This document shows positions 1 through 64,000 of a stretch of 64,000 nt of DNA, piece after piece; position 1 is the stretch's first letter; each line of letters begins with the position of its first letter. The position numbers and the translations under genes are program-made. The notes under the pieces were generated by a model. That model ran no database searches. It saw nothing but the letters and a program-made list of their open reading frames with translations, and was not told where the DNA came from. Location of the stretch: assembly GCF_036365525.1 (NCBI RefSeq), contig NC_090384.1:17132264-17196263 (forward strand). Direction: 5' to 3'. The DNA is from Heterodontus francisci. Its lineage: Eukaryota.

Positions 1-24
1 CTTAGGATATTGTTTGTTAGATAC

Positions 25-54
25 CTGTTGTTGAAGTTGTGGTTGATGTTGATG
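25..54 (-). CDS. Thr/Ser-rich micro-exon, 30 nt, (A)STSTTTSTT, mucin-like gene
   Basis: minus strand ttctttccag|CATCAACATCAACCACAACTTCAACAACAG|gtatct; phase 1-1. Confidence 0.75.
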
Positions 55-214
55 CTGGAAAGAACACAGTTAATGGTGTGAATGTGCAGACTGGAAAATC
101 ATCTCAGAATCTATCAATGCTGAATGTCAATTATAATATCGTCAAACATGCAGGTTTCGTTCACTGCACAACTTTACTGAAACTATCGGTACAACGGCAC
201 AGCTAATTTCATAC

Positions 215-244
215 CTGTTGCTGAAGTTGTAGTTGTTGTCGAGG
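215..244 (-). CDS. Thr/Ser-rich micro-exon, 30 nt, (A)STTTTTSAT
   Basis: cctttccag|CCTCGACAACAACTACAACTTCAGCAACAG|gtatga. Confidence 0.75.
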
Positions 245-1104
245 CTGGAAAGGAGACATTTGAAGCTGTGATTGTGGAAGGTATAAAATCATCCCATCAT
301 TTATAAAAGCAGTTTACCAGTTGGCAATTCATCAACTATGCATTTCTCATAATCCTCCCCTCAGTCTTATTTAGAAGGGTTTGCTCATTTCCTGTACCTT
401 TCTTCCACCAGCAACATAATCTTATTAATATTATAAAGCTGACAGTAACCGAGAAGCAATTGCAATGCAGCTCCTTTTTGAAGGTTTCAAATGATTCTGC
501 CACAGCTGTCATGTCCATTAGATCCTTCTGAATGCCCAGTGGACATATATTGATCCGAGACTGCATGTAGAAGAAGGTGGTCACCCCACAGCTAGAGGGG
601 AATATTGAGGTAGTGAGAGAGTGTGAAGTGGTTTTGAAAAAAGTAATATACTTGGCGTGATCAGAACATGCAGTATGTTTTCACAGGGAATGGTTGAGAC
701 AGGGACCATTGCATCTTTAAGCAGCAATGTAAATAAACATTTGAAGCAGAGGAAGATGCAGGGATAAGAATTGATATCAGATAATTGGGGTTGCTTTTGG
801 TTTGCGCAGGAAACAGGAGCACAGAATCCAATGGGCCAAAAGGTGCTCTTCATTTCTAAGTTTCATACAATTGAAAGTGCTCAATGGGAAATTTTCAGTA
901 TAAAAGCAGAGGTTAATTCAAAAATATTTTTGCATAGATAACCTGCATTTTTATTTTGGCAGGTTCAAGAGTGAGAATTACTATCCAATTGGGGTCCATT
1001 TCTGGGATAATGAAATTCGAAGGAGACTTTGATGCTTTGACAGAGTAACTTTGATGATTGTGAAATCAGTGCAAACTATTGGAATTAGGTGATGAACTTT
1101 CTAC

Positions 1105-1134
1105 CTGTTGTTGAAGTTGGAGTGGTTGTTGACT
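1105..1134 (-). CDS. Thr/Ser-rich micro-exon, 30 nt, (E)STTTPTSTT
   Basis: ttttttccag|AGTCAACAACCACTCCAACTTCAACAACAG|gtagaa. Confidence 0.72.
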
Positions 1135-1492
1135 CTGGAAAAAAGAGAGTTGAAGATATAAATTCAAAAAATTCAAAATTACAGATGCCAATATTAGTGG
1201 ATGAATAGTTAAAACTTGTAAATGCTTTCCTCACTCTGCTACTTAACTAAAACAAATGGAAGAATAACATTCTTCATTTGAAAATTCCAATTGCCAAGAC
1301 AATGATTGTCATTATTTAGAGTATTCATTTCCTGCCTGATGAAGGTGTAACTGTTAGGAATATTAAATTATACTGTGACCTTCCATGGAGAAGACTAATT
1401 ATCAAGTACTGAAACCTGCAGTCAATCTTCATACAATGACTATGTTGTGAGGTCAATGTAAAATGCTTCAATTACTATTGGTAATTTGATAC

Positions 1493-1534
1493 CTGTTGTT
1501 GAAGTCAAAGTTGTTGTTGGTGTCAATGTTGATG
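1493..1534 (-). CDS. Thr/Ser-rich micro-exon, 42 nt, (A)STLTPTTTLTSTT
   Basis: tactttgcag|...ACAACAG|gtatca; frame-preserving. Confidence 0.72.
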
Positions 1535-2354
1535 CTGCAAAGTAAAGATTTGAATGTTTAGGTGAGGAGGATATTGAGAAATTGCATCTTCTTTCAGTGG
1601 GAAATACTGGATGTGAAGTGAACAAACATGTGGAAATGGGCAGCATAAGCAATGAATTTCATGATGCTGAACATTGATGCTGGAAAGGATACAGTGAAAG
1701 GCACAACTGAAAGTTTGAAAACAGCTGTCGTAAAGAAAATAGGAATGCAAGTACTGGGCACTAATGAATAGCAATAACAGAATATGCCCTTTTGCAGCAT
1801 GCCTAACACCCTGCTCCTGGCTATTTGAGTCAAGAGTTAAAAAGAATGAAAATACACAGCAGGATGATCAAGACAAGATAGATCAGTGTTGTTGGAGCAA
1901 GTTCATTAGCCAGAACTAAAACTGAAATATGTGATGTATTCCAATGTTAGGAAGCTGAACAATAACAAGAATATATGTTTCCCACAGTATGCAGTAGTCG
2001 AGTGTCTCTTACAAAATCTAGTTGAGTGTTTTCTTTTAGACCCAAGAACATCACAACGGTGACATGAATGGTGAAAAAACTAGGAAACGGATGGTGAAAA
2101 ACAGGAAACATTGCTTTCAGGTATAAAACATTTGGATAGCATTTTGATTTGGACGCTGTATGAGACACACACAGGAAGCTTGCACACTGTATACACACAC
2201 ACACACACCGAACTCTCCAAAATAACCATCCAATCAAAAAATATATAATCACAGATCATTACAGAGAAGTTTTGCTGTGAAAGGAACGTGTTACTGATCA
2301 ATATGACATTGTCTATCACCAATCTATCACCTTTTGACATGCATTCAGAGCCAT

Positions 2355-3800
2355 GGGTCGTAATTTTACCTTGACAAATCGGGCGTCCTCGGAGGTGGCT
2401 TCAGTGAAAAATGGCAAGCAATGATGTCAGATTGTGTCCCTGATGTCATGACGCCAGATCGCCATTTTCCACTGGTCAGACGCAGGCGAGATGGGACCAC
2501 CTCTCAGCATCCGATTTAAGGCAATTGACGGCCAATTGAGACAATTAAAGAGCCAATTAAATGCTATTTTACGTCCCCTGTGCCATTTTACGTTATGTGC
2601 ATGGGCCATAACATGGGGGAGGGAGGTGGACACAGCTTTAAATGAGTGTGAAAGGCTCTCCCACTGAAGGAGTTTGAGGTACTGGAGTTTTGTGTTTCGT
2701 GTGTTTGATGAAACAGTAAATTTAAAGGTCTGAGCTGATATTGCTGGCTCCCCAGGGCTCACTTCAGTGAGTAATAATCGTGGCAGCACCATAGCTTCTG
2801 AGATTTCTCCTTGGTGGGGGAGGGCGGTGCGAGTGCCATTCCTCACAGAAGGCACTAAAAAGCTGTGCCCATTCTATTTTAGGGACACTGCTCTCATGGA
2901 CGTTGTCCATTCTGGATGAGGGTCCTCTGGTGATGAAGAGAACTGGACAAGAAGGGACAGGCGGGCAAGTGGACAAGCAAATCAGCGACCTGCTGTCCAG
3001 CTTGGTAATAGGGGAGGGGCAGAAGGCCACAGAGTGCACCGGGCGCAAAGACCTGTGAGGAGACGAGTCTACCCAGGAGGCAGGGAGTACCAGCAGCAGT
3101 TGAGCTTCCTACAGATGTCTGAGCGCCAGTGCCTTAGCAGACTGCGCCTGTCCCGAGAGACTGCGACATCTCTGTGTAAGATGATGGCAGCAGAGGTCAG
3201 CTCCAACTGTATGGGTGGCCATCTATTGCTGGTGGCTCGAAATTTCAGAGTCGCTCTGAACATCTATGTATCAGGCTTTTTCCAGGCTTCCACAGGAGAC
3301 ACATGCAGAGTCTCACATCATAAAGGTGGTAACTGATACCATATTCAGGAGGACCCACCAGTACATCAAGTTCAAGACTGATTCGGCCAGTCAGGCTGAG
3401 AGAGCCAGAGGCTTCAGCACCATTGCTGGGTTTCACATGGATAAAGGAGTTATTGACTGCACACATTTGGCCATCAAAGCTGCTGCAGGTCAGCCAGGGG
3501 CCTTCATTAGCTGGAAGGGATTTCACTCAATGAATGTCTAATTTGTGTGTGACCACTGCAAGAGTCTATTGCAGGTGTGTGCTCGCTATCCATTAATTCT
3601 CTGGAACTCCCAGGTGCCATCGCTTTTCAACCCCCCATAATTCCTCCAAGGATGGATACTTGGCGACAGGGCTTACCTGCTGAAGTGATAGCAGATGACA
3701 TCTGAGGAGCCCATGGAATGAGGCTGAGGAACATTGTCCATTTTTTTAGAAAAGGTGAAGTCGGTTTTTTGATGAGGAAGAACATTTTTACGCAATGGGT
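2355..3800 (+). mobile_element. degenerate Harbinger/PIF transposon, transposase remnant
   Basis: frames give MDVVHSG.., RLRLSRET, GVIDCTHLAIKA, KGFHSMNV; frameshifts and stops; related to the 15681..19915 element; boundaries approximate. Confidence 0.85.
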
Positions 3801-4460
3801 TGTAATGACCATGAATTGGCTGCCCACAAGGATGGTGGAAGCAGACACAAACAACAACTTCTAAAGGAAATTGGATCGCCAATTTATGGAAATAGACTTG
3901 CAAGGCTATGAGGATCGAGTGGGGGAGTGGGACTGACTGGATAGCTCTGTGGAGAGCGAACATGGACCCGCTGGGGTGAATGGCCTCCTCCTATGCTGTA
4001 AATGACTCCATGACATGTAATGAAGGAACAATTCACTTTCAGAATTGTGAAACTACTCAGAAGTCTATCACGATCTTGCACAGAGCTTGATAGATTGAGT
4101 TGAAAAGCATAAATAACTGCCAGGGGCATTGATGCTGGTAATTTAAAGGTAACAAAAGTTGAAATCAGATTTGTAGAATGGGCAGACATTACAACAGAAT
4201 ACCATAATCTTCTATACTTTATGATTTAGAGAATACAGTCACTTACTATAATTGTACAATGAAAAGTGATAAATTGGCAATGCTGTTATGTGAAAAATGA
4301 AACATGCTTGGGTTGTTCTGTCCCTGTTTTGCCGTGCCTGTAATCACCTACTACTTGTCCACCTCGCCCCCACTCCCAAACCCACTTTTAATTGGAATGT
4401 ACATGAAAATCAGTGGTTGTTATGTGCAGAAAACTGCCTGAGCACTTTGAGTGAAAGCAG

Positions 4461-4538
4461 TTTAGATTAGATTAGAGATACAGCACTGAAACAGGCCCTT
4501 CGGCCCACCGAGTCCGTGCCGAACATCAACCACCCGTT
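4461..4538 (-). mobile_element. 5'-truncated SINE 3' tail, same family as the 25791 SINE; copy about 36699..36776
   Basis: reverse complement of ...ggtgggccgaagggcctgtttcagtgctgtatctctaatctaatctaa. Confidence 0.8.
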
Positions 4539-5059
4539 ATTTCTGAAGATGTTGTGAGGTGATGTTGTGACCAAGTGATTGACTATAATATTAATACCAC
4601 AATGGTGGAATATAGGCAGGGAGGCAGTTAAAATAAGGGCAGCTCTTTAAACCTGATTCAGCTGCAAGCCTGCCCGCACCTGATAATGAGCTGTTCTCTT
4701 GAGCAGGCAAGCAGCACACCTGCAGTAACATATTGGAGTGCTGCTTTATCCATTCAGATCAAGTGCAAATGGCCGTTTTAGTCTGAACCCTGAGTCGGGG
4801 GTCAATGACAGCAGTCAGGCCAAAGCTGCCAAGAGTTGGATCCTTTGAAAAGGCCCCACATGGCTGACCGTTCAGAAAGTGGGACCCATGTGATTGAAAG
4901 GCAAGTGGCAGGTTGGTTCCAAAATTGACTCAGTGGCAGGAAGCAAAGGGGAAGGAAGGTATTTTTGTGACGGGAAGAGTGTTTCCAGTGGGGCTCTGCA
5001 GTGTTCAGTTCTAGGTCCATTGCTTTTCTTGGTATAGTGGAATTAAGAAATTTGCAGAT

Positions 5060-5720
5060 GATAAGAAATCAGTCATTATAGGTGGATATGGTGGTTAAGA
5101 AGGCAGACAGGATACTTTCCTTCATTCGCCAAGGCACAGAATATAAAAGCAGGGAGGTTATGCTAGAACTGCATAAAACACTAGCTCGGCCACAGCTAGT
5201 TACTTCACACACTTCTGGTCAGCACATTAAAGGAAGGATGTGATCATACAAGAAAGGTGAAAGAGGAGATTTACGAAGATGTGGCAGGAGTGGACATTTT
5301 CAGCTGGAGGAAAGATTAAATCTGCTGGTCTTATTTCCTTGGGAACAGAGGAGGCTGAGGGAAGATTTAATTGAGGTGTATAATATTATGAGGGACCGAG
5401 ATTGAGCGGATAGGAAATAGCTATTTCTCTTAGCAGAGAGGTGAGTAACCCAGGGTCATAAATTTAAAGTCATTGACAGAATGATTAGACAGGAGATGAG
5501 GAAAGATATTTTCACCCAGAGGGTGCTGCGGGTCTGGAACTCACTGCCTAAATGGGTGGCAGAGGTTGAAATTCACATCACTTTGAAAAAATGTTTGGAT
5601 ATGCACTTGAAATACTGTAACCTACAGGGCTATGGACCATGAGCTGGAAAATGGGATTAGGCTGTATAGCTCTTGCTGAGCTGGCACAGATACGATGGGC
5701 CAAATAGACACCTTCTGTTC
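5060..5720 (+). mobile_element. decayed CR1-type LINE 3' fragment; copy about 37298..37958
   Basis: similar to 31090..31760 (gaatataaaagcagggaggttatgctagaactg...ttttcacccagagggtg). Confidence 0.8.
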
Positions 5721-5986
5721 AGTAAATATTTTATATTTCTATGTGGTCCGAAGCTCATCTCAGAGTCAAATATGACACCAAGCTTGTGAAATGTCTGGTT
5801 CAGACTCAGACGGCTGCCAGGGAGAGAAATGGAGTCGGTGTCCAGACAAAGGAGTTTGTCCCTGATCACGATCACACCCTGCCCACCCACCCAGCCACTT
5901 ACCATTCCTGACCCCCTCACCCCTGTTAAAATCAGTGCCCACAGAAATCCAAACATAAATGAAATTGTAAGCTTTGTCTACTTTAC

Positions 5987-6034
5987 CTTTTGTTGAAGAT
6001 GGTCGTGTAAAATAAGCATGGCTGGTTATTCTGG
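5987..6034 (-). CDS. micro-exon, 48 nt, (A)RITSHAYFTRPSSTK
   Basis: tttttatttccag|...TCTTCAACAAAAG|gtaaag; phase 1-1; 3' end like the other micro-exons. Confidence 0.55.
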
Positions 6035-6431
6035 CTGGAAATAAAAATAATTTGCAAGTATAAGTAGAAATGAAGATCAAAATCAGGATTGCAAAGAGTA
6101 CTGCAATCCAACAAGCAGGAGGCTGCTGGAAGTGGATGTCCATTTTATCCACACTGATTCTACTCTGATGCTGTTTAATATGAAGACAGGCCATTAATTG
6201 TATTATACAAAGAAAAATAAAAGACTAGTGACGCTGCTGAATGGAACATTCTGATGCATGGAATCTAAGGATGTGTAGGAAATGAGCTGCAAAATCAGAA
6301 TTTGAAAGTTTACATATGAAGATGTCGTTTATAGTTTTAACTGAAAGATACTTTTTGTACAATTCTTGTATGATTATTCCTGTGATTGATGGATGAGTAC
6401 AGAATGTTGAAATCACATGTTGAGTTTGTAA

Positions 6432-6461
6432 CTGTTGGTTATGTTGGAGCCCCAGTTGATG
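6432..6461 (-). pseudogene. decayed micro-exon (in-frame TAA, donor GT>TT); copy at 38670..38699
   Basis: cacag|CATCAACTGGGGCTCCAACATAACCAACAG|ttaca. Confidence 0.5.
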
Positions 6462-7562
6462 CTGTGAAGGAAATGAATGAACTTTCATGTTGGAAGAATG
6501 ATAATAAATTCCATCATCATTCAGTGACCTCACCCGTGATCAATTCAATAGAAGGAACGTGACATTTTTCATTGGTGCTCAATTGTTATTGAACTCATGG
6601 TTGTTGATGTTGGAGTCACTGTTGTTTGAAGGTGAGAGTGGAGTAATATCAATATCTTTAACTTCACATCTGCTGTGAAAATCATGGGAGTGGATTTTAA
6701 TTGAGAGCTGTGTTTCCAGGTGTTATTTCCCTCCCACCAGAGCCAGCAGGAGGTCACGGTGATTTTAACTGCTGTGGCTCATTTAAATGTTGCCTGTCCA
6801 TTTTCCACCCCTTCTCGGCAGGAATAGTGTGGAGAGCATCTGCCAGCAGGTAAGTGATTGGAAGGTGTATCAGGTGGATCTCATGGGAGGAAAAGTGTGA
6901 GTCCAGGCCAGGTAGGCCCAATCATTTCAAGTGGGCTGCAGAGGAGTACAGTTTCTGCTCGTGAGCGCACAAAGGAAATTGTTTGACTGACAGGAGGGAC
7001 TCTTGATCAATGTTCCCTCCAGGCCACGCAGCAACCTGAAAGTTCCCGTGCAGGCCGTGCACAGTTCTGCACCTTCGAATTACCGCACACACTGGGTCAT
7101 GACTGCGCCCAAGAATTGAATGGAACCACACACTTAAACAAATCGCCTGTGCAATCCACAAAATAATTAAAGGAAACGTTGCTGTTGATCCTCGCTTCTG
7201 CCTGGCAGGAAAACTTCACCGGCTTCCCCACTCAGATCCCAGTTAAAATGCCATCAGAGAGCCACTGAATGAATTTGTGTGGATGGTGCCTGCTTTAGGC
7301 AGGTGTCTCATCTACCTCCAGAGAACCTGCAGGTTTTATATCAGTGATGGAGTGAAATAGTTGAGTTCTGAGCGGGTAATTACCTAGATTTTAACTGCTC
7401 TCCCTTCTATTTTACTCCAGGTGGGTAGGTAAAATTTGACCTCTGTAGTTTAAAATTATTGCTGAGGCTGCAAAGTAATCTTTTAAAGGTGATGAATCCG
7501 AATTTGTGCACTTTTAAATGAATGATTAAAAACATGGAACAATTGTTTGTAAAATTCCATAC

Positions 7563-7592
7563 CTGTTGTTGAAGTTGCAGTTGTTCCCAATG
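7563..7592 (-). CDS. Thr/Ser-rich micro-exon, 30 nt, (x)LGTTATSTT
   Basis: cccttccag|CATTGGGAACAACTGCAACTTCAACAACAG|gtatgg. Confidence 0.72.
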
Positions 7593-8344
7593 CTGGAAGG
7601 GATACAGTTGAAGATGTAAATGCGAAGAGCATTAAAAAGAACCATTTTTATCAATGGAAAATACCAATTAACAAGTTAGTAGGAGATCACTTGTTTCTTT
7701 TCAATTTGAATTAACTTTCTTCTTGATTAAATACCTCAATACATATTCATTTCATAATTATTGAATTTATGGTTCATATTACAAAGGAAGATTGTAAATG
7801 TATATGAAGCGATTGAGGGTGTAGAACATGAACTGATTGCATTTTCTTCGGTGAAAAATAGCAGCTTCTGAGCCATTTTTACAGAATATTGGAGCAGGAT
7901 TTTTATCTGACAGTTTCTGACAGATAGAGGTAAGTTTTTGGAGCCATTGTCACTATGATTACACACTGCTTCCATCGCTAAATATAAAAGAGCAACAACA
8001 TTGTGCAAACATTATTCAACTGCGTCTGACAGTGTTCCTGGTGGTAAAACCATGCCTAGTATCTGCAGCACTGACACTGTTCAGGCACTGTTTGTGCACT
8101 AAAGGCAGGAAGTTCTGCCTGCTGGATTTGCCAAGCACATGGAAATATTTTCTTCATCCTCACAACACTGAATCCCACAGAATGAGAACCTGGCCATGTT
8201 AATATACATCTGTGTACAGGTTTTTCTTGTTACAAAAATTGAGGCTTGAGTTTGGGAAAACAATCTATTACTGTGCAATATAATCTGAATAATATTTTAC
8301 GACTTTACATTATGTGAATTAAGTAAAACTAAAACATTGCTTAC

Positions 8345-8371
8345 TTGACAGGGTGCCTCCAACCGGTTTTT
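8345..8371 (-). CDS. candidate micro-exon, 27 nt, (E)KPVGGTLS
   Basis: cctttcag|AAAAACCGGTTGGAGGCACCCTGTCAA|gtaagc; good splice sites and a multiple of 3, but not Thr-rich. Confidence 0.35.
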
Positions 8372-8976
8372 CTGAAAGGCAGATTATAATTTGAAATTAA
8401 AACACAAAATGATCCTGCTCCACCAGTCAATACGATCGTGGCTGATCTTAGGCTTCAACTCCACTTTCCCACTGCTCAGCACATCCCTTGATTCCCTGAG
8501 AGACCAAAAATCTGTGTATCCGACCCTTAAATGTATTCATCGATGGAGCATCCACAACCCTCTGGGTAGAGAATTCCAAAGATTGACTACCGTTTGGATG
8601 AAGTAATTTCTCCTCATCTCAGTCTTAAATGATCAGCCCCTTATGCTCAGACTGTGTCCACGTGTTTTAGACTCCTTGACCAGCAGAAACAATCTCTCAG
8701 TGTCTACCCTATCGAGCCCCTTCAGAATCTTGTCTGTTTCGATGAGTTCGCCCCTCATTCTTCTAACTCCAGAGTAGAGAGACCCAATTTACTCAGCCTC
8801 TTATTATAGGGAAACCTCCTCATCCCAGGGTCCAATTTAGTGAACCTTCACTGTACTGCCTCCCATGCAAGTGTATCCTTCCTTAAATGTGGAGACCAAA
8901 ACTGCACACAGTACTCCAGATATGGCCTCACCAAAACCCTGTACAATTGCAGCAAGACTTCTCTATTTCTGTACTC

Positions 8977-10521
8977 CAGGGATATCCAACTTTTAGTGCG
9001 GGGTGAGGGGAGGCAGATTGCAATTTCTTTCTTACAAAGGGGGCCAGTGAGACAATTTCTGAAAGATAAAGGCATTAAAAAGTTATCTTACTATCAATCA
9101 AAACAAGAACAGATGTGCATTTTGTGAAGAAGCTTTAAATGAGAAGATTAATTTGTTGACTTAATTTCTCATCCCTATGTTGCACACTGGTTTACTGAGA
9201 TACCTGGCATTTTTTTGCTTGCACAGGTAGTCAATGTTTGCCTGCACACTTCTCGTGCTGCAGAGTATTCCGCATAGATGTCCATCTGTCAGGAGTGATC
9301 TTGATCAATCATTTTTCGCTCTCTCTCTCTCTCTGTTCCCCAATCTCTGTGTCCCCCTTCCTCTCTCTTTCCCCCTTTTTCTGTCCCTCCTTCCACTCAC
9401 TGTGCCCACGTTCCCTCTCAGTTCCCCCTTTTCCCCCTTTCTCCATCTCTGTTCACCCTCTCTCCCTCTGTCCCCCCTCTTTCTCTGTCCGCATCTCTCA
9501 CTCTCTGCCCCCTTCTCACCTTGAACCCCTATCTCTCTCCCCTTCTCTCTCATCCTCTCTGTTTCACCCCTCTCCATCCGCACTCCCTCTTTCTCTTTCC
9601 CCCTCTCTCTCCCCTTCTCTGTCTCTCCTCTTTCTCTCTCTCTGTCCCCCCTCTCTCTCGGAATACTCTCTGTCCCCTCTCTCTCTTTCCCCTGTCTCTC
9701 TTCCCCCTCCCCTTTTAGCACCCTCTCTCATTTTCCCCCTATCTCACTGAACCTTTTCTCTCTTCCCACTGTTGTTCTTCCCCTCTCTCTTCCCCCATTT
9801 CTCTCTTACCCCCTCTCTCTCTTCCCCCACCTCTCTCTTACCCCACCTCTCTCTTACCCCACTCTCTCTTCCCCAGCTCTCTATTCCCCCTCTCTCTCTC
9901 TTCTGCCCCCTCTCTATTCCCACCCTTCTCTTCTCCCCCTCTCTTTCCCCCTCTCTTTCTCCCCATCTCTTTCTCCCCATCTCTTTTTCCCCATCTCTGT
10001 CCCCACTCTCTCTGTCTGCCCTCCTTCTGTCACTCCCTGCTCTCTCTCTGTAACCATTCCTCTCTGTCCCCCCCCCCCACCCCCTCTCTTCCCAGTCTCT
10101 CTCTCTCCCTCTCTGTTCCCCCTTCTCTCTGGCATTTGCAGGGAGCGGGAGCACTCAGCACAGCATCTTTGCGGTTGGTCAGTTTTGTAAAAAACAAACT
10201 GCACTGTCAATTTCACAGCTGACAGGTGCTGACATCCGAAACCGTGGTTTCCCAACTTTGTACAGATTAGGGATTTTCCTGAGGGCTTTTCTAAAAGTCA
10301 GAACCCACCAGAAAACCCCGAATCAGTTCCAGGTTCAGAAACTGCTGTTCCTGCTCCCAGTCCGTGTCAGCTGTGAAACTGACTGGTGAATTATTTTAAA
10401 AAGATATTCTGGAAGAAGAAGACAATGGAAAATTCCTCATAGCTGAAATACATCCGCGGGCCTGATGAAAACATTTGGTGGGCCAGACCCTGGGCCGTGG
10501 GCCGTATGTTGAACAACCCTG
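8977..10521. mobile_element. non-autonomous hAT-type DNA transposon with 8-bp TSD
   Basis: termini CAGGGATATCCAAC / GTTGAACAACCCTG (imperfect TIR); TSD ctgtactc / ctgcactc; subterminal gggcc motifs. Confidence 0.8.
9315..10130 (+). repeat. ~800-bp polypyrimidine (CT-rich) low-complexity tract; copy about 41553..42374
   Basis: almost only C/T on the plus strand. Confidence 0.95.
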
Positions 10522-11009
10522 CTGCACTCCAATCCCCTTGCAATAAAGGCCACCATGTCATTTGCCTTCCTAATTGTTTACTCTTCCTGCATGCTAACTT
10601 TCAGCATTCCTTGTACAAGCACACCACAGTCTCTTTTTAACATCAATACTTATAGGTTTCATACCTTTGAACTATTATTCTGCTTTTCTATTTTTATGAC
10701 CAAAGTGAATAACTTCACACTTCCCTACATTATACTCCATCTGCCATCGTGTTGCTCACCCACTTAACCTGTCTATATCTTTTTTCAGCCTCTCTGTGTC
10801 CACCCCACAGTTTACATTTCCACCTACCTTTGTATCATAAGCAAACTCAGATACATTACACTCAGTCTCTTCATCTAAAACATGAATATAGATTGTAACT
10901 AGCTGAGGCCCCAGCACTGATCCTTGTGGCACTCCACTATTCACTGTCTGCCAAAGTGAAAATGCCATGTTTATGCCCATTCTTTTCTTCCAGTCTGTTA
11001 ACCAATCCT

Positions 11010-12520
11010 GTATCCATGCAAATATATTACCCCCAACTCCCTGAGCCCTTATATTGCCGATTAACATTTTGTGTGGAACCTTATCAAATGCCTTTTGGTT
11101 TCCTCTTTATAAACCCCACTAATTACATCCTCCAGAACCTCTTATAAATTTGTCAAACTGGATTTCCCTTTAGTAAAATCATATTGACTTGCTCTAATCA
11201 CACTAGATATTAGGCATGACTAAGATGAATTTATGTCTTAAGTGTCACTGGAGGTGAAAGTTTAAGTGTGGGGAATATGAAATGATGATTCCATCAACTT
11301 TCAATGAAAGGAGCTCATTGTCAGGTGAACATGAAGACACTCAGCCGTGTATCCTGCTAATAACAATGATAGTAACACTTTAAAATGAATGCATTATCAT
11401 TGGTGTTACAATCAGAAAACCTAGGCCTGTGCATGTATCTTTTTAATTCTGAAGATAATGCTAAATCGATATTGTTAATTTCATACTTCTTGTCGAAGTT
11501 GACAAGTGGTTGTTGCTGGAAGCTACGTATTTCAAGGTAGAAGTGTGGAAAATACAAATTAATTGCACCATGTTTCAGGACAAAATCTCAGTTGTTAAGA
11601 CCTAGACAGCCACGCCCGCATCCCACAAACAGATAAAAAAAATCAAGAAAGACATTTCATAACCACAATTTTCAGACTATCCCGTATACTCCTATAATCT
11701 CCTTGGGAGGTAGCTGGAAGTTGCACTATGTTGCCCAGGCCGTGATGGTTCCTGGTGAGCCTTTTGCAGTGAGAGCTTGCACCTTCCACAAGGAAGGCCA
11801 CCAGTGTAAGGAATGGGATCTACTTTGGGAAATGCCACTTTCTTTTTCTCAAAGAGGCTCGACATTGTGTTGGCAGAGTTTTGCTGCTTGAGACCAGGTG
11901 TGTTGGCCAAAGTAGAGCCTGTGAGGTTCAGGACTGAATCGTAGCCCAGACTCCAAAAGGACAACCTTCTTTTGAAAAGAGTCACTCTCAAATTTGCAAA
12001 TTGGACAGTTGGAGTGAGCTGTAAGATACATTGCTGGGAAAACCTAGCTCTGTTTGCATTTGTTCATGGATTGGCCAGAATTTCCACCCTCTTTGGCAGC
12101 AGGGACCTGAGATGCACCAGGATAGTGAAGGTGCCCTGCATGTTATTTAGTGGCCATTGCAACACCAAAGACTTGTGTCAGACAGTAGCAGGGATCCTGG
12201 AGAGGAAGGATCATGTGGTTATACTGATAAGATCTTACAACATGTTAGCTGATATTTGCCCCACACTTAAACTTTCACCTGCAGTGCCACTTGAGACATA
12301 AATTCATCTTAGTCATGTCTAATATCTAGTATGATTAGAACAAGTCAACATGGTTTTACTAAAGGGAAATCCAGTTTGACAAATTTATTAGGGGCTGTGA
12401 GGATGTAATTTAGTGGGGTTTATATCGGGGAAACCAAAAGGCATTTGATAAGGTGCCACACAAAATGTTAATAGGCAATATAGGGCTCATGGACTTGTAC
12501 GTAATATGTTTGCATGGATT
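11010..12520. repeat. imperfect ~270-bp inverted repeat (arms about 11010-11280 and 12250-12520); copy about 43254..44764
   Basis: gactaagatgaatttatgtcttaagtg vs cacttgagacataaattcatcttagtc; ggatttccctttagtaaaa vs ttttactaaagggaaatcc. Confidence 0.9.
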
Positions 12521-13921
12521 GTCAAGCCAATGTGGGCAAATATTTATTGGCTCAGATTTAGTGGTGAGCAGTGAAGTGACGGTGCTCACCGCTGGCATTG
12601 AAGAAAGCTGCCAACAAGGATTTAGTGATCTCTGTGATGTGGATTTCCCCTTCCCTGACATCAGTTTCCAGGGCTGGAGATGTTTTTTAGTAGTAATTAT
12701 GAAGTTAGTAAGCTGATAAAAATCCAATTGCATCATTGAACAAGCTGAAACATTTATAAAATCTTACACAGTAAGATTGTCATAAAAGGACAAGTTCTTG
12801 TCAGTTCAGTGATTTCCATTCGATTGCAGTCTGAGAGATTTCAACAGCAGACCTTATGGGGAAACAACTGACAGATTTGACATCTAAATGTGCATGTGAC
12901 AACTCCAGAAGTTTCCATCAGTTGTGGAGGAGTAATGACAGTAAGTGCTGACAGCTTCCTACCCCAAAAGCTAAGCTGTTTTATCGCTTGTTCATTATCT
13001 TATCTAAATGTACTGCTGAATATTTGTTAAATTCGTTGTGTGATTGCAGTTGGCGTTCACTAACAGTGGAAGTGAACATTGCAATGTATATGTGTAAATC
13101 ATACAAATACGCTCCATGATCTTTCAGTGGCAAATATCAGCTAACAAGTTGTAAGATCTTATCAATAAAAAAGAGCCAAGGAGCTCATCAAGTCTCTCCA
13201 TGTGTTAATATTGCTTGTTACTCCATCAGTATTTGGTGTTCTCTATGAAACATTAATGCCCACTTATTTTCCCTTTTACCTATGAGTGTTGACCATTGGC
13301 ATTCCACTGGCTATGTTGGATTTGGAGAAGGAAGGTGAATTTCTGTGGGGAGAAGAGTGGCAGGAACACTGGCACAGCAGGTACTGGCACTCACCCACCT
13401 GGGTCATTGGAACCAAGGAGAAAGAATTCATTATGTTAGAAGGGACCTACATTGACCAGGCAGCCACTGAATTATACTATGTCCTGGTGTGTGAACTTTA
13501 CACAATGGAACACGGTGATATCTTCGCCTGTTGCTCTTAATAACTTCACTACCCTGAACTTTTAAATCACTTGATCCTTTCAAGACAATACTGGTGACAT
13601 TTTTCAATTCAGTCAATCATACATGTTGTGTTGTGGAATATTTAGGGATTGGGGGTCAACTCCTTTCTGCTTAGTATTAAACTAGTAGATATACTTCCAA
13701 GTATGTGATTAATTGTAAACCCATAGTTGCTACAGTCAATATGTTGCTACCGGTGAGGTTACATTTCGTGTAGTTGTGGACAATACAAATTACTACCATC
13801 AGTTTAGAGGGAAAAGAGCAGATGAAATAACATCAGACAGAACAGTTTTTGAATTTCTTGCTGAAAATTGTTGCCAGATAAATTGGAACATTTTGTTGAT
13901 GAGGTCTGGTTAAGTTCATAC

Positions 13922-13945
13922 CTGTTGTTGAAATTGTTGTTGGCT
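13922..13945 (-). CDS. Thr/Ser-rich micro-exon, 24 nt, (E)PTTISTT
   Basis: cctttacag|AGCCAACAACAATTTCAACAACAG|gtatga. Confidence 0.7.
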
Positions 13946-14721
13946 CTGTAAAGGATACAGTAAATGAGGTAAGTGTTGCAAATAGAATATTATCTCATCA
14001 TCATAGAATGCAGAATAGCTGTTATCATGTCATGAAAAAAACAGATTTCATGCTTTGAATCTCTACCTGAAGCTGCATTTTGAACATATCAGCTGAAGGT
14101 GATTTAAATGCAGTGTCTGTTAATCTCTTCCATATGTCCATTAATCAGTGAAAAAATGTTTTTCTCATTTTGAGCCTTGCTCGTGGTTGGAGAACTGTGA
14201 CCACTTGCTGCCCAATGATTGTCCAATGAAATGAGTTCAGTTACTTCACTCATTTGTACCAGTTACTAAATGAAAAAGCTTCAGAATACCTGGATTCAGT
14301 ATTTTACTTGCAGCAAAAATATATTTAGTAACTTGACCCTTTCTTGGGAAGAATCGTCCTTCAGAATATGTGACTTGGAATCACCTTGGTCACTTTGTAT
14401 CGTCAGTATGATGACAGTGGAAATTGATATACCTTGTCATTTCATTTCCGAAGTTGAACTCCAGTACCAAGTTTAAAGTATTGGGAACAGGGAGACACTG
14501 ATCAATTATGATTGTGAGTTTCTTTCAGACTAAAACAGCTACTGATCATGTCAAACTGGTGAACTAGATTGTTTAGTCATGCTTATTTCCAGGTAGTTTA
14601 CTGTGATTCAATCACATAAAACAAAAGAATGATTTTGCAAATCAAAAGAGACATTTTGTTGAAAGTTTCTCCACAGTGATAGTCGAGATATTGTAATTGG
14701 CTCCGTTTGCTGATAACACAA

Positions 14722-14735
14722 CCACTAGGTGGCGC
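14722..14735 (+). promoter_or_regulatory. CTCF core motif
   Basis: CCACTAGGTGGCGC matches the CCASYAGRKGGCRS consensus. Confidence 0.55.
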
Positions 14736-15594
14736 AGTACTCACAATGCACAAATGCAGCCTTTTCCATTGAATCGTCACTGTCTGTGACGTCTGAGGCA
14801 GCTGCCAGGATTAAAGATGGCACTTCTCAATTTATCACAAAAAATTCAACTGGGACAATCCCCTCAATGGCTGCCCTCGCCGCCTCCATCCCACCCCCAA
14901 CAGTCCCCTGCTCCCTCCTGCCGTTACACTTCTCTTTGTTGCTCCTTTCTGCGCCCATCTTCTCACCACTCGGCCCCCCGCTGCCTTCCTTTAGACACTC
15001 GCTCTAGACTCGCCACTCCTTCCGCCCCCAGCTGCTTGTTCCCCAATTCCCCCTCCCCATTCTCCAGCCACTCACTCCCCACTTGCACCCCCACCCTCCC
15101 CACCCAGCCACTCATTCCGGGCCGCGCCGCTTCCCTGCTCTCGGCCTCTCGTTCCCATGTTCGATTGTTCTCAGTCCCACAACCCACAAAATCAATATCC
15201 AGATTCGTGCATGGAAAATAGATGAAGACTTGCGGAAGATACGTCCATGTGTATAATTAACTTTTGACAGTGAATGCAAACTTATACTGATCCTCCTCAG
15301 CAAGGGTCTGCTTCAAAAACTATTAAATTGGGTTTAGAATGTTAAGTATAATAAACTGACCTGTTTCTTGTTTAAACTCAGGAAAACCTGTCCAATTGGT
15401 TCTTTCATGATGACAGTAAAGGTGAAAGGTAAAACACTCTCAGAGGTGGGAATCCCGACCACTGTTTAAAAAAGGAATAAACCCTGTTGCGGTTAAATAA
15501 GAGGAAGGGCAAGAGGGCAAACATGGAAGTTCCCTTTATCGATTACACAATTTTTACTGAAAGTATTGTCAAAACTCCACTGCTAATTTCATAG

Positions 15595-15624
15595 CTGTTG
15601 TTGAAATTATAGTTGTTTTCAATC
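15595..15624 (-). pseudogene. decayed micro-exon (donor GT>CT), (G)LKTTIISTT; copy at 47839..47868
   Basis: ttttacag|GATTGAAAACAACTATAATTTCAACAACAG|ctatga. Confidence 0.55.
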
Positions 15625-16047
15625 CTGTAAAATTGTGGAATGTACAAAACCATCCCATCATGTTTGAAACAGTGTACCATGGCCGGAATTTTTCGCTTAC
15701 CGGTGGCCCCGGGGTCGATGCGTCTGAAGCGGATCAGGCCCCCGATCCCGCTCCACGTCGCCCGGCTGCTGGCATCACGCACTGACCGTCTAATCAGCGG
15801 GCCCGCGGCGTAACTCCGAAAAGAAATGGTGCGCGCAGGCGGGAACTTCAGCATCATTGGGTGCGGGCCACATACGCGGAAGGCTGATTGTCAGCCCTAC
15901 ATAAAGGATTACTGTTTTTAAATGGAGCAATGAATGACCAATTTGATGTAAAGGAAGATACAACTGTCATAAAGTCTGGAGATTTCAAAGGCTCCATATC
16001 TTGAAACACAGAAAGACTGGGAGACAATAATATTGCTGTTAGAGGTG

Positions 16048-17848
16048 ATGGAGGGCAGAAGTAATTGCGTTGCCCCCCGATTCTCTGACGATTCACTGCA
16101 GGTCCTCCTCCAGGCCATTGAGGAGAGGAGAGACATTCTATTCAGCTCAGATGGGAGAAGGAGACCCTCCGAAGTGACCAACAGAGCCTGGCTGGAGGTT
16201 GCAGAGGAGGTCAGCAGCCGAGGCTTACTGAGGTGTACATGGATGCAGTGCCGCAAGCGCAATGACCTGCTTCGCTCTGCCTGGGTAAGGGGAATTCCTC
16301 ATTCATCTAATCGGTTATGTGTCAAGGGAGGTTTCTTGTGTACCCATGATGCAATGTGGAAGCCCTGTATGATCAATGTTTAGCTGCTTTGAAATGGGAC
16401 GCATGATGGGCAAGTCTGAGATGAACGCTGATGCTGTGGTGTTAAAGTTGCGCCCAACACTGTCACAGCAGTGAAATGCAACACCAACCCTTTGGGTGAC
16501 AGTGTCATATGCCATTGACTATGTATAAAATAAGTACCTTTGTTTATTCAGGAAAAGAGGGCACACAATGCCCAGGAGAGGTCACGTACTGGTGGCAGCG
16601 TAGCCACCCAGGCATTCCTCACTAGGATGGAGGAGGATGCCTTAATTATAGCAGGGGAGGAAGGAGGACGCGTCGTGGCAGATGGCGAGGCCGGTGTACC
16701 TGGCCATGAGAGTGAGTGTTCCAGAATGTGGTGTAACACTTCATTATGGGGAGGGATGGTGAGGCTGTGCTACTGTGCCAATGATTTGGTGAATGTCAAA
16801 AGCACTGAATGTTGCCCTCAATTGTAACATCACCCAGATGTAACCATGCTGGAGGCACAAACTTGTGCTTAACTCTGGATTGATGATGAAACTGATCACA
16901 ATGCTTTTCCCAACAGGTGAAACCCAGCTTGTGTCAGGAAGTGTTATCGTTGCCCGACCAGCCACCTCTGAGGTGGAGGAGGGCGCCTCAGAGGATGCAC
17001 CGTCACATCATCGCGACGCACCAAGTACCACAGCAGATACTGACACTTCAGTTGGGATGACAGTGTCTGGGGAATCAATGTCACATACTGGTGTGAGCAC
17101 AGCACAATTGCCCAGCCAGACACCAGAGGCAGAATCGGCCGATGCCTCACACACTCGGAGGAGAGTGGGATGCCAGGCCAGTGCAGAGCCGCAAGCTGAT
17201 GACGTGCCTCTGAGATCATCAATTCGTCGGGCGATGTTGCAGGTGCAGAATGTGATCCATGGAAATCTGGCGGAGTTGCCTGAAACGCTGTGTGCTATGA
17301 CTCATACTCTGGAGATATCCATCCAGAGTATGAGTTCAGCAAACTCTCAGGCGTTTGAATATCTGGCTTCCTCCGTTGATAGACTGGCGGCTGCAGTGGA
17401 GGGACCAGTTCTTCATGCAATTCGGGACCTCAAAGTGAGTGTGGCCTCCCTGGACCAGAGCATCAGAGAGCATAATCTGATGCGATTGCGCCCGCTTGAG
17501 AACACTCAGCGCTCTGATGCCACCATTGAGCACTACCAGAGCCTCACGAGGGCACAGGGGCAGCAGATCGCATATGGGAGCTCCTCTCACGGCGCCTCTG
17601 ATGCATCCTGCATCTCCTTGCTCCCTGCACCAGGGACATGTGAACCGCTAAATCCCGGGGTGATAGAGGGTGCTCATGATATTTGTCATGATGCTGGGCC
17701 CTCATGGCCACGAGCATGCAGAGGACGTCCCCCCATGTCATCAAAACCAGGGCGGCAACAAGATCAGCCACCTGCCTCTGGTAAGTCTGGTGGTGAGGGA
17801 TCATGCACACGAATGAGCATGCGTAAACGGATTAAGAAAACACTTTAA
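16048..17848 (+). CDS. Harbinger Myb/SANT-like DNA-binding protein; 3 exons (16048-16284, 16552-16711, 16917-17848), 442 aa, open
   Basis: APRFSDDSLQVLL..RRDILF..AWLEVAEEVS..WMQCRKR-NDL is a Myb_DNA-bind_5/trihelix-like motif; GT-AG introns with phases 0 and 1 join in frame. Confidence 0.85.
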
Positions 17849-18242
17849 TTTAACTACTGGTGCACTGGGTGACTTGAAGTACATTTATTTGATTTGTAAA
17901 ACAATAGCGTTTGATTAAAATGGAGATTTTACCATTGGACATGTCATTCCTGAAGTCTGATATTACATAGTTAATCAACTCAAGGTGTCTCAATAATGAG
18001 GCCACACACTTGGGTTGCGTCCCTCATGATGTGATGGATTGGTTCATCGCATTGTCTCACCCCCTAAAGGTTAGAGATTTTGCACTGTCAGATCCTCACA
18101 ATGATTAATGTCATAAAGCAGTTTGAAACGTGTGAAGATTTATATCGTTTCAACTGAAATGCATTCCTTTTCGAGAATCCCCAGTTTCTCTCGCACTTCG
18201 AACCAAATTACATTCAGCTTCCTCTCCATGATCATCATTAGA

Positions 18243-19371
18243 CTAATGCCCATCTTCCTCATCAGAAACGTCGTCATCATCTGATGACACATCGTGCTGA
18301 CATTGATCATCCTCCAGGGCATCTCCATGTTCAATGGCCAGGTAATGCAAGGCACAGCAGACGACAATGATTCCGGAAACCCTTGACGGTGCGTACTGCA
18401 GTGATCCACCAGTGCGGTAAAGACACCTAAATCTCATCTTTAGGAAGCCTATAGTGTGCTCGATTGTCAATCTGGTGGCCGCATGGCTCCCATTGTATCG
18501 TTCCTCCGCCTCACCCCTTGGGTTCCTCACTGGTGTCATGAGCCATGTCTTCAGAGGATAACCCCTGTCGCCAAGTACCCATCCCTCCATTCTGTGTGGA
18601 AGACTGAAAATTGCAGGCACCTGTGAGTTGTGGAGAATGAAAGAATCATGACAACTACCAGGGTAATGTGCACACACCTGCATGATTCACCTCTGATGAT
18701 CACAGATGAGCTGAATGTTCATTGAATGGAATCCCTTGCGGTTCATGAATGCCCCCGACTGTGCAGCTGGTGCTCTAAGGGCCACTTGAGTACAGTCTAT
18801 CACACCCTGTACCATTGGGAAGCCAGATATAATGCTGAAGCCTCTGGCTCTCTCAGCCTGACTGGTGTTGTCCGTCTTGAACGTGATGAAATGGTCAGCA
18901 TGTTGAAACAATGCATCAGTCACAACCTTTATGCAATGGTGCGCTGCTGATTGTGAGACACCGCACAAGTCTGCAGCTGAGGCTTGGAAGGAGCCAGACA
19001 CATAGAAGTTAAGAGCTGCTGTGACCTTTAGAGCGACTGGCATTGGATGGCCAACGAGACAGTTTGATGCAACATCCACTGCGAGCATCTCACAAAGAGA
19101 TGGTGCAGTCTCCCGTGACAGCCGCAGCCGTCTTCTGCACTGGCGTTCTGACAGCTGCAGGTAGTTCAGACGCATTCGGTATGCCCTTACTACTGGGTAG
19201 GCACATCTCCTGACAATTGGTTGCTCCCGGGCGACTCTGAGAACTACTCTCCCTCCAAGAGCACGAGGATGCAGCTTGCTGTACGTTCCCCTGACCATTT
19301 GTACTTCTGTCACTCATTGAATCACTGTCCTCCTCATCTGATGATCCACTTCCAGAGTGAACATTTCCCAT
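18243..19371 (-). pseudogene. Harbinger (HARBI1-like DDE) transposase with premature TGA at 18687-18689
   Basis: [35 protein letters not shown] motifs; CGA>TGA relative to unit 2; acidic N-terminus in another frame. Confidence 0.9.
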
Positions 19372-20059
19372 TGTTGAACAGCAGAACAAATGCTTTGACC
19401 ACAGGTAATAGCTTCCATCTTTTGTGACTGGCTCACTTCAGGTACTTCCTTCAGGCAATAACTAATATTACGTGGGTCCCTATCAGCAGTGCATAACATT
19501 CAGATTAAACCTTCTGCACAACCTGCAAGTTACAACCCTTTTTAGGGCACACAAATAATATCAGCATTCATAAATTTCAATAAATTCATTTTTACCTCCA
19601 AATCACTCATAACTCAATGCCTGCTGCTCTTTTGAACCTGCCGGGTTCCCGACATGCCCCACGACCCGATTATCGGCCGTAAAATCAGATACATAGCGTA
19701 AAATCTCTGTCAATTGGATTCTGAATTTCCTTCAGTACTTCTCAATTGATGTTAGTCGGGCGGCGAGCACAAACTCGATCGCGGCCGACTTCCCACGCTG
19801 GTTAAATTGCGTCAGCGCGTAATGACGCCGGGGACCCAGCCCGACATCATCGCACGCCAATTTTCCCTCCGCATGACCCCGACGGGACCCGATTCGGAAC
19901 AGTAAAATTCCGGCCAATTTGTCAAGAAATCAAACATGCACTTCATTACATTCTGCAGGACATGAGCTGAGACAGAGGAATAGTTGAGTGACGTTATCGA
20001 GGTGGAGGGAAAATGTCTTGGTGATGGAGGACAAGTGGACGTAGTTACATTATTGGAAA

Positions 20060-20950
20060 AAATTCCGAGGGACAGTATAAACCATCACTTAGAAAGACAC
20101 AGATTAGAAAAGGAGAGTCAGTGTGGATTCATTAAGGGAAGATGGCAGCTGATAAATTGATTGAATTATTTGTGGAGGTAACAAGGATGGTCGAAGAGAG
20201 AGTCGTGTTTGATACAGTCTGCATAGACTTGAGGAAGGTTTTTGACAAGGTTTCATGTTGCAGATTGAGCAGGAAAGTAAGAGCCCAAAGGATCTAAGCA
20301 CAAGTGGCAAGTTGGATCCAAAACTGGCTCAGTGACCGGAAGCAAAGTGTAATGGTAGATAGTTGTTTTTGTGACCTGTTTGCAGTGGTTTTCCACAGCG
20401 CTCAGTACAAGGTCCCTCAATTTCCAGAATTTATAGCAATGATTCAGACTTAAATGTAAGGGACATGATTGAGTTTGCAGATGATACAGAAATTGATTGT
20501 GTGGTTGCTAATGAGAAGAAAGCTGTGGAATGTAAAAAGACAACAACGGACTGGTCAGGGTGTCTTCAACCATTACTTCTGCTGAACGATACATCATAAT
20601 TTGAAATGAATGCTGAATATGAGAAACATAGAATGGTTGCAGCACTGAAAGTGACCATTCAGCCCATTGAGCCTTTCCCAGCTCTCTGAAAGAGCAATAT
20701 CGCTTGTCCCACTCCCCTGCCCTTTCCCTATAGTCGTGCAATTCATTTTCCTTTCAACTGCTTATCCAATTTCCTTTTGAAGTCCATGATTGAATGTGGA
20801 CCACCCTTTCAGGCAGTGCATCACTTCGAGCTTCTGTACGTTAATTTTCATCTGCCACGTATCTGCCCATTCCACCCGACTATGTCTCTTGAGGTCTATC
20901 ACTCTCCTCGCTGTTCACTTTAAAGATTCTGTGTCATCTGCAGGTTTTGA
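20060..20950. mobile_element. highly decayed CR1-type LINE fragments (+ then -); copy about 52302..53192
   Basis: ttttgacaaggtttcatg, tggatccaaaactggctcagtg and tttgcagatgatac resemble 30600..30900; then an inverted 3' tail. Confidence 0.7.
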
Positions 20951-21496
20951 AATTATATCCTGTACACCCAAGTCTGAGTTGTAAATATATATCTATTATA
21001 TATATCTATTATATATATTGTATATATTGAGATGAGTAAAGTCCAATGTATGCGAAAGGTCTTCCAAACACTTGGAAATCACCTGTGAAATAGTATAATT
21101 AGACTGTGGAAACAATTGTTGGGAGCACAAACCGTTCACAAAAACTAACCAGCAACGATGCAATTTCACAATTTAAAGACTTTCAAGCCAGTCAGTTTCA
21201 TTGAACAGTAGCTCCTCTCTGTGTTCTCGCCTGTTGACCCTGGTGAATTTCACACAGCTCAGGAAAGACATGTGCTGGCTGGTAATGCCAGAATCTTAAA
21301 TTAAATCCACAACCTGACCTCCAGCATTTTTCAGGGCCTTAACCCTATCCCCCACCTGCACCCAAACCCATTGTTCTCCGCCATTCCCGACAGTTAATAT
21401 TCTGCCACTATCTCAATCAATTAAACTTCTCCATACTTAGAATTTTGGTTACCAGTTTATTGGGAGTTTTTGTTGAAAATATATTGTTTATTGTAC

Positions 21497-21525
21497 AGCT
21501 GTTGAAGTTGCAGTTGATGTTGTTG
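21497..21525 (-). pseudogene. decayed micro-exon (29 nt, frame-breaking), paralogue of 25..54
   Basis: flanking intron homologous to 55..120; one base lost at the donor end. Confidence 0.5.
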
Positions 21526-21687
21526 CTGGAAAGAACCCAGTTAATGTTGTGAATATGCAGTCTGGAAAATCATCCCATTATCCTTTAATGCAGAATATCA
21601 GTTGTCACGTTATCAAACATGCAGGTTTCATTCATTGCACACATTTTTACTGAAATTATTGTTACAACAGCACAGCTTTTTTCATAC

Positions 21688-21717
21688 CTGTTGCTGAAGT
21701 TGCAGTTGTTGTCGATG
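21688..21717 (-). CDS. Thr/Ser-rich micro-exon, 30 nt, (A)STTTATSAT
   Basis: cattccag|CATCGACAACAACTGCAACTTCAGCAACAG|gtatga; paralogue of 215..244. Confidence 0.72.
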
Positions 21718-22509
21718 CTGGAATGGATAAAATTCATGATATGAGTGTGGAGTGTATAAAATCATCGCATCTTTTTTAAAAGCAGTATACCAGTTGTTAA
21801 GTGATGAACTATGCGTATCCCATAACCCGCCGTCCTATTTAGAAGGGATTACTAATTTCTGTCCCCATTCTTCCACCAGAAATGCAATCACATGAAAATT
21901 ATGGAGCCCAATGTTAACTGGATATTAATTGTATTATATTGTGAGCAGGTGGTGGGCATTAATTGGGGTTTCCCTTGATCATATATAAAGACATATTGAA
22001 TGTAGTTTGTGTGTGATTGAGTTAGGAGGTATATGCTTGTAATGTTTAACTTTGTAAATAAATGTAAGACAGAATATAGATTGGATCCAGTATTATCCTT
22101 GATCAACTGGCTTTCAAAACAATAATATGGTAGCAGAGGATGGCTGCATAAAGGTTAAAACTACAATCATAATAGTCACTGTGATAAATGGCAGAAAGCA
22201 AGTGTAAATTGTTGAGGTGTGATTACACTCCGATGTTCTCGGAGTCTGAACCATATGGCCAGCGGAAGAATGAAGTAGATATGTGGACACGGGATACGTC
22301 CCGACAAAGTGGAAACAAGGTATGGCCTTGGCATTGTTGCTTCCTGCCAGATGTAAAAACAGAAATAAAGTATTTTGTGTAATGAATGCCCATTAGTTCA
22401 AAATGAATGAAGGTTTAGATCTTCAACTGGAGTTCTTGGATGTCATTTACAAGAAAGATGATCTATTAAAGGCATGTTCAGACTTTGATAGATTTAGGAA
22501 AATGGATGG

Positions 22510-24625
22510 TGTCATGCAAGCCCCCACCTACCAAGTATGAGACACATTAATTTCACCACATGGACATTAAATTTCAAATTGCTGCTGGGAAGACGAGAAG
22601 GGCAGTGACAAGGGGTTTCCAGGCCCCTGGCTGGAGAGACATTTTTGAATATTAACAGACAGTGCTTGTCGACAAAGGAGCGATTCCCTGCTCTAATTCA
22701 ATCCACAAACAGACGTGGTCAGACCAGTTAGTCACATGACTAACTGGCTGTTGCAGAGTTTGAACTGAGTCTGCGGAAAGCATAATTCTCCTGGACTGAA
22801 GCAGACCTCCTCTCCTGTCTGCCTGCTCCCATCTTTTTCTCACAAGCCTTTGAACCCCACGAGAAAAAAGACTCCTATCGTGAACAAGTTATAAGAAGAA
22901 TACTGGGCCCCAATGAATAGCGACATCTACCTACAATTGAGGACTCTATAGTGAGCTCGAAGACATGTAACAAAAGATATTACCTCAAACTATTCCACTT
23001 TATTTTTCTTCTGCGCTTTTCTGTCCATATCTGCATGTGTGTTTCGCGTATGCATGCGAGCGTGGACCCAGAGCGGGTACTGGAGCAAAAATACAACTGG
23101 AAGAAAGGAAACTTGATTGATAAGAAAGAGAAAGAGAGAGACAGGAGAGGGACAAAGAGAGAGCCTTCCAGAAGGAACGTGAAGAAAATGAAAGGCCGGA
23201 GAGAGAGAGAGAGAAAGAAGATTCCAGAAATAATGCGAAGAAAGAGAGTTGAAGCGGCTTGAGTTATCGAGGGGGCAAGATAGTAACCCCAGTGAAAGCA
23301 TGGCCAAAATGAAGGAGCGTAATTCAGGGCTGGGTACAGAATTGTTAAAACTAGCTCATCTAATCCAAAAATTCAATGAGGAAGATGTGCAGGCAATTAC
23401 TGCATACTTTGAGAAACTGGTAAGGCAACGAAAATGGCCAGCTGAGGCCTGGTCTCTTTTACTACAAAGCAAGCAACCTGGAAAAGCCCATGAGGTCTAT
23501 TCCCTGTTGCCAGATGAGACTTCATCAAATTATGAACTGAACAAAAATGCTATCATCAAGGCATATGAAGTAGCACCTGCAGCCTATTGCCAAAAGAACC
23601 CTCAAGCAGCAAGTGAATCAAAGTTATCTGGAGTTTGAAAGAAGTAAGTAGTTGGCTTTTGACCAGTGGCTGAGGGCTCTTAAAGTACAGCTCCGCTATG
23701 GGAATCTCAAGGAAGTTGTTCTGTTAAAGGATATTAAAAACTCTCTCCCACTCTCCATAAAGACCCATGTAGAGGAGCAGCATGTTCAGAGAGCCCAGCA
23801 AGTGGCCGTTCTGGCCGATGAGTTTTCTTTAATTTATAAGTCGGTTTCTCAGGGGAGAACCTTTCTCAGTCACACCCACAAATCAGAAAAGGACAAAGAG
23901 CAAGAAGGTGATAGAAGTCCTGGGAGAAAACAGAAAGCAGGAGACACAGGGCACGCTCTAAAAAGGAAGGTGCTGTGAGCAAGAGTGAGACCTGGAAACC
24001 CATCTGCTTCCATTGTAACAAAGCAGGGCATTTAAAATCTGAATGCTGGAAACTGAAGGGAAAAGTGGTTGGATTGATCAGGGCACACCTACTCGGTGAA
24101 GACGGGACCCTGATGGAAAACACAGCCGAACAAGCTATGGCTTTAACTGTAGTAAGAGTGAGACCCAGGAAGATTACTAGTGCAATTGCAGGAAAAATTA
24201 TGAGGATTCCTGAAGGTTCTCAGGGTTTTGTGTTTGAAGGGAACGTAACCCAATGCCCCTCGAGTGGGGCAAACAAGACCTTGGTAATTCTCAGGGACAC
24301 AGGGGCCACGAGATCTGTTTAACTTGGAAAAGGCCTCACCCTTTCCCCGGAGAGTGCAGTGAACACCAAAATGGTGGTGAATGGTATTGGAGGAATGTAT
24401 ATGCCTGAACCTATCCACCGGGTGCACCTGCAGTATGACCTAGTTTCGAGACCGGTGAACATAGTGATTGTGCCTGGTTTGCCTGTGGATGGGGCTGACC
24501 TGCTCCTAGGTAATGATCTGGCGACCGTGAAATTGGCAGCCCCCACAGTAGTGAAAGAAAGACCGCAGGAAGCCAGACACCTCCAGTTTCCCTGAATGTG
24601 TAGTGGATCAGGCCATGATCAAACT
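22510..24625 (+). mobile_element. Gypsy LTR retrotransposon 5' part (putative LTR, gag with CCHC knuckle, aspartic protease), frameshifted and 3'-truncated
   Basis: FEKL..WPAEAWSLLLQSK..GKAHEVY gag; CFHCNKAGHLKSEC; LRDTGAT; DLLLGNDLA. Confidence 0.88.
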
Positions 24626-25790
24626 AGCTCCAGTTTCCCAGGGTAGCGTCCTAGGCCCAACCATCTTCAGCTGCTTCATCAATGACCTACCTTCCATCAT
24701 AACATCAGAAGTGTGGATGTTCGCTAATGATTGCACAATGTTCAGCACCATTCATGACTCCTCAGATTTTTTTTTATTCATTCATGGGATGTGGGTGCCA
24801 CTGGCCAGGCTAGCATTTATTGCATATCCCAAATTGCCCTTGAGAAGGTGGTGGTGAGCTGCCTTCTTTAACCGCTGCAGTCCGTGTGTGGTACGTACAT
24901 CGACAGTGCTGTTAGGAAGGTAGGTCCAGGATTTTAACCCAGCGACAGTGAAGGAACGGCAATATAGTTCCATGTCAGGATGGTGTGTAACTTGGAGGGG
25001 AACTTGCAGGTGGTGGTGTTCCCATGCATTTGCTGCCCTTGTCCTTCTAGTTGGTAGAGGCCACAGGTTTGGAAGGTGCTGTCTAAGTAGCCTTGGTGCA
25101 TTGCTGCAGTGCATCTTGTAGATGGTACACACTGCTGGCACTCTGCATCAGTGGTCGAGTGAGTGAATGTTTGTAGATGTGGTGCCAATCAAGCAAGTTG
25201 CTTTGTCCTGGATGGTGTCGAGCTTCTTGAGTGTTGTTGGAGCTGCACCCATCCAGGCAAGTGGAGAGTATTCCATCACACTCCTGGCTTGTGCCTTGTA
25301 GATGGTGGACAGGCTTTGGGGAGTCAGGAGGTGAGTTACTTGCCTCAGGATTCTTAGCCTGCTCTTGTAGCCACGGTATTTATATAGCTACTCCAGTTCA
25401 GTTTCTGATCAATGGTAGTCCCTAGCATGTTGATAGTGGGGGATTCAGCGATGGTAATGCCATTGAATGTCAAGGGGAGATGGTTAGATTCCCTCTTTTT
25501 GGAGATGGTCATTGCCTGGCACTTGTGTGGCATGAATGTTACTTGCCATTTATCAGCCCAAGCCTGGATATTGTGCAGGTCTTGCTGCATTTCTACATGG
25601 ACTGCTTCAGTATCTGAGGAGTCACGAATGGTGCTGAACATTGTGCAATCATCAGTGAACATCCCCACTTCTGACCTTATGAATGAAGGAAGGTCATTGA
25701 TGAAGCAGCTGAAGATGTTTGGGCCTAGGACACTACCCTGAGGACCTCCTGCAGTGATGTTCTGGAGCTCAGATGATTGACCTCCAACAA

Positions 25791-26143
25791 CCAAGTGGCG
25801 CAGTGGTTAGCACCGCAGCCTCACAGCTCCAGGGACCCGGGTTTGATTCCGGGTACTGCCTGTGTGGAGTTTGCAAGTTCTCCCTGTGTCTGCGTGGGTT
25901 TTCTCCGGGTGCTCCGGTTTCCTCCCACAAGCCAAAAGACTTGCAGGTTGATAGGTAAATTGGCCATTATAAATTGTCACTAGTATAGGTAGGTGGTAGG
26001 GAAATATAGGGGCAGGTGGGGATGTTTGGTAGGAATATGGGATTAGTGTAGGATTAGTATAAATGGGTGGTTGATGTTCGGCACAGACTCGGTGGGCCGA
26101 AGGGCCTGTTTCAGTGCTGTATCTCTAATCTAATCTAATCTAA
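25791..26143 (+). mobile_element. full-length tRNA-derived V-SINE (HE1-like) inserted in the LINE
   Basis: A box TGGCGCAGTGG, B box GGTTTGATTCC, V-domain tgtgtggagtttgca..ttctccctgtgtctgcgtgggttt, CR1-like tail, (CTAAT)n end, short aacca duplication. Confidence 0.9.
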
Positions 26144-27332
26144 CCACAACCATCATCCTTTGCACTAGGTATGACTCCAGCCATCGGAGGGTTTTCCCCT
26201 GATTCCCATTGACCTCAGTTTTGCTAGGGCTCCTTGATGCCATCCTCGGTGAAATGCTGCCTTGATGTCAAGTGCAGTCAATCTCACTTCACCTCTTGAG
26301 TTCAGCTCTTTTGTCCATGTTTGAACCAAGGCTGTAATGAGGTCAGAAGCTGAGAGGCCCTGGCGGAACCCAAATTGAGCATCACTGAGCAGGTTATTGC
26401 TAAGCAAGTCCCGCTTGATGGCAGTATTGATGATGACACCTTCCATCACTTTACTGATGATTGAGAGTAGGCTGATGGGGTGGTAATTGGCCGGGTTGGG
26501 CTTGTCCTGTTTTTTGTGTATGGGACGTACCTGGGCAATGTTCCACATTGCAGGATAGATGCCAGTGTTGTAGCGGTACTGGAACAGCTTCGCTAGGGGC
26601 GCAGAATGTTCTGGAGCACAGGTCTTCATTACTATTGCCTGAATATTGTCATGGCCCAAAGCCTTTGCAGTATCCAGTGCCTTCTGTCGTTTCTTAATAT
26701 CATGCGGAGTGAATCGATTTGGCTGAAGTCTGGCATCAGTGATGCTGGGTCTTCAGAAGGAGTCCGAGATGGATCGTCAACTCGGCACTTCTGGCTGAAG
26801 ATTGTTGCAAATGCTTCAGAGTTATCTTTTGCACTGATGTGCTGGGCTCCCCCATCATTGAGGATGGGGATATTTGTGGAGCCACCTCCTCCAGTTAGTT
26901 GTTTAATTGTCCACCACCATTCACAGCTGGATGTGGCAGGACTGCAGAGCTTAGATCTGATCCATTGGTTATGGGATCGCTTACCTCTGTCTATCGCATG
27001 CTGCTTACGCAGTTTGGCACGCAGATTGTCCTGTGTTGTAGCTTCCCCAGGTTGACACCGCATTTTTAGGTATGCCGGGTGCTGCTCCTGGCATGCCCTC
27101 CTGCACTCTTCATTGAACCAGGGGTGGTCTCCTGGCTTGATGGTAATGGTAGAGTGGGGGATATTGCAGGCCATGAGGTTACAGATGGTGGTTGAGTACA
27201 ATTCTGCTGCAGCTGATGACCCACAGCGCCTCATGGATGCCCAGTTTTGCATTGCTAGACCTGTTTGAAATCTATCCCATTTAGCATGGTGGTAGTGCCA
27301 CACAACACGATGGAGGGTATCCTCAATGTGAA

Positions 27333-27578
27333 GGCAGAGACCAGAATCACAAAGATGATGTGCTGAAAGTGATCGCCCAAACCAGCAGCATGGGTGCAAA
27401 ACAGAGCAAAATTATTCTGGACGAGCTGAAAAGCCAATGAGACAAACAGAAAGCCAAAGGTCAGGCTCAGGTATGGATTGTGACTCATTACCTGCTTCAG
27501 GCCTGTTAGATATGCAACAATGAAATGATCTTTAGGATCAAAGCAACCTGTGTGCTCCTTTACTCCAAGTAACAGAAT
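27333..27578 (-). pseudogene. MFSD2: intron-less fragment of an MFSD2-family lysolipid symporter mRNA captured inside the LINE
   Basis: ILLLGVKE..AYLTGLKQVMSHNPYLSLTFGFLFVSLAFQLVQNNFALFCTHAAGLGDHFQHIIFVILVSA; recognised from memory as resembling MFSD2A/B (LGVRE..GLRLVMSHGPY..GFLFTSLAF.LV..NF.LFCT...FQN); 82 codons, no stops. Confidence 0.8.
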
Positions 27579-30530
27579 CGTCTCCACAAGGGCTGTGCGG
27601 TGGTTACTCCTACCAATACTGTCATGGACAGATGCATCTGCGGCAGGCAGATTGGTGAGGACGAGGTCAAGTATGTTTTCCCCTCGTGTTGGTTCCCTCG
27701 CCACCTGCCGCATACCCAGTCTAGCAGCTATGTCCTTTAGGACTCGGCCAGCTCGGTCAGTAGTGGGTGCTACCGAGCCACTCTTGGTGATGGACATTGG
27801 AGTCCCCCACCATTGCTTCCTCCAAGTGCTGATCAACATGGAGGAATACTGAGTCATCAGCTGAAGGAGCGCGGTAGGTGGTAATCAGCAGGATGTTTCC
27901 TTCTCCATGTTTGATCTGATGCCATGAGACTTCATGGGGTCCAGAGTCGATGTTGAGGACTCCCAGGGCAACTCCCTCCCTACTGTATACCACTGTGCCG
28001 GTGGGGCAGGACATATCCAGGGATGGTGATGGCAGTGTCTGGGACATTGTCTGTCAGGTATGATTCTGTGAGTATGACTATGTCAGGCTGTTGCTTGACT
28101 AGTCTGTGGGACAGCTCTCCCAACTTTGGCACAGGCCCCCAGACCCGTTATTGTTTCTGGTGCCTCGGTCGATGCGGGTGGTCCATCCGGTTTCATTCCC
28201 TTTTATTGACTTCATAGTGGTTAGATACAACTGAGTGGCTTGTTACGCCATTTCAGAGGGCATGTAAGAGTCAACCACATTGCTGTGGGTCTGGAGTCAC
28301 ATGTCGGCCAGACCAGGGAAGAACAGCAGATTTCCTTCCCTAAAGGGCATGAGTGAACCAGATGGGTATTTACAACAATGGTTTCATGGCCATCATTAGA
28401 CTAGCTTTTTAATTCCAAATTTATTAATTGAATTCAAATTCCACCTTCTGCTGTGGTGGGATTTGAACCCATGTCCCCAGAGCTATACCCTGGGTCTTTG
28501 GGTTCCAAGTCCAGTGACAATACCACTACGCCACCACCTCCCCCTGTGGCAAGGAATATTTGCGCCAAACAAGGACCAAGCAATAACCATCTCTAATAAG
28601 AGAGAATGTAACCATCTCCCTTTGATACTCAATGGCATTACCATTGTGGAAACCCCCACTATCAACAGCCTGGGGGGTACCATTGACCAGAAACGTCACT
28701 AGACCAGCCATATAAATACTGTGACTACAAGAGCACATTAGAGGCTGGGAATTCTGTGACAATTAACTCACCTCCTGACTCCCCAAAGCCTGTTCATTAT
28801 CTACAAGGCACAAGTCAGGAGTGTGATGGAATACTGTCCAATTGCTTGGATAAGTGCAGTTTAAATAACACTCAAGAAGCTTGACGCCATCCAGGACAAA
28901 GCAGCCCGCTTGACCTGCACCCCATCTTCCACATTAAACATTCACTCCCTCCACCACTGGTGCACAGTGACAGCCGTGTGTACAATCGATAAGATGCACT
29001 GCAACAACTCACCAAGCCTCCTTATACTGCATCTTTCAATCCCACTACCTCTACCACCTCGACAGATAAGGGCAACAGTCACAGGGGAACAACACCACCA
29101 CCTGCAAGTTCCCCTCCAAGCCACAGACCATCCTAACTTGGAACTGTATGGCTGTTCCTTTGCTGCTGCTGGGTCAAAGATTTGGAACTTCCTTTCGAAC
29201 ATAACTGTGGGTGTCCCTACAACCACTTGGACTGCAGCGGTTCAAGAAAGCGGCTCACCCCCAACTTCTCAATTGCAATTGGGGATGCACAACAAATGCT
29301 GGCTTTGCCACTGACACACTCATCCCATGGAAAAAATTAAAAAATCAAGGTGAGTAAAATCCAAGGTCAGTGAAAAGACTTCCAGAAAGTTGGAAATCAC
29401 CCATGAAGCAGAGTAATCAGGCTCTCAGAACAAGTGCTGTAAACGCTTTAATAAACCTGAATCTATGATGAACTGTCTACGATTCTTTAACAAAATCCAT
29501 GCTGCATTTGCAGTTTTAATAACTGTCGGGGAAGACAAAGTAAAAAATTATTGTGTTTCCATGAACATGTTTTTGTCATTAACTGATTTTTGTTTTGCTG
29601 CGAATTGGATTAAAGGGCAAGTTTTACAAGAATGTCAAAGATCAGTAACTGCAATGTGCATCGTTTACTATCCAGTTTGAGGGCAGATAACCTGTGTGGC
29701 TAATGTCACTTGAAAGTCGTCTGCATCCTATTGCATTAAAGGTACATCTTTGATAACAGGTAAGAGATTTGGCTTGGACATAAATTGCTTAATCTTGAGT
29801 ACAATCTTACAGATGGTGACTAAACATTTTGTAACTGAATAATACACGCAGTAGGAATTTCTCAAATCTTTGCAGAAAAGCTTTTTGTTAATAATTGTCC
29901 TGTCAGAGCTCAATCAGAATTAACAGTGATGGACTGAGTTATAGACATAAGTGAATTTAAGAGAATAGCTTTAGTGGAGGAACTGAAGGGCGCTCTTTAT
30001 TTTTAATTGTGTTCATCTAATTTTGTCACTAGCTTTGGTGAGTAAATGACATTTTATTTTAGAATCCAGGACCTAGTTTACTAGTCTTGGCTACCGACTG
30101 TTAGTCTTTTTGTCCCTTCCTGACCCACTGTGCTTTTCTGTTTTACATGACTCTTCTGAAGTGCCATCTGCTCCAACCTATAAAATTCTCCTGATCTGGA
30201 GATCACTGCCTTTTTGTTGGCTGCCCTGCATATTACAGGCAGTTGGAGAAAGTGCACAAGCATTGACCATCACGGGTTAAATTAGCTTGTGACAATAGCA
30301 GTGTGAGAAATGCTCTGTCATCCTATTGCTGAATTTTTACTGCCTCGCCTCAATAACCACAATAACAATCCTCTCCTTCAGTCTTATGGTTTATTGGATG
30401 AATTTGCACTCCTGATACAGTGTGAATCCACAGAGGTTATCCAATAAGGTCCATCTACCACCCTGTGACATGCTGTAGCTAGCTCTATTCTTTAAACAAA
30501 CGTAATTCAAGTAATGTAGTAATGTAATGT

Positions 30531-31775
30531 CTAACAAACTTGATTGAATTTTTTGAGGCGGTGACTAGATATGTGGATGAGGGTAAAGCAGTTGATGTAG
30601 TCTACATGGACTTCAGTAAGGCTTTTGATAAGGTCCCGCATGGGAGATTGGTTAAGAAGGTAAGAGCCTGTGGGATCCATGGCAATTTAGCAAATTGGAT
30701 CTAAAATTGGCTTAGTGGCAGGAGGCAGGAGGTGATGGTTGAGGGTTGTTTTTGTGAGTGGAAGCCTATGACCAATGGTGTACTGCAGGGATCGGTGCAG
30801 GAACCCTTGCTGTTTGTAGTGTACATTAATGATTTAGAAGTGACTATCGGAGGTATGATCAGTAAGTTTGCAGATGACACAAAATTTGATGGTGTTGTAA
30901 ATAATGAGGAGGAAAGCCTTAGATTACAAGACGATAGAGATGGGCTGGTAAGATGGGCCGAGCAGTGGCAAATGGAATTTAATTCTGAGAAGTGTGAGGT
31001 GATGCATTTTGGGAGGACTAACAAAGCAAGGGAATATACAATGGATGGTAGGACCCTAGGAATACAGAGGGACCTTGGTGTACTTGTCCATAGATCACTG
31101 AAGGCAGCAGCACAGGTAGTTAAGGTAGTTGTGAAGGCGTATGGGATACTTGTCTTTATTAGCCGAGGCATAGAATATAAGAGCGGGGAGGTTATGTTGG
31201 AGCTGTGTAAAACGCTAGTTAGGCCACAACCAGAGTACTCAGTGCAGTTCTGGTCGTCACACTATAGGAAAGGTGTGATTGCATTGGAGAGGGTACAGAG
31301 GAGATTCACCACGATGTTGCCTGGGCTGGAGAATTTCAGCTATGAAGAGAGACTGGATAGGCTAGGGTTGTTTTCCTTCGAGAAGAGAAGGCTGAGGGGA
31401 GACCTGACTGAGGTATACAAAATTGAGGGGCATTGATAGGATAGATAGGAAGAAACTTTTTCCCTTAGTGGAGGGGCCAATAACCATGGGGCATAGATTT
31501 AAGGTAAGGGGCAGGAGGTTGAGAGGTGATTTGAGGAAAAAAAATTTTCACCCAGAGGGTGGTTGGAATCTGAAATACACTGCCTGAAGTGGTGGCAGAG
31601 GCAGGATCCCTCACAACATTTAAGAAGTATTTAGATGAGCACTTGAAATGCCATAGCATACAAGGCTACGGGCCAAGTGCCAGAAAATGGGATTAGAATA
31701 GATCGGTGCTTGATGGTCGGCACAGACACAGTGGGCTGAAGGGCCTGTTTCTGTGCTGTCTGACTCTATGACTCT
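30531..31775 (+). mobile_element. 5'-truncated CR1 (HER1-like) LINE, RT region and 3' UTR
   Basis: YMDFSKAFDKVPH, KFADDTK, LVRPQPEYSVQFWS, RRLRGDL; (gactctat)-like tail; CAA>TAA stop near 30701. Confidence 0.93.
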
Positions 31776-32261
31776 CCAACACAAACCTTTCACATAGACT
31801 GGCCAACAGCTGTGCATTTTCACTGGTTAAAGGCTTTCAAGCCTGTCAGTTTCATTGAACAATAGCTCCCTGCTGTGTTCTCACCTTGATGACCCTGGTA
31901 AATTCCAAACAGCTCGGGAAACACATGCTCTGGCTGTTAAAGCCAGACACTGAGGTTAAGTCCTCCATTAATTGACAAATTACATAATTGATTTCCTTAA
32001 CCACAATCATGATGTGGATTTCCCACTCGGTTCGCCAACTAACACACATTGATTAAACCTGGAAGGGTCGGGCTAGAATTGGTATTCTCGACCCCCCAGC
32101 ATTTTTCAGGGCTTTAACCTCCCTCCCGCCGACCCCCCAGCCCATACCCAAACCCATTGCTTCCCTCAACCCCGGAAGTAAAATTCTGCCGCTATCTCAA
32201 TAGATAAAACTCCTTCTTCATATTAAGAATTTTGGTTCTTAGGATATTGTTTGTTAGATAC

Positions 32262-32291
32262 CTGTTGTTGAAGTTGTGGTTGATGTTGATG
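32262..32291 (-). CDS. Thr/Ser micro-exon (unit-2 copy of 25..54)
   Basis: same sequence and splice sites. Confidence 0.75.
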
Positions 32292-32451
32292 CTGGAAAGA
32301 ACACAGTTAATGGTGTGAATGTGCAGACTGGAAAATCATCTCAGAATCTATCAATGCTGAATGTCAATTATAATATCGTCAAACATGCAGGTTTCGTTCA
32401 CTGCACAACTTTACTGAAACTATCGGTACAACGGCACAGCTAATTTCATAC

Positions 32452-32481
32452 CTGTTGCTGAAGTTGTAGTTGTTGTCGAGG
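32452..32481 (-). CDS. Thr/Ser micro-exon (copy of 215..244)
   Basis: same sequence and splice sites. Confidence 0.75.
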
Positions 32482-33341
32482 CTGGAAAGGAGACATTTGA
32501 AGCTGTGATTGTGGAAGGTATAAAATCATCCCATCATTTATAAAAGCAGTTTACCAGTTGGCAATTCATCAACTATGCATTTCTCATAATCCTCCCCTCA
32601 GTCTTATTTAGAAGGGTTTGCTCATTTCCTGTACCTTTCTTCCACCAGCAACATAATCTTATTAATATTATAAAGCTGACAGTAACCGAGAAGCAATTGC
32701 AATGCAGCTCCTTTTTGAAGGTTTCAAATGATTCTGCCACAGCTGTCATGTCCATTAGATCCTTCTGAATGCCCAGTGGACATATATTGATCCGAGACTG
32801 CATGTAGAAGAAGGTGGTCACCCCACAGCTAGAGGGGAATATTGAGGTAGTGAGAGAGTGTGAAGTGGTTTTGAAAAAAGTAATATACTTGGCGTGATCA
32901 GAACATGCAGTATGTTTTCACAGGGAATGGTTGAGACAGGGACCATTGCATCTTTAAGCAGCAATGTAAATAAACATTTGAAGTAGAGGAAGATGCAGGG
33001 ATAAGAATTGATATCAGATAATTGGGGTTGCTTTTGGTTTGCGCAGGAAACAGGAGCACAGAATCCAATGGGCCAAAAGGTGCTCTTCATTTCTAAGTTT
33101 CATACAATTGAAAGTGCTCAATGGGAAATTTTCAGTATAAAAGCAGAGGTTAATTCAAAAATATTTTTGCATAGATAACCTGCATTTTTATTTTGGCAGG
33201 TTCAAGAGTGAGAATTACTATCCAATTGGGGTCCATTTCTGGGATAATGAAATTCGAAGGAGACTTTGATGCTTTGACAGAGTAACTTTGATGATTGTGA
33301 AATCAGTGCAAACTATTGGAATTAGGTGATGAACTTTCTAC

Positions 33342-33371
33342 CTGTTGTTGAAGTTGGAGTGGTTGTTGACT
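33342..33371 (-). CDS. Thr/Ser micro-exon (copy of 1105..1134)
   Basis: same sequence and splice sites. Confidence 0.72.
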
Positions 33372-33729
33372 CTGGAAAAAAGAGAGTTGAAGATATAAAT
33401 TCAAAAAATTCAAAATTACAGATGCCAATATTAGTGGGTGAATAGTTAAAACTTGTAAATGCTTTCCTCACTCTGCTACTTAACTAAAACAAATGGAAGA
33501 ATAACATTCTTCATTTGAAAATTCCAATTGCCAAGACAATGATTGTCATTATTTAGAGTATTCATTTCCTGCCTGATGAAGGTGTAACTGTTAGGAATAT
33601 TAAATTATACTGTGACCTTCCATGGAGAAGACTAATTATCAAGTACTGAAACCTGCAGTCAATCTTCATACAATGACTATGTTGTGAGGTCAATGTAAAA
33701 TGCTTCAATTACTATTGGTAATTTGATAC

Positions 33730-33771
33730 CTGTTGTTGAAGTCAAAGTTGTTGTTGGTGTCAATGTTGATG
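33730..33771 (-). CDS. Thr/Ser micro-exon (copy of 1493..1534)
   Basis: same sequence and splice sites. Confidence 0.72.
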
Positions 33772-34591
33772 CTGCAAAGTAAAGATTTGAATGTTTAGGT
33801 GAGGAGGATATTGAGAAATTGCATCTTCTTTCAGTGGGAAATACTGGATGTGAAGTGAACAAACATGTGGAAATGGGCAGCATAAGCAATGAATTTCATG
33901 ATGCTGAACATTGATGCTGGAAAGGATACAGTGAAAGGCACAACTGAAAGTTTGAAAACAGCTGTCGTAAAGAAAATAGGAATGCAAGTACTGAGCACTA
34001 ATGAATAGCAATAACAGAATATGCCCTTTTGCAGCATGCCTAACACCCTGCTCCTGGCTATTTGAGTCAAGAGTTAAAAAGAATGAAAATACACAGCAGG
34101 ATGATCAAGACAAGATAGATCAGTGTTGTTGGAGCAAGTTCATTAGCCAGAACTAAAACTGAAATATGTGATGTATTCCAATGTTAGGAAGCTGAACAAT
34201 AACAAGAATATATGTTTCCCACAGTATGCAGTAGTCGAGTGTCTCTTACAAAATCTAGTTGAGTGTTTTCTTTTAGACCCAAGAACATCACAACGGTGAC
34301 ATGAATGGTGAAAAAACTAGGAAACGGATGGTGAAAAACAGGAAACATTGCTTTCAGGTATAAAACATTTGGATAGCATTTTGATTTGGACGCTGTATGA
34401 GACACACACAGGAAGCTTGCACACTGTATACACACACACACACACCGAACTCTCCAAAATAACCATCCAATCAAAAAGTATATAATCACAGATCATTACA
34501 GAGAAGTTTTGCTGTGAAAGGAACGTGTTACTGATCAATATGACATTGTCTATCACCAATCTATCACCTTTTGACATGCATTCAGAGCCAT

Positions 34592-36037
34592 GGGTCGTAA
34601 TTTTACCTTGACAAATCGGGCGTCCTCGGAGGTGGCTTCAGTGAAAAATGGCAAGCAATGATGTCAGATTGTGTCCCTGATGTCATGACGCCAGATCGCC
34701 ATTTTCCACTGGTCAGACGCAGGCGAGATGGGACCACCTCTCAGCATCCGATTTAAGGCAATTGACGGCCAATTGAGACAATTAAAGAGCCAATTAAATG
34801 CTATTTTACGTCCCCTGTGCCATTTTACGTTATGTGCATGGGCCATAACATGGGGGAGGGAGGTGGACACAGCTTTAAATGAGTGTGAAAGGCTCTCCCA
34901 CTGAAGGAGTTTGAGGTACTGGAGTTTTGTGTTTCGTGTGTTTGATGAAACAGTAAATTTAAAGGTCTGAGCTGATATTGCTGGCTCCCCAGGGCTCACT
35001 TCAGTGAGTAATAATCGTGGCAGCACCATAGCTTCTGAGATTTCTCCTTGGTGGGGGAGGGCGGTGCGAGTGCCATTCCTCACAGAAGGCACTAAAAAGC
35101 TGTGCCCATTCTATTTTAGGGACACTGCTCTCATGGACGTTGTCCATTCTGGATGAGGGTCCTCTGGTGATGAAGAGAACTGGACAAGAAGGGACAGGCG
35201 GGCAAGTGGACAAGCAAATCAGCGACCTGCTGTCCAGCTTGGTAATAGGGGAGGGGCAGAAGGCCACAGAGTGCACCGGGCGCAAAGACCTGTGAGGAGA
35301 CGAGTCTACCCAGGAGGCAGGGAGTACCAGCAGCAGTTGAGCTTCCTACAGATGTCTGAGCGCCAGTGCCTTAGCAGACTGCGCCTGTCCCGAGAGACTG
35401 CGACATCTCTGTGTAAGATGATGGCAGCAGAGGTCAGCTCCAACTGTATGGGTGGCCATCTATTGCTGGTGGCTCGAAATTTCAGAGTCGCTCTGAACAT
35501 CTATGTATCAGGCTTTTTCCAGGCTTCCACAGGAGACACATGCAGAGTCTCACATCATAAAGGTGGTAACTGATACCATATTCAGGAGGACCCACCAGTA
35601 CATCAAGTTCAAGACTGATTCGGCCAGTCAGGCTGAGAGAGCCAGAGGCTTCAGCACCATTGCTGGGTTTCACATGGATAAAGGAGTTATTGACTGCACA
35701 CATTTGGCCATCAAAGCTGCTGCAGGTCAGCCAGGGGCCTTCATTAGCTGGAAGGGATTTCACTCAATGAATGTCTAATTTGTGTGTGACCACTGCAAGA
35801 GTCTATTGCAGGTGTGTGCTCGCTATCCATTAATTCTCTGGAACTCCCAGGTGCCATCGCTTTTCAACCCCCCATAATTCCTCCAAGGATGGATACTTGG
35901 CGACAGGGCTTACCTGCTGAAGTGATAGCAGATGACATCTGAGGAGCCCATGGAATGAGGCTGAGGAACATTGTCCATTTTTTTAGAAAAGGTGAAGTCG
36001 GTTTTTTGATGAGGAAGAACATTTTTACGCAATGGGT
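34592..36037 (+). mobile_element. degenerate Harbinger transposon (unit-2 copy)
   Basis: copy of 2355..3800. Confidence 0.85.
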
Positions 36038-38224
36038 TGTAATGACCATGAATTGGCTGCCCACAAGGATGGTGGAAGCAGACACAAACAACAACTTCTA
36101 AAGGAAATTGGATCGCCAATTTATGGAAATAGACTTGCAAGGCTATGAGGATCGAGTGGGGGAGTGGGACTGACTGGATAGCTCTGTGGAGAGCGAACAT
36201 GGACCCGCTGGGGTGAATGGCCTCCTCCTATGCTGTAAATGACTCCATGACATGTAATGAAGGAACAATTCACTTTCAGAATTGTGAAACTACTCAGAAG
36301 TCTATCACGATCTTGCACAGAGCTTGATAGATTGAGTTGAAAAGCATAAATAACTGCCAGGGGCAGTTGATGCTGGTAATTTAAAGGTAACAAAAGTTGA
36401 AATCAGATTTGTAGAATGGGCAGACATTACAACAGAATACCATAATCTTCTATACTTTATGATTTAGAGAATACAGTCACTTACTATAATTGTACAATGA
36501 AAAGTGATAAATTGGCAATGCTGTTATGTGAAAAATGAAACATGCTTGGGTTGTTCTGTCCCTGTTTTGCCGTGCCTGTAATCACCTACTACTTGTCCAC
36601 CTCGCCCCCACTCCCAAACCCACTTTTAATTGGAATGTACATGAAAATCAGTGGTTGTTATGTGCAGAAAACTGCCTGAGCACTTTGAGTGAAAGCAGTT
36701 TAGATTAGATTAGAGATACAGCACTGAAACAGGCCCTTCGGCCCACCGAGTCCGTGCCGAACATCAACCACCCGTTATTTCTGAAGATGTTGTGAGGTGA
36801 TGTTGTGACCAAGTGATTGACTATAATATTAATACCACAATGGTGGAATATAGGCAGGGAGGCAGTTAAAATAAGGGCAGCTCTTTAAACCTGATTCAGC
36901 TGCAAGCCTGCCCGCACCTGATAATGAGCTGTTCTCTTGAGCAGGCAAGCAGCACACCTGCAGTAACATATTGGAGTGCTGCTTTATCCATTCAGATCAA
37001 GTGCAAATGGCCGTTTTAGTCTGAACCCTGAGTCGGGGGTCAATGACAGCAGTCAGGCCAAAGCTGCCAAGAGTTGGATCCTTTGAAAAGGCCCCACATG
37101 GCTGACCGTTCAGAAAGTGGGACCCATGTGATTGAAAGGCAAGTGGCAGGTTGGTTCCAAAATTGACTCAGTGGCAGGAAGCAAAGGGGAAGGAAGGTAT
37201 TTTTGTGACGGGAAGAGTGTTTCCAGTGGGGCTCTGCAGTGTTCAGTTCTAGGTCCATTGCTTTTCTTGGTATAGTGGAATTAAGAAATTTGCAGATGAT
37301 AAGAAATCAGTCATTATAGGTGGATACGGTGGTTAAGAAGGCAGACAGGATACTTTCCTTCATTCGCCAAGGCACAGAATATAAAAGCAGGGAGGTTATG
37401 CTAGAACTGCATAAAACACTAGCTCGGCCACAGCTAGTTACTTCACACACTTCTGGTCAGCACATTAAAGGAAGGATGTGATCATACAAGAAAGGTGAAA
37501 GAGGAGATTTACGAAGATGTGGCAGGAGTGGACATTTTCAGCTGGAGGAAAGATTAAATCTGCTGGTCTTATTTCCTTGGGAACAGAGGAGGCTGAGGGA
37601 AGATTTAATTGAGGTGTATAATATTATGAGGGACCGAGATTGAGCGGATCGGAAATAGCTATTTCTCTTAGCAGAGAGGTGAGTAACCCAGGGTCATAAA
37701 TTTAAAGTCATTGACAGAATGATTAGACAGGAGATGAGGAAAGATATTTTCACCCAGAGGGTGCTGCGGGTCTGGAACTCACTGCCTAAATGGGTGGCAG
37801 AGGTTGAAATTCACATCACTTTGAAAAAATGTTTGGATATGCACTTGAAATACTGTAACCTACAGGGCTATGGACCATGAGCTGGAAAATGGGATTAGGC
37901 TGTATAGCTCTTGCTGAGCTGGCACAGATACTATGGGCCAAATAGACACCTTCTGTTCAGTAAATATTTTATATTTCTATGTGGTCCGAAGCTCATCTCA
38001 GAGTCAAATATGACACCAAGCTTGTGAAATGTCTGGTTCAGACTCAGACGGCTGCCAGGGAGAGAAATGGAGTCGGTGTCCAGACAAAGGAGTTTGTCCC
38101 TGATCACGATCACACCCTGCCCACCCACCCAGCCACTTACCATTCCTGACCCCCTCACCCCTGTTAAAATCAGTGCCCACAGAAATCCAAACATAAATGA
38201 AATTGTAAGCTTTGTCTACTTTAC

Positions 38225-38272
38225 CTTTTGTTGAAGATGGTCGTGTAAAATAAGCATGGCTGGTTATTCTGG
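38225..38272 (-). CDS. micro-exon (copy of 5987..6034)
   Basis: same sequence and splice sites. Confidence 0.55.
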
Positions 38273-39800
38273 CTGGAAATAAAAATAATTTGCAAGTATA
38301 AGTAGAAATGAAGATCAAAATCAGGATTGCAAAGAGTACTGCAATCCAACAAGCAGGAGGCTGCTGGAAGTGGATGTCCATTTTATCCACACTGATTCTA
38401 CTCTGATGCTGTTTAATATGAAGACAGGCCATTAATTGTATTATACAAAGAAAAATAAAAGACTAGTGACGCTGCTGAATGGAACATTCTGATGCATGGA
38501 ATCTAAGGATGTGTAGGAAATGAGCTGCAAAATCAGAATTTGAAAGTTTACATATGAAGATGTCGTTTATAGTTTTAACTGAAAGATACTTTTTGTACAA
38601 TTCTTGTATGATTATTCCTGTGATTGATGGATGAGTACAGAATGTTGAAATCACATGTTGAGTTTGTAACTGTTGGTTATGTTGGAGCCCCAGTTGATGC
38701 TGTGAAGGAAATGAATGAACTTTCATGTTGGAAGAATGATAATAAATTCCATCATCATTCAGTGACCTCACCCGTGATCAATTCAATAGAAGGAACGTGA
38801 CATTTTTCATTGGTGCTCAATTGTTATTGAACTCATGGTTGTTGATGTTGGAGTCACTGTTGTTTGAAGGTGAGAGTGGAGTAATATCAATATCTTTAAC
38901 TTCACATCTGCTGTGAAAATCATGGGAGTGGATTTTAATTGAGAGCTGTGTTTCCAGGTGTTATTTCCCTCCCACCAGAGCCAGCAGGAGGTCACGGTGA
39001 TTTTAACTGCTGTGGCTCATTTAAATGTTGCCTGTCCATTTTCCACCCCTTCTCGGCAGGAATAGTGTGGAGAGCATCTGCCAGCAGGTAAGTGATTGGA
39101 AGGTGTATCAGGTGGATCTCATGGGAGGAAAAGTGTGAGTCCAGGCCAGGTAGGCCCAATCATTTCAAGTGGGCTGCAGAGGAGTACAGTTTCGGCTCGT
39201 GAGCGCACAAAGGAAATTGTTTGACTGACAGGAGGGACTCTTGATCAATGTTCCCTCCAGGCCACGCAGCAACCTGAAAGTTCCCATGCAGACCGTGCAC
39301 AGTTCTGCACCTTCGAATTACTGCACACACTGGGTCATGACTGCGCCCAAGAATTGAATGGAACCACACACTTAAACAAATCGCCTGTGCAATCCACAAA
39401 ATAATTAAAGGAAACGTTGCTGTTGATCCTCGCTTCTGCCTGGCAGGAAAACTTCACCGGCTTCCCCACTCAGATCCAGGTTAAAATGCCATCAGAGAGC
39501 CACTGAATGAATTTGTGTGGATGGTGCCTGCTTTAGGCAGGTGTCTCATCTACCTCCAGAGAACCTGCAGGTTTTATATCAGTGATGGAGTGAAATAGTT
39601 GAGTTCTGAGCGGGTAATTACCTAGATTTTAACTGCTCTCCCTTCTATTTTACTCCAGGTGGGTAGGTAAAATTTGACCTCTGTAGTTTAAAATTATTGC
39701 TGAGGCTGCAAAGTAATCTTTTAAAGGTGATGAATCCGAATTTGTGCACTTTTAAATGAATGATTAAAAACATGGAACAATTGTTTGTAAAATTCCATAC

Positions 39801-39830
39801 CTGTTGTTGAAGTTGCAGTTGTTCCCAATG
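39801..39830 (-). CDS. Thr/Ser micro-exon (copy of 7563..7592)
   Basis: same sequence and splice sites. Confidence 0.72.
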
Positions 39831-40582
39831 CTGGAAGGGATACAGTTGAAGATGTAAATGCGAAGAGCATTAAAAAGAACCATTTTTATCAATGGAAAAT
39901 ACCAATTAACAAGTTAGTAGGAGATCACTTGTTTCTTTTCAATTTGAATTAACTTTCTTCTTGATTAAATACCTCAATACATATTCATTTCATAATTATT
40001 GAATTTATGGTTCATATTACAAAGGAAGATTGTAAATGTATATGAAGCGATTGAGGGTGTAGAACATGAACTGATTGCATTTTCTTCGGTGAAAAATAGC
40101 AGCTTCTGAGCCATTTTTACAGAATATTGGAGCAGGATTTTTATCTGACAGTTTCTGACAGATAGAGGTAAGTTTTTGGAGCCATTGTCACTATGATTAC
40201 ACACTGCTTCCATCGCTAAATATAAAAGAGCAACAACATTGTGCAAACATTATTCAACTGCGTCTGACAGTGTTCCTGGTGGTAAAACCATGCCTAGTAT
40301 CTGCAGCACTGACACTGTTCAGGCACTGTTTGTGCACTAAAGGCAGGAAGTTCTGCCTGCTGGATTTGCCAAGCACATGGAAATATTTTCTTCATCCTCA
40401 CAACACTGAATCCCACAGAATGAGAACCTGGCCATGTTAATATTGATCTGTGTACAGGTTTTTCTTGTTACAAAAATTGAGGCTTGAGTTTGGGAAAACA
40501 ATCTATTACTGTGCAATATAATCTGAATAATATTTTACGACTTTACATTATGTGAATTAAGTAAAACTAAAACATTGCTTAC

Positions 40583-40609
40583 TTGACAGGGTGCCTCCAA
40601 CCGGTTTTT
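40583..40609 (-). CDS. candidate micro-exon (copy of 8345..8371)
   Basis: same sequence and splice sites. Confidence 0.35.
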
Positions 40610-41214
40610 CTGAAAGGCAGATTATAATTTGAAATTAAAACACAAAATGATCCTGCTCCACCAGTCAATACGATCGTGGCTGATCTTAGGCTTCAACTCC
40701 ACTTTCCCACTGCTCAGCACATCCCTTGATTCCCTGAGAGACCAAAAATCTGTGTATCCGACCCTTAAATGTATTCATCGATGGAGCATCCACAACCCTC
40801 TGGGTAGAGAATTCCAAAGATTGACTACCGTTTGGATGAAGTAATTTCTGCTCATCTCAGTCTTAAATGATCAGCCCCTTATGCTCAGACTGTGTCCACG
40901 TGTTTTAGAGTCCTTGACCAGCAGAAACAATCTCTCAGTGTCTACCCTATCGAGCCCCTTCAGAATCTTGTATGTTTCGATGAGTTCGCCCCTCATTCTT
41001 CTAACTCCAGAGTAGAGAGACCCAATTTACTCAGCCTCTTATTATAGGGAAACCTCCTCATCCCAGGGTCCAATTTAGTGAACCTTCACTGTACTGCCTC
41101 CCATGCAAGTGTATCCTTCCTTAAATGTGGAGACCAAAACTGCACACAGTACTCCAGATATGGCCTCACCAAAACCCTGTACAATTGCAGCAAGACTTCT
41201 CTATTTCTGTACTC

Positions 41215-42765
41215 CAGGGATATCCAACTTTTAGTGCGGGGTGAGGGGAGGCAGATTGCAATTTCTTTCTTACAAAGGGGGCCAGTGAGACAATTTCTGA
41301 AAGATAAAGGCATTAAAAAGTTATCTTACTATCAATCAAAACAAGAACAGATGTGCATTTTGTGAAGAAGCTTTAAATGAGAAGATTAATTTGTTGACTT
41401 AATTTCTCATCCCTATGTTGCACACTGGTTTACTGAGATACCTGGCATTTTTTTGCTTGCACAGGTAGTCAATGTTTGCCTGCACACTTCTCGTGCTGCA
41501 GAGTATTCCGCATAGATGTCCATCTGTCAGGAGTGATCTTGATCAATCATTTTTCGCTCTCTCTCTCTCTCTGTTCCCCAATCTCTGTGTCCCCCTTCCT
41601 CTCTCTTTCCCCCTTTCTTTTTCTGTCCCTCCTTCCACTCACTGTGCCCACGTTCCCTCTCAGTTCCCCCTTTTCCCCCTTTCTCCATCTCTGTTCACCC
41701 TCTCTCCCTCTGTCCCCCCTCTTTCTCTGTCCGCATCTCTCACTCTCTGCCCCCTTCTCACCTTGAACCCCTATCTCTCTCCCCTTCTCTCTCATCCTCT
41801 CTGTTTCACCCCTCTCCATCCGCACTCCCTCTTTCTCTTTCCCCCTCTCTCTCCCCTTCTCTGTCTCTCCTCTTTCTCTCTCTCTGTCCCCCCTCTCTCT
41901 CGGAATACTCTCTGTCCCCTCTCTCTCTTTCCCCTGTCTCTCTTCCCCCTCCCCTTTTAGCACCCTCTCTCATTTTCCCCCTATCTCACTGAACCTTTTC
42001 TCTCTTCCCACTGTTGTTCTTCCCCTCTCTCTTCCCCCATTTCTCTCTTACCCCCTCTCTCTCTTCCCCCACCTCTCTCTTACCCCACCTCTCTCTTACC
42101 CCACTCTCTCTTCCCCAGCTCTCTATTCCCCCTCTCTCTCTCTTCTGCCCCCTCTCTATTCCCACCCTTCTCTTCTCCCCCTCTCTTTCCCCCTCTCTTT
42201 CTCCCCATCTCTTTCTCCCCATCTCTTTTTCCCCATCTCTGTCCCCACTCTCTCTGTCTGCCCTCCTTCTGTCACTCCCTGCTCTCTCTCTGTAACCATC
42301 CCTCTCTGTCCCCCCCCCCCCCACCCCCTCTCTTCCCAGTCTCTCTCTCTCCCTCTCTGTTCCCCCTTCTCTCTGGCATTTGCAGGGAGCGGGAGCACTC
42401 AGCACAGAATCTTTGCGGTTGGTCAGTTTTGTAAAAAACAAACTGCACTGTCAATTTCACAGCTGACAGGTGCTGACATCCGAAACCGTGGTTTCCCAAC
42501 TTTGTACAGATTAGGGATTTTCCTGAGGGCTTTTCTAAAAGTCAGAACCCACCAGAAAACCCCGAATCAGTTCCAGGTTCAGAAACTGCTGTTCCTGCTC
42601 CCAGTCCGTGTCAGCTGTGAAACTGACTGGTGAATTATTTTAAAAAGATATTCTGGAAGAAGAAGACAATGGAAAATTCCTCATAGCTGAAATACATCCG
42701 CGGGCCTGATGAAAACATTTGGTGGGCCAGACCCTGGGCCGTGGGCCGTATGTTGAACAACCCTG
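41215..42765. mobile_element. hAT-type element (unit-2 copy)
   Basis: same TIR and TSD. Confidence 0.8.
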
Positions 42766-45700
42766 CTGCACTCCAATCCCCTTGCAATAAAGGCCACCAT
42801 GTCATTTGCCTTCCTAATTGTTTACTCTTCCTGCATGCTAACTTTCAGCATTCCTTGTACAAGCACACCACAGTCTCTTTTTAACATCAATACTTATAGG
42901 TTTCATACCTTTGAACTATTATTCTGCTTTTCTATTTTTATGACCAAAGTGAATAACTTCACACTTCCCTACATTATACTCCATCTGCCATCGTGTTGCT
43001 CACCCACTTAACCTGTCTATATCTTTTTTCAGCCTCTCTGTGTCCCCCCCACAGTTTACATTTCCACCTACCTTTGTATCATAAGCAAACTCAGATACAT
43101 TACACTCAGTCTCTTCATCTAAAACATGAATATAGATTGTAACTAGCTGAGGCCCCAGCACTGATCCTTGTGGCACTCCACTATTCACTGTCTGCCAAAG
43201 TGAAAATGCCATGTTTATGCCCATTCTTTTCTTACAGTCTGTTAACCAATCCTGTATCCATGCAAATATATTACCCCCAACTCCCTGAGCCCTTATATTG
43301 CCGATTAACATTTTGTGTGGAACCTTATCAAATGCCTTTTGGTTTCCTCTTTATAAACCCCACTAATTACATCCTCCAGAACCTCTTATAAATTTGTCAA
43401 ACTGGATTTCCCTTTAGTAAAATCATATTGACTTGCTCTAATCACACTAGATATTAGGCATGACTAAGATGAATTTATGTCTTAAGTGTCACTGGAGGTG
43501 AAAGTTTAAGTGTGGGGAATATGAAATGATGATTCCATCAACTTTCAATGAAAGGAGCTCATTGTCAGGTGAACATGAAGACACTCAGCCGTGTATCCTG
43601 CTAATAACAATGATAGTAACACTTTAAAATGAATGCATTATCATTGGTGTTACAATCAGAAAACCTAGGCCTGTGCATGTATCTTTTTAATTCTGAAGAT
43701 AATGCTAAATCGATATTGTTAATTTCATACTTCTTGTCGAAGTTGACAAGTGGTTGTTGCTGGAAGCTACGTATTTCAAGATAGAAGTGTGGAAAATACA
43801 AATTAATTGCACCATGTTTCAGGACAAAATCTCAGTTGTTAAGACCTAGACAGCCACGCCCGCATCCCACAAACAGATAAAAAAAATCAAGAAAGACATT
43901 TCATAACCACAATTTTCAGACTATCCCGTATACTCCTATAATCTCCTTGGGAGGTAGCTGGAAGTTGCACTATGTTGCCCAGGCCGTGATGGTTCCTGGT
44001 GAGCCTTTTGCAGTGAGAGCTTGCACCTTCCACAAGGAAGGCCACCAGTGTAAGGAATGGGATCTACTTTGGGAAATGCCACTTTCTTTTTCTCAAAGAG
44101 GCTCGACATTGTGTTGGCAGAGTTTTGCTGCTTGAGACCAAGTGTGTTGGCCAAAGTAGAGCCTGTGAGGTTCAGGACTGAATCGTAGCCCAGACTCCAA
44201 AAGGACAACCTTCTTTTGAAAAGAGTCACTCTCAAATTTGCAAATTGGACAGTTGGAGTGAGCTGTAAGATACATTGCTGGGAAAACCTAGCTCTGTTTG
44301 CATTTGTTCATGGATTGGCCAGAATTTCCACCCTCTTTGGCAGCAGGGACCTGAGATGCACCAGGATAGTGAAGGTGCCCTGCATGTTATTTAGTGGCCA
44401 TTGCAACACCAAAGACTTGTGTCAGACAGTAGCAGGGATCCTGGAGAGGAAGGATCATGTGGTTATACTGATAAGATCTTACAACATGTTAGCTGATATT
44501 TGCCCCACACTTAAACTTTCACCTGCAGTGCCACTTGAGACATAAATTCATCTTAGTCATGTCTAATATCTAGTATGATTAGAACAAGTCAACATGGTTT
44601 TACTAAAGGGAAATCCAGTTTGACAAATTTATTAGGGGCTGTGAGGATGTAATTTAGTGGGGTTTATATCGGGGAAACCAAAAGGCATTTGATAAGGTGC
44701 CACACAAAATGTTAATAGGCAATATAGGGCTCATGGACTTGTACGTAATATGTTTGCATGGATTGTCAAGCCAATGTGGGCAAATATTTATTGGCTCAGA
44801 TTTAGTGGTGAGCAGTGAAGTGACGGTGCTCACCGCTGGCATTGAAGAAAGCTGCCAACAAGGATTTAGTGATCTCTGTGATGTGGATTTCCCCTTCCCT
44901 GACATCAGTTTCCAGGGCTGGAGATGTTTTTTAGTAGTAATTATGAAGTTAGTAAGCTGATAAAAATCCAATTGCATCATTGAACAAGCTGAAACATTTA
45001 TAAAATCTTACACAGTAAGATTGTCATAAAAGGACAAGTTCTTGTCAGTTCAGTGATTTCCATTCGATTGCAGTCTGAGAGATTTCAACAGCAGACCTTA
45101 TGGGGAAACAACTGACAGATTTGACATCTAAATGTGCATGTGACAACTCCAGAAGTTTCCATCAGTTGTGGAGGAGTAATGACAGTAAGTGCTGACAGCT
45201 TCCTACCCCAAAAGCTAAGCTGTTTTATCGCTTGTTCATTATCTTATCTAAATGTACTGCTGAATATTTGTTAAATTCGTTGTGTGATTGCAGTTGGCGT
45301 TCACTAACAGTGGAAGTGAACATTGCAATGTATATGTGTAAATCATACAAATACGCTCCATGATCTTTCAGTGGCAAATATCAGCTAACAAGTTGTAAGA
45401 TCTTATCAATAAAAAAGAGCCAAGGAGCTCATCAAGTCTCTCCATGTGTTAATATTGCTTGTTACTCCATCAGTATTTGGTGTTCTCTATGAAACATTAA
45501 TGCCCACTTATTTTCCCTTTTACCTATGAGTGTTGACCATTGGCATTCCACTGGCTATGTTGGATTTGGAGAAGGAAGGTGAATTTCTGTGGGGAGAAGA
45601 GTGGCAGGAACACTGGCACAGCAGGTACTGGCACTCACCCACCTGGGTCATTGGAACCAAGGAGAAAGAATTCATTATGTTAGAAGGGACCTACATTGAC

Positions 45701-46165
45701 CAGGCAGCCACTGAATTATACTATGTCCTGGTGTGTGAACTTTACACAATGGAACACGGTGATATCTTCGCCTGTTGCTCTTAATAACTTCACTACCCTG
45801 AACTTTTAAATCACTTGATCCTTTCAAGACAATACTGGTGACATTTTTCAATTCAGTCAATCATACATGTTGTGTTGTGGAATATTTAGGGATTGGGGGT
45901 CAACTCCTTTCTGCTTAGTATTAAACTAGTAGATATACTTCCAAGTATGTGATTAATTGTAAACCCATAGTTGCTACAGTCAATATGTTGCTACCGGTGA
46001 GGTTACATTTCGTGTAGTTGTGGACAATACAAATTACTACCATCAGTTTAGAGGGAAAAGAGCAGATGAAATAACATCAGACAGAACAGTTTTTGAATTT
46101 CTTGCTGAAAATTGTTGCCAGATAAATTGGAACATTTTGTTGATGAGGTCTGGTTAAGTTCATAC

Positions 46166-46189
46166 CTGTTGTTGAAATTGTTGTTGGCT
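46166..46189 (-). CDS. Thr/Ser micro-exon (copy of 13922..13945)
   Basis: same sequence and splice sites. Confidence 0.7.
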
Positions 46190-46965
46190 CTGTAAAGGAT
46201 ACAGTAAATGAGGTAAGTGTTGCAAATAGAATATTATCTCATCATCATAGAATGCAGAGTAGCTGTTATCATGTCATGAAAAAAACAGATTTCATGCTTT
46301 GAATCTCTACCTGAAGCTGCATTTTGAACATATCAGCTGAAGGTGATTTAAATGCAGTGTCTGTTAATCTCTTCCATATGTCCATTAATCAGTGAAAAAA
46401 TGTTTTTCTCATTTTGAGCCTTGCTCGTGGTTGGAGAACTGTGACCACTTGCTGCCCAATGATTGTCCAATGAAATGAGTTCAGTTACTTCACTCATTTG
46501 TACCAGTTACTAAATGAAAAAGCTTCAGAATACCTGGATTCAGTATTTTACTTGCAGCAAAAATATATTTAGTAACTTGACCCTTTCTTGGGAAGAATCG
46601 TCCTTCAGAATATGTGACTTGGAATCACCTTGGTCACTTTGTATCGTCAGTATGATGACAGTGGAAATTGATATACCTTGTCATTTCATTTCCGAAGTTG
46701 AACTCCAGTACCAAGTTTAAAGTATTGGGAACAGGGAGACACTGATCAATTATGATTGTGAGTTTCTTTCAGACTAAAACAGCTACTGATCATGTCAAAC
46801 TGGTGAACTAGATTGTTTAGTCATGCTTATTTCCAGGTAGTTTACTGTGATTCAATCACATAAAACAAAAGAATGATTTTGCAAATCAAAAGAGACATTT
46901 TGGTGAAAGTTTCTCCACAGTGATAGTCGAGATATTGTAATTGGCTCCGTTTGCTGATAACACAA

Positions 46966-46979
46966 CCACTAGGTGGCGC
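46966..46979 (+). promoter_or_regulatory. CTCF core motif (unit-2 copy)
   Basis: CCACTAGGTGGCGC. Confidence 0.55.
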
Positions 46980-48291
46980 AGTACTCACAATGCACAAATG
47001 CAGCCTTTTCCATTGAATCGTCACTTTCTGTGACGTCTGAGGCAGCTGCCAGGATTAAAGATGGCACTTCTCAATTTATCACAAAAAATTCAACTGGGAC
47101 AATCCCCTCAATGGCTGCCCTCGCCGCCTCCATCCCACCCCCAACAGTCCCCTGCTCCCTCCTGCCGTTACACTTCTCTTTGTTGCTCCTTTCTGCGCCC
47201 ATCTTCTCACCACTCGGCCCCCCGCTGCCTTCCTTTAGACACTCGCTCTAGACTCGCCACTCCTTCCGCCCCCAGCTGCTTGTTCCCCAATTCCCCCTCC
47301 CCATTCTCCAGCCACTCACTCCCCACTTGCACCCCCACCCTCCCCACCCAGCCACTCATTCCGGGCCGCGCCGCTTCCCTGCTCTCGGCCTCTCGTTCCC
47401 ATGTTCGATTGTTCTCAGTCCCACAACCCACAAAATCAATATCCAGATTCGTGCATGGAAAATAGATGAAGACTTGCGGAAGATACGTCCATGTGTATAA
47501 TTAACTTTTGACAGTGAATGCAAACTTATACTGATCCTCCTCAGCAAGGGTCTGCTTCAAAAACTATTAAATTGGGTTTAGAATGTTAAGTATAATAAAC
47601 TGACCTGTTTCTTGTTTAAACTCAGGAAAACCTGTCCAATTGGTTCTTTCATGATGACAGTAAAGGTGAAAGGTAAAACACTCTCAGAGGTGGGAATCCC
47701 GACCACTGTTTAAAAAAGGAATAAACCCTGTTGCGGTTAAATAAGAGGAAGGGCAAGAGGGCAAACATGGAAGTTCCCATTATCGATTATACAATTTTTA
47801 CTGAAAGTATTGTCAAAACTCCACAGCTAATTTCATAGCTGTTGTTGAAATTATAGTTGTTTTCAATCCTGTAAAATTGTGGAATGTACAAAACCATCCC
47901 ATCATGTTTGAAACAGTGTACCATGGCCGGAATTTTTCGCTTACCGGTGGCCCCGGGGTCGATGCGTCTGAAGCGGATCAGGCCCCCGATCCCGCTCCAC
48001 GTCGCCCTGCTGCTGGCATCACGCACTGACCGTCTAATCAGCGGGCCCGCGGCGTAACTCCGAAAAGAAATGGTGCGCGCAGGCGGGAACTTCAGCATCA
48101 TTGGGTGCGGGCCACATACGCGGAAGGCTGATTGTCAGCCCTACATAAAGGATTACTGTTTTTAAATGGAGCAATGAATGACCAATTTGATGTAAAGGAA
48201 GATACAACTGTCATAAAGTCTGGAGATTTCAAAGGCTCCATATCTTGAAACACAGAAAGACTGGGAGACAATAATATTGCTGTTAGAGGTG

Positions 48292-50092
48292 ATGGAGGGC
48301 AGAAGTAATTGCGTTGCCCCCCGATTCTCTGACGATTCACTGCAGGTCCTCCTCCAGGCCATTGAGGAGAGGAGAGACATTCTATTCAGCTCAGATGGGA
48401 GAAGGAGACCCTCCGAAGTGACCAACAGAGCCTGGCTGGAGGTTGCAGAGGAGGTCAGCAGCCGAGGCTTACTGAGGTGTACATGGATGCAGTGCCGCAA
48501 GCGCAATGACCTGCTTCGCTCTGCCTGGGTAAGGGGAATTCCTCATTCATCTAATCGGTTATGTGTCAAGGGAGGTTTCTTGTGTACCCATGATGCAATG
48601 TGGAAGCCCTGTATGATCAATGTTTAGCTGCTTTGAAATGGGACGCATGATGGGCAAGTCTGAGATGAACGCTGATGCTGTGGTGTTAAAGTTGCGCCCA
48701 ACACTGTCACAGCAGTGAAATGCAACACCAACCCTTTGGGTGACAGTGTCATATGCCATTGACTATGTATAAAATAAGTACCTTTGTTTATTCAGGAAAA
48801 GAGGGCACACAATGCCCAGGAGAGGTCACGTACTGGTGGCAGCGTAGCCACCCAGGCATTCCTCACTAGGATGGAGGAGGATGCCTTAATTATAGCAGGG
48901 GAGGAAGGAGGACGCGTCGTGGCAGATGGCGAGGCCGGTGTACCTGGCCATGAGAGTGAGTGTTCCAGAATGTGGTGTAACACTTCATTATGGGGAGGGT
49001 TGGTGAGGCTGTGCTACTGTGCCAATGATTTGGTGAATGTCAAAAGCACTGAATGTTGCCCTCAATTGTAACATCACCCAGATGTAACCATGCTGGAGGC
49101 ACAAACTTGTGCTTAACTCTGGATTGATGATGAAACTGATCACAATGCTTTTCCCAACAGGTGAAACCCAGCTTGTGTCAGGAAGTGTTATCGTTGCCCG
49201 ACCAGCCACCTCTGAGGTGGAGGAGGGCGCCTCAGAGGATGCACCGTCACATCATCGCGACGCACCAAGTACCACAGCAGATACTGACACTTCAGTTGGG
49301 ATGACAGTGTCTGGGGAATCAATGTCACATACTGGTGTGAGCACAGCACAATTGCCCAGCCAGACACCAGAGGCAGAATCGGCCGATGCCTCACACACTC
49401 GGAGGAGAGTGGGATGCCAGGCCAGTGCAGAGCCGCAAGCTGATGACGTGCCTCTGAGATCATCAATTCGTCGGGCGATGTTGCAGGTGCAGAATGTGAT
49501 CCATGGAAATCTGGCGGAGTTGCCTGAAACGCTGTGTGCTATGACTCATACTCTGGAGATATCCATCCAGAGTATGAGTTCAGCAAACTCTCAGGCGTTT
49601 GAATATCTGGCTTCCTCCGTTGATAGACTGGCGGCTGCAGTGGAGGGACCAGTTCTTCATGCAATTCGGGACCTCAAAGTGAGTGTGGCCTCCCTGGACC
49701 AGAGCATCAGAGAGCATAATCTGATGCGATTGCGCCCGCTTGAGAACACTCAGCGCTCTGATGCCACCATTGAGCACTACCAGAGCCTCACGAGGGCACA
49801 GGGGCAGCAGATCGCATAGGGGAGCTCCTCTCACGGCGCCTCTGATGCATCCTGCATCTCCTTGCTCCCTGCACCAGGGACATGTGAACCGCTAAATCCC
49901 GGGGTGATAGAGGGTGCTCATGATATTTGTCATGATGCTGGGCCCTCATGGCCACGAGCATGCAGAGGACGTCCGCCCATGTCATCAAAACCAGGGCGGC
50001 AACAAGATCAGCCACCTGCCTCTGGTAAGTCTGGTGGTGAGGGATCATGCACACGAATGAGCATGCGTAAACGGATTAAGAAAACACTTTAA
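48292..50092 (+). pseudogene. Harbinger Myb/SANT gene with premature TAG at 49817-49819 (exons 48292-48528, 48796-48955, 49161-)
   Basis: TAT>TAG relative to unit 1 removes about 90 C-terminal aa, including the basic RKRIKK tail. Confidence 0.85.
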
Positions 50093-50484
50093 TTTAACTA
50101 CTGTGCACTGGGTGACTTGAAGTACATTTATTTGATTTGTAAAACAATAGTGTTTGATTAAATTGGAGATTTTACCATTGGACATGTCATTCCTGAAGTC
50201 AGATATTACATAGTTAATCAACTCAAGGTGTCTCAACAATGAGGCACACAATTGGATCGCATCTCTCATGATGTGATGGATTGGTTCATCGCATTGTCTC
50301 ACCCCCTAAAGGTTAGAGATTTTGCACTGTCAGATCCTCACAATGATTAATGTCATAAAGCAGTTTGAAACGTGTGAAGATTTATATCGTTTCAACTGAA
50401 ATGCATTCCTTTTCGAGAATCCCCAGTTTCTCTCGCACTTCGAACCAAATTACATTCAGCTTCCTCTCCATGATCATCATTAGA

Positions 50485-51555
50485 CTAATGCCCATCTTCC
50501 TCATCAGAAACGTCGTCATCATCTGATGACACATCGTGCTGACATTGATCATCCTCCAGGGCATCTCCATGTTCAATCGCCAGGTTATGCAAGGCACAGC
50601 AGATGACAATGATTCCGGAAAACCTTGACGGTGCGTACTGCAGTGATCCACCAGTGCGGTAAAGACACCTAAATCTCATCTTTAGGAAGCCTATAGTGTG
50701 CTCGATTGTCACTCTGGTGGCCGCATGGCTCCCGTTGTATCGTTCCTCCGCCTCACCCCTTGGGTTCCTCACTGGTGTCATGAGCCATGTCTTCAGAGGA
50801 TAACCCCTGTCGCCAAGTACCCATCCCTCCATTCTGTGTGGAAGACTGAAAATTGCAGGCACCTGTGAGTTGTGGAGAATGAAAGCATCATGACAACTAC
50901 CAGGGTAACGTGCACACACCTGCATGATTCGCCTCTGATGATCACAGATGAGCTGAATGTTCATTGAATGGAATCCCTTGCGGTTCATGAATGCCCCCGA
51001 CTGTACAGCTGGTGCTCTAAGGGCCACTTGAGTACAGTCTGTCACACCCTGTACCATTGGGAAGCCAGATATAATGCTGAAGCCTCTGGCTCTCTCAGCC
51101 TGACTGGTGTTGTCCGTCTTGAACGTGATGAAATGGTCAGCATGTTGAAACAATGCATCAGTCACAACCTTTATGCAATGGTGCGCTGCTGATTGTGAGA
51201 CACCGCACAAGTCTGCAGCTGAGGCTTGGAAGGAGCCAGACACATAGAAGTTAAGAGCTGCTGTGACCTTTAGAGCGACTGGCATTGGATGGCCAACGAG
51301 ACAGTTTGATACAACATCCACTGCGAGCATCTCACAAAGAGATGGTGCAGTCTCCCGTGACAGCCGCAGCCGTCTTCTGCACTGGCGTTCTGACAGCTGC
51401 AGGTAGTTCAGACGCATTCGGTATGCCCTTACTACTGGGTAGGCACATCTCCTGACAATTGGTTGCTCCCGGGCGACTCTGAGAACTACTCTCCCTCCAA
51501 CAGCACGAGGATGCAGCTTGCTGTACGTTCCCCTGACCATTTGTACTTCTGTCAC
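50485..51555 (-). CDS. Harbinger DDE transposase, 356-aa open frame
   Basis: all DDE motifs (TDCT, GDRGY, IEHTIG) in one frame; the probable native ATG (MGNEHSG-type acidic leader) lies upstream in a different frame. Confidence 0.85.
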   Translation of the reverse strand: MTEVQMVRGTYSKLHPRAVGGRVVLRVAREQPIVRRCAYPVVRAYRMRLNYLQLSERQCRRRLRLSRETAPSLCEMLAVDVVSNCLVGHPMPVALKVTAALNFYVSGSFQASAADLCGVSQSAAHHCIKVVTDALFQHADHFITFKTDNTSQAERARGFSIISGFPMVQGVTDCTQVALRAPAVQSGAFMNRKGFHSMNIQLICDHQRRIMQVCARYPGSCHDAFILHNSQVPAIFSLPHRMEGWVLGDRGYPLKTWLMTPVRNPRGEAEERYNGSHAATRVTIEHTIGFLKMRFRCLYRTGGSLQYAPSRFSGIIVICCALHNLAIEHGDALEDDQCQHDVSSDDDDVSDEEDGH

Positions 51556-53929
51556 TTATTGAATCACTGTCCTCCTCATCTGATGATCCACTTCCAGAAT
51601 GAACATTTCCCATTGTTGAACAGCAGAACAAATGCTTTGATCACAGGTAATAGCTTCCAGCTTTTGTGACTGGCTCACTTCAGGTACTTCCTTCAGGCAA
51701 TAACTAATATTACGTGGGTCCCTATCAGCAGTGCATAACATTCAGATTAAACCTTCTGCACAACCTGCAAGTTACAACCCTTTTTAGGGCACACAAATAA
51801 TATCAGCATTCATAAATTTCAATAAATTCATTTTTACCTCCAAATCACTCATAACTCAATGCCTGCTGCTCTTTTGAACCTGCCGGGTTCCCGACATGCC
51901 CCACGACCCGATTATCGGCCGTAAAATCAGATACATAGCGTAAAATCTCTGTCAATTGGATTCTGAATTTCCTTCAGTACTTCTCAATTGATGTTAGTCG
52001 GGCGGCGAGCACAAACTCGATCGCGGCCGACTTCCCACGCTGGTTAAATTGCGTCAGCGCGTAATGACGCCGGGGACCCAGCCCGACATCATCGCACGCC
52101 AATTTTCCCTCCGCATGACCCCGACGGGACCCGATTCGGAACAGTAAAATTCCGGCCAATTTGTCAAGAAATCAAACATGCACTTCATTACATTCTGCAG
52201 GACATGAGCTGAGACAGAGGAATAGTTGAGTGACGTTATCGAGGTGGAGGGAAAATGTCTTGGTGATGGAGGACAAGTGGACGTAGTTACATTATTGGAA
52301 AAAATTCCGAGGGACAGTATAAACCATCACTTAGAAAGACACAGATTAGAAAAGGAGAGTCAGTGTGGATTCATTAAGGGAAGAAGGCAGCTGATAAATT
52401 GATTGAATTATTTGTGGAGGTAACAAGGATGGTCGAAGAGAGAGTCGTGTTTGATACAGTCTGCATAGACTTGAGGAAGGTTTTTGACAAGGTTTCATGT
52501 TGCAGATTGAGCAGGAAAGTAAGAGCCCAAAGGATCTAAGCACAAGTGGCAAGTTGGATCCAAAACTGGCTCAGTGACCGGAAGCAAAGTGTAATGGTAG
52601 ATAGTTGTTTTTGTGACCTGTTTGCAGTGGTTTTCCACAGCGCTCAGTACAAGGTCCCTCAATTTCCAGAATTTATAGCAATGATTCAGACTTAAATGTA
52701 AGGGACATGATTGAGTTTGCAGATGATACAGAAATTGATTGTGTGGTTGCTAATGAGAAGAAAGCTGTGGAATGTAAAAAGACAACAACGGACTGGTCAG
52801 GGTGTCTTCAACCATTACTTCTGCTGAACGATACATCATAATTTGAAATGAATGCTGAATATGAGAAACATAGAATGGTTGCAGCACTGAAAGTGACCAT
52901 TCAGCCCATTGAGCCTTTCCCAGCTCTCTGAAAGAGCAATATCGCTTGTCCCACTCCCCTGCCCTTTCCCTATAGTCGTGCAATTCATTTTCCTTTCAAC
53001 TGCTTATCCAATTTCCTTTTGAAGTCCATGATTGAATGTGGACCACCCTTTCAGGCAGTGCATCACTTCGAGCTTCTGTACGTTAATTTTCATCTGCCAC
53101 GTATCTGCCCATTCCACCCGACTATGTCTCTTGAGGTCTATCACTCTCCTCGCTGTTCACTTTAAAGATTCTGTGTCATCTGCAGGTTTTGAAATTATAT
53201 CCTGTACACCCAAGTCTGAGTTGTAAATATATATCTATTATATATATCTATTATATATATTGTATATATTGAGATGAGTAAAGTCCAATGTATGCGAAAG
53301 GTCTTCCAAACACTTGGAAATCACCTGTGAAATAGTATAATTAGACTGTGGAAACAATTGTTGGGAGCACAAACCGTTCACAAAAACTAACCAGCAACGA
53401 TGCAATTTCACAATTTAAAGACTTTCAAGCCAGTCAGTTTCATTGAACAGTAGCTCCTCTCTGTGTTCTCGCCTGTTGACCCTGGTGAATTTCACACAGC
53501 TCAGGAAAGACATGTGCTGGCTGGTAATGCCAGAATCTTAAATTAAATCCACAACCTGACCTCCAGCATTTTTCAGGGCCTTAACCCTATCCCCCACCTG
53601 CACCCAAACCCATTGTTCTCCGCCATTCCCGACAGTTAATATTCTGCCACTATCTCAATCAATTAAACTTCTCCATACTTAGAATTTTGGTTACCAGTTT
53701 ATTGGGAGTTTTTGTTGAAAATATATTGTTTATTGTACAGCTGTTGAAGTTGCAGTTGATGTTGTTGCTGGAAAGAACACAGTTAATGTTGTGAATATGC
53801 AGTCTGGAAAATCATCCCATTATCCTTTAATGCAGAATATCAGTTGTCACGTTATCAAACATGCAGGTTTCATTCATTGCACACATTTTTACTGAAATTA
53901 TTGTTAGAACAGCACAGTTTTTTTCATAC

Positions 53930-53959
53930 CTGTTGCTGAAGTTGCAGTTGTTGTCGATG
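53930..53959 (-). CDS. Thr/Ser micro-exon (copy of 21688..21717)
   Basis: same sequence and splice sites. Confidence 0.72.
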
Positions 53960-54751
53960 CTGGAATGGATAAAATTCATGATATGAGTGTGGAGTGTATA
54001 AAATCATCGCATCTTTTTTAAAAGCAGTATACCAGTTGTTAAGTGATGAACTATGCGTATCCCATAACCCGCCGTCCTATTTCGAAGGGATTACTAATTT
54101 CTGTCCCCATTCTTCCACCAGAAATGCAATCACATGAAAATTATGGAGCCCAATGTTAACTGGATATTAATTGTATTATATTGTGAGCAGGTGGTGGGCA
54201 TTAATTGGGGTTTCCCTTGATCATATATAAAGACATATTGAATGTAGTTTGTGTGTGATTGAGTTAGGAGGTATATGCTTGTAATGTTTAACTTTGTAAA
54301 TAAATGTAAGACAGAATATAGATTGGATCCAGTATTATCCTTGATCAACTGGCTTTCAAAACAATAATATGGTAGCAGAGGATGGCTGCATAAAGGTTAA
54401 AACTACAATCATAATAGTCACTGTGATAAATGGCAGAAAGCAAGTGTAAATTGTTGAGGTGTGATTACACTCCGATGTTCTCGGAGTCTGAACCATATGG
54501 CCAGCGGAAGAATGTCGTAGATATGTGGACACGGGATACGTCCCGACAAAGCGGAAACAAGGTATGGCCTTGGCATTGTTGCTTCCTGCCAGATGTAAAA
54601 ACAGAAATAAAGTATTTTGTGTAATGAATGCCCATTAGTTCAAAATGAATGAAGGTTTAGATCTTCAACTGGAGTTCTTGGATGTCATTTACAAGAAAGA
54701 TGATCTATTAAAGGCATGTTCAGACTTTGATAGATTTAGGAAAATGGATGG

Positions 54752-56867
54752 TGTCATGCAAGCCCCCACCTACCAAGTATGAGACACATTAATTTCACCA
54801 CATGGACATTAAATTTCAAATTGCTGCTGGGAAGACGAGAAGGGCAGTGACAAGGGGTTTCCAGGCCCCTGGCTGGAGAGACATTTTTGAATATTAACAG
54901 ACAGTGCTTGTCGACAAAGGAGCGATTCCCTGCTCTAATTCAATCCACAAACAGACGTGGTCAGACCAGTTAGTCACATGACTAACTGGCTGTTGCAGAG
55001 TTTGAACTGAGTCTGCGGAAAGCATAATTCTCCTGGACTGAAGCAGACCTCCTCTCCTGTCTGCCTGCTCCCATCTTTTTCTCACAAGCCTTTGAACCCC
55101 ACGAGAAAAAAGACTCCTATCGTGAACAAGTTATAAGAAGAATACTGGGCCCCAATGAATAGCGACATCTACCTACAATTGAGGACTCTATAGTGAGCTC
55201 GAAGACATGTAACAAAAGATATTACCTCAAACTATTCCACTTTATTTTTCTTCTGCGCTTTTCTGTCCATATCTGCATGTGTGTTTCGCGTATGCATGCG
55301 AGCGTGGACCCAGAGCGGGTACTGGAGCAAAAATACAACTGGAAGAAAGGAAACTTGATTGATAAGAAAGAGAAAGAGAGAGACAGGAGAGGGACAAAGA
55401 GAGAGCCTTCCAGAAGGAACGTGAAGAAAATGAAAGGCCGGAGAGAGAGAGAGAGAAAGAAGATTCCAGAAATAATGCGAAGAAAGAGAGTTGAAGCGGC
55501 TTGAGTTATCGAGGGGGCAAGATAGTAACCCCAGTGAAAGCATGGCCAAAATGAAGGAGCGTAATTCAGGGCTGGGTACAGAATTGTTAAAACTAGCTCA
55601 TCTAATCCAAAAATTCAATGAGGAAGATGTGCAGGCAATTACTGCATACTTTGAGAAACTGGTAAGGCAACGAAAATGGCCAGCTGAGGCCTGGTCTCTT
55701 TTACTACAAAGCAAGCAACCTGGAAAAGCCCATGAGGTCTATTCCCTGTTGCCAGATGAGACTTCATCAAATTATGAACTGAACAAAAATGCTATCATCA
55801 AGGCATATGAAGTAGCACCTGCAGCCTATTGCCAAAAGAACCCTCAAGCAGCAAGTGAATCAAAGTTATCTGGAGTTTGAAAGAAGTAAGTAGTTGGCTT
55901 TTGACCAGTGGCTGAGGGCTCTTAAAGTACAGCTCCGCTATGGGAATCTCAAGGAAGTTGTTCTGTTAAAGGATATTAAAAACTCTCTCCCACTCTCCAT
56001 AAAGACCCATGTAGAGGAGCAGCATGTTCAGAGAGCCCAGCAAGTGGCCGTTCTGGCCGATGAGTTTTCTTTAATTTATAAGTCGGTTTCTCAGGGGAGA
56101 ACCTTTCTCAGTCACACCCACAAATCAGAAAAGGACAAAGAGCAAGAAGGTGATAGAAGTCCTGGGAGAAAACAGAAAGCAGGAGACACAGGGCACGCTC
56201 TAAAAAGGAAGGTGCTGTGAGCAAGAGTGAGACCTGGAAACCCATCTGCTTCCATTGTAACAAAGCAGGGCATTTAAAATCTGAATGCTGGAAACTGAAG
56301 GGAAAAGTGGTTGGATTGATCAGGGCACACCTACTCGGTGAAGACGGGACCCTGATGGAAAACACAGCCGAACAAGCTATGGCTTTAACTGTAGTAAGAG
56401 TGAGACCCAGGAAGATTACTAGTGCAATTGCAGGAAAAATTATGAGGATTCCTGAAGGTTCTCAGGGTTTTGTGTTTGAAGGGAACGTAACCCAATGCCC
56501 CTCGAGTGGGGCAAACAAGACCTTGGTAATTCTCAGGGACACAGGGGCCACTAGATCTGTTTAACTTGGAAAAGGCCTCACCCTTTCCCCGGAGAGTGCA
56601 GTGAACACCAAAATGGTGGTGAATGGTATTGGAGGAATGTATATGCCTGAACCTATCCACCGGGTGCACCTGCAGTATGACCTAGTTTCGAGACCGGTGA
56701 ACATAGTGATTGTGCCTGGTTTGCCTGTGGATGGGGCTGACCTGCTCCTAGGTAATGATCTGGCGACCGTGAAATTGGCAGCCCCCACAGTAGTGAAAGA
56801 AAGACCGCAGAAAGCCAGACACCTCCAGTTTCCCTGAATGTGTAGTGGATCAGGCCATGATCAAACT
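54752..56867 (+). mobile_element. Gypsy remnant (unit-2 copy)
   Basis: same ORF fragments at offset 32242. Confidence 0.88.
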
Positions 56868-58032
56868 AGCTCCAGTTTCCCAGGGTAGCGTCCTAGGCCC
56901 AACCATCTTCAGCTGCTTCATCAATGACCTACCTTCCATCATAACATCAGAAGTGTGGATGTTCGCTAATGATTGCACAATGTTCAGCACCATTCATGAC
57001 TCCTCAGATTTTTTTTTATTCATTCATGGGATGTGGGTGCCACTGGCCAGGCTAGCATTTATTGCATATCCCAAATTGCCCTTGAGAAGGTGGTGGTGAG
57101 CTGCCTTCTTTAACCGCTGCAGTCCGTGTGTGGTACGTACATCGACAGTGCTGTTAGGAAGGTAGGTCCAGGATTTTAACCCAGCGACAGTGAAGGAACG
57201 GCAATATAGTTCCATGTCAGGATGGTGTGTAACTTGGAGGGGAACTTGCAGGTGGTGGTGTTCCCATGCATTTGCTGCCCTTGTCCTTCTAGTTGGTAGA
57301 GGCCACAGGTTTGGAAGGTGCTGTCTAAGTAGCCTTGGTGCATTGCTGCAGTGCATCTTGTAGATGGTACACACTGCTGGCACTCTGCATCAGTGGTCGA
57401 GTGAGTGAATGTTTGTAGATGTGGTGCCAATCAAGCAAGTTGCTTTGTCCTGGATGGTGTCGAGCTTCTTGAGTGTTGTTGGAGCTGCACCCATCCAGGC
57501 AAGTGGAGAGTATTCCATCACACTCCTGGCTTGTGCCTTGTAGATGGTGGACAGGCTTTGGGGAGTCAGGAGGTGAGTTACTTGCCTCAGGATTCTTAGC
57601 CTGCTCTTGTAGCCACGGTATTTATATAGCTACTCCAGTTCAGTTTCTGATCAATGGTAGTCCCTAGCATGTTGATAGTGGGGGATTCAGCGATGGTAAT
57701 GCCATTGAATGTCAAGGGGAGATGGTTAGATTCCCTCTTTTTGGAGATGGTCATTGCCTGGCACTTGTGTGGCATGAATGTTACTTGCCATTTATCAGCC
57801 CAAGCCTGGATATTGTGCAGGTCTTGCTGCATTTCTACATGGACTGCTTCAGTATCTGAGGAGTCACGAATGGTGCTGAACATTGTGCAATCATCAGTGA
57901 ACATCCCCACTTCTGACCTTATGAATGAAGGAAGGTCATTGATGAAGCAGCTGAAGATGTTTGGGCCTAGGACACTACCCTGAGGACCTCCTGCAGTGAT
58001 GTTCTGGAGCTCAGATGATTGACCTCCAACAA

Positions 58033-58385
58033 CCAAGTGGCGCAGTGGTTAGCACCGCAGCCTCACAGCTCCAGGGACCCGGGTTCGATTCCGGGTACTG
58101 CCTGTGTGGAGTTTGCAAGTTCTCCCTGTGTCTGCGTGGGTTTTCTCCGGGTGCTCCGGTTTCCTCCCACAAGCCAAAAGACTTGCAGGTTGATAGGTAA
58201 ATTGGCCATTATAAATTGTCACTAGTATAGGTAGGTGGTAGGGAAATATAGGGGCAGGTGGGGATGTTTGGTAGGAATATGGGATTAGTGTAGGATTAGT
58301 ATAAATGGGTGGTTGATGTTCGGCACAGACTCGGTGGGCCGAAGGGCCTGTTTCAGTGCTGTATCTCTAATCTAATCTAATCTAA
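58033..58385 (+). mobile_element. V-SINE (unit-2 copy; B box GGTTCGATTCC is consensus)
   Basis: as above. Confidence 0.9.
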
Positions 58386-59574
58386 CCACAACCATCATCC
58401 TTTGCACTAGGTATGACTCCAGCCATCGGAGGGTTTTCCCCTGATTCCCATTGACCTCAGTTTTGCTAGGGCTCCTTGATGCCATCCTCGGTAAAATGCT
58501 GCCTTGATGTCAAGTGCAGTCAATCTCACTTCACCTCTTGAGTTCAGCTCTTTTGTCCATGTTTGAACCAAGGCTGTAATGAGGTCAGAAGCTGAGAGGC
58601 CCTGGCGGAACCCAAATTGAGCATCACTGAGCAGGTTATTGCTAAGCAAGTCCCGCTTGATGGCAGTATTGATGATGACACCTTCCATCACTTTACTGAT
58701 GATTGAGAGTAGGCTGATGGGGTGGTAATTGGCCGGGTTGGGCTTGTCCTGTTTTTTGTGTATGGGACGTACCTGGGCAATGTTCCACATTGCAGGATAG
58801 ATGCCAGTGTTGTAGCGGTACTGGAACAGCTTCGCTAGGGGCGCAGAATGTTCTGGAGCACAGGTCTTCATTACTATTGCCTGAATATTGTCATGGCCCA
58901 AAGCCTTTGCAGTATCCAGTGCCTTCTGTCGTTTCTTAATATCATGCGGAGTGAATCGATTTGGCTGAAGTCTGGCATCAGTGATGCTGGGTCTTCAGAA
59001 GGAGTCCGAGATGGATCGTCAACCCGGCACTTCTGGCTGAAGATTGTTGCAAATGCTTCAGAGTTATCTTTTGCACTGATGTGCTGGGCTCCCCCATCAT
59101 TGAGGATGGGGATATTTGTGGAGCCACCTCCTCCAGTTAGTTGTTTAATTGTCCACCACCATTCACAGCTGGATGTGGCAGGACTGCAGAGCTTAGATCT
59201 GATCCATTGGTTATGGGATCGCTTAGCTCTGTCTATCGCATGCTGCTTACGCAGTTTGGCACGCAGATTGTCCTGTGTTGTAGCTTCCCCAGGTTGACAC
59301 CGCATTTTTAGGTATGCCGGGTGCTGCTCCTGGCATGCCCTCCTGCACTCTTCATTGAACCAGGGGTGGTCTCCTGGCTTGATGGTAATGGTAGAGTGGG
59401 GGATATTGCAGGCCATGAGGTTACAGATGGTGGTTGAGTACAATTCTGCTGTTGCTGATGACCCACAGCGCCTCATGGATGCCCAGTTTTGCATTGCTAG
59501 ACCTGTTTGAAATCTATCCCATTTAGCATGGTGGTAGTGCCACACAACACGATGGAGGGTATCCTCAATGTGAA

Positions 59575-59820
59575 GGCAGAGACCAGAATCACAAAGATGA
59601 TGTGCTGAAAGTGATCGCCCAAACCAGCAGCATGGGTGCAAAACAGAGCAAAATTATTCTGGACGAGCTGAAAAGCCAATGAGACAAACAGAAAGCCAAA
59701 GGTCAGGCTCAGGTATGGATTGTGACTCATTACCTGCTTCAGGCCTGTTAGATATGCAACAATGAAATGATCTTTAGGATCAAAGCAACCTGTGTGCTCC
59801 TTTACTCCAAGTAACAGAAT
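59575..59820 (-). pseudogene. MFSD2: MFSD2-family mRNA fragment (unit-2 copy)
   Basis: identical translation. Confidence 0.8.
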
Positions 59821-62772
59821 CGTCTCCACAAGGGCTGTGCGGTGGTTACTCCTACCAATACTGTCATGGACAGATGCATCTGCGGCAGGCAGATTGGTGA
59901 GGACGAGGTCAAGTATGTTTTCCCCTCGTGTTGGTTCCCTCGCCACCTGCCGCATACCCAGTCTAGCAGCTATGTCCTTTAGGACTCGGCCAGCTCGGTC
60001 AGTAGTGGGTGCTACCGAGCCACTCTTGGTGATGGACATTGGAGTCCCCCACCATTGCTTCCTCCAAGTGCTGATCAACATGGAGGAATACTGAGTCATC
60101 AGCTGAAGGAGCGCGGTAGGTGGTAATCAGCAGGATGTTTCCTTCTCCATGTTTGATCTGATGCCATGAGACTTCATGGGGTCCAGAGTCGATGTTGAGG
60201 ACTCCCAGGGCAACTCCCTCCCTACTGTATACCACTGTGCCGGTGGGGCAGGACATATCCAGGGATGGTGATGGCAGTGTCTGGGACATTGTCTGTCAGG
60301 TATGATTCTGTGAGTATGACTATGTCAGGCTGTTGCTTGACTAGTCTGTGGGACAGCTCTCCCAACTTTGGCACAGGCCCCCAGACCCGTTATTGTTTCT
60401 GGTGCCTCGGTCGATGCGGGTGGTCCATCCGGTTTCATTCCCTTTTATTGACTTCATAGTGGTTAGATACAACTGAGTGGCTTGTTACGCCATTTCAGAG
60501 GGCATGTAAGAGTCAACCACATTGCTGTGGGTCTGGAGTCACATGTCGGCCAGACCAGGGAAGAACAGCAGATTTCCTTCCCTAAAGGGCATGAGTGAAC
60601 CAGATGGGTATTTACAACAATGGTTTCATGGCCATCATTAGACTAGCTTTTTAATTCCAAATTTATTAATTGAATTCAAATTCCACCTTCTGCTGTGGTG
60701 GGATTTGAACCCATGTCCCCAGAGCTATACCCTGGGTCTTTGGGTTCCAAGTCCAGTGACAATACCACTACGCCACCACCTCCCCCTGTGGCAAGGAATA
60801 TTTGCGCCAAACAAGGACCAAGCAATAACCATCTCAAATAAGAGAGAATGTAACCATCTCCCTTTGATACTCAATGGCATTACCATTGTGGAAACCCCCA
60901 CTATCAACAGCCTGGGGGGTACCATTGACCAGAAACGTCACTAGACCAGCCATATAAATACTGTGACTACAAGAGCACATTAGAGGCTGGGAATTCTGTG
61001 ACAATTAACTCACCTCCTGACTCCCCAAAGCCTGTTCATTATCTACAAGGCACAAGTCAGGAGTGTGATGGAATACTGTCCAATTGCTTGGATAAGTGCA
61101 GTTTAAATAACACTCAAGAAGCTTGACGCCATCCAGGACAAAGCAGCCCGCTTGACCTGCACCCCATCTCCCACATTAAACATTCACTCCCTCCACCACT
61201 GGTGCACAGTGACAGCCGTGTGTACAATCGATAAGATGCACTGCAACAACTCACCAAGCCTCCTTATACTGCATCTTTCAATCCCACTACCTCTACCACC
61301 TCGACAGATAAGGGCAACAGTCACAGGGGAACAACACCACCACCTGCAAGTTCCCCTCCAAGCCACAGACCATCCTAACTTGGAACTGTATGGCTGTTCC
61401 TTTGCTGCTGCTGGGTCAAAGATTTGGAACTTCCTTTCGAACATAACTGTGGGTGTCCCTACAACCACTTGGACTGCAGCGGTTCAAGAAAGCGGCTCAC
61501 CCCCAACTTCTCAATTGCAATTGGGGATGCACAACAAATGCTGGCTTTGCCAGTGACACACTCATCCCATGGAAAAAATTAAAAAATCAAGGTGAGTAAA
61601 ATCCAAGGTCAGTGAAAAGACTTCCAGAAAGTTGGAAATCACCCATGAAGCAGAGTAATCAGGCTCTCAGAACAAGTGCTGTAAACGCTTTAATAAACCT
61701 GAATCTATGATGAACTGTCTACGATTCTTTAACAAAATCCATGCTGCATTTGCAGTTTTAATAACTGTCGGGGAAGACAAAGTAAAAAATTATTGTGTTT
61801 CCATGAACATGTTTTTGTCATTAACTGATTTTTGTTTTGCTGCGAATTGGATTAAAGGGCAAGTTTTACAAGAATGTCAAAGATCAGTAACTGCAATGTG
61901 CATCGTTTACTATCCAGTTTGAGGGCAGATAACCTGTGTGGCTAATGTCACTTGAAAGTCGTCTGCATCCTATTGCATTAAAGGTACATCTTTGATAACA
62001 GGTAAGAGATTTGGCTTGGACATAAATTGCTTAATCTTGAGTACAATCTTACAGATGGTGACTAAACATTTTGTAACTGAATAATACACGCAGTAGGAAT
62101 TTCTCAAATCTTTGCAGAAAAGCTTTTTGTTAATAATTGTCCTGTCAGAGCTCAATCAGAATTAACAGTGATGGACTGAGTTATAGACATAAGTGAATTT
62201 AAGAGAATAGCTTTAGTGGAGGAACTGAAGGGCGCTCTTTATTTTTAATTGTGTTCATCTAATTTTGTCACTAGCTTTGGTGAGTAAATGACATTTTATT
62301 TTAGAATCCAGGACCTAGTTTACTAGTCTTGGCTACCGACTGTTAGTCTTTTTGTCCCTTCCTGACCCACTGTGCTTTTCTGTTTTACATGACTCTTCTG
62401 AAGTGCCATCTGCTCCAACCTATAAAATTCTCCTGATCTGGAGATCACTGCCTTTTTGTTGGCTGCCCTGCATATTACAGGCAGTTGGAGAAAGTGCACA
62501 AGCATTGACCATCACGGGTTAAATTAGCTTGTGACAATAGCAGTGTGAGAAATGCTCTGTCATCCTATTGCTGAATTTTTACTGCCTCGCCTCAATAACC
62601 ACAATAACAATCCTCTCCTTCAGTCTTATGGTTTATTGGATGAATTTGCACTCCTGATACAGTGTGAATCCACAGAGGTTATCCAATAAGGTCCATCTAC
62701 CACCCTGTGACATGCTGTAGCTAGCTCTATTCTTTAAACAAACGTAATTCAAGTAATGTAGTAATGTAATGT

Positions 62773-64000
62773 CTAACAAACTTGATTGAATTTTTTGAGG
62801 CGGTGACTAGATATGTGGATGAGGGTAAAGCAGTTGATGTAGTCTACATGGACTTCAGTAAGGCTTTTGATAAGGTCCCGCATGGGAGATTGGTTAAGAA
62901 GGTAAGAGCCTGTGGGATCCATGGCAATTTAGCAAATTGGATCCAAAATTGGCTTAGTGGCAGGAGGCAGGAGGTGATGGTTGAGGGTTGTTTTTGTGAG
63001 TGGAAGCCTATGACCAATGGTGTACTGCAGGGATCGGTGCAGGAACCCTTGCTGTTTGTAGTGTACATTAATGATTTAGACGTGACTATCGGAGGTATGA
63101 TCAGTAAGTTTGCAGATGACACAAAATTTGATGGTGTTGTAAATAATGAGGAGGAAAGCCTTAGATTACAAGACGATAGAGATGGGCTGGTAAGATGGGC
63201 CGAGCAGTGGCAAATGGAATTTAATTCTGAGAAGTGTGAGGTGATGCATTTTGGGAGGACTAACAAAGCAAGGGAATATACAATGGATGGTAGGACCCTA
63301 GGAATACAGAGGGACCTTGGTGTACTTGTCCATAGATCACTGAAGGCAGCAGCACAGGTAGTTAAGGTAGTTGTGAAGGCGTATGGGATACTTGTCTTTA
63401 TTAGCCGAGGCATAGAATATAAGAGCGGGGAGGTTATGTTGGAGCTGTGTAAAACGCTAGTTAGGCCACAACCAGAGTACTCAGTGCAGTTCTGGTCGTC
63501 ACACTATAGGAAAGGTGTGATTGCATTGGAGAGGGTACAGAGGAGATTCACCACGATGTTGCCTGGGCTGGAGAATTTCAGCTATGAAGAGAGACTGGAT
63601 AGGCTAGGGTTGTTTTCCTTCGAGAAGAGAAGGCTGAGGGGAGACCTGACTGAGGTATACAAAATTGAGGGGCATTGATAGGATAGATAGGAAGAAACTT
63701 TTTCCCTTAGTGGAGGGGCCAATAACCATGGGGCATAGATTTAAGGTAAGGGGCAGGAGGTTGAGAGGTGATTTGAGGAAAAAAAATTTTCACCCAGAGG
63801 GTGGTTGGAATCTGAAATACACTGCCTGAAGTGGTGGCAGAGGCAGGATCCCTCACAACATTTAAGAAGTATTTAGATGAGCACTTGAAATGCCATAGCA
63901 TACAAGGCTACGGGCCAAGTGCCAGAAAATGGGATTAGAATAGATCGGTGCTTGATGGTCGGCACAGACACAGTGGGCTGAAGGGCCTGTTTCTGTGCTG
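62773..64000 (+). mobile_element. CR1 LINE (unit-2 copy; 298-aa open RT fragment)
   Basis: ORF 62782..63678. Confidence 0.93.

Follow-up and report, generated by a model that had tools for sequence, protein, structure and literature searches.

What kind of gene could have its coding sequence scattered, a few dozen nucleotides at a time, over tens of kilobases? The window considered here, a 64,000-nt stretch of the Heterodontus francisci genome, raises this question. On its minus strand, each copy of a 32.24-kb tandem unit contains nine intact exons of 24–48 nt, 291 nt in total. Each has a pyrimidine tract and CAG acceptor on its 5' side and a GT donor on its 3' side, a length divisible by three (3n), and a reading frame open in phase 1. 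The set repeats within the window at an offset of about +32,240, and the two units are 99.72% identical (81 mismatches and 5 gaps in 31.8 kb). The initial annotation had described about nine intact exons per unit, 3n and in phase 1, with 291 nt per 32 kb; all of this was reproduced exactly, and the coordinates of its proposed junctions, 215>54 and 1493>1134, are correct. Its remark that the exons mostly end in ACAACAG or GCAACAG holds for the threonine/serine (T/S) types but not for K27 and J48. Similarly, it captured the nine intact exons but missed the dead or doubtful cassettes that the units also carry: E2 and F, which have no GT donor, L45, which has a stop, and the ambiguous H36 (Table 1). 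The last measures 36 nt from an upstream TAG and 29 nt from an inner CAG.

Table 1. Positions, in window coordinates, of the cassettes in the two tandem units.
Feature	Upper copy	Lower copy	Strand	Remarks
Window, two 32.24-kb tandem unit copies	1..64000		.	wholly inside Muc6 gene A
Micro-exon E30 (ASTTTATSAT type)	53930..53959	21688..21717	-	AG/GT, 30 nt, phase 1
Dead cassette E2	53738..53767	21496..21525	-	D30 paralogue, no GT donor in register
Dead cassette F	47839..47868	15595..15624	-	donor reads CT
Micro-exon G24 (EPTTISTT)	46166..46189	13922..13945	-	
Doubtful cassette H	43731..43766	11487..11522	-	weak donor, no constraint
Micro-exon K27 (EKPVGGTLS)	40583..40609	8345..8371	-	donor GTAAGC; via catshark and bamboo shark models
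Micro-exon I30 (LGTTATSTT)	39801..39830	7563..7592	-	
Dead cassette L45	38655..38699	6417..6461	-	in-frame TAA, weak donor
Micro-exon J48 (ARITSHAYFTRPSSTK)	38225..38272	5987..6034	-	28/28 copies AG/GT, open
Micro-exon A42 (ASTLTPTTTLTSTT)	33730..33771	1493..1534	-	resembles tail of Heptranchias model P0004
Micro-exon B30 (ESTTTPTSTT)	33342..33371	1105..1134	-	
Micro-exon C30 (ASTTTTTSAT)	32452..32481	215..244	-	
Micro-exon D30 (ASTSTTTSTT)	32262..32291	25..54	-	

Chance does not readily produce this pattern. Under a fixed rule (AG, a 3n length of 24–48 nt, GTA, and at least 60% T/S), one unit gives six matches on the minus strand and none on the plus strand. Among 200 Markov controls, 196 gave no match and four gave one. 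We consider it probable that the window falls in the central part of a gel-forming Muc6 gene of the shark, here gene A, whose Thr/Ser domain is likely spliced from about 250 phase-1 exons of 24–48 nt, arranged in nested tandem duplications across 766 kb.

As the initial annotation had anticipated, the gene ends lie outside the window: gene A covers at least 1.19 Mb of the minus strand, from G000:C14:17,913,207 or higher down to 16,726,178. Its array holds 249 intact AG/GT 3n micro-exons (8,199 nt) over 766 kb, placed between 25 VWD-C8-TIL exons and five C-terminal exons (last D3 exon at C14:17,572,119; C-terminal exon at 16,765,874). The phases match throughout, with N-terminal exons ending in phase 1, array exons being 1-1 and the first C-terminal exon starting in phase 1, and 30 of the 30 flanking exons have AG/GT sites. 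Joined into a virtual CDS, these exons give an open frame of 4,053 aa with no internal stops, including a predicted PTS domain of 2,733 aa (Thr 47%, Ser 17%, Pro 5.5%). The exon catalogue has 286 entries, after 13 D30 calls that duplicated E2 by overlap were removed from 299 rows. The array exceeds the span given in the initial annotation about 14-fold.

Both ends of the predicted protein resemble a gel-forming mucin. The 25 N-terminal exons form an open 1,151-aa frame; over 1,150 aa, it shares 81% identity with catshark mucin-6-like P0002, which contains three VWD, three C8 and three TIL stretches; one candidate signal-peptide exon lies at C14:18,007,924. The initial annotation had suggested looking for SEA, EGF, transmembrane (TM) or other exons beyond the window. 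After the array, the C-terminal chain is a Cys-rich 168 aa with no VWD match, followed through a knot-like last exon by a stop and AATAAA. This last exon alone, half of the domain, matches PF00007 with E 6.7e-4 and 20.4 bits, under the 24-bit cut-off, and the penultimate exon shows the first-half cysteine pattern of a cystine knot. No PF00094 match was listed between array and stop, with 150 of 252 candidates scored. By its predicted domain order (D1-D2-D'D3, PTS, a short Cys-rich part and a putative cystine knot), gene A would encode a secreted gel-forming Muc6 paralogue and is not a SEA/TM membrane mucin.

Phylogeny and gene order agree on the family. In a midpoint-rooted D3 tree of 46 rows, gene A falls in the Muc6 clade (100/100), and with two further paralogues, B and C, it forms a chondrichthyan subclade (100/98). 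In humans, MUC6 lies beside AP2A2 and on the opposite strand to Muc2/Muc5. Here, an alpha-adaptin match (PF02296, which does not tell AP2A2 and AP2A1 apart) lies 3' of gene A on the plus strand at C14:16,658,007. Plus-strand VWD genes lie 5' of it at 19.37–20.08 Mb, and their exons, aligned with two exons on contig C27, retrieve mucin-2/5 proteins. We therefore base the Muc6 identity on the D3 tree together with the AP2A2-Muc6-Muc2/5 synteny. One gene A exon is also 100% identical to RefSeq mucin-6-like P0001. A PDB search with one exon found no match; with P0002, it returned MUC5B, MUC5AC, MUC2 and VWF, and no chain named MUC6.

Protein models from other sharks contain the same exon types together with their donors. 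PVGGT motifs in P0002 and P0003 foretold the K exon; 31 copies of it were then recognized, 27 nt long and with AG/GTAAGC sites. The Heptranchias model P0004 and the Chiloscyllium model P0003 read past the ends of the A and K exons into intron-derived GIKLPI and SKQ.F, as the sequence does here. In the ray model P0005, a single protein unites D3, T/S units of roughly 10 aa and matching C-terminal exons. The predicted micro-exon form of the PTS domain explains why mucin-6-like models of sharks and rays in public databases end at or just after D3.

From these sequence features, we infer that the array exons are spliced into mRNA. The repeat unit would be an exon-plus-intron cassette, and unequal crossing-over of 11.5–34-kb blocks could let the domain grow or shrink without a frameshift. 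In this view, the dispersed array may correspond to the VNTR that human MUC6 carries in one exon. Transcripts probably retain most live exons, and stochastic skipping would be harmless while giving some spread in length. The predicted product is a secreted polymer bearing O-glycans, with a spacer of up to about 2,700 aa that would set the gel mesh.

Could skipping instead be regulated, so that tissues or cells adjust the length and glycosylation of the mucin by picking subsets of the cassettes? The exons are symmetric throughout, and every junction codon begins with G or A, so any subset can be removed with the frame kept and no stop created. There are also precedents: frog FIM-C.1 is said to be polymorphic through alternative splicing (PMC7177656), and schistosome micro-exon genes (MEGs) display exon skipping (PMC4015677). 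In P0001, D3 is followed by a B-type variant, and the closest copy of this variant sits 17 intact exons deep in the array. However, the evidence behind that model is not visible, and it is a truncated automatic model with an intron-like end that lacks the array layout. The seven T/S types comprise 190 intact copies but only 21 distinct peptides; therefore, skipping would mainly alter length. Moreover, DNA-level duplication alone accounts for the cassette order, which is constant across about 31 units.

Transcript searches bear on the same point. In four runs searched with window positions 1–8000, no micro-exon joint, and hence no skip junction, was found among the 15 of 60 joints listed, all of which lie between positions 1871 and 5694 in result tables dominated by repeat-derived contigs. 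Contigs of one run, X3 (possibly RNA), cover all five exon-holding bins of this region, a weak hint in favor of the array, but X3 has depth in 24 of the region's 30 bins. In X1, X2 and X4, 12 bins are empty; of these, X3 covers the five exon-bearing ones and one of the other seven. We do not count this difference as evidence, since missing coverage is uninformative. With the last exon as query, no RNA-labelled run appeared among the matches listed; one run, of a kind not on record, had 0.32 of 19 words. The accessible part of a shark skin proteomics study lists mucin-5B and mucin-2 types and does not mention mucin-6 (PMC10707392). Of the initial proposal, a mucin PTS domain built from symmetric, freely skippable micro-exons stands, and combinatorial control over their skipping is possible but rather doubtful.

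A second alternative is that most of the array goes unused, its pseudo-exons having been passively amplified within one giant intron of a short, ovomucin-like Muc6 with little PTS. Gel-forming relatives that lack PTS do exist, ovomucin among them (PMC4948705). Approximately 52% of the unit is repeat DNA common to non-array sequence, and the dead cassettes E2, F and L45 were amplified along with the live ones. Dead cassettes are kept in 17–23 copies, so copy number partly hitch-hikes.

Sequence variation among copies argues against this scenario. We compared eight live types using filtered flanks, since an unfiltered version, with non-homologous flanks, probably overstated intron variation. The AG/GT positions show one variant in 32 sites versus 6.7 expected (P about 0.01) and the exons 33 variants versus 50.8 (P about 0.005), these P values being approximate because the copies are related and the columns not independent. 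There are no exon indels versus 2.8 expected. In contrast, the dead types show no constraint in the same filtered test, a pattern expected if selection keeps live splice sites and tolerates donor-less cassettes. Constraint is not significant for J48 and H36, the A42 donor score is low (0.6), and pN/pS across the seven T/S types is a weak 0.60 (15 nonsynonymous and 13 synonymous alleles). In addition, the stop-bearing L45 has a weak donor, the exon types recur in other sharks' models as described above, and neighboring paralogue B holds an independent open array. An unused array is thus quite improbable. Because the array copies derive from about nine types, only five distinct lengths underlie the 3n count; slippage of ACA triplets favors 3n lengths in any case.

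The initial annotation had itself named a genome-wide repeat or transposable element as an alternative. A 16-nt pattern spanning exon end and donor has 156 matches in the genome (154 reverse and 2 forward; a reversed control has 3), and 151 of them, like all 31 matches to a K-exon pattern, lie in the array of this one gene on the sense strand. Although contig C2 carries a single 1.1-kb copy of array DNA that includes a B exon, and adjacent units are 98.7–99.7% alike, a transposon or simple-repeat origin or an assembly artefact is barely credible, given these matches, flanks that share nothing with non-array DNA in eight of nine exon types, units that differ by at least 81 substitutions and in cassette content, and no N in the region.

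How would a spliced Muc6 array compare with known mucins? Gene A shares with the human MUC6/Muc6 family three VWD-C8-TIL units, a central PTS region, the lack of D4, a C-terminal cystine knot (putative here), its place in the AP2A2-Muc6-Muc2-Muc5 cluster and its tree position. It differs in that its mucin domain would be divided among about 250 exons spanning 766 kb, and in that the knot is preceded by an additional Cys-rich segment of about 80 aa. In human MUC6, a single exon, reaching about 13.5 kb at most, is reported to encode the mucin domain (PMC9712336), and two Muc6 paralogues are reported in Callorhinchus (PMC4948705).

Mucin domains spread over several exons are already known from chicken Muc13, frog MucXS and schistosome SmPoMuc. 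Human MUC19 has very many exons and may be a closer precedent, and X. laevis FIM-B.1 has one exon per repeat. Chicken Muc13 has a multi-exon PTS region with one repeat per exon, as in gene A, and splicing-based length control was proposed for it (PMC1552070). It is, however, a membrane mucin of the SEA/TM kind, and its 20-aa repeats, of which there are at least 12, are nearly identical (PMC1552070), whereas gene A predicts a secreted polymer in which nine types of cassette form nested higher-order units. Xenopus tropicalis Otogl/MucXS is, like gene A, a gel-forming mucin with a multiexonic central domain (PMC5789918). In Schistosoma mansoni SmPoMuc, a 27-bp exon with its flanking introns is reported to be tandemly repeated and homogenized (PMC2576457, PMC4015677). 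SmPoMuc and MEGs resemble gene A in duplicating a short symmetric exon together with its introns, but their repeats number no more than 20, measure about 1 kb and contain a single exon type, and their proteins are short. Splicing variation is demonstrated there, whereas in gene A it is conjectural; the analogy is one of design. What is new here is the Muc6 family, the scale, the nested duplication and the Pro/Glu/Tyr-rich use in paralogue B. A literature search outside subscription papers listed no account of a Muc6 gene with micro-exons from any cartilaginous fish.

A Muc6 mucin domain would exist in many-exon form, with about ten times the repeat number of the compared cases, in the oldest lineage of jawed vertebrates. 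The suggestion, made in 2006, that PTS domains were split ancestrally (PMC1552070) becomes testable in a gel-forming mucin, and one may ask whether human MUC6 has its single VNTR exon as a derived trait. The gene also provides a natural setting in which to test how hundreds of nearly identical 30-nt exons are recognized by the cell within a pre-mRNA of more than 1 Mb.

The two paralogues differ in what follows D3. In gene C, the 137 kb below D3 showed no array of micro-exons. A repeat frame of 1,492 codons (Gly/Ser/Pro/Thr) in that stretch was not assigned to gene C, having no in-phase splice link and adjoining transposase-like sequence. Paralogue B carries 64 Pro/Glu/Tyr-rich micro-exons in the same slot and, as predicted from its exons, applies the design of gene A to a non-mucin domain. 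Egg capsules are tyrosine-rich in composition, for which our literature search gave no confirmation. We tentatively suggest that the phase-1 slot between D3 and knot in shark and ray Muc6 genes might be a plug-in cassette system. In gene A, skipping among about 250 Thr/Ser micro-exons could tune polymer length within an animal; in B, the array could yield a structural or adhesive polymer open to cross-linking through tyrosine, for example a secretion of a gland or for the egg capsule. Paralogue B suggests that the slot can exchange glycan for tyrosine chemistry, a lead for shark biomaterials.

The initial annotation had described about nine AG/GT-flanked, phase-1 exons of 3n length per unit, totaling 291 nt, and this pattern holds. 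A 32.24-kb unit occurs twice in the window, in copies 99.72% identical, each with nine minus-strand micro-exons (E30, G24, K27, I30, J48, A42, B30, C30 and D30, named by type and length in nucleotides). All nine are preceded by a pyrimidine tract and CAG, are followed by GT and stay open in phase 1. A fixed-rule exon search returned six matches on the minus strand and none on the plus strand; under the same rule, 200 Markov controls never gave more than one match, and 4 of the 200 gave one. The unit also carries inactive or ambiguous cassettes (see table), and 52% of its DNA is repeat sequence that is also present outside the array. Two convergent open frames duplicated with each unit may resemble the nuclease and partner gene of a Harbinger-type transposon, and LINE reverse-transcriptase fragments are also present.

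The motif is not a genome-wide repeat, the case that would have counted against the annotation. Across the whole 6.0 Gb, 151 of the 156 matches to a 16-nt exon-end pattern fall on the minus strand of the array region, as do all 31 matches to the K-exon pattern. We catalogued 249 intact exons (B39, A37, K31, I31, J28, C22, D22, G21 and E18), separated by introns with a median of 1.5 kb (range 159-18,670 nt). Cassette order is nearly fixed, with some drop-outs; K-to-K spacing ranges from 11.5 to 34 kb, and one block consists of near-11.5-kb units that are 98.7-99.2% alike. The array is a nested tandem duplication of exon-plus-intron blocks. An orphan copy of array DNA, 1.1 kb long and 93% identical, lies on another chromosome-scale contig with one intact B-type exon.

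Features of the mucin cluster and window. Window positions are relative to the window; all others are in the horn shark assembly (G000).
Feature	Position	Strand	Remark
Window	G000:C14:17,132,264-17,196,263
Gene A, candidate signal-peptide exon (L135)	G000:C14:18,007,924	minus	~95 kb above first mapped exon
Gene A, 25 exons upstream of array	G000:C14:17,913,207 to 17,572,119	minus	all AG/GT; 1,151 aa
Gene A array, intact exons	G000:C14:17,562,152 to 16,795,836	minus	8,199 nt
Gene A, 5 exons downstream of array	G000:C14:16,765,874 to 16,726,178	minus	168 aa
P0001 terminal stretch, three exact copies	G000:C14:17,539,609; 17,385,859; 17,324,546
Cassettes E2, F	each unit		without GT donor
Cassette L45	each unit		carries stop
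Cassette H	each unit		ambiguous
Convergent open frames	window 18690-19313; 16844-17845	minus; plus
LINE fragments	window ~21.9-31.8 kb
Mucin cluster	G000:C14:16.66-20.08 Mb		alpha-adaptin (+); Muc6 A, B, C (-); Muc2/Muc5-like (+)
Second VWD-gene cluster	G000:C27:27.3-28.4 Mb		probably Muc19 or Muc2-like group
Paralogue B, D3	G000:C14:18,436,239-18,353,559
Paralogue B array (L141-L152, L180)	G000:C14:18,352,637-18,234,834	minus	118 kb
Open frame below paralogue C D3 (L185)	G000:C14:18,779,086 downwards	minus	1,492 codons
Orphan array DNA (L099)	G000:C2:87,792,565-87,793,652

The array lies inside a gel-forming mucin gene, gene A. The upstream exons give an open frame that shares 81% identity with the catshark mucin-6-like protein P0002, and the downstream exons end in a cystine-knot-like exon, a stop and AATAAA. 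Because the last exon of D3, the third N-terminal VWD-C8-TIL unit, closes in phase 1 and the C-terminal part opens in the same phase, the array fits an independently defined slot. Joined in silico, the three parts form an open frame of 4,053 aa, with a predicted array peptide of 2,733 aa (Thr 47%, Ser 17%, Ala 9%, Pro 5.5%). One gene A exon is 100% identical to P0001, the RefSeq mucin-6-like model from Heterodontus francisci, which has 656 aa and includes only two micro-exons. The stretch that this model takes as its terminal exon, present in three exact copies (see table), may reflect faulty annotation or else mark an early 3' end that yields a short form without the knot.

Gene A is a member of Muc6. 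In a D3 tree of 46 rows, for which all 43 database proteins tried yielded a usable D3 stretch and genomic gene A replaced P0001, it falls within the Muc6 clade (support 100/100), separate from Muc2, Muc5 and Muc19 and together with orthologues from six other sharks and rays. A plus-strand alpha-adaptin gene lies 68 kb past its 3' end; on its 5' side are two further minus-strand Muc6 genes, then plus-strand VWD genes. The human order is AP2A2-MUC6-MUC2-MUC5, which the horn shark cluster matches. We found no fourth VWD after the array. PMC4948705 expects none in Muc6 and reports two Muc6 paralogues in Callorhinchus.

Are the micro-exons used? Indirect evidence from sequence comparison suggests that they are. 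In eight live types, the 32 AG/GT sites show 1 variant where flanking intron predicts 6.7; the exons show 33 variants against 50.8 and no indels against 2.8. All of these are counted over non-independent copies, and pN/pS is only 0.60. The same comparison gave no significant deficit for the dead types, H or J. PVGGT motifs in the catshark and bamboo shark models led us to predict the K exon, which was then located with a strong donor. At the end of the sevengill model an A-type peptide runs on into GIKLPI; at the end of the bamboo shark model a K-type peptide runs on into SKQ.F. Since both trailing stretches are read-through residues of horn shark introns, exon and donor appear to be common to different shark orders. 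One ray model unites D3, T/S units of ~10 aa and gene-A-type C-terminal exons. Among the sequencing runs listed as matching the gene A query, none is on record as RNA, and no micro-exon joint is among those listed for runs compared with window 1-8000. One run, X3, has contigs over 5/5 exon-bearing bins, a weak hint of use because its kind and species are unproven and its depth extends to 24/30 bins.

The repeat unit is most likely the cassette, an exon with its introns, and the length of the Pro/Thr/Ser (PTS) domain would most likely be set through unequal crossing-over of frame-neutral blocks. A cassette that lost its donor would be silenced without harm. Human MUC6 has its VNTR in a single exon (PMC9712336), and we propose an analogous length change for the blocks of gene A. 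Junction codons in the array start with G or A, so skipping cannot cause a frameshift or stop; the suggestion that any subset of exons can be skipped in frame is thereby borne out. Because the 190 intact copies of the seven T/S types encode only 21 distinct peptides, skipping, if regulated, would affect length more than sequence. In the P0001 model, D3 is joined directly to a B variant that lies 17 or more exons inside the array, a possible hint of skipping.

Multi-exon mucin domains are known. They are described in chicken and zebrafish Muc13, where a splicing idea and an ancestral design were proposed (PMC1552070), in frog Otogl/MucXS (PMC5789918) and in SmPoMuc, where a 27-bp exon recurs in tandem 1-kb repeats, up to 20 of them (PMC2576457). 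FIM-C.1 is termed polymorphic through alternative splicing (PMC7177656). We found no literature on a micro-exon array layout in shark Muc6. The gene A array is a real feature and a new, extreme variant of this design.

For paralogue C, no such array was seen in the 137 kb examined below D3. An open frame of 21-nt Gly/Ser/Pro/Thr/Asn repeats lies there, adjoining transposase-like sequence and near a 59.3-kb duplication; we leave this frame unassigned, as no splice link in phase ties it to paralogue C. The most surprising lead is the tyrosine-rich array of paralogue B: 64 phase-1 exons, each 24 or 27 nt long, with a unit of ~2.8 kb, encoding EPTYYKAP, EEHAPYNPS and AESAVYYPP repeats that lack PTS character. 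The 545-aa peptide is 25% Pro, 16.5% Glu and 16% Tyr, with Thr + Ser below 10%, and no stop interrupts the frame as it runs on into Muc6-type C-terminal exons, which are homologous to the gene A set. A tandem acceptor (NAGNAG) precedes the EEHAPYNPS exon. Because paralogue B has its own micro-exon array and related YYPP repeats occur in its orthologue from catshark, P0011, the split-exon design probably predates the A/B duplication, and the slot between D3 and the C-terminal exons can, judging by these predicted peptides, hold non-mucin chemistry. With tyrosine tanning in mind, we speculate that paralogue B serves in egg capsule or other gland secretion. Mucin staining is described in oviducal glands (PMC8471067).
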